37,258 nucleotides of DNA, taken from assembly GCA_000708835.1 (NCBI GenBank), contig DF237005.1, positions 1 to 37,258 on the forward strand, given 5' to 3'. The notes below the pieces were generated by a model. That model saw only the letters and a program-made list of their open reading frames with translations. It ran no database searches and was not told the origin of the DNA. The translations under genes were made by a program, and so were the position numbers. Positions 1 to 37,258 of this stretch are shown here, in pieces. Source of the stretch: Klebsormidium nitens (lineage: Eukaryota; Plantae; Klebsormidiophyceae). How positions within the stretch are numbered: position 1 is the stretch's first letter; every line of letters starts with the position of its first letter.

Positions 1-1527
1 CTAAGAAACGTTTCCGGCCAGATGATTTTCTTAGGTAGGTAGAACCGCTGGTACGGCAGCTGACTTTAATAGGTTCAAGTTATTACTCCAGTCCCCTTCG
101 CATTAATTGTGCATACAGTATCCTAGCTTCCGGTTCGATTCTTTCGCGGTAGCGTCACAGCTTGTAAACGTCATCGTGAAAGTGATTGCCTCTTCGGCAA
201 GCTAGGTCCAGTTTCTTTCAACCTTGTAGGAAACACGAAGCAAGGGCCATCGATATCCGAGCCCGAACCACAACGCCACTGGCCCTCATGCGGCACACAT
301 GCGGCATAGGAAACTACTTGTGCCCAAAAGTCAAGGTCAAAACCTCGGGCTTCCTTGCCGCCAAAGGCGCCTGGATTTCAAGAATACTCCAATATTCGAT
401 CCGTGTGCCGCGGATAATATAGGTAGGTAGATGTACGTGCTGGTGATCACCAGAATGCACCACGAAATGATATGTTTTAATCAAGTCTTAACAAGCGCGC
501 ACGTCGCGCTCGTTACACATATTGGTACTAGAACGAGTCCTGTTCAAGCGAAGTATGGTGGATTTGGCAGGAATATATGGGAGACCGTATCGGTCGAAAT
601 CAGCATATGGTTCAACATCTGACAACGAATCATTTACGAGAATGAAAGACGTCTTAGCCTTTACTTGGTGAATCTCATACCGGCAAACATATATCTCCAC
701 AAAGCAACACACGTTTTGTTTCTCTTCATGCGAACTTGAATATTCAATTGTCTGGTGCTTTCCGTGGAGAGGAGAAGCCCGTTTTCAATGATCAGTATAG
801 AGCGCCTATAGAGCGCCGCTAAATCTGCTTACATCAGACGTCCAAACTTGCCTGGCCATGCCAGTCACGATTCCCCGAGCTGAACTTTCCATTGGCTTTC
901 TTGGCCACATCATCGATCTCGATCGAATCGCTCGAGAATCTCCTCATTCTGAAAACTTTTCACTTGCTGGCCACTATCTGTCCACTAATGAAAAAAAAAG
1001 AACCTAACTGAAAACGCAAAACAGCCCGAAGGATTTCCTTATGGACAACTTAGGTACATCGAGGTCGTGCACGACTATGCAAGTCTAAATGATCTATACC
1101 CGAACGTGAGGTTGAGACAGCTGCAAAGGTGACTGCGCCATGCCGAAAATCAGCTTTCTACACTCCCACACTCTCGTGTAACTCCGTTCGATGTAAGCGA
1201 CTCTACACAGACGAAAAATCTCATGGAGCTATAGGACAGAAAGAGTCAACAACAGCGGAGAAAGCAATTGACTCGTGTCCGTGTCCCGTGTCCTGTGTTC
1301 AGATACGGTTCCGCAATGGGACCGCATCACACCCCTTCCACTTCTCTATCACACCGGCCATAGGGTCGTAGGTTGGTCTTTTTACCACATCTGTCTGCGA
1401 TCAGCTCCCTCCCGCGGTTTAAGGTCTGCCTGAAGTTCTCACACTCAAGGAAGCTTTCATTCACATGTCACTCAGTCCTAGTACTCCACTCTCTGACCCT
1501 GCGTCAAGTCGCGTCTTGGACAGCTTG

Positions 1528-2175
1528 TCAAGAAACGTTGCTGATTGGCGCGGACCCCACCTGCGCACCTTCATCTCGGCTCCGTTCCAATACTTCCGGA
1601 GGCTTCCGCAGCGGTTCTGGGTGATCCGACTCCGGCGCACTGGCTGGTTGATCTTTAGACGGACCGACCGGTGACAAGTGGTCGGGATCTGCCCCCGCCG
1701 GTGAGACGGCGCCTGGAGGCATAAACCGGGACACGTCACCGGGGCTCTCGCTAGCTGGTGCCTCCCTAGGGGGTATGACCCGGGACACGTCTTTGTCGGG
1801 ATCTGCCTCGGCTGGTGGATCTGTGGGGGACCGGAACCGGGACACGAGAGTGGGGTGTGTTTTAGCTGGTCCGTCTGCCGGGGAATGGAAGCGGAGAACG
1901 GAACCGAAATCGGAATGTTCTTTGGCTAATTGGTCCCCCTGGGGACGGAACTGGGGAACGGAACGGGAACCGGAATGTTCTTTGGCTGGTTCGTCCCCCG
2001 GGGGACGGAACCGGCCCGCCCAGCCCGTCGTGAGGCCCTGCATTTGGTCGCCGTTCGCCCCGGCCTGGGCTGCCCGGTTGACGAGGCACTTCCGGAAGGA
2101 GAAGTCTTCCGAGGAGCCGTCGGTCCTGAGGACGTGGAAGCACCGGTCGCTTTGGCCCTTCGGGGCGCGGTCGAC
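1528..2175 (-). CDS. NRPD1/NRPE1: Pol IV/V subunit last exon (E22): C-terminal half of DeCL/DUF3223 plus Pro-rich repeat tail
   Basis: Acceptor ttccag|GTCGAC; VDRAPKGQSDRCFHVLRTDGSSEDFSFRKCL matches the DeCL consensus (RCF.V...DG...DFS.RKC); stop TGA at 1528-1530. Confidence 0.88.
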   Translation of the reverse strand, partial: VDRAPKGQSDRCFHVLRTDGSSEDFSFRKCLVNRAAQAGANGDQMQGLTTGWAGRFRPPGDEPAKEHSGSRSVPQFRPQGDQLAKEHSDFGSVLRFHSPADGPAKTHPTLVSRFRSPTDPPAEADPDKDVSRVIPPREAPASESPGDVSRFMPPGAVSPAGADPDHLSPVGPSKDQPASAPESDHPEPLRKPPEVLERSRDEGAQVGSAPISNVS

Positions 2176-5100
2176 CTGGAAGAAGTCAGAGAGAAAGTGC
2201 GGTTTGTGTGACATTTCCGCGACGTTATGCGGTCCATAGGCAGATGTGCAGATATGATACCAGACCCAGTTTAAGTGTACGTTCTCAAACTGCGCTTGCC
2301 TGCAATTTGTTCGCGATATGCAACTGTCAGCCGGCCGTCGTTGCAGAAGAGAATCGGACTTTCAAGCCGTTCCGGCTACATCTTTCACAACTTTCAGAAC
2401 AACCTGGGTAAGAGCCACTTAACTTAGAAAGCTTCAAGTGGGTTGCCCGAGTCGAAATCACAAAGCAACTTGAATTTCAAAAGAGGGGGCCCGAATGCAT
2501 ACGACGCGAGCCTTCGATCGTGAGCCCTATGTAGCCAATTTCCGAACTTATCCTGGGCTCCCTACAATGCCAAATCGACTGATCAATTCCCACCTTGATT
2601 GCCTCGACCCCACACCCAATCTTCTCCGCGGCCTTCTCGTGATACGCCAAAAGCTCCTCAAGCACGAACTGCTGGTCCTCGGGAGACAGCCGCTCGGAGA
2701 TCTCGTACCTGGAGGAAACAACGTAGTAGGCGTGTGAGCCGGTTGTCCCAGGGGAAGCTTGCTGAGGATCAAGAATTGCAAGCGTCGGGGAATCTTGTTA
2801 TGGGATACGTTAAGAGTAATAGAGTCCGAAACAGACTCGTGAGCGTAAACGAGAGTGACGCATCGAAACGCGGAGGTTCCAAGGAACGGATTGAGAGTTG
2901 GTCGACGTCAAGGCAAGATAAGGGGAATTCATTCAGAAACAATCGACAGAGACTTGTAACTCGAGGAGCTCCTCGAGAGAAAGCGTCGATTGGAAAGCAA
3001 GTTTGGAAGTTCGATATAAAGGCCTCTCAATTCAGACCTCTTTCACGATGCTCGAGAGAATCTTAAAAGCCACAGGTCCGCAATTCAGCAGCACTTTGAC
3101 CTTGGGAAACAACTCGCTGATGATTGGACTGCACCCTGACAAGCGTCACAAGCTGGAAGCCACATATGCCGGAATATCTGGGAATTCACTCCAGATTCTG
3201 TGCAAATCTCAACCCTCAGCGAATCAATCAAGCTCTGCGCATGCACGACGCTGCCAGCCATCGACGGCTGTTATTTTGTAATAGCCAAAGCTGCCGAAAG
3301 CTTCTCGAGCGAAGCCGTCTGAAAACGAGATCACACTACGATTTCAACCACCTGTCAGTCTCTCCCCTAAGAGGCACAGCCTCCATTAGCGTTGAATACA
3401 GAGAGCTTTACTTACCGGCGCAGAATCGTGCTTGCCCAGTTCCGTTTCGCCCTCAAATCCGTCACGAGCGGATCATCCTCTGACCCATGCCCAGAGAGCC
3501 TCTCCCGTTTCCCCTCCCTTTCCCCCGGGCGAATCTGCCCCCCCTGCCCCGCCTCATCTCGGCTCGTTTCCTCGGGCCTCTGTCTCTTCTCAGATCTCTC
3601 TTCCGCCGTTCCGGTGAGCCCTTGACCGGAATCTCCTCGTTCTGCTTCAGCTCCTCGCACTCGCTTCCCGTGGTTGTCTCCAACCGAGGCCCCTTTTCGG
3701 GCGACCTCGTCCGTTCTCTCCCACCCGTTTGATTTCCCCTGGTCGCCCTTCCAGGCGCTTCTAATTTCGTCGCCGTCTTTCCCGGTGTCCCACCCGGTAG
3801 CTCCGCCCCCCGTTCCCCATGCCCCCAGGCTCGCCTCCTCTTCCGACGGACCAGTTACTGCCTGCCACGTGGCGTCCTCAGGCGCCGCCCAAACCATCTC
3901 CTCCACTTCTGTCGAAGTCTTCTCCTTCTCGATTATTCGTGACTCGTTTTTCGCTCTCTTCGATTCCCCTTCGTTTTTAAGCTCTGAATTCTGCCCTCCT
4001 TCCGCTGCTCGTTCTTCAGGACCTTCCGGAAAATGCCCCCCCTCTAGTTCTTCGGCACCCCACCCAGCCGGCGACCCCCAACCGCTGCCCGCTTCTTCCT
4101 TAGTACAAGCACCCCGGGCGGTTTCGTCTGGAGCACTCCCTCCGGGAGAAACGACCGGCTGTTGTTCCGCCGCTGCTGAGGCGTGTTCCGGCGGAACGTT
4201 TGGTGGACCAGTCTCGCTCCCTGGCCTTCTCTCGAGACAACTTTCCGGTGTATTCCAACCAGTCCCCGATCTGTTCGCCGGGCTTTTCACTTGATGAGGC
4301 TCGATGGATATGCCCCACCCGGTCGCTCCAACCGGGTTCCCCCACCCACTCTCGTTAGCTGGCCCTCGTTCAAGAGGAGTTTCCACCGACTTCCAGCCAG
4401 TCCCAGCATTGTTTACGGTTTGCGCGGGCTCGGTATTAAGGTTCCAACCGGTCCCTTCAACTGGATCTCCCCAACCAGAGCCAGGATCTTCCTTCCAATT
4501 GGACTTTCCGGCAGCTGCTGACACATCTTCCGGGCTTCTGTTCCGATCACTCTCTTTAGCTGGCCCTCTCTGAAGAGGAGCTTCTGATCCGTTCCAACCA
4601 GTGCCAGACTTGTTTCCCGCTTTCTTAGGCTCCCTGGGAATGTCCCACCCGGTCCCTTCAACCGGTTCGTCCCAGCCGGAGCCAGGGTCTTTGTTCCGGT
4701 CAGATTCCGCCGGAGCGCCCCAGCCGGTGGCAGTCTCCGGGCCGTCGCGGTTGGCCTGGGGCGATGCTGGAGCGCTGGTGTGGGTAGCAGACCAAGGCTG
4801 CTGGACATGGGATGATTGATAAGACGGCCAGAAAGCTCTTCGAGTTTGTTTGATGTCTCGGACCTAGCTTGTGAAAGGTCTAGGATTCAAACAATAGGAA
4901 GGAAGGAAAGCCATCAGTGGTGTGAATGCGATGTTAGCAGGAGCCGTGATGGGTGGGGAAAAAGTCCAGAACCTCGCGAAGGCTTCACCCGTTGTCAAGC
5001 GAGTCTCGAAGATGCTATCAAAAAAATTCAGAACACGGGGACGCTCGTTGACACTTGTCTAACGGCACATGTGACCGTAAAATGCGAGAGCCCTGTTTTG

Positions 5101-8100
5101 AACGATCAGAAGACTCATGTAGGCATGGAGTGCGGCGAAGGACGATCGATGCTGACGAATCAGGTCAACAGATCTTACATGCTCCGCAGCCCCAGTCTTC
5201 CTTCCGTCCCGCCACGGCATCGCCTTTCCCGGCGACCAGATTCCATCTCCGACCTGCTCTTGGTCGCCCATCTGCTGCTTCTCCTGGCCCGACGTGGCCG
5301 CGCGCTCCTGCGCCGCGCGCGCCTGCGCGATGCGCTCCTGCGGAACGGCCGCGCGCGCCGCGCGAGGGTTTGGGAGTAGCGCGAACCCGCCGCCCGTTCC
5401 CGACGCGACGGGCAGCCCCAGCCCCGCGCGCGCGCTCGGCTGCGTGAGCGCGTCTCTCTGGCCGGCATATGCCGCGTCCGTCAGGATTTTCGGCGCGCTC
5501 TTATTCTGCAACGAAAACGAACCGGAGGTTGGAGCGTTTGATCTCCGCGGCATCTGGAAGAGCTGGTTCCGAGTTTTGGATACGAGAAGAGTAGCCTGAA
5601 AGAATGCCAAACGCGCCAGAAATGACAAATTGGGTAGAATTTCGGTCAAAGCTTCCAGGCCAAATAAGAGAGCTTTCAATATCGAGTTCACGGACTTTTG
5701 CAGGAGGGCACTTGTTTCGCAGGGGCTCAGCCTTGAAGTAATTCGCCGCGGCTTTGAAACAGATTATGTGCGCTCAGATGCCAGTCAAACAATTCTATGG
5801 AAGGACCACGCCCGCACGGATTCTCTGCCAAGGCGGGCTGTAGCAGACCTCCTGTTCGCTATTGATCGTTCCACTCAGGGTTACGGATATTCAGTCTCTT
5901 CCAAAGCGTTTCTACATCCACTCATACCTCTTCTGACTTTTTTTCGAGTCAGTTTTACTGTCATTCTTGCGATGAGTCTTCGATCCTGGTTTCTGAAATC
6001 AATTGATTATAAATTCCGTCTGTGGCTTGACTACCCGTTACCTCTCACCCCCCAAAACATGAGAGATATGAAGAACCTCACCTCTTTCCGGTATATCGCT
6101 CTGGAGAGCGGCGGAATGGAAAGCTTCATCCGGGCGCGATGCTCTTTGTAGCCGTTCATATTCAGCGAGAGCACCTTCCCCGAGGCCGTCATCTTGTCGG
6201 CGACCAGCTCCAGGTGCTTGCGGTCCACCTTGTCGCCGTACACTTCTTGCAAATCCTGAAGAGTCATCAGGAACGCTTTTCGTGCTGTTGCAAAACCGGT
6301 CCCAGAAGGAGGAGTTGTATGTCTGGGCGACAGAAGGAGTCGTTCAATCGTGCCGAGTTTGGGTTTGATTGAGGATGCCGAGGCAGTCTCTATCATACTC
6401 CGTAGATTCTTGAAGATGTCTCTGACTAGAGCTGGCTTGGTTGGCAGCAAGATTCAAGTCCATCAGAAGTTGAGTGAAGTGTAGTGGTGTGTATCGCGAC
6501 AAGAGACGGAACAGAAGCTCGTCCAAGGCTCTCTGATCTGCCGTCCGATGCATCTAGTTGAGGCCCAATGCCTCTTCACCAAATCAAGACAAGCGCGCGC
6601 AGAAGAATCTCGAGAACCCTGACGAGATTGTGCACGCATCGAGTGTTGGCTTGTCTTCCTCAGAAACTGTGCACGTTCGTAGAAGCTAGAGTTTGGAAGA
6701 CCTCAAGGAGATGAGGCCCTCGCCATGAACGGAACTGCAAGGATCGAGGACGTCGATAAGCTACTGTTGTCGAATATCCCTCACCTCGACGAGGGCCGCT
6801 TGCGCCGCCTCGATGCCCAGGCTTTCCGCCACGTCCTCACAGTCTTCCGGTCTCGACCGGAACGGATCCATCAGCTCAGAAGCATCGATGTCAAGCCCCT
6901 CAGTTTGCAAGTCCTCTAACCGACCACTTCCGTCCTTTACTGACGCCTCCTCATCCGAGGCATCTTCTTCTTCGCTGTCCGAGTTAAAGAAGCTCTTGGG
7001 CCATACTCTTCTGCTTCCGCTCTCCGCTCCCTCTCTCTTTCCGGTCCTTCCCGTTCCGCCCACTTCCCCCCTTCCGCCGGAATCATCGCCAGCCTCGTGC
7101 CGGAACGGCGGAACCTTCGCCACCGCCAGGAAAGCGAGTCCGAGCGGCGACTGTTCTTGAGCATTCGGTACTTTCTGCAAATACTCGCGCTCGTAGTTCC
7201 TCAAACCCTGCTTAAGTTCTGCGGGGGACATTTCGCCATTCTTGTTCGCGCCGATCTTCGGTTTCGGCGGCCGCTCTACCGTGACGGTGAGGCCGCGCGC
7301 CCCGTGCGCGCGCGCAGGAGCCGCGGTCGCGGAGGCCACCCAAGAAGACCCTGGCAAAGCGAAACGGCCAGTTCGTTCGATGTAAAGGGCGTTCTTCATT
7401 GATTTGCATCAAAGATACACTATGGATGCACCGTTAGATCTGCGGGCGAAGAGGACTTCCATCATGTCTGGATTACGACCGCAATCTCTCTTACAGCTGA
7501 GACAGCAAAAGGGATCTGAAAGTATTTCGGCTACTCGGGTCTGTCGGCAGAGGTTCGAGACAAGGACTTCAACTTATATTGTGTGTTCCTATGTTTTGAA
7601 ACACAACGAAGGGCCAAGAGCAACCAGTACTGACATTTCGAATGCACATATGTTTGACTTGTCATCGGGCCAGGAAAGTTGCCAAGCTGCCTTTACTGCA
7701 CAATCCAGCGAACCAAACCTTTTCAATGCAATCTGGAGCGATTACTATGCGAGTCAGGCTCAATTCGACTTTGGGTCAAGTCTGTGAAATGGTTTGAACA
7801 AATTGATGTCTCTGAAAGATGCGACCCAAACTCCAAGTATGTCGTTTCAAGAAGAGCGAAAGAGAATGCGCGCCAACCTCCAATGTTCGTCTCCAGCACC
7901 TCGCGCACTTTGCTCTCAAACCTCTCCATGCGCTTGTCGAACGGCGCGTCCTTGCGCGTCCACCACCCGAGCAGCGCGCGCACCACCAGGCGCCGCGGGT
8001 CGTCGACGAGAGCCTGGTTCCGCCTCCTACAAGAGTTATCTTCTGCTAGTTTAATAGCTAATCGGTTATTTAAGCACTCTTCTCTCGTTTTCAAAATCGT

Positions 8101-11100
8101 CATCACAGGGACGTTTAACTGCTAACCAGGCTGATTGCAGGACTTGAGTCTTCGATTTTTCAGCACATAGCCGTTCTAAACCTCGTTGCAAGGCTGGATT
8201 TGACCACCAAAGTCTGGTTGTTAGACATGTATCCACTTTCTAACCATCCAATAACCAGTCGAAAGCTATCCATGGTCAAGGGCCACATACTCCAGTGAAT
8301 CACTGGAAACAAGAACACTCGGCTGTGGCGATGTCTCTCACAAGCAAGAGGCTGGAATTGCCATTCTCGGTTCAAATACCCGTCAAAACGGACTCAAGTA
8401 AGCATTGCAAGGTACTATCAGAACAAGAAGGACGAGCTCTGCGCCAAGCCGCAAAACCTGTCCGTCGATTCCTGCCCAAAGGGTGATGATCAGTTGGTCT
8501 TTCTGATATTCGTGGCGGAGCGCTGTTTGCTTTTTGTCTTCAAGTTTCGTAGATTCTCACCGTTTTGGAGGACTGGAGATGGAGTCTTCCACGGGTTGGG
8601 GTACTTGCGGAAAGTCGACAGAGAACTCCTCTGGAAGCATTTCTTCGGCTCTTTCCGCCAAAGTCTGGAGCTCATATGCGGCCGGCGCGTTGCCGTCGTC
8701 TTTCTGCCGCCGTTTGGCCGCCAGAGTTGACCGCAGGCATTCAGCGACGTGGCCCTGGGAAAGTACCGTGATGTTATGTGATAGAGCACCTTCGATGGCG
8801 AAAGAATTTTGTGAAACCTTTCCGGCAAACTTAAGGTTACCTGCTAAACAGCACCGAAACGACCGTTTTCGCTTGAAGTAGTCGCTGACAAGTTCGGCAG
8901 GGCAATGTATCAACTAGCAGTACGGTGGTATCGACCGTACGGTTGAAAAAGGTCAGCGCCCGGGGGACGGGTGGGGATACTTTAGGGATTTGAGCAAGTC
9001 CCTCAGGAATACTGCAAGCATCCTAGACTTTCTTCATCTCTTCTTCTTTTGGATTTGTCGGATGTCACGCAAGCCTTTCTACTGGAAGTAAATTCACCTG
9101 TGCTCAGATCGAGCGAGCTCCCGACCTTGCGAGGTCTAGGCGGCAATTTCCGTAATGTTTAAATGACCGTAACCCGGTTCTGAAGCCCCCCGCGCCCCGA
9201 TCGCAAAAAATGTCAGAATTGCTCTCTACGGGGCCAGTGGGTCAAGACAGGTCAAGATGGTGTACCTCAGAGAAAGAATTGAAGATCCAAGATGAGTATA
9301 ATCCCCAAGTGACAGAACATCGCGAACCCAAATACTTACCTGCTCCGCAACCCTACCCACCCCTAAAGCCCCAAACGAACCCTTACCGTTCGCTTACCTC
9401 ATTACGTCAACTTGACATCGAGTTTCTTGATTTTGGGTCAAGTGTAGGATAAGCCGAGACAAGAAAGGATTCGATGCGAACTAAGTTAGCAAGAAGGAAG
9501 AGGGGCTGCGCGGTCTTACCGAGTCGCGCAGCTCAAGGATTGCCAGGGCCGGAGCCGCGTTCATATCCAAGACCAGATTTGGGAGCCTAACGCCACGTGT
9601 CGATCCGTCGACCTCTAGCCACGTGTACGACGTCAGTGTCAAGGTGGGACGATCCTCCTTGAGCATGCGCCTGGGTGGAGTAGGCAAAGCATGAGGAGAA
9701 GAGTTTTGAAAACAGCCCAAAAGGTCGGAACTGGCAGACATCGCAGTTTTTCTCCACGCGTTTCAAAGAGAGCGAAGGAAACCGGTGTCAATTGCGTGAA
9801 GAAATCCCTACGGAGATGCGCAAAGTGTAATCTGCGTGCTGAATAGATGATTCAATACCTATCTCTGATGACAGAAGTATTAGTCCACTTAAGCAAACAA
9901 ACCACGATCTATTCCTAATCTTTCAACGCATCCCAGCCTGCTGGAATCAATCAAACCCAGCCCGCTGAATCGATCAAACGTACGGTCTACTCAGACGGCT
10001 CCAGTTGTCGATCGAGGGTACGACTGAGAGACGTTGATTGCTCCTCACACGACGCGCCACGAGGCGACCGCGGCCTCCAAAGAGCGCGGCCGCAGATGCC
10101 GCTCGAAGTGTGCGCACACGCGCGCGCGGAGGGGCGTGAGGAGGGCGCCACGCGCGTCGGGCGGCTGGAGCGCTAGGTTGACGGCTGTGGTCTTCCCTTT
10201 CAGAGGGTCTCGCTTCAAGGTAAGAATATCCTGCAAACAGAATCGGCAAGAAATTTCTCAAAAGTCCGGACACCGGCAAAATATCTTCCATCAAGGTACC
10301 TTTTTGACCAGGACACACCAAAAGTGTAATTTGAGTCATCTTGACTACTCAGCGAGTTCGCAATTCGCAACGTGCACACTCATGAGTCCGATGAGGCCAT
10401 TAAGCTCAAGTAAGGGAAAGTGAAAAGGTAATGATCGGATCAATCTCATCAATCAGTTTGAAGTTTAGAGACACTGCCTTTAAGAGTCGGCCAGATTGAT
10501 ACGCAGATTGCGGCTCCCTTCGTACCACCAGCAAATGTAGAGAAAATAACACCCTGTGCATGCGTGCAGTATTTGGTCGAAACCTGAACCATTCCAAGAC
10601 TGTTCTTGTGAGCGAAAGGAAGAAATCCAATCTCGTTTTCTATTCCTGCTCTCCCAAACGATCGAATTACATCCTAGCGATCATTGCAATATGAACCGCC
10701 AGTACATGAAACACGACGAAATGTGTTTTTACTCGCCTTAACTCGTCGCGCCACGTCTAGTACCCCGCCACCCGGCCGCTTCACCGCGTCCAAAACCCCC
10801 TGCGCCAGCGGCTCCGCGAGCGCGTGCGCGGCCGCGGCTCCGACGGCATCGCCCGCTTCCGGAAAGCCCCACGTCCCTGGAATTCCGTCGTCCCAGGTTC
10901 CTTCCGCCGGAACGTCCGGAATACCGCCAAACGTCGGGTTCTCGTCATCGCACGGGTCCGACTGCATAGGCTCCGTCTCGCATTCCGCTTCCGGTCCAAG
11001 CGGTGACGTCTCTTCCGCTGTAGGGTCACCGAAACTCTTCTCCGTGGGTTCCCCGTCCCCTTTCCCGCCGGAATCCGCGCGCGCCTTTGCGAACTCCCCC

Positions 11101-14100
11101 TCCGTCGTCTGCGCGCCGTCAAAAGGCTGGGTCACTTCGTTGAAGGCCCCCCCGGCATTGCTGACCTCGTCCATTGCCTTCAGTACGTCATCCACTGCAT
11201 CAAGGACGTCAGTCAGCTCATCGCTGACTCCATCCCGGGGGGCGCTTCGAAACTCGTCGCCCTCCGCTCTCTCGGTTCCGCCGCCCCTCATGTTGGACAA
11301 CGCGGAGCCGGAAACCTCTTCGCCGCTCGCTTCGCTCTCTCCATCACTTCCGCTGTTCGGCATCCATTCAGGATCCTCTTCTGAGCTCGAGTTGTCAGAG
11401 GTTTTCCTAAAATTCTTTCGCTTGCGAACCTTGGAAGCGTCCTTTTGCGGCGGACTCGAGTTATCGCCAGAGCCCACACCGCCAGCGACGGAACGCTTTC
11501 GCCTGCGGGTGACTTTCAGGCGGCGCGGCCGCGGCCGCGTTCCGAACGCCCGCACCGGACCTTCCTGCCCTTCGCCTCCTGTTTCCATCTTGGTCACATC
11601 CGACGGGTTTACAGCGTCCACGTCATTCTGCACCATGTTCGTGACGCAAGCGAGCGCTGCCCCAATTGATTGCGATCCGTCGCTCAACTTTTCCGTTTCG
11701 ATCCCCAGGGCGCCGTCAGAGCGGGCGGAAACAGACCCCGGAACGGCCCCCTGTTCGGTCTTTCCACTAGACACTTCTGGCAAATCCTGCTTTCGCTCGT
11801 CTTCGGCGGAGGCAGAGGGAGCTCCACTTCGCAGCGTCTCCGAACCCTGAGCTGCTTCAACCCTCTCCGGGTTAGAAGACTTCTCCTTTTCGCCCCTATC
11901 GCTACTCGCTTTCAAACCAGTCCATCCAGAAGTGGTATTCTTCCATCCGTCTTCGTTCCCATCCCAACCTCTGTCACCTTCTTGGCTCCCCCTCTCACCA
12001 CCGCTCCGGTGCTTATCAGTCTCCTCCCCTCCCTTTTGCGTCTCCATCCCGTCTTCGTCTTCCCCCCACCTCTCGCCAGGAGCATTCTCTTCCTGACCCT
12101 TTCCTTCTTCTGACCCTGAATCCTCGTCGTACCACCATTCCGTTCCAGGGGTAGGAAACTTCTTCCGCTCCAGGCCCAGAAACGGAACCTTCGAGGGCGA
12201 ATCCAGCAGCACTCCCACCCCGCGCGCTCCACGCGCGCGCGCACGTTCCGTCCGCTTGATCGGCTCCGGCTCGGTGCGCGCGCCCACTCTTTTGGAGTAC
12301 TTCGCCCGGGCTCCGTCCCATTCTGTAGAGGGAAACCGAACCACGTGGCCGTCTGCCGACGTCACCATGCCTAGTTCGTCGAAGGTCAAATCGCCCAGAT
12401 GGAACATAAGGTTCTTGCCCTGGAAGGAGAAAAGAGCGATGTCAGATTAGAGCAGAGCCTTAATTACTTTTTCCCCATCTTCCGGGTGCTTGCATGGGGT
12501 TGGCAGAACGAGGAGTCCTGACACTGGAGAAAAGTGGGGAGAATATGGCTCATCAATGATCAAAGAAGGGGCTTTCTCATTGATGAGCCAGATTTTTTTT
12601 CCACCTTGAAGAGAGGAGCGTATTCGAAGCTGACGTGCCCTTCTATTCTAAGCCTGCAACCGTCCCTCTTCAGAACCAGCAACCCTTGGTAGCTTTTGCA
12701 GAGGCAATGCCAGCTTTTCTAAAGATGCAACTTTCTAAAAAGTTTCCGAGCCAATTTTTTTTTTTAACTTTTTGCTTGGCTTGCTTCTCTCCTATGCTGC
12801 ACCCGATGTTCCCTGACGCGACAGGAGCAGAAGATGAATCATCAAGAATGACGCTACAAACTTCCGACGTTTTATTAAGTGGACTGATGAATCTTCTATA
12901 TCAGATCAATTTCGAAATAGAAACACAAATGCAACCAGCTAAGCGAAGCATACCAAGAGAGGATTTAGAGTTCCTCACAATACTGTACGGTAGGTCATTC
13001 CCGGTCCCCTTCAGCACGAGCGAGTGCCGCTCCGCCATCGCCTGGGCGAAGAAGTGGTCCGCGCGCGTGCGCGCGCCGGACACCAGCGGCGTCCGGATGA
13101 ACTTGTGGGCCTCAAAGTACGCGGCCGCGAAGCGCGCCTCTTCCCGATACTGGCGCGCGAAGGCGCCCGGCAGTGCGCGCGCGCTGACCAGCCGCGAGCG
13201 GCCGCGGCTCAGTTCGTCGAAGCGAGAAGCCCACCTGAGGGAAAAGAGAATGTTTTGAATCGCCGAGGTGTTTGCGAAAGGAAAGAAAAGTGTCGGCCTG
13301 TCTTCTTTCTTACACTAAAATGGAGCGTCTCTAAGAAATCAGAAAATCCAACGGGTAATATAGAAGCGCCCCCGGACAATCGACTTTGGAAAACGTGAAG
13401 CTTTCTTGACGCGAAAATCGATCGGAGCTTTTCTGCTTCTTCTATGGCGTGAATCAACAAGAAGAATGAATACAAGATCCTGCCAAGTATCAGATTCCAA
13501 ATGAACTTGGTCAAAATCTGTGCCCAAGAGCTCCGGGCTCCACCGAACCGGAACCCAATCCAGATTGCAAGTTCGACATACCCGTGTCGAATTCTCATTT
13601 CGGCCAGAGCCACCGCTCGGCCACCGCTCGGCGCTAGCAAAAATGCGAATAGAAGATTTTAGGCATTGCTCAGATTGAGTCTAAACCTGATGAAGCGATG
13701 CTTTGAACCATCCCTCTCGTAAATATTCCTCGCCCAATCCTTGTTGGCCTTAATGGTAGCTTTTCAAAGTTTCTGATTTCAAAACGACGCGGATCCTTCA
13801 AGACACCTCACCAGCTTTCGGACGGCAGGTGCGGCAGGAAGCGCTCGGTTTCGAGCATCGGCAGCAGCGCGCGCCCCTCCCACAGCTGGAGGCCCTGTGC
13901 GAGCGCCATCTTCTGCAGATTGGCGGGGGATCCCTTCGACCCTGCTTCGTACAGGGCCCGGAAGGCGTTCCCCGGGGGCACGTGTCGGTTCATAAGCGCC
14001 TGCTCCTCCTTTGCGGCGCGCTGCAGGTATCGACTTGTTACGGAGAATTTTGTTTATCTTCTATATTTGTGCCAAATCCGAAGGGCTCGATTGCATCTCG

Positions 14101-17100
14101 TCAGTACCTCGACCTAATCCAACAGAATTCTCAGGTGCAGCAGTGTTTTCGAGACAGGCATCGCGACAGTGTTGAATGAGAGATGCTGTTGAGATTCAGC
14201 TTGTGTTTGATGAACGATCCGCGAGGCTGAATTGACGTCTTGTAGCAGAAGTTAGGGGGCAAAATACTCCAACATGTATGTATGTGTAAAAATTGCGACC
14301 AATACTTGTTGGAATTTTCACTAACTTATCAATTCTAGGATGCGGAACTTACAAGGAGTTCAGAAGAGAAGCATGTACACAACTGTTGTGTCAGGACTGC
14401 CAGAGATTGCCACTTTTCATCCTTGTCCTGAGGACCAGCGTTCTATCTTCAGAAAGAAACTTCGTCCTTGAATGATGAACATTTCTGACAGAGCGACCAC
14501 ACAATGTTTCTCCTCACCTCGAATACGCGGATCACATCGCTCTGCGCTTCTTCGTCCCTCCGAAGACGGCCCCACCAGTTGGCCCTCCTCTTCACAGGCG
14601 GCCCGTGACATTCTTCTTCCCTGCCGACTTCCTCGCTTGCCGTCCGCTCCGGCGCCTTCCGCTTCCGCCCGCTCCCTTCCGGCGGAACCCCAACCCGGCT
14701 CTCCTCGGCCGACAGCGCACCAGTTGAATTCCATTCCTTTCTTAACCCGTTCTTAACCCACCTCCCTTGACCAATCAGCTTTTTCACCTGTCTCAGATCT
14801 TCCAGCGCGAAGCGCATCCCCGCCCTCTTTCTTCCGGTCACCGCGGCCGCGGCCGCCTTCTCGTCGAGCGCGCGCGCGGGTTGGCGCTTCGGCGCCCGGT
14901 TTTCTCCCCCGGGGATCCGTTCTCCATCCAGTTCCGTTAGCCCCGAACCTTCCTTCGAGGACCCCGTTCCGCCCCAGCCGGTTCCGGTTCCGTCCCATCC
15001 TGTTCCGCCCCAACCGGGCGGGTCCGACCGACCGGTCTGTCTTACTGGCTGGTTATCCTGGTTATCTGCGTCCCCACTCAACCCCCCTAGTGACACACCC
15101 TCTCCCAGGCTGACGTCAGCATCGCCTCCTCTCACGGCATTCAGTACCACTGTGACGTCACCAACGCCGTCTTTGACTTCATCCTGCTCCATCACGGCGT
15201 CAAAATCGGGATCGCTCCACGCCTCTCTCTGCAGCGGATCGTCCTCGGGGGATCCTCCTCCCCGGAGGCGCGCGGGCGCGTCGCTCACGCTCGCGGCCCC
15301 GCTCGCGTCAGGCGGCGCGGCCCCGTCCGAGCTTTCGCTGTCAAGCACCGTCCGCTTCCGCTTCCGCCGCGGAACGGACTCCCTCCTCGCGCCCGGCTTG
15401 CGCGCTTCCCTCGCCTCTAGTTCCTGACGCAAGCGTTCGCCAAGATCGCCCGTGTCCGCATGCATGACCGATTCCGGTTCCGGTTCCGCCGCGCTCATCT
15501 TCACGACGCAGCGGATCGCTATGCGCAACGCCCGCATGCGAATCTGCTCAAATTTGTTTTGTGCCCGGTTGGAAGAACCGGGGGCGCGGCTCGGCGTGAT
15601 CAGCAGGTCCTCGAGGCCTAGGCTGAAGCCCCGGTTGTCCAGGAAGACTCGGGTAAAATGCGTAGCCGCGTCAAGGAAGCGCACCGCGGCCGCGGCGCCG
15701 TACCTGGGGCAAAAGATTGCAATCATCCGGTCATCAAAATGGGTGTCGGAATCAAGGCTCGGGAAATGCACATTCATTGAGTCTGAGTGTTGTTTGTACG
15801 GACCAGAGTCGAAAGTTTGGTTAATTGAAGTTTCCAGCACCGTAGACTGCCTGGATTGGACACGCGTGTCGTACATCCAGTGATAAGCATGAGATGACAA
15901 GATGCTCAGAGGGTTGACGGCAGAAAGTTTCAGAAGGAAAGCGGAAGCTACGATTGCTTGTCAAAGGGCAAGACAGGAAGGAACGTATCCAGTCAGGCAA
16001 AGCGGTGAAAGTCGTAAACTTCTGACTCGAAGCATAGTACTCGCGGCGGTCTGTTTCTATCTGATTCGTTCTGCTGAAGAACTTTTTCTTTGCTCCCGGA
16101 TCCAAAATGCCCTGAAAGTGCTTTAATTTTGAATTGCCTCGAGCTGCGTGGACAAAAAGAGTAAGCACGCTTTAACTTCAGAAGCCTTATATAAACAGTA
16201 CGAACTAAACTCCCATGAACACATTACGAAACGCCGGTAGGAGAAAGCTTCCTAATACCTACTCTCTAGAGTGGGTTTCCCATCTTGATTGAATCTAACA
16301 GGCTCTGTGCTCAAAAGCGCAATCCCAAGCCCAGGCAAACCAACTTCAGAAACACCTTTTTGGTAGATACTTTCTGTGCAATCTTCAAAAAGGGTTCTTG
16401 TCAGGGCGACCATCAAGTCGCTCACATTCTCCACAGGGTCGCCACGAGGCCGTCCGGCGCCTCCCCTAGCCACGTGGCGCCCATCCGTGCGCCGTAGAAT
16501 TCCGCCCGTCCCCTCGCGATCCGGACGCCGTCTTCTTCGCTAGCGTACGTAAAGCCGTCCGGAAGCGCGGCGCATAGGATCTGGTCCGCGGTGTAAACAG
16601 GCTCCCCGTCGAGCTTTCGTCTAGCGGGGGGATCCGGAAGCAGCGTTTGCTCCCCCCCATCCGCTTCAGTTCCGGTTGGGGGGTCAAATTGCAGCCGTTT
16701 TTTCGACCCCCCACTGCGAGAAGCTTCGTCCGGTATGCCCACAACAAGCTGGCAGGCGTCCGCACGGGTGAAGTCAACCGGGGCCCCCTTTCTGCCTGAC
16801 GTCAGCATGAGGAACACGCCCAACCTGGAGTCCTGCCACAGGGCAACGAGCGCCTGGCCCTTTTGCGTAGACGTGACGTTGGCTGACGTCAGCAGGAGCT
16901 CCTGCGCCTCGGCGCACGCTTCCGGCCCTTGCGGCACGTGAAGGTTCATCTGCGAGTGAGCGTCGAACAACGCTGTTAGATGCTTTCTTTGGAGCAAATG
17001 AAAGCAAAAGAAGTGGGTGAGCATTGGGATGACTTGCAGTGAACTCGCTCGACCACGTTCACACGAGAGCACCGGTTTTAAACTCCGCTTCCGATAGACC

Positions 17101-20100
17101 CTGACCCCCGGTTCTCGCTCCGTGCACCCGCTTTGAATGAGCGACTCTGTTCAAACCCCTCCACGGTACCTTACTACGGAGCTTGTTATGTATGCTCGTT
17201 TTAACCGCGCATTTGCGCAAGCTGCCGGTTTGGAGACATGAGGAGACAGAAAGCCAAATGACTAAGTTAGTCAAGTCTCAACACACATAGCGACAACTAA
17301 CTTGGACTTCGGATGGAGAAAGACTCTCACCTCCTCTATCAATCTAGAACCAGCAGCTTGCTCGGAAGGCTCAGCTAATGCACTTTTTATTTTGTTTTGA
17401 TGCGGGTCACTTGTAATTCATCTATGTTTCTGGCGCCCCAGTCAGCTTTGAAGACCACCGTCGTTTCATGTGCTGAGTCTGACCTATGAAACTACGAGAA
17501 GATTCAGGACGCTCACAGGTTGGAGATGCCCTCAGAGTCTGACTTTCTCAGACCGAAACTTTCTCACACTTTCTCACAGGCCTTTTTGGAGGCGAAGTCA
17601 GTGGCGCTCACCTCATCTCCGTCAAAGTCGCCGTTGCACGCGTGGCAGAGCGGCAGCGGCAACCCAATGGTTTTGCAGTCGGTTAGCTTGACCCGGCTTG
17701 CTAACAGATTGTGCTGCCGGACCGACGGGTTGCGGTTCCACAAGACCAGGTCCCCTTCCGTCAGCAACCTTTCAATGACGTCACCCACTCGCAGCTCGAA
17801 CTGCCCCGGGCTGACGAGGGCGACTTTCCGCCACGTTCCGTTCCGCCGGAACTGGACGATCTGCCCGTCGAACGGACGGACCGGCCTGTTGGGCGCCCGT
17901 GCTTTCTCCCGCTTCTCTTCTTCTTGCACTCTTTCTTCTCCACGTGATCCTTTCTTGGCGACACCTTCCCCTTGCATTCCTCTCTGCGAGTCGCCCCAAA
18001 CCCCAGGCGCCTCGAACTTTGCCCTCGTCTTTCCCCATCCATCTTCACCGCTTCTCTCATTCCTTTCAGCAACCAACTTCTCTTCTTCCACACCCCAACC
18101 GGTTGCCTCTTCTCCTTCACCGGGCGCTTCTTCCTGCCAATTGCTTACGTCATCCGGGTTACTGACGTCATCTCGAGCCACTGCCGCGCCCCAAGCGCCC
18201 GGTTCACCCCAACCGGTCGCCCCTCCCTTATCTTCACCCATACTCTTTCCCGCACTTCCTTGGTTGGTCTCATTTTGTGCGCAGTCAATGTCTTTTTGCT
18301 CCTCTATGTGTTCTTCAATCGGTTCACGGGCTCCTGGACGCTCCGCTTCAGTTGGATTCGCTCCACCTTCCGGGTCGTTGAAGTCCGTTTCCTGCCAGCC
18401 CGTTCCGCTCCGTTCCGTTTTCCAGGCCGTTCCTTCCGCTGCAGCTTCCGAATAACCCCTTCTTCCCCTCCCACTTTCAACCTCCATCCTGTCCACTGGT
18501 TTTTGGGGACTTTCCGTTGTGTCTCCGTCAGCAGAATCAGCCTCCTTCATGCAGTCAACATTACCCCATCCAGACCCTCCGCCCCACACTGGCTGGCTTT
18601 CGAGATCGGCGTTCCGTTTAGTTTCCGTTCCGCTCTTCCGCTGCTCGTCCATCCCTGCCTCGACAGAACGCTGCTTCCCCGCATCGCCCACGCCGCCCCA
18701 CCCTGTTCCGCCGCCCCATCCCAGCTGGCTTCCGGTGTCCTGATTCCGTTCCGTTCCCTGTCCTCCGTTCCGCTGCTCCTCTATGACTACGTCACCTGAA
18801 CGCTGCTTCTCCGCACCGCCCACATCACCCCAACGAGTTCCCCCGTCCCCTTCCGGCTGGGTTCCGGTGTCATCATTCCGTTGGTTTCCCGTTCCGTTCC
18901 GCTGCTTTTCTAGTCTTACTTCATCGGAACTCTGCTTCTCCGCACCGCCCACTTCGCCACAACCATTCCCTCCGCCCCACCCTTCCACCTCCGGCTGTGT
19001 TCCATCAATCTCTTTCCGCTGCATCTCCGTCCTTCCGTTCCGCTGGCCTGCCGCTTTCTCCTCCCCAGCTCCCCAGCCCCTATCGCTCTGCCGACGAGTC
19101 CTTTGGTTCTGATCGCCTTCCGATTCTCTACCGGTCTCAAATGCCTCTCCCGCCCTAGTTGCAGTCCCATCATTTGACGGGCCCTCGGTTGCATCTTCCG
19201 GGCACTCTTTCAACGGCTCGTCTCTCTCCAGGAGTCCTCGGGCGGCTCGAATTGATCGCTCGAAAATTCCCTGCAGCCTCGGCAGGTTCAACGACGTCAC
19301 CCTCTCCGTTTTTCTGAGGCCCATCTCCCGGGGGACTTCGACCGCGGTCACGCTGACGTCAGCGGCGGGCGAGATAACGCTGCGGCCGCTGTAGTCGCTC
19401 CGTTTGCCCTTGAGGAGCGCCACGTGGCCCTCTTTCGGCTCTTTGGGCGGCTGGATCAGGTCGAGGATGCCCCGGTCTTTCTTGGTGGGCGCTCGGGCCT
19501 GCATTAGAATCCGAGCTTCAGTTTCTTTCTGCTCCGAGGAGGACTGGTGTACTGATTCTGAAGGTGTTTCAGAGAACCCGGTTTGGAAGGCGCAGGTATG
19601 TATCTCTGAAGCTTTGACCCCTTGACCACGATTGGTCTAAGGGAATCAGAAATAAATCACGTTTCGTTTGTAGAAAAAGTTCTTAATGCACGTCTCTTCG
19701 GGTGTCCGCCAATGCAAGTAGCGACTGCCCGGCGTCTGACGGAACCTGCCGGACCGTCGGTCACACGGTCGGGAAAGACAGATGATGAACAAGAGCCAGA
19801 AGGTGGATCGCCGAGTATCAGAAAAAGTTTTGACGAGCGGACTTGGCTCGCAAAAGAAAAGTACAATCGGAATCCACTGAGGGGCTTGTGAATGTGAGCG
19901 GATCTGTCACGAGCACCATGTTCCCTTCTCTAGTGGTTCTTCCACAAGGGCTTAGCTTGCTTCGAACAACATCCTGAACAAACGATCCATCATGTTTGCC
20001 GCTATTCCGGCGCGCTGCTCTGTCTGAAGGTGCGTGCCAACTCTTCGTTAAATTCCATCAGCTGCGGACACAAGTACAGCTCTGTTCAAACCCCGACAAG

Positions 20101-23100
20101 TCGAAAACTGCAGAGTAACTCGGCACGTTCCCAAACTCCCACGAAATCAAGCCAGTGTCGAAAGACGTGTTCCCCGCACCTTCCGCTGTTCCGCTGTTCC
20201 GCTCTCCGGCTCCTTGGCGGCCGCGCGGAAGAAGGAGTTGACGGGCGGCTGCAGGCGCTCGAGCTCGAACACGTCAGGCACTTTGCCGGCGTCCTTCAGT
20301 TGTTTCAGCTTCTTGTTGGCCGCCAAGATTGACCGCAGACATCGGGTGATGTGGTCCTGAATCACGACAGGTCGTAGTCTCAGATTTTCCATCGTGTAAC
20401 GCTTAAGTATCCACAGGGCTGCTTCTAGGGCTCTCGAGAGGTTGAATGACCGAGATTATAGAGTGATCAATCTTCCTTTTGCGAGAGAAAACATTCAGGA
20501 GTGGGATTGAATGAATGACCGTGAACCTTCTGCTTTTCTGAAACGAGGAAATGTGCGACTCTGGACGTATGCTCGACATCCCCAGATTGATTCCATTTTT
20601 GTGCTCTAGTAGTACTGGCGGGAGCCACATTGGATGCTTCTTCCGTTATGACTTGAGCTTTTGCACAAATCTAGGGATGATAAGGGACTTGAAGTTCCGA
20701 AGCAGAATACTGTAATTCATTGCGTAGAAGACTTCCAGATTCTTCAGGGTCTGACAGTTTTGCTTCTCCTTGAATTCTTGACTGGAAGCAGAACACTATG
20801 AAGACCCTCTTTTAAAGGCTTGTACGAGTTGAACCACTTGATCAATCTGCTCTCACGTTTGTCAAGAATTTCAGGAACCGCAGCTTACCACTTTCAAGCG
20901 GGAGGCCCACTCCGGAGCGATCCGGAGGTGCGGGGGCGGAACGAGGAGAACGGAATGAACTAGCCACTCCGGTCGGCCAAGACCTCCCCGCGGCTTGAAA
21001 CCCCTCCACTCCTCGTCAGTGATCTTTTTGAAAAGCCTCTGGACCTGCAACGGTAATAAAAGATCACGTGGGCTTTTGTATTCACGCATCAAAATCGGTG
21101 CTGTTCTGGTTGACATCAGCGTTCTACGGGAAGATAGACTCCTCATGGGCTGTTTTGAGCCTGTTCATAGGCCGTCACAGATCGCGAACCCGACTCATGT
21201 ATAGCGTTGAGAAATTGACTCAGAATTTTGACTAGAATGATGGTTTTTGGCGCCTCAGAGTGTCCCCGTCTCCAACGCAGGGATACGCATAGAAGACCAG
21301 GCTGCCCAAACAGCACATTCTTTGGTCCGAACTTGCGCTTCGTCGAAGGTCTGTCAGATGCCTTTCAATGGAGCAATATAGCATGAATATGATGCAGGGC
21401 CTCCAAGAAAGTCTCTTTGAAGAAAGCCTCTGAGCCTCGTGGCTTTGCCGCGACCCATCGTTTGACAGGTTGCAACTGCATGTCGCCAGATTCTGTATAC
21501 ACGTTGCTTCCGAGCGACTGCACAGGTGGAGTTACAAGCAACTGGTCGCCGCGGCACACTTTCAAACGCGCCTAGGACGTAGGGGACTGGTTCAGATTCG
21601 GCGACCGAGAGCAGGCCGTGGTCCGCTTTCTTGGACGCCATCTCCGTCCTACGTGGCCAGATTCGCGGCGACTGCGACTGCGTTACCGCCGTCTCACGGT
21701 CGCCGGCACGGGGCTTACCGCTTTTGCGTCGAAGTCTTCTCGGAACTCGACGTCGGCTCTCTTCTTGCACACCGCGCAGAGCATCCGCCGGAACTGCAGA
21801 ACCTTCGCCTCAGCGGACTCTTTCACGGAATCCTCGCAGCAAACCTCGCCCCCATCGCTCTCATCTCCTTCGCTTGATTCCGCCGGAACGCGTTCCGCGG
21901 CTCTCCGGCCGGCTTTCGGACGGAGCTGCAGCCGGTGGCCGTTGAAGTTGAGCAGCGGGGGCGGCTGCATCGCATGAAAAGGAATAGATCATAACTCTTT
22001 GTTTTCGTTAACACTGCACACTTATTGTTGATCGATTATCTTTCTCACACATGTTAGATTGCTTGAATGCTCAAGAAGATTGGTCATGCATTTTAGCAAT
22101 AGCGTTCAATCGACGAAGCGAGGGGCTAAGATTGCCAAACCATATCTAGATCTCAAAGCTCTCACGGCTAGCATTGGAAGACTTTTGCAGGATGGGCTCC
22201 TTTTAGAAATGCACCCGAGCTTTTTATCAAGCACAGAAACTAAAATTATTTACCTCAGTAGTTCCTAATGATTCTGATACTCGCCTATTCATGTCAAAAG
22301 TGGCTTCCTAAGAAGCGATTCCCTTTCCTTCTAGTCGACGTTCTGAAAAGGGGCCTTTAAAAACAAACCTTCTGAAGACATACTCTAATGGTTGCGCTGC
22401 AACCATTAGAATTCTCTACTTGCTCCAGAAGAAAGACTCCCTTGTCGAAGAGCCCCACTTTAGACCAGCACGTTTGAGTTGTGGCCCAATTAAAGGTTGG
22501 CAGTCAATGGGGAACCGCAGAACGCACTCCTTCACTAACTCTCTGCCCAGAACGCGTAGCTACTCAGTACTTGAAAGTGACTTCAAGATCAGAAGGTATA
22601 CAACTGTTGCTTAGGTATGCCTTAAAGCCGTCTCGATTTTGCGTCAGCCATTGTACGAGATTCGACTCTCACCACCTTTCTGCTGAGGCGTCGTCGGCAA
22701 TTGACGCAGAAAGAGAGCAGCACTTGGGTGACTTTTGGGATGAGATGTGGGAAGAACACTGGGAAGACGAGCTCGATATGGCCCCAGTGTCCTGCGAAAA
22801 GTAACAAACGGGCGACTTCAGCTGAAGGTCACGGAAGCATGCCGCACGTCGCTCGACCCTGTTAGACACAGGGTCGCAGCGACGTCAGCAAACAGCACGT
22901 GGGCTCCAGGGTGTTCGGCCCGGTTGACAGCAGTTTTTCGTCTCGATTGAGGCACGTGACTACATGAGTGGAGGCGCTCCGCCTTTGGCCTTCAACAAGG
23001 CATGAGCGGAAGATACTCTGCTAGAATTCGAAAACCCTGCTTCAGATGCAACGTGATTGTGATTGTGATACGAAGCTTGTGCTTTTGTGCAGCTTTTCTT

Positions 23101-24109
23101 GGGGTTTTCATAGAGTACACGGATACGAGCTCAAGTAGACTGGATTTGCACTCCATATAAATCTTGTATCGGTTAGGAAACCGTGGGCGTTGAAATGGAT
23201 TCAAACAATCTCCTTCAAACGAGATATCGGCCGAACGTGAGGGACCAAGAAAAGGACGGTAGGCATTTTACCCGGGCAGTTGCTCTCAGCCGTTGACGGG
23301 TCAGCTTTGCCGTCGCACGTGCCGCAGGTACCCTTCTGCTTTAAAGACACCCCAAGACGGGGGTCGCTCAAGTCAGCAGCGTCTCGGATCTCGAGTATCG
23401 ATAGTTGCTGCAAAACACCAACATGCGATGGGGGTTTTTTGGCGAAGGAAAGAAAATGAGGCAAGGTCTGAGGCTCAAGCTCGAAAAAAGCGGGCAGTCT
23501 TTTCTGCTCGAACGAGTCTGTGAACCAAGGGAAACTGAAGCCTGGCTAGAAACGGCGCATCTGTGGAGGCGTTTAACCGGGTTCTTGAGAAGGCCCCTCG
23601 AGAGCTCTATACTGATGCCACGCCCAAAATGGAAAAGCGTTGAGTGATCTGGCCCACCTCGAAGCTAGTATCCTCTCATGAATTTGATTGAAAACACGTC
23701 CAAAACCTGATGTCAGAATCTTCCGCAGAATATCTCCCTGACCTAAGAAGATTGGATTCTAAACCATCTTTACCAGTGTTCCGGTCCAGAATGATCATAA
23801 ATCTCAGGTGCCCACTTTATCCTTTTCACTGTTCATTCCGAAACACAACCCAGAACTTGAATTGAGCAGTAAAGTTCAGAACTTGACGAACCCTATGAGT
23901 TGAGGCTCTTCCTGCTGAGTGGTCTACGCGACAAAGACTTTCTCCGATCAACCGCTTGTCGGTGAAGCGAAGGAGTACTCAAAATGAGGGGAAGCGAAGC
24001 AAAGTTTGAGACCCCTAGTTTTTGAGCCTTAAAGCGAAGTGCTCACTCGAAGCTCCTGGTCTCCCATCAGCCCGAACTCAATGCTCTGTACGGTGCCCAC
24101 TTCGGCCAT
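1528..24109 (-). CDS. NRPD1/NRPE1: RNA polymerase IV/V-type largest subunit (RPB1-derived), spliced gene, at least 3,510 aa
   Basis: Exons join in frame across canonical splice sites: 24047-24109, 23272-23407, 22673-22791, 21719-21964, [unresolved 21045-21718], 20889-21044, 20180-20356, 17612-19498, 16426-16949, 14518-15703, 13812-14020, 12979-13234, 10737-12419, 10049-10230, 9520-9670, 8561-8754, 7878-8026, 6785-7350, 6082-6255, 5179-5505, 3416-4800, 2594-2708, 1528-2175. RPB1-family motifs appear in order: LSDPRLG..CGTC..CPGHWGHIEL, FCVNC, RPEWL..VPPP, GKRSDYSGRSVISP, NRNPS, NGDFDGDEMNLHVPQ, AGSKGS, AGDAVG..AEP, LGIEAA, HLELVADKMT, GTG. These are followed by a GW/WG CTD and DeCL, with no YSPTSPS heptads. 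Confidence 0.92.
1672..2013 (-). repeat. Six degenerate 18-20 aa coding repeats (RF.PP.D.PA...(D)VS) after DeCL
   Basis: Units: RFRPPGDEPAKEHSGSRSVP / QFRPQGDQLAKEHSDFGSVL / RFHSPADGPAKTHPTLVS / RFRSPTDPPAEADPDKDVS / RVIPPREAPASESPGDVS / RFMPPGAVSPAGADPDHLS. Confidence 0.8.
2594..2708 (-). CDS. NRPD1/NRPE1: Pol IV/V subunit exon E21: DeCL domain core
   Basis: cctccag|G TAC...ATC AAG|gtggga; (R)YEISERLSPEDQQFVLEELLAYHEKAAEKIGCGVEAIK, typical DeCL (D..FVLE.LL.YH....K.G.GV..I.V). Confidence 0.9.
3416..4800 (-). CDS. NRPD1/NRPE1: Pol IV/V subunit exon E20: GW/WG-rich CTD (AGO-hook) and start of DeCL
   Basis: Open frame from acceptor tccag|CAG to CG|gtaag; 15 GW/WG motifs by manual count; ends DPLVTDLRAKRNWASTILRR and splices in frame to E21. 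Confidence 0.88.
4207..4689 (-). repeat. Three ~47 aa CTD repeats, each with three GW motifs
   Basis: DPGSGWDEPVEGTGWDIPREPKKAGNKSGTGWNGSEAPLQRGPAKES / DPGSGWGDPVEGTGWNLNTEPAQTVNNAGTGWKSVETPLERGPANES / GWGNPVGATGWGISIEPHQVKSPANRSGTGWNTPESCLERRPGSETG. Confidence 0.85.
5179..5505 (-). CDS. NRPD1/NRPE1: Pol IV/V subunit exon E19 (region H, end of catalytic core)
   Basis: ttgcag|AAT...CAT|gtaaga; APKILTDAAYAGQRDALTQPSARAGLGLPVASGTGGGFALL aligns to RPB1 region H (..L..AA.....D.......I..G....GTG.F.L). Confidence 0.88.
6082..6255 (-). CDS. NRPD1/NRPE1: Pol IV/V subunit exon E18
   Basis: ttcag|GAT...GAG|gtgagg; DLQEVYGDKVDRKHLELVADKMTASGKVLSLNMNGYK matches V..RHL.L..D.MT..G....N..G. Confidence 0.9.
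6785..7350 (-). CDS. NRPD1/NRPE1: Pol IV/V subunit exon E17
   Basis: ttgccag|GG TCT...GAG|gtgagg; GSSWVASAT..LTVTVE..LQTEG..MDPFRS..DVAESLGIEAA; contains a ~60 aa Gly/acidic insert (about 6920-7099). Confidence 0.85.
7878..8026 (-). CDS. NRPD1/NRPE1: Pol IV/V subunit exon E16
   Basis: ttgtag|G...GGA G|gttggc; RRNQALVDDPRRLVVRALLGWWTRKDAPFDKRMERFESKVREVLETNIG; phases fit both neighbours. Confidence 0.75.
8561..8754 (-). CDS. NRPD1/NRPE1: Pol IV/V subunit exon E15
   Basis: ttcccag|GGC CAC...AAA CG|gtgaga; GHVAECLRSTLAAKRR...; phase 0 in, phase 2 out as required. Confidence 0.75.
9520..9670 (-). CDS. NRPD1/NRPE1: Pol IV/V subunit exon E14
   Basis: cacccag|G CGC...TCG|gtaaga; RMLKEDRPTLTLTSYTWLEVDGSTRGVRLPNLVLDMNAAPALAILELRDS; supported by phase continuity, weak homology. 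Confidence 0.7.
10049..10230 (-). CDS. NRPD1/NRPE1: Pol IV/V subunit exon E13
   Basis: ttgcag|GAT...GT|gtgagg; DILTLKRDPLKGKTTAVNLAL...HLRPRSLEAAVASWRV. Confidence 0.8.
10737..12419 (-). CDS. NRPD1/NRPE1: Pol IV/V subunit exon E12: bridge-helix C-terminus, ~490 aa foot-position insert, degenerate trigger loop
   Basis: cttccag|GGC AAG AAC CTT ATG; KNLMFHLGDLTFDELGMVTSADGHVVRF...AGDAVGAAAAHALAEPLAQGVLDA...VK; donor is AAG|gcgagt (GC-AG). Confidence 0.85.
12546..12590. repeat. Perfect 14-bp intronic inverted repeat (hairpin)
   Basis: TGGCTCATCAATGA (12546-12559) and TCATTGATGAGCCA (12577-12590); AAAG/CTTT can extend the stem. Confidence 0.85.
12979..13234 (-). CDS. NRPD1/NRPE1: Pol IV/V subunit exon E11 (region F, bridge helix N-terminus)
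   Basis: ccctcag|G TGG...ATT|gtgagg; ...HKFIRTPLVSGARTRADHFFAQAMAERHSLVLKGTGNDLPYSI. Confidence 0.82.
13812..14020 (-). CDS. NRPD1/NRPE1: Pol IV/V subunit exon E10 (funnel, GSKGS)
   Basis: cctgcag|CGC...TG|gtgagg; NAFRALYEAGSKGSPANLQKMALAQGLQLWEG...RFLPHL matches RPB1 NN...M..aGSKGS..N..Q....GQQ..EG...R.LPHF. Confidence 0.9.
14518..15703 (-). CDS. NRPD1/NRPE1: Pol IV/V subunit exon E9 (region E plus ~310 aa funnel insert)
   Basis: gccccag|G TAC...GAG|gtgagg; YGAAAAVRFLDAATHFTRVFLDNRGFSLGLEDL, then a low-complexity insert, then EEAQSDVIRVFE. Confidence 0.87.
16426..16949 (-). CDS. NRPD1/NRPE1: Pol IV/V subunit exon E8 (pore)
   Basis: ctcgcag|ATG AAC CTT CAC...AT|gtgagc; MNLHVPQGPEACAEAQELL...QDSRLG...TADQILCAALP...GLVATLWR. 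Confidence 0.9.
17612..19498 (-). CDS. NRPD1/NRPE1: Pol IV/V subunit exon E7: region C, dock domain with ~450 aa GW/WG insert, Metal A site
   Basis: aatgcag|GCC...GAG|gtgagc; GKRSDYSGRSVISP..VEVP..ERVTSLNLPRL [insert] LRVGDVIERLLTEGDLVLWNRNPS...NGDFDGDE. Confidence 0.93.
18554..19045 (-). repeat. Four 43-47 aa tandem coding repeats (last one partial) with WG motifs inside the dock insert
   Basis: QRNGRTEMQRKEIDGTQPEVEGWGGGNGCGEVGGAEKQSSDEVRLEK / QRNGTGNQRNDDTGTQPEGDGGTRWGDVGGAEKQRSGDVVIEE / QRNGGQGTERNQDTGSQLGWGGGTGWGGVGDAGKQRSVEAGMDE / QRKSGTETKRNADLESQPVWGGGSGWGNVD. Confidence 0.88.
20180..20356 (-). CDS. NRPD1/NRPE1: Pol IV/V subunit exon E6 (clamp coiled coil)
   Basis: gattcag|GAC...AAG|gtgcgg; DHITRCLRSILAANKKLKQ matches RPB1 DDLT..L..I...N..L. 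Confidence 0.88.
20889..21044 (-). CDS. NRPD1/NRPE1: Pol IV/V subunit exon E5 (region B); 5' boundary uncertain
   Basis: VQRLFKKITDEEW...RPEWLVHSVLLVPPPHLR; donor GTG|gtaagc. The exon may extend upstream to about 21105 (RDLLLPLQ). Confidence 0.8.
21719..21964 (-). CDS. NRPD1/NRPE1: Pol IV/V subunit exon E4 (clamp head, CAVC zinc ligands)
   Basis: atgcag|CCG...GCG|gtaagc; ...LCAVCKKRADVEFRED; the donor choice is uncertain. Confidence 0.7.
22673..22791 (-). CDS. NRPD1/NRPE1: Pol IV/V subunit exon E3
   Basis: ttcgcag|GA CAC TGG; GHWGHIELVFPVFFPHLIPKVTQVLLSFCVNC matches GHFGHIEL..PVFH......L...C..C. Confidence 0.9.
23272..23407 (-). CDS. NRPD1/NRPE1: Pol IV/V subunit exon E2 (region A zinc site)
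   Basis: ttgcag|CAA...CCG G|gtaaaa; LSDPRLGV..CGTCDG...CPG. Confidence 0.9.
24047..24109 (-). CDS. NRPD1/NRPE1: Pol IV/V subunit first coding exon E1
   Basis: ATG at 24109; MAEVGTVQSIEFGLMGDQELR|gtgagc matches the RPB1-family N-terminus (V..I.FG.....E.R). It is too short to appear in the ORF track. Confidence 0.85.
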
Positions 24110-24111
24110 CC

Positions 24112-24210
24112 TCGTAGCTCGACTTCTCTGTCAAATTTGAAGCGTTTCAAAGCGCTCTAGGCTTTTCGTAGCTCGACACTTCTATGTACAATGTGAAGCG
24201 TGTCAAAGCG
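24112..24210. repeat. Imperfect direct repeat (~44 bp, two copies) immediately upstream of the ATG
   Basis: tcgtagctcgac--ttctctgtcaaatttgaagcgtttcaaagcg (24112-24154) vs tcgtagctcgacacttctatgtacaatgtgaagcgtgtcaaagcg (24166-24210). Confidence 0.75.
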
Positions 24211-25059
24211 GCCCAGAACCCCCTCTTTCTTTCGCAAACTTTTACAGTTTATCCCCTGCGCTTCCTAGGTTCCGCCGCAGACTCCAGCTTGCGAAGTTGA
24301 CCTTATCAGCTCGCCCCGCAGCACGGTGACTATCGGTAGCTCTCATCATCAGCCGAAGGTCTTGAGAGTAAGCCTACATTCCTAGCATTCTGCCAAGTCT
24401 GCATTGCATACAGACAATGCTGAGTGGCAAAAGCAGCTGGCCTTGCTTCCGACTGTCCGCATTATTCCTTTCTGACGGGTACGCGCGCCGGAAGAAACTC
24501 TGCTTCTTCTATCGTCGAGATTCTGGGCCTGGAGGGCTTGAGACAGCAGCTTTCGTTGTTTGAACATCCTCATTTGGTCACTTGGAATATGAAAGTACAG
24601 TCGAGGAGATGGATGAAAATGTTTCTCCTATGGTCCAGGAGATAAGGATGCGCTAATCTTACCGACCTTGCTTGACGACTGTGATAAGCTGGCAGCAGCT
24701 ATAAGATTGTCACATTTCGAGCTAGGTCGAAGCCTTTTATTTCGCAACCGGCAAGCACTCGCATCCATGCACTTTTGTCAAAGATCAACCCTCCAACTGC
24801 TTTGATCACCAAGTCTTGTACCTATTTAAGCCTGGAGCTGATTCGCGCCGCCCTTTGGCGGATCCTCGATTCCTGCCGCGAGCACTGACCATCTCATCAG
24901 ACGCAGACGAGTGACGAGGACACCCGCAGCTATTACTACTGGACTTGAGTTCGTTTCAGACACGTCATCATCCGACGAAGAGGCCCGCGCATACAAGCTA
25001 TGCAGCATCAGCAAAGACAAAAGCTCTTGTGCTTATGCTTGTACCGACCAGGTGCCCAC

Positions 25060-25345
25060 GCGCGCCTAATCTTTGACATTGCGCGCTGTATACTTAGGCT
25101 GGGGCCGTTCCCGGGTGCCGCGCGTTCTCGTCGCCGGGAACAAACGGTACCGACCCGAACGGTCCCGGTCAGGTTTACCCGTGGACCTGGTCGCCCGCGC
25201 AGATTGGAACCTCGGGCCGGCGGCCGGGGCCTGGGCCCCGGTACGCGGCCGGTACGTCGTCGGCGCACAGTGACATTTTCCGTGGCGGCCCCGGCCGCCC
25301 GCCGGCTGCCCAACTCGCGCGGCCGCGCGACCGGGCGGCCTCCGG
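25060..25345. promoter_or_regulatory. GC/CpG-rich island, putative bidirectional promoter
   Basis: Very GC-rich non-coding stretch between two divergent ATGs (24109 -, 25734 +); contains the 16-bp palindrome TCGCGCGGCCGCGCGA (25315-25330) and a TGGGCC site II-like motif. Promoter function is inferred. Confidence 0.5.
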
Positions 25346-25733
25346 TATCGCAACCGTTGCCTAATGGCTCGTAATCACCAAGGGAGCAACAAGTTGGTTG
25401 CGTCTTTCTTGGTACCGTACTGCCACGAAACCTTGCTCTTCTGCGTCACCACCCCGCACGTGCTCCCGCGCCCCACACCTGTCCTGCATTTGGGTTTGCA
25501 CAGTCTGCTCTCTACACGAATAGACTACATTCTCTTCACTCTAGCTCTGAGCTCTCTTACTCAGCTCATATAACTTCGGCGCCAAAGCTTGCATTCCTTC
25601 GATCAGCATCTCTTGTTCAAAGCAAATCTAACAAGCGCCCTTCTCATCTACTAGCAGCTTCGAGCAGCTCTCTATGCTCCCCTCTCAGCTTGCCCCAAAC
25701 TGCAGCTGAGGGTATTCACACCACTGCGCTCCC

Positions 25734-28430
25734 ATGGGGGGCTCGGCGCTGGGGGACGCCACTGATGGCCGGCGAAGATCCCCCGAGGAGTATGAGGCGA
25801 TCAAGAAGAGAGTTCTCGAGGTGGTAACCCCGCTTTACGACCGGGTCAAAGTCCCGAGGCACATCGCGGATAAGGAGGACTTTGGCGACCTGGATGTGAT
25901 GGTGCAGGGAGTAAGGAACCCAAAGCATGTTGAGATCATAAGGGAAAAGCTCCAGTCCAAAAAGGTGAGTTGCTCTGAAGGATGCTAGATCCGGAGCTGG
26001 AATCTGGGCTCTCAGGTGAAACGGCGCTAAAAGAAGATCCAGGTTATCTTTCTTATGTTTCTTGACCTTGGCCCCAAGCTCAAGCAACTAGACGACAAAA
26101 GCGTCTACAGTCACTTGAGCAGTGTGTTTGGAAGAACCATGTGACATAGAGGTTCCAAGTTTCTTCGAGACTCGTAACGTGGGCTGAGGCCCCGTGGGTA
26201 ATGTCTGAAATGCTTTGTTCAGGAAGGAACGGCCGCTGCAAGTCTTGTAGTGAAAGCTGCTTCAAGGAAACGACTCCGTTCTCAAGTAGCAGTGCTTCTT
26301 TGCATTTCGAAACTTACCCTTTACTTCAAGAAAACCTTTCACGACCATAAAGCACAGTAGCGTCTTCGTTCAGCAAGGTTCTAATGCCAAACACGGCGAC
26401 TTGCTTTGCGCTCTGCTCCCAACCAACTGAAGGCACTTTTCCGCTCCCAACCAACTGAAGGCACTTTCCCCGTCTTACAGGACCACAGGAACAGCGACAA
26501 CCACAGCTACGAGTTCGAAGGGTTTCAAGTGGACATCAGTAACGCAGGCCCGAATGACTTCGACATGTTTTGCGTATATCACGAGTTCGGCGACATGATG
26601 GGGCTGCTGGGCATGCAGGCCAGCTACGTGGGTCTCAAGCTGGGCCAGCAGGTGAGCTGCCGCCGTCGTTATATATGAACAAATCTTTATACTTTACAAG
26701 ATTCTTGCAAAGTACGGCTAACCGGAGACTCGCTTGGAACCTAAACAAACGCTGAATGTTAGCGGACAGACTGAAATTGACGGCTCCTGTGTACTTCTTG
26801 AAGTTCGAGAGTCTGTTCAGACAACCTAAGTAGGCGCTTTGGATCTCTCCTCCACTAACTGACTTTTCCCAATCTATTGGAACACTTACGTGTGGTCTTA
26901 TATCACTTTTGCTTGCGGATGATATTTTTGAAAGACAGTCAATTCAGTCAGTTCAAATAGAAGATGTCTTTGCCGGTGCGCTTCTCTGCACAGCTTTCCT
27001 TTTCATTGTTTTTCTGGCCCTGGGAACATCAGCCGGGCGAGTGCATGGCAAGCTGGACGGCAGGTTCGTCGAGTATAGCGTAATAAGACCCTCGCGCGTC
27101 TGCGTCAACTCATGTGGAGGTAAGTGAGCTTCGCCCGATGGAGACTCGCGACTTCCTTTAGCAATAAGCGAGACAGCGAGGCACTTACACTTATTTTCCC
27201 TCACCTCGGCCGCCTTTGCTTTTTGTCCAAAGACTAGAATCAAAATTCTTGTTACGCAGGGCCTGTATTTGCGGCTCGAGTCCAAGGACGCCGGCGAAGA
27301 GAACAACAGCCTGATAAAGCCGTACGAGCTCATCTTGACGACCGACCCCCTGAAGGCGTTCGCTTACCTGGGCTGCGACGTACAGCAGTACCAGAGAGGC
27401 TTCCAGACGCAACTAGAGATGGCGGAGTTCCTCTGTCGAACAAAGTTCTTCCGCCCGTACGTGTTCCGTCCGTCTGCGGCTAAGTACGACGCCCGGAGAA
27501 GGTCTGTCAGCTTGTCTCTCTGACTCTTTTCCTTCATTCAGCAGGCCGGAACGAACGACTGGCTTTAATAATAAGACTCTCATCATTTGCTTCAAAGCAG
27601 TGAAGCATCTGAGGATAAGCAAGGGATAAGAAAAGCATAACTTTCCTTGGAAAAAGCCCTCAGCTGCTCCGGATTTCCTGCTTTCAAACGCCCCTGACTA
27701 TGAAGTGCCAAGGACGCTAAAACGAAGCAACAGCGCCGCGCGCTGTTTGGCTTAGAAAGAGCAGAGAAGTGTCCGGAGCAACTGTAGGCGCGTCACTCGT
27801 TTGCATTCGCCGACCCCATTCCAAGTTGCATCACAAACAGCTGTGAACACGAGTTCTTGACGTACACCCGGGATCTCGCCATAGATCTTTCAAAATCCTG
27901 CTCTGATCACGGCTCCCTTCACCCTGTCAGTGCGTCCGAGATCTCAAATGTATTCCGACCAGAAATATCGTCGCATACTCTCTCCTGCTAAGCCCGCTTT
28001 CAAAATTCGTAAGGTCTGACACGAGTTTCTTTTCTTTCCGTTCAGATTGCTCCACCGACCAATGTGCATCTTCTTCCGGGACTACCTCGCCCTCCACTTC
28101 CCGGAACAGATGTTGGAAGAATTCCAACCGCCGCCTGAGCTCATACCCGATATAAAGGCCATACGCGATCAGGCCATCCGCGATTTCGGCAAGCAGGCCG
28201 AACGCGACACGTGGGAAGTAAAGGCGCGCCGCTTCCTCGGGCTGCGCCACAAGCTCCCCGGCAGTCTGCTTATGGAGGTTTCGGGGTATAAGGGCCCGGC
28301 ACTGGGCGAATTTAAGAAGGCGTTTCTGGCGCAGTGGTCGGACAAGGACGCGTTTGAGGACTTTCTGCTGGCCTCGACGGACGAGCAGATACGGACACGG
28401 CTACAGGCTTTTGCAGATGGTTATGGGTAG
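25734..28430 (+). CDS. Pol-beta-superfamily nucleotidyltransferase, 4 exons (25734-25964, 26481-26651, 27260-27501, 28046-28430), 342 aa
   Basis: All junctions are GT-AG and in frame (1,029 nt). KEDFGDLDVMV provides the DxD pair and FQVDI a third acidic residue. MGG start, G.L.G......GLK.G..GL, YLG.D...Y..GF.T...M.EF.....FF, RPM and the C-terminal G..LMEVSG.KG..LG.F.K.F recall an uncharacterised NTase family of phages, giant viruses, bacteria and fungi (from memory). Confidence 0.85.
26415..26467 (+). repeat. Exact 25-nt tandem duplication just upstream of an acceptor site
   Basis: GCTCCCAACCAACTGAAGGCACTTT at 26415-26439 and 26443-26467; the acceptor AG is at 26479-26480. Confidence 0.9.
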
Positions 28431-28867
28431 AGGGTGCACGGTCGAACTACTCCCAAATCAGGTTATAGATTTCAATGGTTAGCCTAGGCATCTGAACAGC
28501 ACGCCTCTAAATACACCGCTGCAGATTCTACCGCGACACCACCACGTTACTGCGATGATACTCCAAAAGATCTGGATCCCTATATGACTCAATCGTCAGC
28601 AAACCGCGTGGGTTATAGGCCGCTCAGTATTCGGGACACAAGTAGCTATCATTGCCAAACAACCATGTATGAAATGCTGAGCATGCTGCCACGTTACTTT
28701 CCATGTAGCTCCAGCTAGCATTCATGGTTGTTGCTTTTCTATCATCGGCAACACGATCTGGCGTGTGTGGCCTATGGGCTGCAACCGTCGTGCTTCCAGC
28801 TGGTGAATCTTATGTTTTCGCCCAAAACAGTGACATGTTCAAGATCCAATCACTAACTTATCCGCAG

Positions 28868-29103
28868 GATATTTCGCCATCAATATGAAAACCGCATGCA
28901 CCTATATATCCCGCATCGGGCCTTCGGCTATCATTACGGTCAACGATATAAGCTTCAGACATGGCTATGCTATCCAATGATCGCGCAGTGTGACCCGGAT
29001 GGTATAAGGAGCTGGACGGCACAAACACAACAGATCAGTATAACGATGATCAGCGGGACTGTCGGATCAGTGTATCTGAATGACGGCCTGATGGCGAAAT
29101 ATC
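28868..29103. repeat. Perfect 15-bp inverted repeat pair enclosing 206 bp; possible MITE remnant
   Basis: GATATTTCGCCATCA (28868-28882) and TGATGGCGAAATATC (29089-29103); no convincing TSD. Confidence 0.6.
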
Positions 29104-29348
29104 AGGTCATTTAGCAAAGAGATCGGATGATAAGGTGCCAGTAGAGCTGAGCTTACGAAAGGTATGCTGACGCGTGGCGCGGCGGGCCGTGCGCATGCTG
29201 CCTCGATTAACGTCAGCGACCATGAACTTAAGTAATTTTGCAGTGGTGCTACGTGCACGAATTTTTAAGGTCCGTCGCAGCTGATTCCGCGAAATCCAGA
29301 CGTTAATGTTCTTAACTTAAGAGCGTCCATCAAAAATAACACGGAGAC

Positions 29349-31920
29349 TCAAGTGGAAAGTGCATTAACCGGTCTTGGTGCCCGAGTTTTTTTCCAACGG
29401 TCAACGTCTTCTTCTTCGACGAACGCACAAATCTCTGCCACGATGTAGCTCCTACTCGTCTCCTTATTCTTCCACTTGTCCAACAGACCGTCAAACCCAG
29501 GCTCGGTACGTGCACTGCAGAAACCGGAGTCCACCGCTTTGAGAGCCTCCACAAGCACAAGGCTCTCTTTCTTATGAAACTCCCGTTTCCAGATCCCCAT
29601 CTCAGCTTTCGCAGGGAACGACAACTTGTGCGAACATCCTGACCACGAGTCCCACTTTGCCAGGACTTGTTTCAAGAGTACTTTCAACATCTCTTGAACG
29701 TGCTTAGGTAGATACTGCCGGGGATTCGGAAGAGTTGGAGGGTTCCGGTTGGTGCATTCGTCGATTGTCGCTCGGATGATTGCGGCCTTTCGGGCCCGGT
29801 ACCGGTAAGCCAAGTAAGCCCACGTGGCTGCCGTAACCAGAGCCAAAAACGCAGGCGAGGCGATCCCGAGTCCAACCTTGATGGCAAGGTCGTTGCTTCC
29901 TGCAACGACACGGTAGCAGTGGGTATTTCCGGAAACGGGATCGCCGCAGCAGAAATTTCAACCGAGGAGTTGTGACTATCTGGTCTTCTTGAGGAAGGAA
30001 GCCTCCCGTCTTATGCATATCTAAACAGATCAGAACGGTGCAAGCTTAAGGAGATAAGGACGGGAGGAATTTAAAGGAAACACAGGAGGCCACCTTAAGC
30101 TGATGAATGCATGAGGAGATAGCAGTCCGTCAAAGGACGGACCATTGTCCTGATCCTGTGACTGCGAGCCTTGAACCCATTGTTGATATTTGACAGTGAT
30201 CGCAGGGTCGGAATACAAAAGCAGGACTTCGTTGGCAGGCTTCTTGAATAACTTACGGGGAAACAACGTTTCCGCAGTTCCAATGATCCGAGTCAAGGTG
30301 GATTCGGGCTCAAAACCTGGCAATTTAAGACAAACTGAAGTAACTCAAGGCGGCTTAACGCACGACGCGGCGAGCTTGGGAGCTTGGAGCCGACGCTACC
30401 ATACCAGTCAAGCTGCAGCCTCCCAGCTCAAGCCCCATCGGCACTACCAGCCCACTTGATATTGTTAATTCCTCAACCAAAACTTAGAGGTGCAGCATTG
30501 TGCTGCAAAGTAAACATCTCACCCGTGCTAGGAGGTGACGAGTTTGGGCCGGAGGGAGTGGTAAGAGGTGTTTGGGTCGGGGTAGTGACGCTCGCAGAAT
30601 TGAATGTGTTGCCTGGGCCGCTGAGCGGAGCAACACTTTTGGGGGTCGGCGAGGGAGAGGCAGTCAGGGTGGGGGCTGTCGGAGCAGGGACACTCGGCGG
30701 AGGAGTGGGCTCAGCGGTTGGTGGGGGTGTTGGGGCCGCAGTCGTCGGGAGGGGTGTTGGGGCAGGGGTGATTGTTGGGGCCGCAGTCGTGGGGCGGGGT
30801 GTTGGGGCAGCCGTTGTGAGTGGCGGCGTTGAGGGGGGAGTTGTAGGAGGGGGCTGCGTCGGGGTAGGAGGAAGTGTCGCTTGTGGGGTGAGAGCGGGGG
30901 CGGGGGTGTTTGGCTGGGGAGTACCGGTTCGTGAGCCCCCCCCAGCCAACGAGCAGCATCCTGCTAACGTAGAAATCCCGTCGCAGGTGACAACTGCGTC
31001 AGTATAGCCTGTGCATGTGCAGAAGGATCCGGAAGTGCTGCTGGTGCACACGTCGGCGCAGCAGGCAACGAATGTCTGGCTAGCTCCAGTCGGTGCTCGG
31101 CTGCAATCGTCGGCAGATATGGCGTGCAGCAAGCTTCCCCCGCTGGCCACAAGGTTACACGAACCCGAGGTTCCCCCTGCACCAATGACGAACGCTCCAT
31201 TTGCAACCCGAACACCCAGAAGATCACCTTTGTTGATACCTTTTTCCTCTAATTCTTGTTTAATTTCAATCTTCTTCCATCACAGAATTGTTTGAAATCT
31301 CTTGTGGAAACATATGTCCATGAACAACAATCCCTTCCTTCTCTGCTGTAGTGTGAGACATTTATCATGCTTCTGCCGTTAAAAGGCATCCAGCAATCTG
31401 GCTGTGCAAGACAGAAGACTGATCTTAAAGCTGAATCAGGATGTGTAAGAATGTCAATCCATTTTCAACAGAGGAAGTTGTGCCAGAAGGATTCTACTTT
31501 CACCTGATGCAAGGCCACCTTAGCGAGTAGCAAGATCAGGATTCACGCATAGACTGAGAAGATCATGCAGACAGACTTACACAGGCACTGAGAGACTCAC
31601 ATGGTTTATGGCAGCGGAATGGCAGCACATCGTGAAAGTGAGAAAGGTCACAGAACTTATCAGAACTGTCTGCACCTACCAGATATTTGAAGCAGATTCC
31701 GACGTGACAGCCTCTCGTGCGCTTGCGGCAACAAGCGCTGCCTGTCCACCAGATCAGGAGCAAGATCAGATGTCCTATATAGCAATGCAGCGCCCCCAGC
31801 CCTACTGGTTTGGCTGCCTGTGTGAACGTGCAAGCTGGCTTCGTACACCCTAGCATCAACGAAATTCAGCAGCATTGTCAAAAGCATGCTCCAACACAGT
31901 ATACGAGCTGCAATGACCAT
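29349..31920 (-). CDS. Type I membrane cell-surface glycoprotein, 3 exons (31680-31920, 30523-31176, 29349-29899), 481 aa
   Basis: Two phase-1 GT-AG introns join in frame (1,446 nt). Signal peptide MVIAARILCWSMLLTMLLNFVDA, RRNLLQ propeptide-like motif, 10-Cys domain, Pro/Thr stalk (TTAAPTP repeats), TM VGLGIASPAFLALVTAATWAYLAY followed by RYRARK, ~150 aa cytoplasmic tail. Confidence 0.78.
30729..30820 (-). repeat. TTAAPTP mucin/AGP-like coding repeats
   Basis: LTTAAPTPRPTTAAPTITPAPTPLPTTAAPTP; DNA unit tgttggggccgcagtcgt recurs. Confidence 0.8.
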
Positions 31921-32343
31921 AAAGGTCGTGTTGGAGATGCTGCGAATGCTATCAACACCTGACGACAAATAGGGCGGCCCCATACCGCCCGGGCTCAAGT
32001 GTTGAGGGGAGTGCGATGTCGGCCTCAGCTAACGTCAGCTAGGAGGATCTGGGGCAAACTCGAAGGGCCAGAACTTGAAGCCCAGAATCCGAACTACCTC
32101 AAAGCCCCTGGAGAGCTTTCCTTGTGTCCACTAGCTCTGAAGCTGGAAAGCCTGGCGCTTGCAACTTCAAGTTGCAAAGCTTTCTCAGTTTCTGGACACT
32201 GATCAATCTTTCTCGTAGCTGGTAACACGTTCCGTACCGGACCGTACGTACAGATACAATACCCAGTAAAATGTGGTACCTACCCACCCTCACTGTTAGG
32301 TACTAGGTAGGTACCTACCTACTAGGCACGAGGTACCTACGTC

Positions 32344-32978
32344 CAGGGGTTCTGGCGCCGTGCAGATCGCCGTGTATAGCACGGCCGGGGGAATTTCTGC
32401 ACGGAGCCCGCCGTGCAGGTTGCCGTGCAGGCCGGTGCCCTTGTTCCGGCCAGTTGTCCCGCTGGCCGGGCACTCTCCGTCGACGGTAGTACTCAAGAGT
32501 CCCAGAACACTCGATGATTCGAGTAGGTATATTCAGGGCACCCTTGTCCGGCTATATTAGACTACCTACTCCGACCCGGCCCGGCTTTACAGATCGTAAG
32601 CCCCCTTGATTCACTTTGCAACCTTACTTTAGTGTATAACGGTCGATGGAACCTTTGTACGGTGCAGAACTTCTGTAAAGGCTACATTGCCACGTAGAAA
32701 GTTTCCAGGGGGTTTTGAAGGAAATCCGGGTCCTGGATGCAGCATCATTACGTAACGTCGTATACGGTTTGCTATCGGTCATATGGTGCGGAAACGCACG
32801 AATATCAATGTCAGCCGCAGCATGAGAATAGCAGGCCGTAAATGATTTGCAGCGTCAGGGAGGAAAAGCCGGTGAAGAGTCATGGGCTCGGGGCTCTCAG
32901 CTGCACGGCCGGCAAGGCCGTTGCACGGCCGGGCGGAGCTCGCCGTGCAGAATGCACGGCCGGAAAAATTTTGCCCTG
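32344..32978. mobile_element. Non-autonomous hAT-type DNA transposon (MITE-like, 635 bp)
   Basis: Ends CAGGG...CCCTG; exact 8-bp TSD CCTACGTC at 32336-32343 and 32979-32986. Subterminal GCCGTGCA/TGCACGGC repeats at both ends (32357, 32410, 32422 plus three variants; 32902, 32922, 32942, 32953); no transposase ORF. Confidence 0.88.
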
Positions 32979-33255
32979 CCTACGTCTACTGCTGGGACCA
33001 GACTCGGGATTCAATTTAACACCCAACTTCCAAGTACAGTGAGCGGTATGTACCTGGCAGGCATATTCCTCCTAGTACCGTACGGAACATGGTTACACCG
33101 TCCATGCCAATGGCAACATGCGCTTCCCTGATTCATCCGCGATTGATCTATAGGATCCTAACCTGTCAGAATTGCTCTTGAGGGTCCACTTGCACAGGCG
33201 ATTTTGGCCCCACACAACTTTGGCGGCAAGACACCGCCGTCGAGCTCGCCATGAT

Positions 33256-33290
33256 TGCCAATTGGCACTCGCACGACGCACACTATATAA
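33256..33290 (+). promoter_or_regulatory. CCAAT palindrome plus TATA box, candidate core promoter of the 33619 gene
   Basis: TGCCAATTGGCA (33256-33267) followed by TATATAA (33284-33290), about 330 bp upstream of the ATG. Confidence 0.45.
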
Positions 33291-33618
33291 GGGCACACGA
33301 CATGTTTCGCACCGGGCTCGTCACCCTAGCTTCTTGATTTTGTTTGTTGACGTCACGCAAAAGAGTACGCCATTGATCTTGGGCATAGCTGGTACCTTTT
33401 AGCACTGAGCCGCCAGACCCATACGTATCTAGGTACGGTACCGTATTACTGGACCCCTCAGTACCTAGTATTTCAGCACCGCGTTGAACCAACTTGCACT
33501 GGCAGGTACCTGTGCACCTGAAATGATCGAAGCCTTTTTGAAAGGTCCTTGCTTTGCAAAGATCATTTGCCACTGGCACCAGGCAGATCAGAAAGGGCTA
33601 GCTGGCACAGCTCGGAAT

Positions 33619-36600
33619 ATGGGGTCGTCCTTTGCAGCCATCAAAGGGCGGCTTCATGCATTTCCCAAGCTTCTGAGAATCTTAGTGGCGCTAGGCTTTT
33701 ACTGCATGCCCCGCTTTTGTGAGGCCATCCCAATCGTTCCCAGCCACCTCTTGACAGACAACTGCACCGCGGCCAATGCGGAGTATTATAGCGAACAGCC
33801 GCCCGGAAGCTTCTTTTTTTACACGGGGACTCCAGACAGCTACTGCAGCCGCGCGTCCACCCCTACTACAGGCTGGAAGATATGCGGAGCAAGCTCGGCT
33901 CCCTCTTGCACAACCGTTGTTGCCCCCTATGGCAGCAAAGCAGACGCCTGCAAGGCACAATACAGTTATGTTAATAAATGTTCATTGTCAGTGCGGGTAT
34001 TCTTCATCAACTATGATTTGGACTGCGACTGGGTGATCATCTGTGAGTACTTTGATGGCCCCGTCGTGGTAACAATAGGATCAGCGGCACCCAGTATTGT
34101 GGCGGCACCTCCAACGAAGGGCACGGCCGGCGCCCCTCTTTTGGCACCGGTCCCATTGTTTCCTCCGTCCCCTTCTCTGCTTCCAAAGGCGGGTGACGTG
34201 GTCATGCTGTTGTCTTATGCTGCGGGAAGTGTGGACTACTATTGCAACAAAGGTGAGACATTCTTAACATGTTGCACGGAATTGCCTGTGCCAAAAGGTA
34301 GACAAGAAGGATGTTGTGCCGTGCAGCCATTGTGGGAAGTGGCTTTTTTGCGCATGCCGCATATCTGAGGTACTGGAGGCTTCAAATCCAGCGAGGTCGT
34401 GCTGCAAGGATTTACAGGCGAAAGAACCCAACAGAACACAAGATTCATTTGTGAAACGGTTGTCTAGCAAGATGTATTGCAGTGTTGCGTTGTCGAAGCT
34501 GGAAGTAATCACCACCCCAGTTGACACCGATAATATGATCACTTCCGGCCTGCAAAATGTTGCGCATGTGAGCTTCAGAACCCGATGATTGAGATTCTTT
34601 TCGCCCACAGTCGAAGCAATTTGCCCGAGTATTGCATTGGAGAGCCAGGGTTGCAGCTTCTCATTACCATGTTTGGTAAAAGCGGCTTTAAGGTTGACAA
34701 TGAGCTGGTGGTTGCTGCCTGGCAGCCTGGGGCGCTTTTAATAGGGCCGTAATCTTCAAGAGCAACTGGCAATAATCCCAGTTGCTACAGAATGTCTTCA
34801 TGAGTGAGCATGGTTCAGCATTGTATTTGCCGGGATAGAAACTCTCTTGCTGCTCTGCCCAAGACTAATTTCCGTGATGTGTCACTTTCTTTGAGGCTCA
34901 GAAAGTGCCCTTTTTTTTGAGATGTGCCCATATTCTAATCTATGCAAGTTGGCAGTGTCTGATCTGTGGCTATCAACCATGTGAAAGATGCATTCTTTGG
35001 GCCCCTCAAACAGTCTACGACCCCGGAGGTAGTCTGGAAGTATGCGCACAAATACGCGAGTTTCGTGTCCTTCTTCCTGACAGCAAGCCCATTCATCATC
35101 GAGAAGACTTAGAAAGCTGATCCCTCAACTAAAAGGGGGTGACTGCAATGACTTAGGAGCCTCCATTTGAAAGGTTCCTGCTTTCACTTCCTCGCGTGCC
35201 AGAGCCACACAAGAGCAAAGTGAATCGATTGCATAGTCTGCCTTCTGTTGACCTCCGCACAGAGTGCTCTGAAAGCTACAGCCCATCAACGGTTTGCCTA
35301 GCTGGTCTTCATCTACCACTCATCAGGAGTGCAATAAATCCTTATTAGTAAAGCTTGTCCGGAGCGTATCAAGCGCTTGTCTTTTTGTATCAAGGCCCGT
35401 TTGCATCTCGAACCAGCATGCCAAGAGGCACACGAATTCCTGTCTCAGCCAGCTACTTTTTCTTTGTGACGAAATTTAAAGGTCCGAACACTGGGCTACG
35501 TTAACACCGGCCATCACTATTAGGAGCCTGCTCACTCGATTGAAGGATAATATTACAAGGGCTTTCAGGATTGACGGACGGACTGCCACTATTCATGCCC
35601 TTCAATCGCTCAGTTCCTTCATGCTTCTTCTGCAGCATCTGGCCTCTTCTCGGACGGAACCATAAGCGCCAACCTCTATACAAGTCCGTTGGGAAATGCA
35701 TCCATTGGCACGTACTTGAAGGCCAACGGGTCGCAAGTTTTTACGTTGGCAGATGGGAGCATAGCGCTCACCGGTCCCCGAGATAGTGGAAATTCCTACC
35801 CTCAGAACCCGAACCTTCCGCTGGATGGTGAGAATCCGCTATCCTGCTACAGAACAAGTAGTAGTTTGCTTGATCTAGGATACTTTCTCAGTCTGCTGAA
35901 AATAGTTGGGTCCGGGCGCAAAGGACCGGCCTCTGACCCTTACGACCGGCCAGGATTGCTCTCAGAATCAGAATGAGCATCCAGTTTGCACCTTACGAGA
36001 GAGGGACTACAAACTACTAGACAAAGCAATCTCTTGACTTCGAGGTTAAGCTTCGGGGTTGGTTGGACCAGAACGGATAATCGAGGCTGGTCAGTAGCTG
36101 GGCGCCACCGTCAAAATCCCGCTCAGAGTCGTCGAACGCGTTTCAATTTCGTTCGAATCGGTACCTCTTTCATCCACAATACTGGGATGTCAAAGTATCT
36201 TTGTCGGATTGAATACTCGGTGGGCTCGAGCGAACATAAATTCTGTGTTGAGATGCTGGAGGAGATGCACTTAAAGAATCAATTGATTGACAAAAGCAGC
36301 TTTCCTCTAAACAGCGCACCCCTCGAAACCATTCAGATGCAAATCTCTTCCATGGCACCGGATCGGGCAAGCTCTGGCCGCCAATGACCAGTGTGCGTTC
36401 GTGTGCCAGGTGGGTACGGCTCCCTGAATCAAAGCTATTCGACCGCCACTGGGAACCTCAGCCTGGCTGACGTTGCTTACGTCACTGTTACAGCGACGGT
36501 TGGAGGCGTTCTCCCAAGCAAGGCCCCATGCTCAAAGGTGCTCGGTTCGCTGATTCCGTACCGCCCCTGGTCCATACCTTTCGAAGCCAACATTACCTTC

Positions 36601-36627
36601 TTTAGCAGATTTGTGCCTCCACCTTAA
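33619..36627 (+). CDS. Probable secreted Cys-rich glycoprotein; provisional exons 33619-34252, 35636-35827, 36410-36627 (347 aa), additional exons possible
   Basis: Signal-like MGSSF...LLRILVALGFYCMPRFCEA, 8-Cys domain, Pro-rich linker. The phase-1 junctions AAA G|gtgag, tgcag|CA, GAT G|gtgag and gccag|GT join in frame; six N-x-S/T sequons. No recognised family. Confidence 0.5.
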
Positions 36628-36717
36628 CAACAAACATAACCCGGTTCCCTCGTCGACGTTTCGACTCTCGAGAGGAGCTGGTTCGAGTTTAATCAGGTTC
36701 ATCAGGCAATGAACTCG

Positions 36718-36916
36718 TCACAGACTCATAAGACGTATATTACGATGCCAATAACGGTCATCTAGTTGAACGTCAAAAACTGAGCACGTATTTGAAACGT
36801 CTCTTCTCCAGTACTGGTCATCAGCCCGAACGACAGCTTCCTTGAAGCCTGTACGTAGATCGACCCTTGCGGTCGTCCATTCTTTCAAACCGCGCAGCTC
36901 GCGATGTCGGTGGGGC
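36718..36916 (-). CDS. Possible terminal exon of a minus-strand gene continuing beyond the window
   Basis: gatcag|G CCC CAC...; PHRHRELRGLKEWTTARVDLRTGFKEAVVRADDQYWRRDVSNTCSVFDVQLDDRYWHRNIRLMSL*; no upstream exon identified and no homology recognised. Confidence 0.3.
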
Positions 36917-37258
36917 CTGATCAGTGAGCCATGCATGTCAGACAATAAGACAATGATGCAAGATATGCCAGTACGTTTTGGGCAGAACCCATGGGAGTCG
37001 ATATGAAAGCCGCAAAACCTATCGAACTGACAAATGAAATTGCTGACAACTGAAATTGGTGCTGTGGATGGTTGCGGATCTGTTGGTTTGTCCCAGCACC
37101 GTCCCAATGAACCCTGACAAATGAACACACCCTTTCAGCCTTTCAAGTCACTGCTCCGGGCCGCCCATGTGCATTGATGTATGTGAGAAAAGGGTTGCAT
37201 CTCGACCGTCCGATGAGGTCCAATGTCGTTCGAACCGTTCCTTCGCCTTCCCCAGGGG

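What the first reader, a model, noticed from the sequence alone, without database searches (positions are those of the whole stretch)
1528..24109. Giant Pol IV/V largest subunit with Argonaute-hook-like motifs distributed over the enzyme core, not only the CTD
The spliced protein is at least 3,510 aa, versus about 1,450 (NRPD1) and 2,000 (NRPE1) in Arabidopsis. The extra length is mostly three low-complexity inserts in the dock, funnel and foot positions. Manual GW/WG counts are 13 (dock), 4 (funnel), 5 (foot) and 15 (CTD), so 22 of 37 lie inside the catalytic core. In flowering plants the AGO4-binding GW/WG platform of Pol V is in the NRPE1 CTD. Inference: this alga builds a multi-site AGO scaffold around the polymerase, possibly an alternative early form of RdDM coupling. 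Charophyte Pol IV/V-like subunits are known in general; I cannot check whether these core inserts have been described.
Basis: partly seen in the sequence, partly recalled or inferred. Interest (0 to 1): 0.92.

Follow-up and report, generated by a model that had tools for sequence, protein, structure and literature searches.

The report
Giant Pol V-like subunit, internal hooks
A 22.6-kb, 21-exon gene encodes a roughly 3,400-residue largest subunit of a plant-type silencing RNA polymerase (Pol IV/V family); its extra length is three disordered inserts in the enzyme core, and the dock insert carries conserved Argonaute-hook (GW/WG) motifs as densely as the C-terminal tail, where such hooks are normally found.

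Summary
A minus-strand gene runs from the ATG at 24109 to the stop at 1528-1530. My model has 21 exons, all with GT-AG introns, and encodes 3,427 aa. It carries Rpb1 domains 1-5, an intact DFDGD metal site, no heptad tail, a GW-rich C-terminal region and a split DUF3223/DeCL domain. That combination is the signature of the Pol IV/V largest subunit, in its NRPE1-like form. Three low-complexity inserts (dock 446 aa, funnel 318 aa, foot position 485 aa) are exonic. They are in frame with conserved flanks, have exon-like GC (0.59-0.66, introns 0.48), and align to the closest relative with in-frame indels and dN/dS of 0.4-0.6, whereas introns do not align. Enrichment over composition is significant only for the dock insert and the tail, both at 2.9 hooks per 100 aa against 0.15 in the core. 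The dock platform is repeat-built and present in all four related genomes. The funnel and foot clusters are small and lineage-variable, but their tryptophans are conserved in the closest relative. Argonaute binding, transcript structure and the organism remain untested. This is a new variant of a known kind: published work looked for hooks only downstream of the catalytic core.

The parts
1528..24109 (-). Whole gene: 21 exons, 3,427 codons plus stop. Exons (high-low): 24109-24047, 23407-23272, 22791-22673, 21964-21719, 21044-20889, 20356-20180, 19498-17612, 16949-16426, 15703-14518, 14020-13812, 13234-12979, 12419-10743, 9612-9520, 8754-8561, 8026-7878, 7350-6785, 6255-6082, 5505-5179, 4797-3416, 2708-2594, 2175-1528.
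   Evidence: Splice-site enumeration guided by conservation. The assembled CDS has one stop and all introns are GT-AG, 381-1130 nt long. Exons are colinear with related loci. A few junctions (exons 3/4, 4/5, 12/13, 15/16, 18/19) are ambiguous by tens of residues.
17612..19498 (-). Exon 7 (629 aa): active-site region flanking the dock insert.
   Evidence: Pfam RNA_pol_Rpb1_2, E 1.3e-21. The flanks align to mammalian RPB1 328-409 and 434-502.
17882..19219 (-). Dock insert (aa 393-838, 446 aa): G/E-rich, 3.4% Trp, 13 GW/WG hooks.
   Evidence: The insert is homologous in P0001, P0002 and P0003. dN/dS against L001 is 0.49, with flanks at 0.12-0.15. No secondary structure is predicted, but the model is poor.
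18666..18987 (-). 132-nt (44-aa) tandem repeat, 2.5 copies, inside the dock insert. Each unit carries one or two hooks.
   Evidence: TRF. A repeat-copy difference against L001 is visible in the alignment.
17615..17629 (-). Metal A site DFDGD (aa 923-927, context CNGDFDGDEMN across the exon 7/8 junction).
14542..15495 (-). Funnel insert (aa 1173-1490, 318 aa). It contains the hook cluster PGWGGTGWDGTGTGWGG (14974-15012), a PRRKRKR basic patch and an RLRGGG motif.
   Evidence: It lies between the end of Pfam Rpb1_3 and position 28 of Rpb1_4. dN/dS is 0.40 and 5 of 6 aligned Trp are conserved against L001.
10869..12323 (-). [quoted passage not shown] Hook cluster at 11922-12068.
   Evidence: No Pfam domain is found in the 590-aa frame. 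dN/dS is 0.59 and 9 of 10 aligned Trp are conserved against L018. Length varies from about 110 aa in L004 to about 620 aa in L002/L003.
3416..4797 (-). Exon 19: C-terminal GW/WG platform (15 hooks, three degenerate repeats of about 50-65 aa).
   Evidence: 18 of 20 aligned Trp are conserved against L018 at 53% overall identity.
2594..2708 (-). DeCL/DUF3223 domain, first half (exon 20).
   Evidence: Pfam PF11523, E 1.4e-11, profile positions 6-51.
2083..2175 (-). DeCL/DUF3223 domain, second half (start of exon 21).
   Evidence: Pfam PF11523, E 8e-11, profile positions 41-75. The same two-exon arrangement occurs in L003 and L018.
1528..2082 (-). Pro/Ser-rich tail after DeCL, with a 60-nt x 2.2 repeat (1878-2011), then the stop codon.

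Best explanation
This is the gene for the largest subunit of a Pol IV/V-type (NRPD1/NRPE1 family, NRPE1-like) nuclear RNA polymerase. Shown: the catalytic core is very divergent but keeps the metal A site. Shown: the tail is not a heptad CTD. It is a tryptophan-rich GW/WG region followed by a DeCL domain. Shown: three surface positions of the core carry long, translated, low-complexity segments, namely the dock, the funnel, and the place where Pol II has its foot. Inferred: these segments are disordered, and the dock segment is a second Argonaute-binding platform. It is built like the tail platform, from degenerate tandem repeats with Trp in [ST]GW[GDNQ] contexts. Inferred from Pol II/Pol V structural knowledge: the dock lies beside the RNA exit channel, on the same face from which the C-terminal linker leaves the enzyme. 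Dock and tail hooks together would then hold several small-RNA-loaded Argonautes where the nascent transcript emerges. In flowering plants, that position is filled in part by the separate elongation factor SPT5L/KTF1. The small funnel and foot hook clusters may add valency in this species and its closest relative, but they are not a conserved feature of the lineage.
For: Family: Pfam Rpb1_1 to Rpb1_5 and DUF3223 are found on colinear exons. DFDGD is present, and there are no heptads and no C[KR]YC motif. Bridge helix and trigger loop are visibly degenerate in the model protein, as described for NRPD1/NRPE1 and charophyte homologues in PMC11194755.
Inserts are coding: they are open and in frame with conserved flanks. 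GC is 0.59-0.66 against 0.48 in introns. blastn aligns the dock and funnel inserts to L001 at 75-78%, like the core exons, and aligns no intron. In the dock and funnel protein alignments the gaps against L001 are whole codons in a continuous frame, and dN/dS is 0.49 (dock), 0.40 (funnel), 0.59 (foot) and 0.61 (tail).
Hook platform: dock density is 2.91 per 100 aa, the tail 2.87 and the core 0.15. Enrichment exceeds all 5000 shuffles. The dock insert has a 44-aa tandem repeat. Dock hooks are present in all four relatives, at 13, 9, 7 and 5. Across dock, funnel, foot and tail, 42 of 50 aligned Trp are conserved against about 58% background identity (binomial 8e-5).
Position: the flanks map to mammalian RPB1 409/434.
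[quoted passage not shown] SPT5L probably arose only in angiosperms (PMC10991848).
Against: There is no transcript evidence and no binding data. Funnel and foot hooks are not enriched over composition. They are absent or sparse in the more distant relatives, and L004 shows frame breaks inside its dock and funnel inserts. Trp conservation in the dock insert alone is not significant (10/14, p = 0.23). The inserts share no detectable sequence similarity with the tail platform. The core phylogeny is unresolved: the stem branch is long (1.37), and the constraints with the RPB1-side rows and with the RPC1-like clade are both accepted. The AlphaFold model of exon 7 was uninformative (pLDDT 34). The organism was not identified.
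Confidence: 0.6

Rival explanations
1. The inserts are translated, fast-evolving disordered 'bloat' produced by repeat expansion. The GW/WG dipeptides are a by-product of Gly-rich, Trp-containing repeats, and only the tail, if anything, binds Argonaute.
For: Funnel and foot hook counts fall within the shuffle range. Insert length and hook number vary widely between relatives, and the foot insert is about 110 aa in L004. dN/dS of 0.4-0.6 indicates weak constraint. The jaw region also has an acidic low-complexity stretch with no hooks.
Against: Disordered regions are normally Trp-poor (general knowledge). The dock insert has 3.4% Trp, and 13 of its 15 Trp touch Gly. Its density equals that of the tail platform. 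Hooks persist in all four relatives while the surrounding sequence diverges to about 40% identity. Trp is preferentially conserved.
Confidence: 0.25
2. The Trp motifs are functional but bind something other than Argonaute, for example a deadenylase-type partner as in GW182, or they act as stickers for condensate formation.
For: PMC10991848 notes that hook domains can attract other proteins and may drive phase separation. The funnel insert also carries a fully conserved basic patch and an RLRGGG motif, which points to other functions in these segments.
Against: The same protein has the canonical NRPE1 arrangement (GW platform between the core and DeCL), whose partner in plants is AGO4 (PMC4476159). 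The dock hooks share the [ST]GWG context of the tail hooks.
Confidence: 0.12
3. Gene-model artefact: the long open frames are wholly or partly intronic or alternatively spliced, and the real protein is of ordinary Pol IV/V size.
For: There are no expression data. In L004 the dock and funnel inserts are interrupted by frame breaks. PMC11194755 reports that predicted models of these genes are often partial and differ from cDNA.
Against: Conserved core sequence lies in the same frame on both sides of the dock and foot inserts, and on the upstream side of the funnel insert, with no stop for 318-485 codons. Composition is exon-like. The inserts align between species while real introns do not. dN/dS is below 1 and gaps keep the frame.
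Confidence: 0.07
4. It is not a Pol IV/V subunit but a divergent paralogue of another class (Pol I, Pol III or virus-derived) that happens to sit next to a DeCL gene.
For: Single exons score as well or better against archaeal Rpo1N and RPC1 than against NRPD1/NRPE1 in the PDB. The tree does not resolve the class.
Against: The DeCL exons are spliceable in frame through strong canonical sites. The junction (…ILRR | Y.. ERLSPED…) is conserved in L003 and L018. A GW platform plus DeCL after the last core domain is the NRPE1 architecture. The protein lies outside the well-supported RPC1-like clade (100 SH-aLRT). Forcing it onto the RPB1 side raised the likelihood more (+18.2) than forcing it with RPC1 (+10.4).
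Confidence: 0.04

Closest known systems
Single-copy NRPD1/NRPE1 homologues of charophytic green algae (Chakraborty, Trujillo, Kendall and Mosher 2024, PMC11194755)
   Same: Pol II-derived largest subunit with DFDGD retained, degenerate bridge helix and trigger loop, no heptads, and AGO hooks between the catalytic region and a DeCL domain.
   Different: [quoted passage not shown] This gene has a 446-aa hook-dense insert in the dock, a 318-aa funnel insert, and a 485-aa low-complexity segment where the foot is missing. A second compact paralogue also appears to exist in a close relative. Whether the published algal genes carry such inserts could not be checked here.
Arabidopsis NRPE1 (Pol V largest subunit; PDB 8HYJ)
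   Same: Domain order: core, then GW/WG platform of degenerate repeats, then DeCL. The hook platform is labile and disordered.
   Different: NRPE1 is 1,976 aa with hooks in the C-terminal region only. This protein has about 3,430 aa, and 22 of its 37 insert-plus-tail hooks lie in inserts within the core.
[quoted passage not shown]
   Same: By inference, a hook platform held next to the RNA exit channel (KOW5 binds there; PMC10533338).
   Different: SPT5L is a separate protein that probably arose in angiosperms (PMC10991848). Here the platform is built into the polymerase subunit. There is no sequence relationship.
GW182/TNRC6 and other GW-type Argonaute-binding proteins
   Same: Disordered, Gly/Ser-rich regions with multiple Trp that fit the PIWI-domain pockets. 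Two or three Trp suffice per Argonaute (cited in PMC10991848).
   Different: They are unrelated proteins. The resemblance lies in motif and composition only, and binding was not tested here.

Membership tests
Pol IV/V largest subunit (NRPD1/NRPE1 family) | Multisubunit RNA polymerase largest-subunit core (Rpb1 domains 1-5) in order | tested here: met
   Pfam hits to Rpb1_1, _2, _3 (weak), _4 and _5 on colinear minus-strand exons.
Pol IV/V largest subunit (NRPD1/NRPE1 family) | Metal A site DFDGD retained, with relaxed flanking pattern | tested here: met
   CNGDFDGDEMN at aa 920-930: Gly replaces the Ala of NADFDGDEMN. The L002 and L004 relatives keep NADFDGDE.
Pol IV/V largest subunit (NRPD1/NRPE1 family) | C-terminal DeCL (DUF3223) domain fused to the polymerase | tested here: met
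   PF11523 split over exons 20 and 21 (E 1e-11 and 8e-11). The exons join the tail exon in frame through canonical sites. The same arrangement occurs in L003 and L018. The fusion at mRNA level is inferred.
Pol IV/V largest subunit (NRPD1/NRPE1 family) | No YSPTSPS heptad CTD | tested here: met
   Zero heptad-like matches in the model protein.
Pol IV/V largest subunit (NRPD1/NRPE1 family) | Degenerate bridge helix and trigger loop | tested here: met
   The bridge region reads FFAQAMAERHSLVLKGTGNDLPYSIGKNLMFHLGDL and the trigger loop GDAVGAAAAHALAEPLAQGVLDAVKRPG. The canonical Pol II motifs used for comparison are recalled from established knowledge, so this is a qualitative test.
Pol IV/V largest subunit (NRPD1/NRPE1 family) | Loss of the foot domain (about 190 aa) just upstream of the trigger loop | tested here: inconclusive
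   No foot-type Pfam domain is detected in the 590-aa frame, so the fold seems absent. The position is nevertheless occupied by 485 aa of low-complexity sequence rather than being shortened. It shrinks to about 110 aa in L004.
Pol IV/V largest subunit (NRPD1/NRPE1 family) | Phylogenetic position with NRPD1/NRPE1, derived from NRPB1 | tested here: inconclusive
   No NRPD1/NRPE1 reference sequences could be obtained. Among 64 generic largest subunits, the lineage sits on a long branch outside the RPC1-like clade. Constraints to either side are not rejected.
NRPE1-type (Pol V-like) rather than NRPD1-type | GW/WG platform between the last catalytic domain and DeCL; no C[KR]YC NRPD1 motif | tested here: met
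   15 hooks in 523 aa. No C[KR]YC motif.
Argonaute-hook (GW/WG) platform: dock insert | Trp next to Gly in small or polar context, within low-complexity sequence poor in hydrophobic residues | tested here: met
   13 of 15 Trp touch Gly. Contexts are [TSEDLR]GWG and the like. ILVFMYC fraction is 0.10 against 0.29 in the core.
Argonaute-hook (GW/WG) platform: dock insert | Enrichment beyond composition, and a repeat-based build | tested here: met
   13 hooks against 4.6 +/- 1.8 in shuffles, maximum 11 of 5000. 44-aa tandem repeat.
Argonaute-hook (GW/WG) platform: dock insert | Hooks retained across species while the surrounding sequence turns over | tested here: met
   13, 9, 7 and 5 hooks in four relatives, at 67-40% identity over the exon.
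Argonaute-hook (GW/WG) platform: funnel and foot inserts | Enrichment beyond composition and retention across species | tested here: not met
   Hook counts are within the shuffle range. L004 has no funnel hooks, and the L002/L003 foot has two to four hooks in about 620 aa. Against the closest relative the Trp are conserved, 5/6 and 9/10.
Argonaute-hook (GW/WG) platform: all regions | Trp-dependent binding to an Argonaute PIWI domain | not testable with these tools
   Needs pull-down or co-IP with W-to-A controls.

The most novel reading that the evidence does not exclude
This lineage has two Pol IV/V-type largest subunits. One is the giant NRPE1-like enzyme studied here, whose dock-inserted hook platform does the job that the separate factor SPT5L does in flowering plants. 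The other is a compact paralogue with the foot simply deleted and few or no hooks (P0101/L016-L017 in the same sequencing run as the closest orthologue; P0113/L019 in another run). If so, a Pol IV-like/Pol V-like division of labour, or an independent duplication, would exist outside the land-plant NRPD1/NRPE1 split, contrary to the single-copy picture for charophytes.
Probability: 0.25. Interest if true: 0.8.

Novelty: new variant of a known kind. Interest (0 to 1): 0.6.

Why it matters
Pol V recruits small-RNA-loaded Argonaute through hooks on its C-terminal tail and on accessory factors. How that coupling began is an open question in the evolution of RNA-directed DNA methylation. A polymerase that carries a conserved hook platform inside its core would show that the position of the platform is evolutionarily free. 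By inference, that platform lies at the point where the transcript leaves the enzyme. It would be a built-in equivalent of SPT5L in a lineage that lacks it. It also provides defined segments (dock, funnel, foot, tail) whose Argonaute binding can be compared directly. The possible second paralogue bears on when Pol IV-like and Pol V-like functions separated.

Tried and rejected
- **Class from PDB scores.** I used exon pieces and two four-species profiles. Only the universal motifs match. Archaeal, Pol III, Pol II and Pol IV chains score alike, so this does not discriminate.
- **Core phylogeny.** The tree used 64 generic largest subunits from the representative search. The branch is long and unresolved, and no NRPD1/NRPE1 references were reachable, because the length filter of the word-indexed search excludes full-length proteins when the query is a single exon.
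- **AlphaFold2 of exon 7.** Run with a four-row alignment. pLDDT was 34 everywhere, so it is useless as a disorder test.
- **Metagenome scan.** Run with the exon 8 profile. It returned only generic polymerases matching the first 50-70 residues.
- **Identifying the organism.** I tried the conserved upstream neighbour, sample accessions in the literature, and Rfam and tRNA scans. None gave anything.
- **Dock insert as a copy of the tail platform.** Local alignment scores are no better than shuffles, so this idea is rejected.
- **Pfam on neighbouring ORFs**: no hits.

Full report
**What is there**

The window is eukaryotic DNA with 48-58% GC. On the minus strand, four very long stop-free frames stand out (17567-19636, 14452-15960, 10677-12446, 3415-4863). 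They are linked by shorter open segments that carry recognisable polymerase motifs. Pfam finds RNA_pol_Rpb1 domains 1, 2, 3 (weak), 4 and 5 in order, and DUF3223 (the DeCL domain) split across the last two coding segments.

I enumerated GT-AG introns between conserved blocks and obtained a 21-exon model. It runs from the ATG at 24109 to the stop at 1528-1530, with introns of 381-1130 nt and one uninterrupted reading frame of 3,427 codons. A few junctions are ambiguous by tens of residues.

**Family**

The protein keeps the metal A site (CNGDFDGDEMN). It has no heptad repeats and no C[KR]YC motif. Its bridge helix and trigger loop are degenerate. Its tail is a tryptophan-rich GW/WG region followed by DeCL. 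This is the architecture of NRPE1 and of the single NRPD1/NRPE1 homologue described in charophytic green algae (PMC11194755; PMC4476159).

Similarity scores do not decide the class. Individual exons hit archaeal Rpo1N, RPC1, RPB1 and NRPD1 about equally.

A tree with 64 generic largest subunits puts the lineage on a long stem (1.37 changes per site), outside a well-supported RPC1-like clade. Forcing it onto the RPB1 side raised the likelihood by 18.2 units, and forcing it with RPC1 by 10.4. Neither constraint is rejected. I could not obtain NRPD1/NRPE1 reference sequences, so the assignment rests on the DeCL fusion and the tail.

**Are the inserts translated?**

Relative to other polymerases, three segments are extra:
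- aa 393-838, between the parts of exon 7 that align to mammalian RPB1 residues 328-409 and 434-502. By recalled Pol II nomenclature this is the dock.
- aa 1173-1490, between the end of Pfam domain 3 and position 28 of domain 4, the funnel.

Several lines of evidence say they are exonic:
- The dock and foot inserts lie in the same open frame as conserved sequence on both sides. The funnel insert does so on its upstream side and ends at a canonical donor site. At the stop density of this gene's introns (0.040 per codon), the chance of such openness is 1e-8 to 2e-6.
- Their GC is 0.59-0.66. Core exons are 0.64 and introns 0.48.
- A search of 1.84 billion representative proteins with exon 7 found three unnamed relatives whose match runs through the insert (P0001 66% identity, P0002 43%, P0003). 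Everything else matched only the flanks.
- Their contigs are colinear with the window, including a divergently transcribed upstream neighbour.
- The contigs are L001 and L018 from one sequencing run, and L002/L003 and L004 from two JGI metagenomes.
- Against the closest relative (synonymous divergence about 0.5), blastn aligns core exons and the dock and funnel inserts at 72-84%, but aligns no intron. L001 ends inside the funnel insert, so the foot insert was compared with L018 at the codon level.
- The dock and funnel protein alignments run in a continuous frame with whole-codon gaps, one of which is a repeat-copy difference.
- dN/dS is 0.49 (dock, flanks 0.12-0.15), 0.40 (funnel), 0.59 (foot) and 0.61 (tail).

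One caveat: L004 shows frame breaks inside its dock and funnel inserts. These could be assembly errors, small introns or decay.

**The hooks**

| Region | Hooks per 100 aa |
|---|---|
| Dock insert | 2.91 |
| Tail | 2.87 |
| Funnel insert | 1.26 |
| Foot insert | 0.82 |
| Jaw low-complexity stretch | 0 |
| Core | 0.15 |

Residue shuffles show enrichment beyond composition for the dock (13 against 4.6 +/- 1.8, never reached in 5000 shuffles) and the tail (15 against 6.0 +/- 2.1, never reached). They do not for the funnel or foot taken alone.

The dock insert is built from a 44-aa tandem repeat with one or two hooks per unit. Its hooks share the [ST]GWG context of the tail. It has no detectable sequence similarity to the tail beyond composition.

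Dock hooks are present in all four relatives (13, 9, 7, 5), while the exon diverges to about 40% identity.

The funnel cluster (PGWGGTGWDGTGTGWGG) has counterparts in L001 and L002 but not in L004. The foot cluster is conserved and even larger in L018. It is nearly absent from L002/L003, and the whole foot insert is only about 110 aa in L004.

Between the window and its closest relative, aligned tryptophans are conserved 10/14 (dock), 5/6 (funnel), 9/10 (foot) and 18/20 (tail). That is 42 of 50 against about 58% background identity (binomial 8e-5; 24/30 for the three inserts alone, p = 0.017).

**How it probably works**

Shown: the gene encodes an NRPE1-like subunit with a second hook-dense, repeat-built, conserved low-complexity platform in the dock, plus smaller lineage-variable clusters in the funnel and foot inserts.

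Inferred: the platform binds Argonaute through its tryptophans, as NRPE1 and SPT5L do (PMC4476159; PMC10533338). [quoted passage not shown] The two platforms would therefore concentrate Argonaute-small RNA complexes where the transcript emerges.

In flowering plants SPT5L/KTF1 places its hooks there through KOW5. SPT5L probably arose only in angiosperms (PMC10991848). A built-in dock platform would be a functional analogue.

The funnel insert sits at the rim of the secondary channel, where RDR2 docks on Pol IV. It also carries a fully conserved PRRKRKR patch and an RLRGGG motif. The role of these is unknown.

**Comparison with what is known**

Charophyte NRPD1/NRPE1 homologues with tail hooks and DeCL are published. 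[quoted passage not shown] My literature searches found no description of hook platforms inside the core. I therefore rate this a new variant of a known kind.

I could not identify the organism. The only relatives are unnamed contigs, and searches by neighbour gene or sample accession gave nothing. 'Alga' therefore remains an inference from the family and from composition.

**An unexpected extra**

The same sequencing run that holds the closest orthologue also holds a second, compact polymerase gene (P0101; L016/L017). It has these features:
- Rpb1 domains and an AADFDGD metal site.
- A dock insert of about 65 aa with two hooks (KPGWGGESGWDG).
- No funnel insert, and only about 25 aa before the trigger loop.
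- Lineage-specific similarity to exon 8 of the window gene.

It groups with the window lineage (SH-aLRT 100). That result is biased, because its pieces were picked by similarity and the branches are long.

A homologue without any dock insert occurs in another run (P0113/L019). No DeCL was seen before the contig ends, and its class is undetermined. If both genes belong to one genome, this lineage has two atypical largest subunits.

**Verdict**

Noticed in passing
L016:50-13200 and L017 (Logan SRR23617307_410831); L019 (SRR23617210): A second, compact, divergent RNA polymerase largest-subunit gene sits in the same run as the closest orthologue. It has an AADFDGD metal site, a dock insert of about 65 aa with two GW hooks, no funnel insert, and the foot simply missing. 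It groups with the window lineage in a biased tree. A homologue in another run has no dock insert at all. It may be a Pol IV-like partner of the giant gene.
   Followed up: partly
window 15180-15260 (funnel insert) and 11200-11260 (foot insert); L001, L002, L004 equivalents: A ubiquitin-tail-like motif recurs in the funnel insert of all four species and in the foot insert (ARLRGGGSPEDD, RRLRGGGENESE, and NMRGGG/RLRGG in the foot). It is duplicated in L001. Next to it, the basic patch SVPRRKRKRTVLDSESSDG is identical in the window and L001, and may be a nuclear localisation signal.
   Followed up: no
window 25734-28388 (+): A divergently transcribed upstream neighbour gene. At least four exons are conserved at 65-90% amino-acid identity in L001 and L002, so synteny is conserved. 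There is no Pfam match, and the only database relatives are the same unnamed contigs.
   Followed up: partly
L004:9854-10040 and 13434-13627: In one relative the dock and funnel inserts are not continuous open frames. There is a stop, a 1-nt gap relative to L002, and overlapping frames. Assembly error, small introns or decay could not be told apart.
   Followed up: partly
L018:9025-11154: In the closest relative, the intron between the last core exon and the tail exon is open in frame. Domain H and the GW platform therefore lie in one 710-codon frame. In the window the corresponding 381-nt intron contains stops.
   Followed up: no
window 1531-2082 (-): After the DeCL domain there is a Pro/Ser-rich tail of about 180 aa, with a 20-aa repeat (60 nt x 2.2 at 1878-2011; units such as RFRPPGDEPAKEHSGSRSVPQ). 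I know of no such tail in NRPE1.
   Followed up: no
window 30473-31150 (-) and 33484-34368 (+): A Pro/Thr-rich open frame that resembles a hydroxyproline-rich glycoprotein, and a Cys-rich 294-aa open frame. Neither has a Pfam match.
   Followed up: partly
L017:14634-16289: Downstream of the compact paralogue lies a 552-codon open frame with two C-X2-C-X18-C-X2-C motifs and a weak Pfam GATA hit (E 4e-4). It is unclear whether it is a separate gene or part of that polymerase's tail.
   Followed up: partly

Follow-up and report, generated by a model that had tools for sequence, protein, structure and literature searches.

Analyzing the window, i.e., the whole stretch of 37,258 nucleotides of Klebsormidium nitens DNA, we found on its minus strand a multi-exon gene for an RNA polymerase largest subunit (Table 1), and the part with the GW and DeCL exons is very probably the 3' portion of a single expressed gene of the Pol IV/V type from a Klebsormidium-type streptophyte alga. 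Along the minus strand, Pfam matches to Rpb1 domains 1-5 follow one another collinearly in open frames of exon size, and DUF3223 closes the series on the 3' side. The metal A site, NGDFDGDE, is intact in the exon at 17567-19636 and aligns to the NADFDGDE of archaeal and eukaryotic subunits. RNA-type contigs join the last core exons from 6784 to 6254 and, onward into the linker exon, from 6082 to 5505, each joint having GT..AG ends on the minus strand, and they also cover 5267-5505 of that linker exon, which is conserved in the related loci L004 and L005. Past the last catalytic domain, the protein is predicted to run from an AGO-hook-type platform through a DeCL/DUF3223 domain to a tail of short repeats.

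Table 1. Features of the Pol IV/V-type largest-subunit gene in the window, with the evidence for each
Feature	Position	Strand	Details
Whole multi-exon gene, Pol IV/V-type RNA polymerase largest subunit	1528..23545 (5' limit approximate)	-	Pfam domains; collinear relatives L001-L007
Final recognisable core exon (Rpb1 domain 5, C-terminal part)	6082..6254	-	Pfam RNA_pol_Rpb1_5, E 4.9e-7
Linker exon, 109 aa, from core to GW platform	5179..5505	-	Acceptor from RNA joint 6082/5505; predicted donor CAT/GTAAGA, phase 0
GW/WG (AGO-hook-type) platform exon	3416..4800	-	1385 nt, 461 codons + 2 nt; RNA-type contigs cover 4095-4797
Repeat 1, 47 aa, three GW	4549..4689	-	z 15.7 vs repeat 2, 28/47 identical residues
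Repeat 2, 46 aa, three GW	4351..4488	-	Protein alignment vs repeats 1 and 3
Repeat 3, 48 aa, three GW	4210..4353	-	z 11.7 vs repeat 1, 10.6 vs repeat 2
Intron, GW exon to DeCL exon 2	2709..3415	-	707 nt, GT..AG; RNA-type contig joint 3413/2705
DeCL exon 2, 1 nt + 38 codons	2594..2708	-	DUF3223 profile 6-51, E 1.4e-11, 45 bits
DeCL domain end, first 33 codons of last exon	2077..2175	-	DUF3223 profile 41-75, E 8e-11, 43 bits
Post-DeCL tail, 182 aa + stop codon	1528..2076	-	Open frame to stop 1530..1528; RNA-type contigs 1450-1831

The catalytic exons of this gene are very divergent. Searches, folds, and trees were all run on single exons as units, and in plain similarity to these exons, Arabidopsis NRPD1 was outscored by subunits of archaeal, Pol III, and Pol II polymerases; NRPE1 was not among the matches listed for them in solved structures, and neither plain nor profile searches of the core exons against solved structures assigned a polymerase class. 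With the 690-aa core exon as query, a word-indexed search of proteins returned just 11 matches, none named as a plant polymerase, and the 590-aa open frame expected to hold the end of domain F together with domain G had no PDB match at E <= 1, in line with a loss of conservation there. Large GW-bearing insertions lie inside the catalytic core and are shared only with uncharacterised algal-type contigs. The zinc site at the position of the NRPD1-specific C[KR]YC motif reads CVNC, comparable to the CMNC of the aligned Pol II subunit, so that the NRPD1 motif is absent from the window gene. Heptad-like repeats, as in the Pol II C-terminal domain, were not found in the six frames of the window. An assignment to the NRPD1 (Pol IV) type was rejected, since a GW platform is present and CVNC stands in place of C[KR]YC.

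The platform is encoded by one long exon, bounded by the acceptor tccag/CAG at 4800 and the donor CG/GTAAGT at 3416. Its protein contains 21 tryptophans, 15 of which are adjacent to glycine (14 GW, 7 WG, 6 GWG), compared to an expectation of 6.0 +/- 2.0 by residue shuffling, where 15 was the maximum reached in 20,000 shuffles. The motifs have the form [ST]GW[GDN] and are surrounded by small and by acidic residues, as in known AGO hooks. Nine of the 15 lie in three repeats of 46-48 aa with 46-60% protein identity and alignment z scores of 10.6-15.7 against shuffles, and the remaining six are elsewhere in the exon; the three repeats of about 47 aa with three GW each, and the six further motifs described from the sequence in the original prediction, are thereby confirmed. 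Tandem Repeats Finder reported no array in the GW exon at the DNA level, where the identity of these repeats is just 59-71%. The overall identity of the platform to two relatives is 37%, and tryptophan is its best conserved residue, with 14 of 21 tryptophans invariant in both relatives versus 24% of other residues (Fisher p 6e-5). The number of repeats, on the other hand, varies among close relatives, L005 having an additional unit. Taken together, the platform is probably a disordered region of ~460 residues with Argonaute-hook-type motifs, which may serve in Argonaute binding.

The DeCL domain (Pfam DUF3223) is spread over three exons, namely, the end of the GW exon, 2708..2594, and 2175..1531. 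Its conserved start, an N-terminal helix, is encoded by the last ~20 codons of the GW exon, and the two downstream pieces score well above the DUF3223 gathering score of 21. A spliced contig of run X6 aligns to 3517..3413 and 2705..2592, and its joint skips 707 nt with a cut ambiguous by 3 nt. The phases are consistent throughout: the 2 nt left over from the GW exon are completed by 1 nt of exon 2, whose 38 codons then lead into a last exon beginning in phase 0, all introns of this C-terminal exon model being GT..AG and in phase. Thus, the three-exon DeCL domain with in-frame splicing that had been proposed from the open frames is borne out by overlapping profile pieces, by fitting phases, and by an RNA joint. 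The best PDB matches of exon 2 are DeCL parts of NRPE1 (8hil, 8him, 8hyj; E about 0.1), followed by NRPD1, and this exon is 67.5% identical to the corresponding exon in L004-L007. The last exon begins at the acceptor ttccag/GTC at 2175, and both acceptor and sequence are retained in L006 and L007. More generally, the GW exon, the DeCL exons, and the splice positions are alike in two related algal genomes (L004-L007). RNA contigs bridging the junctions from 5179 to 4800 (linker to GW exon) and from 2594 to 2175 (DeCL exon 2 to last exon) were not found, and one low-depth RNA-type contig, 2221-2487, falls within the predicted last intron.

Downstream of the DeCL domain, the reading frame does not end at 2083, the limit of the segment given in the original prediction, but continues for 182 residues further to the stop at 1530..1528. 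This tail consists of about six degenerate repeats of ~19 aa of the type [SV]xRF[RMH]xP, and Tandem Repeats Finder detects within it a 60-bp unit present 2.2 times at 1878-2011. With the tail included, the gene displays an NRPE1-like layout, from an Rpb1-type core through the AGO-hook platform and DeCL domain recognized in the original prediction to a simple-repeat tail, with C[KR]YC absent.

A phylogenetic tree based on one exon region (147 columns, 46 rows) places the clade of the window outside a clade with 100/99 support that contains both NRPD1-type (P0018) and NRPE1-type (P0067) proteins. In the best tree, the window's clade adjoins the DeCL-bearing clade of NRPD1 plus NRPE1, with weak support (79/59.8). 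The DeCL exon pieces, at 38 and 33 residues, are too short to resolve a phylogeny of that domain. The position in the exon-region tree is consistent with divergence of the lineage before NRPD1 and NRPE1 separated, and, judged from sequence, the window gene has the NRPE1 layout yet falls outside the group of land-plant NRPE1 orthologues. The view that a Pol V-like C-terminal domain is older than the NRPD1/NRPE1 split, which the original prediction had offered beside a parallel origin, is in keeping with this placement and agrees with a conclusion already in print.

The domain order of the window gene is identical to that of NRPE1, and the stretch could be imagined to be land-plant DNA with an ordinary NRPE1. 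Such a source is scarcely credible, considering that E values against solved NRPE1 and NRPD1 reach 1e-186 and 1e-134, respectively, for land-plant-type proteins, whereas the window core exons barely match these structures, that the clade of the window lies outside the 100/99 clade with both types, and that giant GW-bearing core insertions are shared only with the algal-type contigs. It is also highly improbable that the DeCL exons form a separate downstream gene and that the fusion is merely apparent. Plants do have stand-alone DeCL genes, and the stretch between DeCL exon 2 and the last exon has a contig within the intron and none across it; however, the spliced contig links the GW exon straight to DeCL exon 2, contradicting a separate gene for that exon, the conserved N-terminal DeCL helix comes from the final codons of the GW exon, the codon split over the intron requires both exons, and the arrangement is retained in L004-L007. 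A stand-alone DeCL protein was likewise rejected, on account of the RNA joint to the GW exon and the split codon. Alternatively, the tryptophan-rich region could be a generic disordered linker whose GW motifs bind a non-Argonaute partner or nothing specific, and the GW-rich insertions within the catalytic core are in line with this. We regard a generic linker as unlikely, because tryptophans are selectively kept while flanking residues drift, the [ST]GW[GDN] context is that of known AGO hooks, and the platform sits between core and DeCL as in NRPE1, whose AGO4 binding is established (reviewed in PMC11194755).

A less easily dismissed alternative, which we consider doubtful, is that the GW platforms of this alga and of land-plant NRPE1 are independent, with the polymerase-DeCL fusion alone being ancestral and the Pol V likeness convergent. 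According to Huang et al. 2015 (PMC4476159), the WG/GW platforms of NRPE1 orthologues have no sequence identity in common and change through the expansion of repeats, repeat number is already unequal in close relatives of the window gene, given the extra unit in L005, and several DeCL-bearing relatives have few hooks (P0017, 3; P0048, 2; P0075, 1). Against this, PMC11194755 describes hooks in the interval from core to DeCL for several separate charophyte lineages and for every land-plant NRPE1, and tryptophan positions are stable across Klebsormidium-type relatives. The distribution over several charophyte lineages and land-plant NRPE1 makes one origin, followed by loss in NRPD1, the simpler reading. 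Because GW platforms of distant lineages cannot be aligned (Huang et al. 2015, PMC4476159), sequence comparison leaves some probability to a parallel origin.

The gene is relevant to the dating of a dedicated silencing polymerase in plants. The presence of a largest subunit with both hooks and a DeCL tail in a streptophyte alga that branched early suggests that an Argonaute-recruiting, Pol V-like enzyme predates both land plants and the separation of Pol IV and Pol V. If the protein works as Arabidopsis NRPE1 does, its hooks would hold Argonaute with its siRNA at the polymerase during transcription, and the DeCL domain would be required for polymerase function in vivo. We infer that the window protein may bind Argonaute and act in RNA-directed DNA methylation. 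Moreover, the tryptophans are positionally conserved among related algae, unlike the platforms of land-plant NRPE1, for which Huang et al. 2015 (PMC4476159) reported rapid turnover, and the exon model, the transcript evidence for hook exon and DeCL in one mRNA, the conserved tryptophan positions, and the repeat tail would be of use for the design of cDNA clones and binding assays. It is improbable that the alga has two largest-subunit genes, one hook-bearing and one hook-less, rather than a single Pol IV/V precursor. If two functional genes did exist, a division between hook-bearing and hook-less polymerases could have taken place in Klebsormidiophyceae independently of, or earlier than, that in land plants.

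The Pol V-like layout of the window gene is real, and the gene is expressed, but this layout has been described for streptophyte algae before. For Klebsormidium nitens, Chara, and Closterium, a precursor of Pol IV/V that combines AGO hooks with DeCL was reported in 2024 by Chakraborty et al. (Genome Biol Evol 16:evae119, PMC11194755), who conclude that the Pol V-like C-terminal domain is older than the NRPD1/NRPE1 split; the same conclusion was reached by Cermak et al. 2024 (PMC10991848). The charophyte precursor gene is called single-copy in that first paper (Chakraborty, Trujillo, Kendall and Mosher 2024, PMC11194755). With K. nitens as the source, the window gene is almost certainly the one drawn in Fig. 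3a of evae119. The exact exon structure, an RNA-supported GW-DeCL junction, tryptophans conserved by position, and the repeat tail behind DeCL are details absent from the portion of the paper considered here; they are a modest addition and leave the general picture unchanged.

Compared to known systems, the closest likeness in the available literature is to the charophyte "NRPD/E1", which is, like the window gene, a Pol II-derived largest subunit with DFDGD and many GW/WG hooks between catalytic region and DeCL, and which also has no NRPD1 C[KR]YC motif. The published charophyte "NRPD/E1" rests on partial predictions, and its main text is without K. nitens gene identifiers. Arabidopsis NRPE1 shares with the window gene the succession of catalytic core, disordered WG/GW platform, DeCL, and simple-repeat tail (QS-rich in Arabidopsis), as well as tandem repeats whose number is unequal between relatives. 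However, the platforms and tails of the two cannot be aligned, and the algal core, with its large GW-bearing insertions, has diverged much further. Arabidopsis NRPD1 also resembles the window gene in its Rpb1-type core, C-terminal DeCL, and lack of heptad repeats, but it has C[KR]YC and is without an AGO-hook platform, whereas the window gene has the platform and CVNC. Finally, the window platform resembles those of SPT5L/KTF1, SPT6L, GW182/TNRC6, and fission-yeast Tas3 in being disordered, as predicted here, in having repeated GW/WG, and in having tryptophan as the conserved element. Those proteins are accessory factors, in contrast to the window gene, where the hooks sit in the polymerase's own largest subunit.

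On strand translation, we found that the minus strand carries a series of long open exon-sized frames running from ~23545 down to 1531 in this intron-rich window of ~54% G+C. Along these frames Pfam places Rpb1 domains 1, 2, 2, 3, 4, and 5 in order, the final two pieces being DUF3223 (DeCL), and the exon 17567-19636 (-) contains NGDFDGDE, which lines up with metal site A in the largest subunits of archaea and eukaryotes. No Pol II heptad occurs in any frame of the window. The domain order, the metal A site, and the missing heptad together identify 2083-4800 as the C-terminal portion of a very large gene for the largest subunit of an RNA polymerase. All searches, alignments, and trees used single exons as input. 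Elsewhere, 30476-31279 (-) holds a 268-aa open frame, rich in proline and threonine, that resembles an algal cell-wall glycoprotein.

The tail exons were set from splice signals and phases, and every tail intron is bounded by GT..AG. The first 33 residues of the last exon complete DeCL and are followed by a 182-residue tail. Because this exon continues past DeCL, the lower limit of 2083 in the original prediction stands as the end of DeCL but not as the end of the protein, whose frame runs on to the stop. The post-DeCL tail (1531-2076, -) consists of some six degenerate units of ~19 aa that follow the pattern [SV]xRF[RMH]xP, and TRF reports a 60-bp unit repeated 2.2 times at 1878-2011. L006 and L007, from the relatives, match this tail over roughly its first 25 residues only, and the L006 frame ends early.

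Exon model of the 3' part of the polymerase gene
Feature	Coordinates	Strand	Content
Last recognisable core exon	6254..6082	-	Rpb1 domain 5
Linker exon	5505..5179	-	109 aa
GW exon	4800..3416	-	461 codons + 2 nt
DeCL exon 2	2708..2594	-	1 nt + 38 codons
Last exon	2175..1531, stop 1530..1528	-	215 aa

Searched by word matching, the largest core exon hit exon-sized products from one Logan contig (L001) and from two metagenome contigs; walking along the latter gave L004-L007. The two metagenome contigs run collinear with the window, with core identity of 35-60%. On each, a GW exon (11 hooks in one, 13 in the other; hooks are tryptophans adjoining glycine) ends in ...ASAILRR; next come DeCL exon 2, which shares 67.5% identity with its counterpart in the window, and DeCL exon 3, preceded by the same acceptor as in the window. 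The two contigs are distinct, exceed 100 kb, and come from one metagenome (JGI 3300060284, 3300060285), each with a full homologue including GW platform and DeCL; the homologues (L002/L004/L006 and L003/L005/L007) may represent two related algae, two haplotypes, or two paralogues.

Within the GW exon, 15 of the 21 tryptophans among 461 residues adjoin glycine, against 6.0 +/- 2.0 expected from 20,000 residue shuffles, in which 15 was the maximum reached. Its three repeats, R1-R3, share 46-60% identity (z-scores 10.6-15.7). In a three-way alignment with the two relatives, identity to the window is 37% overall, and 14 of the 21 window tryptophans are invariant, compared with 24% of other residues (Fisher p 6e-5). 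In this alignment tryptophan is kept selectively against a drifting low-complexity background, which is the expected look of a short-linear-motif platform. GW/WG motifs also lie within the catalytic part, in exons 17567-19636, 14452-15960, and 10677-12446 (-). The halves of Rpb1 domain 2 are separated by an insertion of ~470 aa with 13 hooks; 12 of its 17 tryptophans are retained in the relative P0001, and a GWGGGTGWG block is retained in P0002 and P0003. Hook counts in the other two large core exons are 4 and 5.

The gene is expressed. Four RNA-type runs from one 2024 study, labelled with the same organism as the window, contain 10-22% of the words of the stretch, a share that fits exons only. 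RNA-type contigs placed on 1450-7400 give three minus-strand GT..AG joints, 6784|6254, 6082|5505, and 3413|2705, and they cover 1450-1831, comprising tail and 3' end. At 3413|2705 the GW exon is spliced directly to DeCL exon 2, which for that exon answers the possibility that cDNA would assign the DeCL exons to a separate gene. The alignment of the bridging contig reaches 2592, two letters beyond the predicted exon end, plus 4 extra letters; since the last intron and the last exon both begin with GT, this fits read-on into the last exon. No contig among those placed on 1450-7400 bridges 5179|4800 or 2594|2175. Run X5 also yields a low-depth contig at 2221-2487 that falls entirely within the last predicted intron, downstream of DeCL exon 2; intron retention, pre-mRNA, or DNA carry-over could account for it.

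The core is too divergent to be classed by similarity alone: its exons, whether used singly or through a four-sequence profile, have their highest scores with archaeal, Pol III, and Pol II subunits and match Arabidopsis NRPD1 only weakly. The frame expected to hold domains F-G had no match in the solved-structure search. Among PDB entries, DeCL exon 2 matches the DeCL region of NRPE1 best, with that of NRPD1 next. Since word search and family scans left the class open, we ran an exhaustive profile search with one exon region, which recovered only 214 proteins at E <= 1e-3; five of these are full-length with DeCL, and by best solved-structure match one of the five is NRPE1-type and another NRPD1-type. 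A maximum-likelihood tree of this region, with 46 rows and 147 columns, unites the DeCL-bearing proteins with associated fragments in a 13-row clade (100/99); the window and its relatives form a separate one (100/98), placing the gene outside the land-plant clade. Together the two clades make up one side of a branch in the best tree, at only 79/59.8. This topology agrees, if weakly on its own, with a lineage that would have left before the NRPD1/NRPE1 split.

A genome search of K. flaccidum found neither NRPD1 nor NRPE1 (Huang et al. 2015, PMC4476159), and Wang et al. 2021 (PMC7994812) likewise reported none for streptophyte algae. Chakraborty et al. 2024 (PMC11194755) then described a precursor of the Pol IV/V largest subunit from several charophyte lineages; in K. 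nitens, Chara braunii, and Closterium, many AGO hooks separate its catalytic region from DeCL. Cermak et al. 2024 (PMC10991848) give the AGO hook of NRPE1 the same origin. Given these two reports, the option in the original prediction that a Pol V-like CTD is older than the NRPD1/NRPE1 split is correct and already published. We favour a Pol V-like reading, in which the platform would dock Argonaute onto the polymerase, and DeCL would be needed for the enzyme's function in vivo, as it is in Arabidopsis NRPE1 (10.1101/111831). Our analysis itself demonstrates architecture, conservation, and expression; we infer the Argonaute binding and the pathway role by this analogy. NRPD1 has C[KR]YC at its N-terminal zinc site, whereas the gene described here has CVNC, and the charophyte precursor is likewise without C[KR]YC (Chakraborty et al. 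2024, PMC11194755). GW repeat number is unequal among the relatives, just as it varies between relatives in the NRPE1 of land plants.

What the first reader, a model, noticed from the sequence alone, without database searches (positions are those of the whole stretch)
17885..19228. AGO-hook-like repeat array inserted in the dock domain beside the RNA exit channel
About 450 aa is inserted between ERVTSLNLPRL (RPB1 ETVTPYNIDRL) and LRVGDVIERLL (LQYGWKVERHI), which is the dock domain. It holds 13 GW/WG motifs and four tandem 43-47 aa repeats, showing recent expansion. The insert is in one uninterrupted 1,887-nt exon with the active site. In Pol II the dock binds TFIIB next to the RNA exit. Inference: AGO-siRNA complexes could be tethered exactly where the nascent scaffold RNA emerges, while TFIIB-type initiation is excluded.
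Basis: partly seen in the sequence, partly recalled or inferred. Interest (0 to 1): 0.88.

Follow-up and report, generated by a model that had tools for sequence, protein, structure and literature searches.

The report
Argonaute-hook insert in algal Pol V-like polymerase
A plant-type silencing RNA polymerase (Pol V-like) gene, probably from a streptophyte alga, carries a roughly 450-residue disordered, tryptophan-glycine-rich loop inside its catalytic core next to the RNA exit; it looks like a built-in landing pad for Argonaute proteins, a variant not described for this enzyme family.

Summary
On the minus strand, one 1,887-nt exon (19498-17612) encodes the Rpb1 active-site region. It is interrupted by a 447-aa Gly/Glu/Trp-rich segment (19216-17876) with 15 Trp, 13 of them next to Gly (0 of 20,000 shuffles reach this). 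It lies between the positions matching yeast Rpb1 residues 391 and 421. A land-plant NRPE1 has 21 residues there.

The gene is an NRPE1-like (ancestral Pol IV/V) largest subunit: weak Rpb1 domains 1-5, then a C-terminal GW platform, then a DeCL/DUF3223 domain, with no heptads.

Four intact orthologous exons from environmental assemblies keep an open, GW-rich insert at the same site (259-408 aa, 3.2-3.6% Trp). Against the nearest one, dN/dS is 0.48 and Trp positions are conserved. Across the deeper split only Trp density and context persist.

The repeat array has three full copies plus two partial ones. Copy number differs between species, but the expansion is not recent.

The Argonaute-hook reading is well supported by sequence, but binding is untested. 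GW clusters also sit in two other core inserts and in the C-terminal domain, so the idea that position at the RNA exit matters is only inference. The claim that the insert excludes TFIIB has no evidence. This is a new variant of a known kind.

The parts
17612..19498 (-). Exon of 1,887 nt (629 codons) holding the active-site region with the insert
   Evidence: Acceptor AG at 19500-19499 and donor GTGAG from 17611, phase 0 at both ends. It lies inside a 690-codon stop-free frame, 17567-19636. Pfam RNA_pol_Rpb1_2 scores 78 bits in two stretches.
19217..19498 (-). N-terminal conserved flank (active-site domain up to the helix before the dock)
   Evidence: Aligns to yeast Rpb1 330-391, human RPB1 343-408 and archaeal Rpo1N 307-366. 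Collinear with land-plant NRPE1 ORF residues 82-134.
17876..19216 (-). GW/WG-rich disordered insert (447 aa)
   Evidence: 15 Trp, 13 next to Gly. Composition: Gly 18%, Asp+Glu 21%, ILVFMYC 10%. Mean hydropathy 0.341 against a fold boundary of 0.442. No Pfam family. Open and GW-rich at the same site in four intact orthologous exons.
18530..19078 (-). Tandem repeat array inside the insert (32 + 46 + 41 + 45 + 19 aa)
   Evidence: TRF reports period 132, 2.5 copies, 75% matches. Protein alignment of the copies; DNA identities 0.72-0.81. The nearest orthologue has one full copy fewer.
17612..17875 (-). C-terminal conserved flank: dock strands and metal A site (DFDGD at 17629-17615)
   Evidence: Aligns to yeast Rpb1 421-488, Arabidopsis NRPE1 380-455 and NRPD1 383-452. 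Aligns to land-plant NRPE1 ORF residues 156-221, E 9e-10.
14452..15960 (-). Exon-like ORF with the end of Rpb1 domain 3 and a second GW-bearing insert (cluster at 14976-15012)
   Evidence: Pfam Rpb1_3 profile positions 120-162. GW contexts. Conserved in L001, L002 and L003.
10677..12446 (-). Exon-like ORF with a third GW-bearing insert (cluster at 11924-12068) between Rpb1 domains 4 and 5
   Evidence: Only the ends are conserved in L002 and L003.
3415..4863 (-). C-terminal GW/WG platform ORF (483 aa; 22 Trp, 15 next to Gly)
   Evidence: The residue context of its Trp correlates at r = 0.93 with that of the dock insert.
2083..2710 (-). DeCL / DUF3223 domain, split over two exon-like ORFs (2573-2710 and 2083-2187)
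   Evidence: PF11523 at 45.2 and 42.8 bits against a cut-off of 21. Aligns to the DeCL of Arabidopsis NRPD1, residues 1395-1421.
1878..2011 (-). 20-aa tandem repeats in the tail after DeCL
   Evidence: TRF period 60, 2.2 copies; translation.
1531..23545 (-). Approximate span of the whole NRPE1-like gene
   Evidence: Rpb1 domains 1-5 lie in exon-like ORFs at 22625-22828, 20874-21164, 20150-20455, 17567-19636, 16425-17150, 14452-15960, 13811-14053 and 6034-6453. The exon order is collinear in L001-L003. The 5' and 3' ends are not determined.

Best explanation
The window holds the gene for an NRPE1-like largest subunit of a specialised silencing RNA polymerase, the single ancestral Pol IV/V type described in charophyte algae. 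Inside its active-site exon, a lineage-specific, intrinsically disordered segment of about 450 aa has been inserted into the surface loop that leads into the dock. It has grown partly by tandem duplication of a unit of about 44 aa.

The segment is translated. Selection keeps a high density of Trp flanked by Gly or small residues while the rest of the sequence turns over. That is the signature of an Argonaute-hook (GW/WG) platform.

The most likely function is that each exposed Trp can occupy a Trp-binding pocket of an AGO PIWI domain. The polymerase would then hold several AGO-siRNA complexes on itself, in addition to those held by its C-terminal platform.

Because its two ends are anchored beside the RNA exit path, this platform would do in cis what the GW tail of KTF1/SPT5L is proposed to do in trans in Arabidopsis. 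There the tail is anchored by the KOW5 domain near the RNA exit.

- **Shown:** gene identity, coding status, location, composition, conservation.
- **Inferred:** AGO binding, and any advantage of the position.
For: **Gene identity**
- Rpb1 domains 1-5 are present.
- A DeCL/DUF3223 domain lies downstream on the same strand, preceded by a 483-aa GW ORF.
- There are no heptad repeats.
- The domain-5 exon hits only Arabidopsis NRPD1 in the PDB.
- The same order, GW platform then DeCL, is seen in a bona fide land-plant NRPE1 locus, L004.
- Charophyte homologues with this architecture are published (PMC11194755).

**Location**
- The flanks map to yeast Rpb1 391 and 421.
- The land-plant NRPE1 comparator has 21 residues where the window has 484.
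- Among 147 other largest-subunit homologues, the spacing is at most 113 residues longer than with no insert, and none of the larger gaps carries a GW motif.

**Coding status**
- The frame is open for 690 codons, while the other frames are closed about every 60-130 codons.
- Against L001, dS is 0.59 in both core and insert, and dN/dS is 0.48 in the insert against 0.26 in the core.
- The frame is open in four intact orthologous exons.

**Hook signature**
- 13 of 15 Trp are next to Gly, P = 3e-5.
- Trp is 3-4 times the composition expectation in all four loci tested.
- Trp density is 3.2-3.6% whether the insert is 259 or 447 aa long.
- Ten Trp positions are kept with the nearest orthologue, against a shuffled mean of 4.7; 0 of 200 shuffles reach ten.
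- The Trp context matches the gene's own C-terminal platform (r = 0.93) and partly that of a land-plant NRPE1 platform (r = 0.55).
- [TS]GW occurs 25 times on the gene's strand, almost all within the insert and C-terminal frames, against 11 over all three frames of the other strand.

**Precedent**
- A GW tail is anchored at the Pol V RNA exit in Arabidopsis (PMC10229537).
Against: - No binding, expression or peptide evidence is available here.
- Between the two orthologue groups the insert is no more alignable than shuffled sequence. Trp-Trp matches are 4-6 against 3.3-3.8 for shuffles, so positional conservation holds only among close relatives.
- dN/dS of 0.48 and large length changes show weak constraint.
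- One related locus (L003) has this exon in two reading frames.
- The AlphaFold model was uninformative, with mean pLDDT 34 and the core also low. Disorder therefore rests on composition only.
- The hooks are spread over four regions, so nothing singles out the dock site functionally.
- That the C-terminal GW ORF and DeCL belong to the same transcript as the catalytic exons is inferred from order, strand and published homologues, not shown.
Confidence: 0.55

Rival explanations
1. The insert is a tolerated expansion segment. A surface loop acquired low-complexity sequence by replication slippage, and it is translated but has no specific partner. The GW motifs would reflect the repeat unit that happened to be amplified, plus the Gly-rich composition.
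For: Tandem repeats and copy-number change between species. Length varies from 259 to 447 aa. dN/dS is 0.48. The two orthologue groups cannot be aligned. One locus has a broken frame.
Against: - Trp enrichment of 3-4 fold and Gly adjacency recur in both groups, although their sequences are otherwise unalignable.
- Most GW motifs lie outside the tandem array.
- The same motif context is used in the gene's classical C-terminal platform.
- dN/dS is still below 1.
Confidence: 0.2
2. The insert is a functional disordered region, but its Trp-rich motifs serve something other than AGO. It could bind another protein with Trp pockets, contact nucleic acid, or drive clustering of polymerases.
For: The composition is compatible with multivalent interaction in general. 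No AGO evidence exists here.
Against: In this enzyme family the only documented role of reiterated GW/WG is AGO binding (PMC2910046, PMC11194755, PMC10229537). The context matches the gene's own C-terminal platform.
Confidence: 0.15
3. All or much of the segment is an unrecognised intron or is otherwise absent from the mature protein.
For: There are no transcript data. Published gene predictions for these algal genes are described as partial (PMC11194755). L003 is out of frame within the insert.
Against: - The frame is open over 447 codons in four intact orthologous exons at dS 0.59 and beyond.
- dN/dS is below 1, with an excess of third-position changes.
- The alternative frames are closed.
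- A close relative of L003 (P0152) is open.
Confidence: 0.05
4. The gene is a decaying paralogue and the insert is junk in a pseudogene.
For: Weak Pfam scores for most domains. Gly stands where orthologues P0002 and P0151 and the best PDB matches have Ala, just before DFDGD.
Against: All conserved exons are open and collinear in relatives. Core dN/dS is 0.26. DFDGD is intact. Fast evolution is typical of NRPD1/NRPE1 (PMC11194755).
Confidence: 0.05

Closest known systems
NRPE1 (largest subunit of plant RNA polymerase V) and its C-terminal AGO-hook platform
   Same: Rpb1-derived catalytic region, a GW/WG platform followed by a DeCL domain, and no heptads. The platform is repetitive, disordered and evolutionarily labile, and only the Trp motifs and the composition are kept.
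   Different: In Arabidopsis-type NRPE1 the hooks are confined to the C-terminal domain. The land-plant comparator L004 has 3 Trp, none next to Gly, in 632 aa of core, and 21 residues at the site where the window has 484. Here a platform of nearly the same hook count (13 against 15) sits inside the active-site exon.
Single ancestral NRPD1/NRPE1 homologue of charophyte green algae (Chakraborty et al. 2024, PMC11194755)
   Same: A DFDGD metal A site kept within a diverged surrounding, AGO hooks plus DeCL at the C-terminus, and fast-evolving catalytic motifs. This is probably the same gene family, and possibly the same or a related organism.
   Different: That paper looked for hooks only downstream of the last catalytic domain and stripped gapped columns from its alignments. 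It reports no GW insert within the catalytic region. The organism of the window is not identified.
KTF1/SPT5L GW tail anchored by its KOW5 domain near the Pol V RNA exit channel (PMC10229537)
   Same: A multivalent GW/WG chain held next to the RNA exit of a Pol V-type enzyme, proposed to recruit AGO4/6 to the nascent transcript.
   Different: KTF1 is a separate elongation factor acting in trans. Here the chain is part of the polymerase subunit itself. There is no homology between the two.
GW182/TNRC6 Argonaute-binding domain
   Same: Reiterated GW in a disordered region with few hydrophobic residues, and multivalent AGO binding through Trp pockets.
   Different: Cytoplasmic miRNA effector, with no polymerase context and unrelated sequence.
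Lineage-specific inserts in polymerase largest subunits that create partner surfaces: the Pol IV funnel-helix-tip insertion (RDR2 contact) and the Pol I expander and 'dock II' inserts
   Same: An insertion in the catalytic subunit that supplies a built-in interaction site (PMC10229537; PMC9438803).
   Different: Those inserts are short or folded and lie at other sites (funnel, jaw, foot). This one is long and disordered and lies at the dock.

Membership tests
NRPD1/NRPE1-type (Pol IV/V) largest subunit | Rpb1-homologous catalytic domains with the metal A site DFDGD | tested here: met
   Pfam Rpb1 domains 1-5 across collinear exon-like ORFs. DFDGD at 17629-17615.
NRPD1/NRPE1-type (Pol IV/V) largest subunit | C-terminal DeCL (DUF3223) domain in place of a heptad-repeat C-terminal domain | tested here: met
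   PF11523 at 45.2 and 42.8 bits in two downstream ORFs on the same strand. Aligns to the NRPD1 DeCL. No heptad-like motif in any minus-strand frame. Continuity in one transcript is inferred, not shown.
NRPD1/NRPE1-type (Pol IV/V) largest subunit | Placement in the NRPD1/NRPE1 clade rather than the Pol I, II or III clades | tested here: inconclusive
   The domain-5 exon hits only Arabidopsis NRPD1 in the PDB, at E 0.0012. [quoted passage not shown] No tree was built, because a joined model was not made.
NRPD1/NRPE1-type (Pol IV/V) largest subunit | Foot-domain deletion and diverged bridge helix and trigger loop | not tested
   Only weak, partial Rpb1_5 matches were seen. The exons between 6.4 and 13.3 kb were not resolved.
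NRPE1 subtype (Pol V) | AGO-hook platform between the catalytic region and DeCL | tested here: met
   ORF 3415-4863 has 22 Trp, 15 next to Gly, and lies upstream of DeCL. The order is the same as in land-plant NRPE1 locus L004.
Argonaute-hook (GW/WG) platform | Reiterated GW/WG/GWG motifs beyond chance | tested here: met
   13 of 15 Trp next to Gly, P = 3e-5, 0 of 20,000 shuffles. Trp is 3-4 times the composition expectation.
Argonaute-hook (GW/WG) platform | Motifs embedded in an intrinsically disordered region poor in hydrophobic residues | tested here: met
   Hydropathy 0.341 against a boundary of 0.442; ILVFMYC 10%. No secondary structure is predicted over exon residues 87-545, but the model is low-confidence throughout.
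Argonaute-hook (GW/WG) platform | Only Trp motifs and overall composition conserved among orthologues | tested here: met
   Trp density is 3.2-3.6% in five sequences. Positions are conserved only with the nearest orthologue (10 against 4.7). Deeper comparisons are no better than shuffled.
Argonaute-hook (GW/WG) platform | Binding of AGO through Trp-binding pockets of the PIWI domain | not testable with these tools
   No AGO sequence from this organism and no binding data.
Rpb1 dock domain (site of the insert) | Insert lies within or at the edge of the dock, next to the RNA exit path and the TFIIB-ribbon site | tested here: met
   The flanks align to yeast Rpb1 391 and 421. The 36 conserved residues just before position 421 follow the insert, so it sits at the N-terminal edge. 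That Rpb1 residues of about 390-450 form the dock is from my memory of Cramer et al. 2001. The role of the dock is cited from PMC7111264. No three-dimensional model was obtained.

The most novel reading that the evidence does not exclude
In this algal lineage the single ancestral Pol V-like enzyme carries its main Argonaute tether inside the catalytic subunit, at the dock beside the RNA exit. AGO-siRNA would then be pre-positioned on the emerging transcript in cis. This would do the job that land plants later gave to the trans-acting GW tails of SPT5L/KTF1. It might also compensate for the loss of the SPT6L hook reported for Klebsormidium (PMC10991848). The step-wise growth of the insert across relatives (about 67, then 260-280, then about 410-450 aa) would record that specialisation.
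Probability: 0.2. Interest if true: 0.8.

Novelty: new variant of a known kind. Interest (0 to 1): 0.55.

Why it matters
Where Argonaute sits on Pol V relative to the nascent RNA is still only a model, based on flexible C-terminal tails that structures do not resolve. A natural enzyme with hooks anchored at two fixed points beside the RNA exit gives a geometrically constrained case to examine. It also shows that hook platforms can colonise surface loops of the catalytic core, not just tails. That bears on how RNA-directed DNA methylation was first assembled in streptophyte algae, and on how such genes should be annotated, since gap-stripped alignments and partial gene models hide these inserts.

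Tried and rejected
- **Structure prediction.** AlphaFold2 on the exon with a 5-sequence alignment gave mean pLDDT 34, with the core low as well. It is not usable for disorder or location, so no fold search was run. A 50-sequence alignment (A3) mis-placed insert residues and was not used.
- **Duplication from the C-terminal platform.** The dock insert is not a copy of it. BLASTP gives E 0.021 over one short stretch.
- **Multiple-alignment Trp counts.** The alignment showed 8 Trp columns conserved in at least 4 of 5 sequences. I do not rely on this across the deep split, because a shuffle control showed that aligners pair Trp by themselves.
- **Organism identity.** Nothing worked: no Rfam hit, no Pfam hit for the neighbouring gene, and the sample ids are not in the literature library. 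'Streptophyte alga' is an inference from the gene architecture and PMC11194755.
- **Pol I reading.** Pol I subunits score lowest on this exon, and 'dock II' of Pol I is a foot insert.
- **Metagenome scan.** The scan with the DeCL exon did not recover the 3' ends of the orthologous contigs. It found only a land-plant NRPE1.
- A joined (spliced) protein model was neither built nor searched. All searches were exon by exon, by reference.
Full report
**What is there**

The feature lies on the minus strand. A frame free of stops for 690 codons (17567-19636) contains the two anchor peptides quoted in the finding, at 19306-19274 and 17794-17762.

Splice signals bound an exon of exactly 1,887 nt, 19498-17612. 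The acceptor AG is at 19500-19499 and the donor is GAG|GTGAG from 17611. Both ends are in phase 0. The donor directly follows DFDGDE. All five related exons read Glu-Val-Ser/Arg at this point, which fits the same GTGAG donor, though I did not read their DNA.

The next exon-like ORF opens with the usual continuation of the metal A motif. I describe this junction only.

**The insert**

Between the conserved flanks lie 447 residues (19216-17876). The composition is 18% Gly, 21% Asp+Glu, 13% Lys+Arg and only 10% ILVFMYC. Mean hydropathy is 0.341, far below the charge-hydropathy boundary of 0.442. The flanks lie above their boundary.

The segment holds 15 Trp, 13 of them next to Gly. Given its own Gly content the binomial P is 3e-5, and none of 20,000 shuffles reaches 13. 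Trp is 3-4 times more frequent than codon-position base composition predicts. No Pfam family matches the insert.

The tandem array (19078-18530) consists of three full copies of 41-46 aa, a 32-aa first copy and a 19-aa last fragment. Copies are 52-60% identical in protein and 72-81% in DNA. Most GW motifs lie outside the array.

**Where it sits**

phmmer against solved structures places the N-flank on yeast Rpb1 330-391 (human 343-408) and the C-flank on yeast Rpb1 421-488. The C-flank also matches Arabidopsis NRPE1 380-455 and NRPD1 383-452.

L004 ORF 360-2255 equals Arabidopsis NRPE1 233-859 at 854 bits, and its Rpb1 domain 2 matches Pfam in one unbroken stretch. It has 21 residues between the aligned flanks where the window has 484.

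The insert therefore enters the loop at the N-terminal edge of the dock. The 36 conserved residues that follow it correspond to the dock proper. Pol II literature places the dock along the RNA exit path and at the TFIIB contact (PMC7111264). The residue range of the dock is from my memory of Cramer et al. 2001.

In 147 other largest-subunit homologues from a search of 1.84 billion proteins, the spacing between the flanks is at most 113 residues longer than with no insert. None of the larger gaps carries a GW motif.

**What gene this is**

Rpb1 domains 1-5 are found, weakly, in collinear exon-like ORFs from about 23.5 kb down to 6.0 kb. Downstream on the same strand come three features:
- a 483-aa ORF with 22 Trp, 15 next to Gly (3415-4863);
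- a DeCL/DUF3223 domain split over two ORFs, at 45.2 and 42.8 bits against a cut-off of 21, which aligns to the DeCL of Arabidopsis NRPD1;
- a tail with 20-aa repeats.

No heptad-like motif exists in any minus-strand frame. The domain-5 exon hits only Arabidopsis NRPD1 in the PDB.

This is the NRPE1 architecture. It matches the single ancestral NRPD1/NRPE1 homologue reported in Klebsormidium, Chara, Closterium and Penium (PMC11194755). That paper searched for hooks only downstream of the catalytic domains and does not mention inserts in the core. The organism of the window could not be identified. 'Streptophyte alga' is an inference.

**Relatives**

Only a handful of proteins in the large collections are close:
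- P0001 (locus L001), 65% identical;
- P0002 (L002), P0151 (L007) and P0152, about 40% identical;
- the fragment P0003 (L003).

All come from unnamed environmental or read-archive assemblies with similar G+C (0.51-0.54), and the neighbouring genes are in the same order.

All carry a GW-rich insert at the same site. The four intact exons have inserts of 408, 259, 279 and 274 aa, with 3.2-3.6% Trp and 67-80% of Trp next to Gly. Trp is significantly enriched in each of the four loci tested.

Against L001, dS is 0.59 in both core and insert. dN/dS is 0.26 in the core and 0.48 in the insert, and the frame stays open in both species. Ten Trp positions are shared, against a mean of 4.7 for shuffled controls; 0 of 200 shuffles reach ten. 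L001 has one full repeat copy fewer, and the more distant group has about one copy.

Across the deeper split the insert is no more alignable than shuffled sequence, and Trp-Trp matches are not significant. What is conserved there is the density and context of Trp, not its positions. That is how Argonaute-binding platforms are described (PMC2910046).

In L003 the exon lies in two reading frames. Its near relative P0152 is open.

**Not the only hook site**

GW clusters with the same [TS]GW-type context also occur in two other insert-bearing ORFs: 14452-15960, between Rpb1 domains 3 and 4, and 10677-12446, between domains 4 and 5. They also occur in the C-terminal platform. [TS]GW occurs 25 times on the gene's strand, almost all in these frames, against 11 in the three frames of the other strand.

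The residue context of Trp in the dock insert correlates at r = 0.93 with that in the gene's C-terminal platform, and at r = 0.55 with a land-plant NRPE1 platform. The dock insert is not a recent copy of the C-terminal platform.

**Mechanism**

The best reading is a translated, disordered, multivalent Argonaute-hook platform built into the polymerase core. It would add to the C-terminal platform.

Its anchoring beside the RNA exit parallels Arabidopsis. [quoted passage not shown]

Three points remain open:
- Binding to AGO is inferred.
- Any benefit of the position is inferred, because a 450-residue flexible chain can reach far and hooks exist elsewhere in the protein.
Arabidopsis Pol V already lacks TFIIB-contact surfaces without such an insert.

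**Rivals**

- A tolerated expansion segment (0.2).
- A disordered region with another partner (0.15).
- An unrecognised intron (0.05).
- A decaying paralogue (0.05).

The main argument against the first is that Trp enrichment and Gly adjacency are kept independently in lineages whose inserts no longer align.

- The AlphaFold model was uninformative, and no fold search was run.
- Continuity of the catalytic exons with the GW ORF and DeCL in one transcript is inferred.

**Verdict**

This is a new variant of a known kind: an Argonaute-hook platform at a new place, inside the catalytic core of an NRPE1-like subunit, shared by a small clade.

Noticed in passing
L006:2916-3701 (+), protein P0140: The read-archive sample that yielded L001 also holds, on another contig, a second Rpb1 domain-2 exon. 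It has a short (about 67 aa) GW-bearing insert at the same dock site, and its metal A region reads AADFDGDT. Its downstream ORFs are poor in GW. This is either a second NRPD/E1-like paralogue in one genome, which would be at odds with the single copy reported for charophytes, or a second organism in the sample.
   Followed up: partly
L003:9030-10714: In this related locus the insert-bearing exon lies in two reading frames. Three of the 12 gap runs against L002 are not multiples of three. A near relative (P0152) has the exon open. This could be assembly error, decay, or a lineage-specific intron.
   Followed up: partly
window 25710-28388 (+ strand): A divergently oriented neighbouring gene with at least four exon-like blocks (about 25710-25976, 26451-26672, 27182-27502, 28065-28388). 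They are 64-85% identical in protein to L001 and L002, so synteny is conserved. No Pfam family matches.
   Followed up: partly
window 14452-15960 and 10677-12446 (- strand): Two further long, low-complexity inserts in the same polymerase gene, each with a small GW cluster. One lies between Rpb1 domains 3 and 4, the other between domains 4 and 5. The equivalent ORFs in L002 and L007 also carry Trp next to Gly.
   Followed up: partly
window 1878-2011 (- strand): The tail after the DeCL domain contains 20-aa tandem repeats (period 60 nt, 2.2 copies, 82% matches), rich in Pro, Ala and Asp. Its function is unknown.
   Followed up: no
L004 and L005 (whole loci): The scan with the DeCL exon recovered a land-plant NRPE1 gene (G+C 0.34) from two different metagenomes, so plant DNA is present in those samples. 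Its core ORF matches Arabidopsis NRPE1 at 854 bits. It was used here as a natural comparator that lacks the dock insert.
   Followed up: yes
window 17630-17632 (- strand): The residue before DFDGD is Gly in the window, P0001 and P0152, but Ala in P0002, P0151 and P0003.
   Followed up: no
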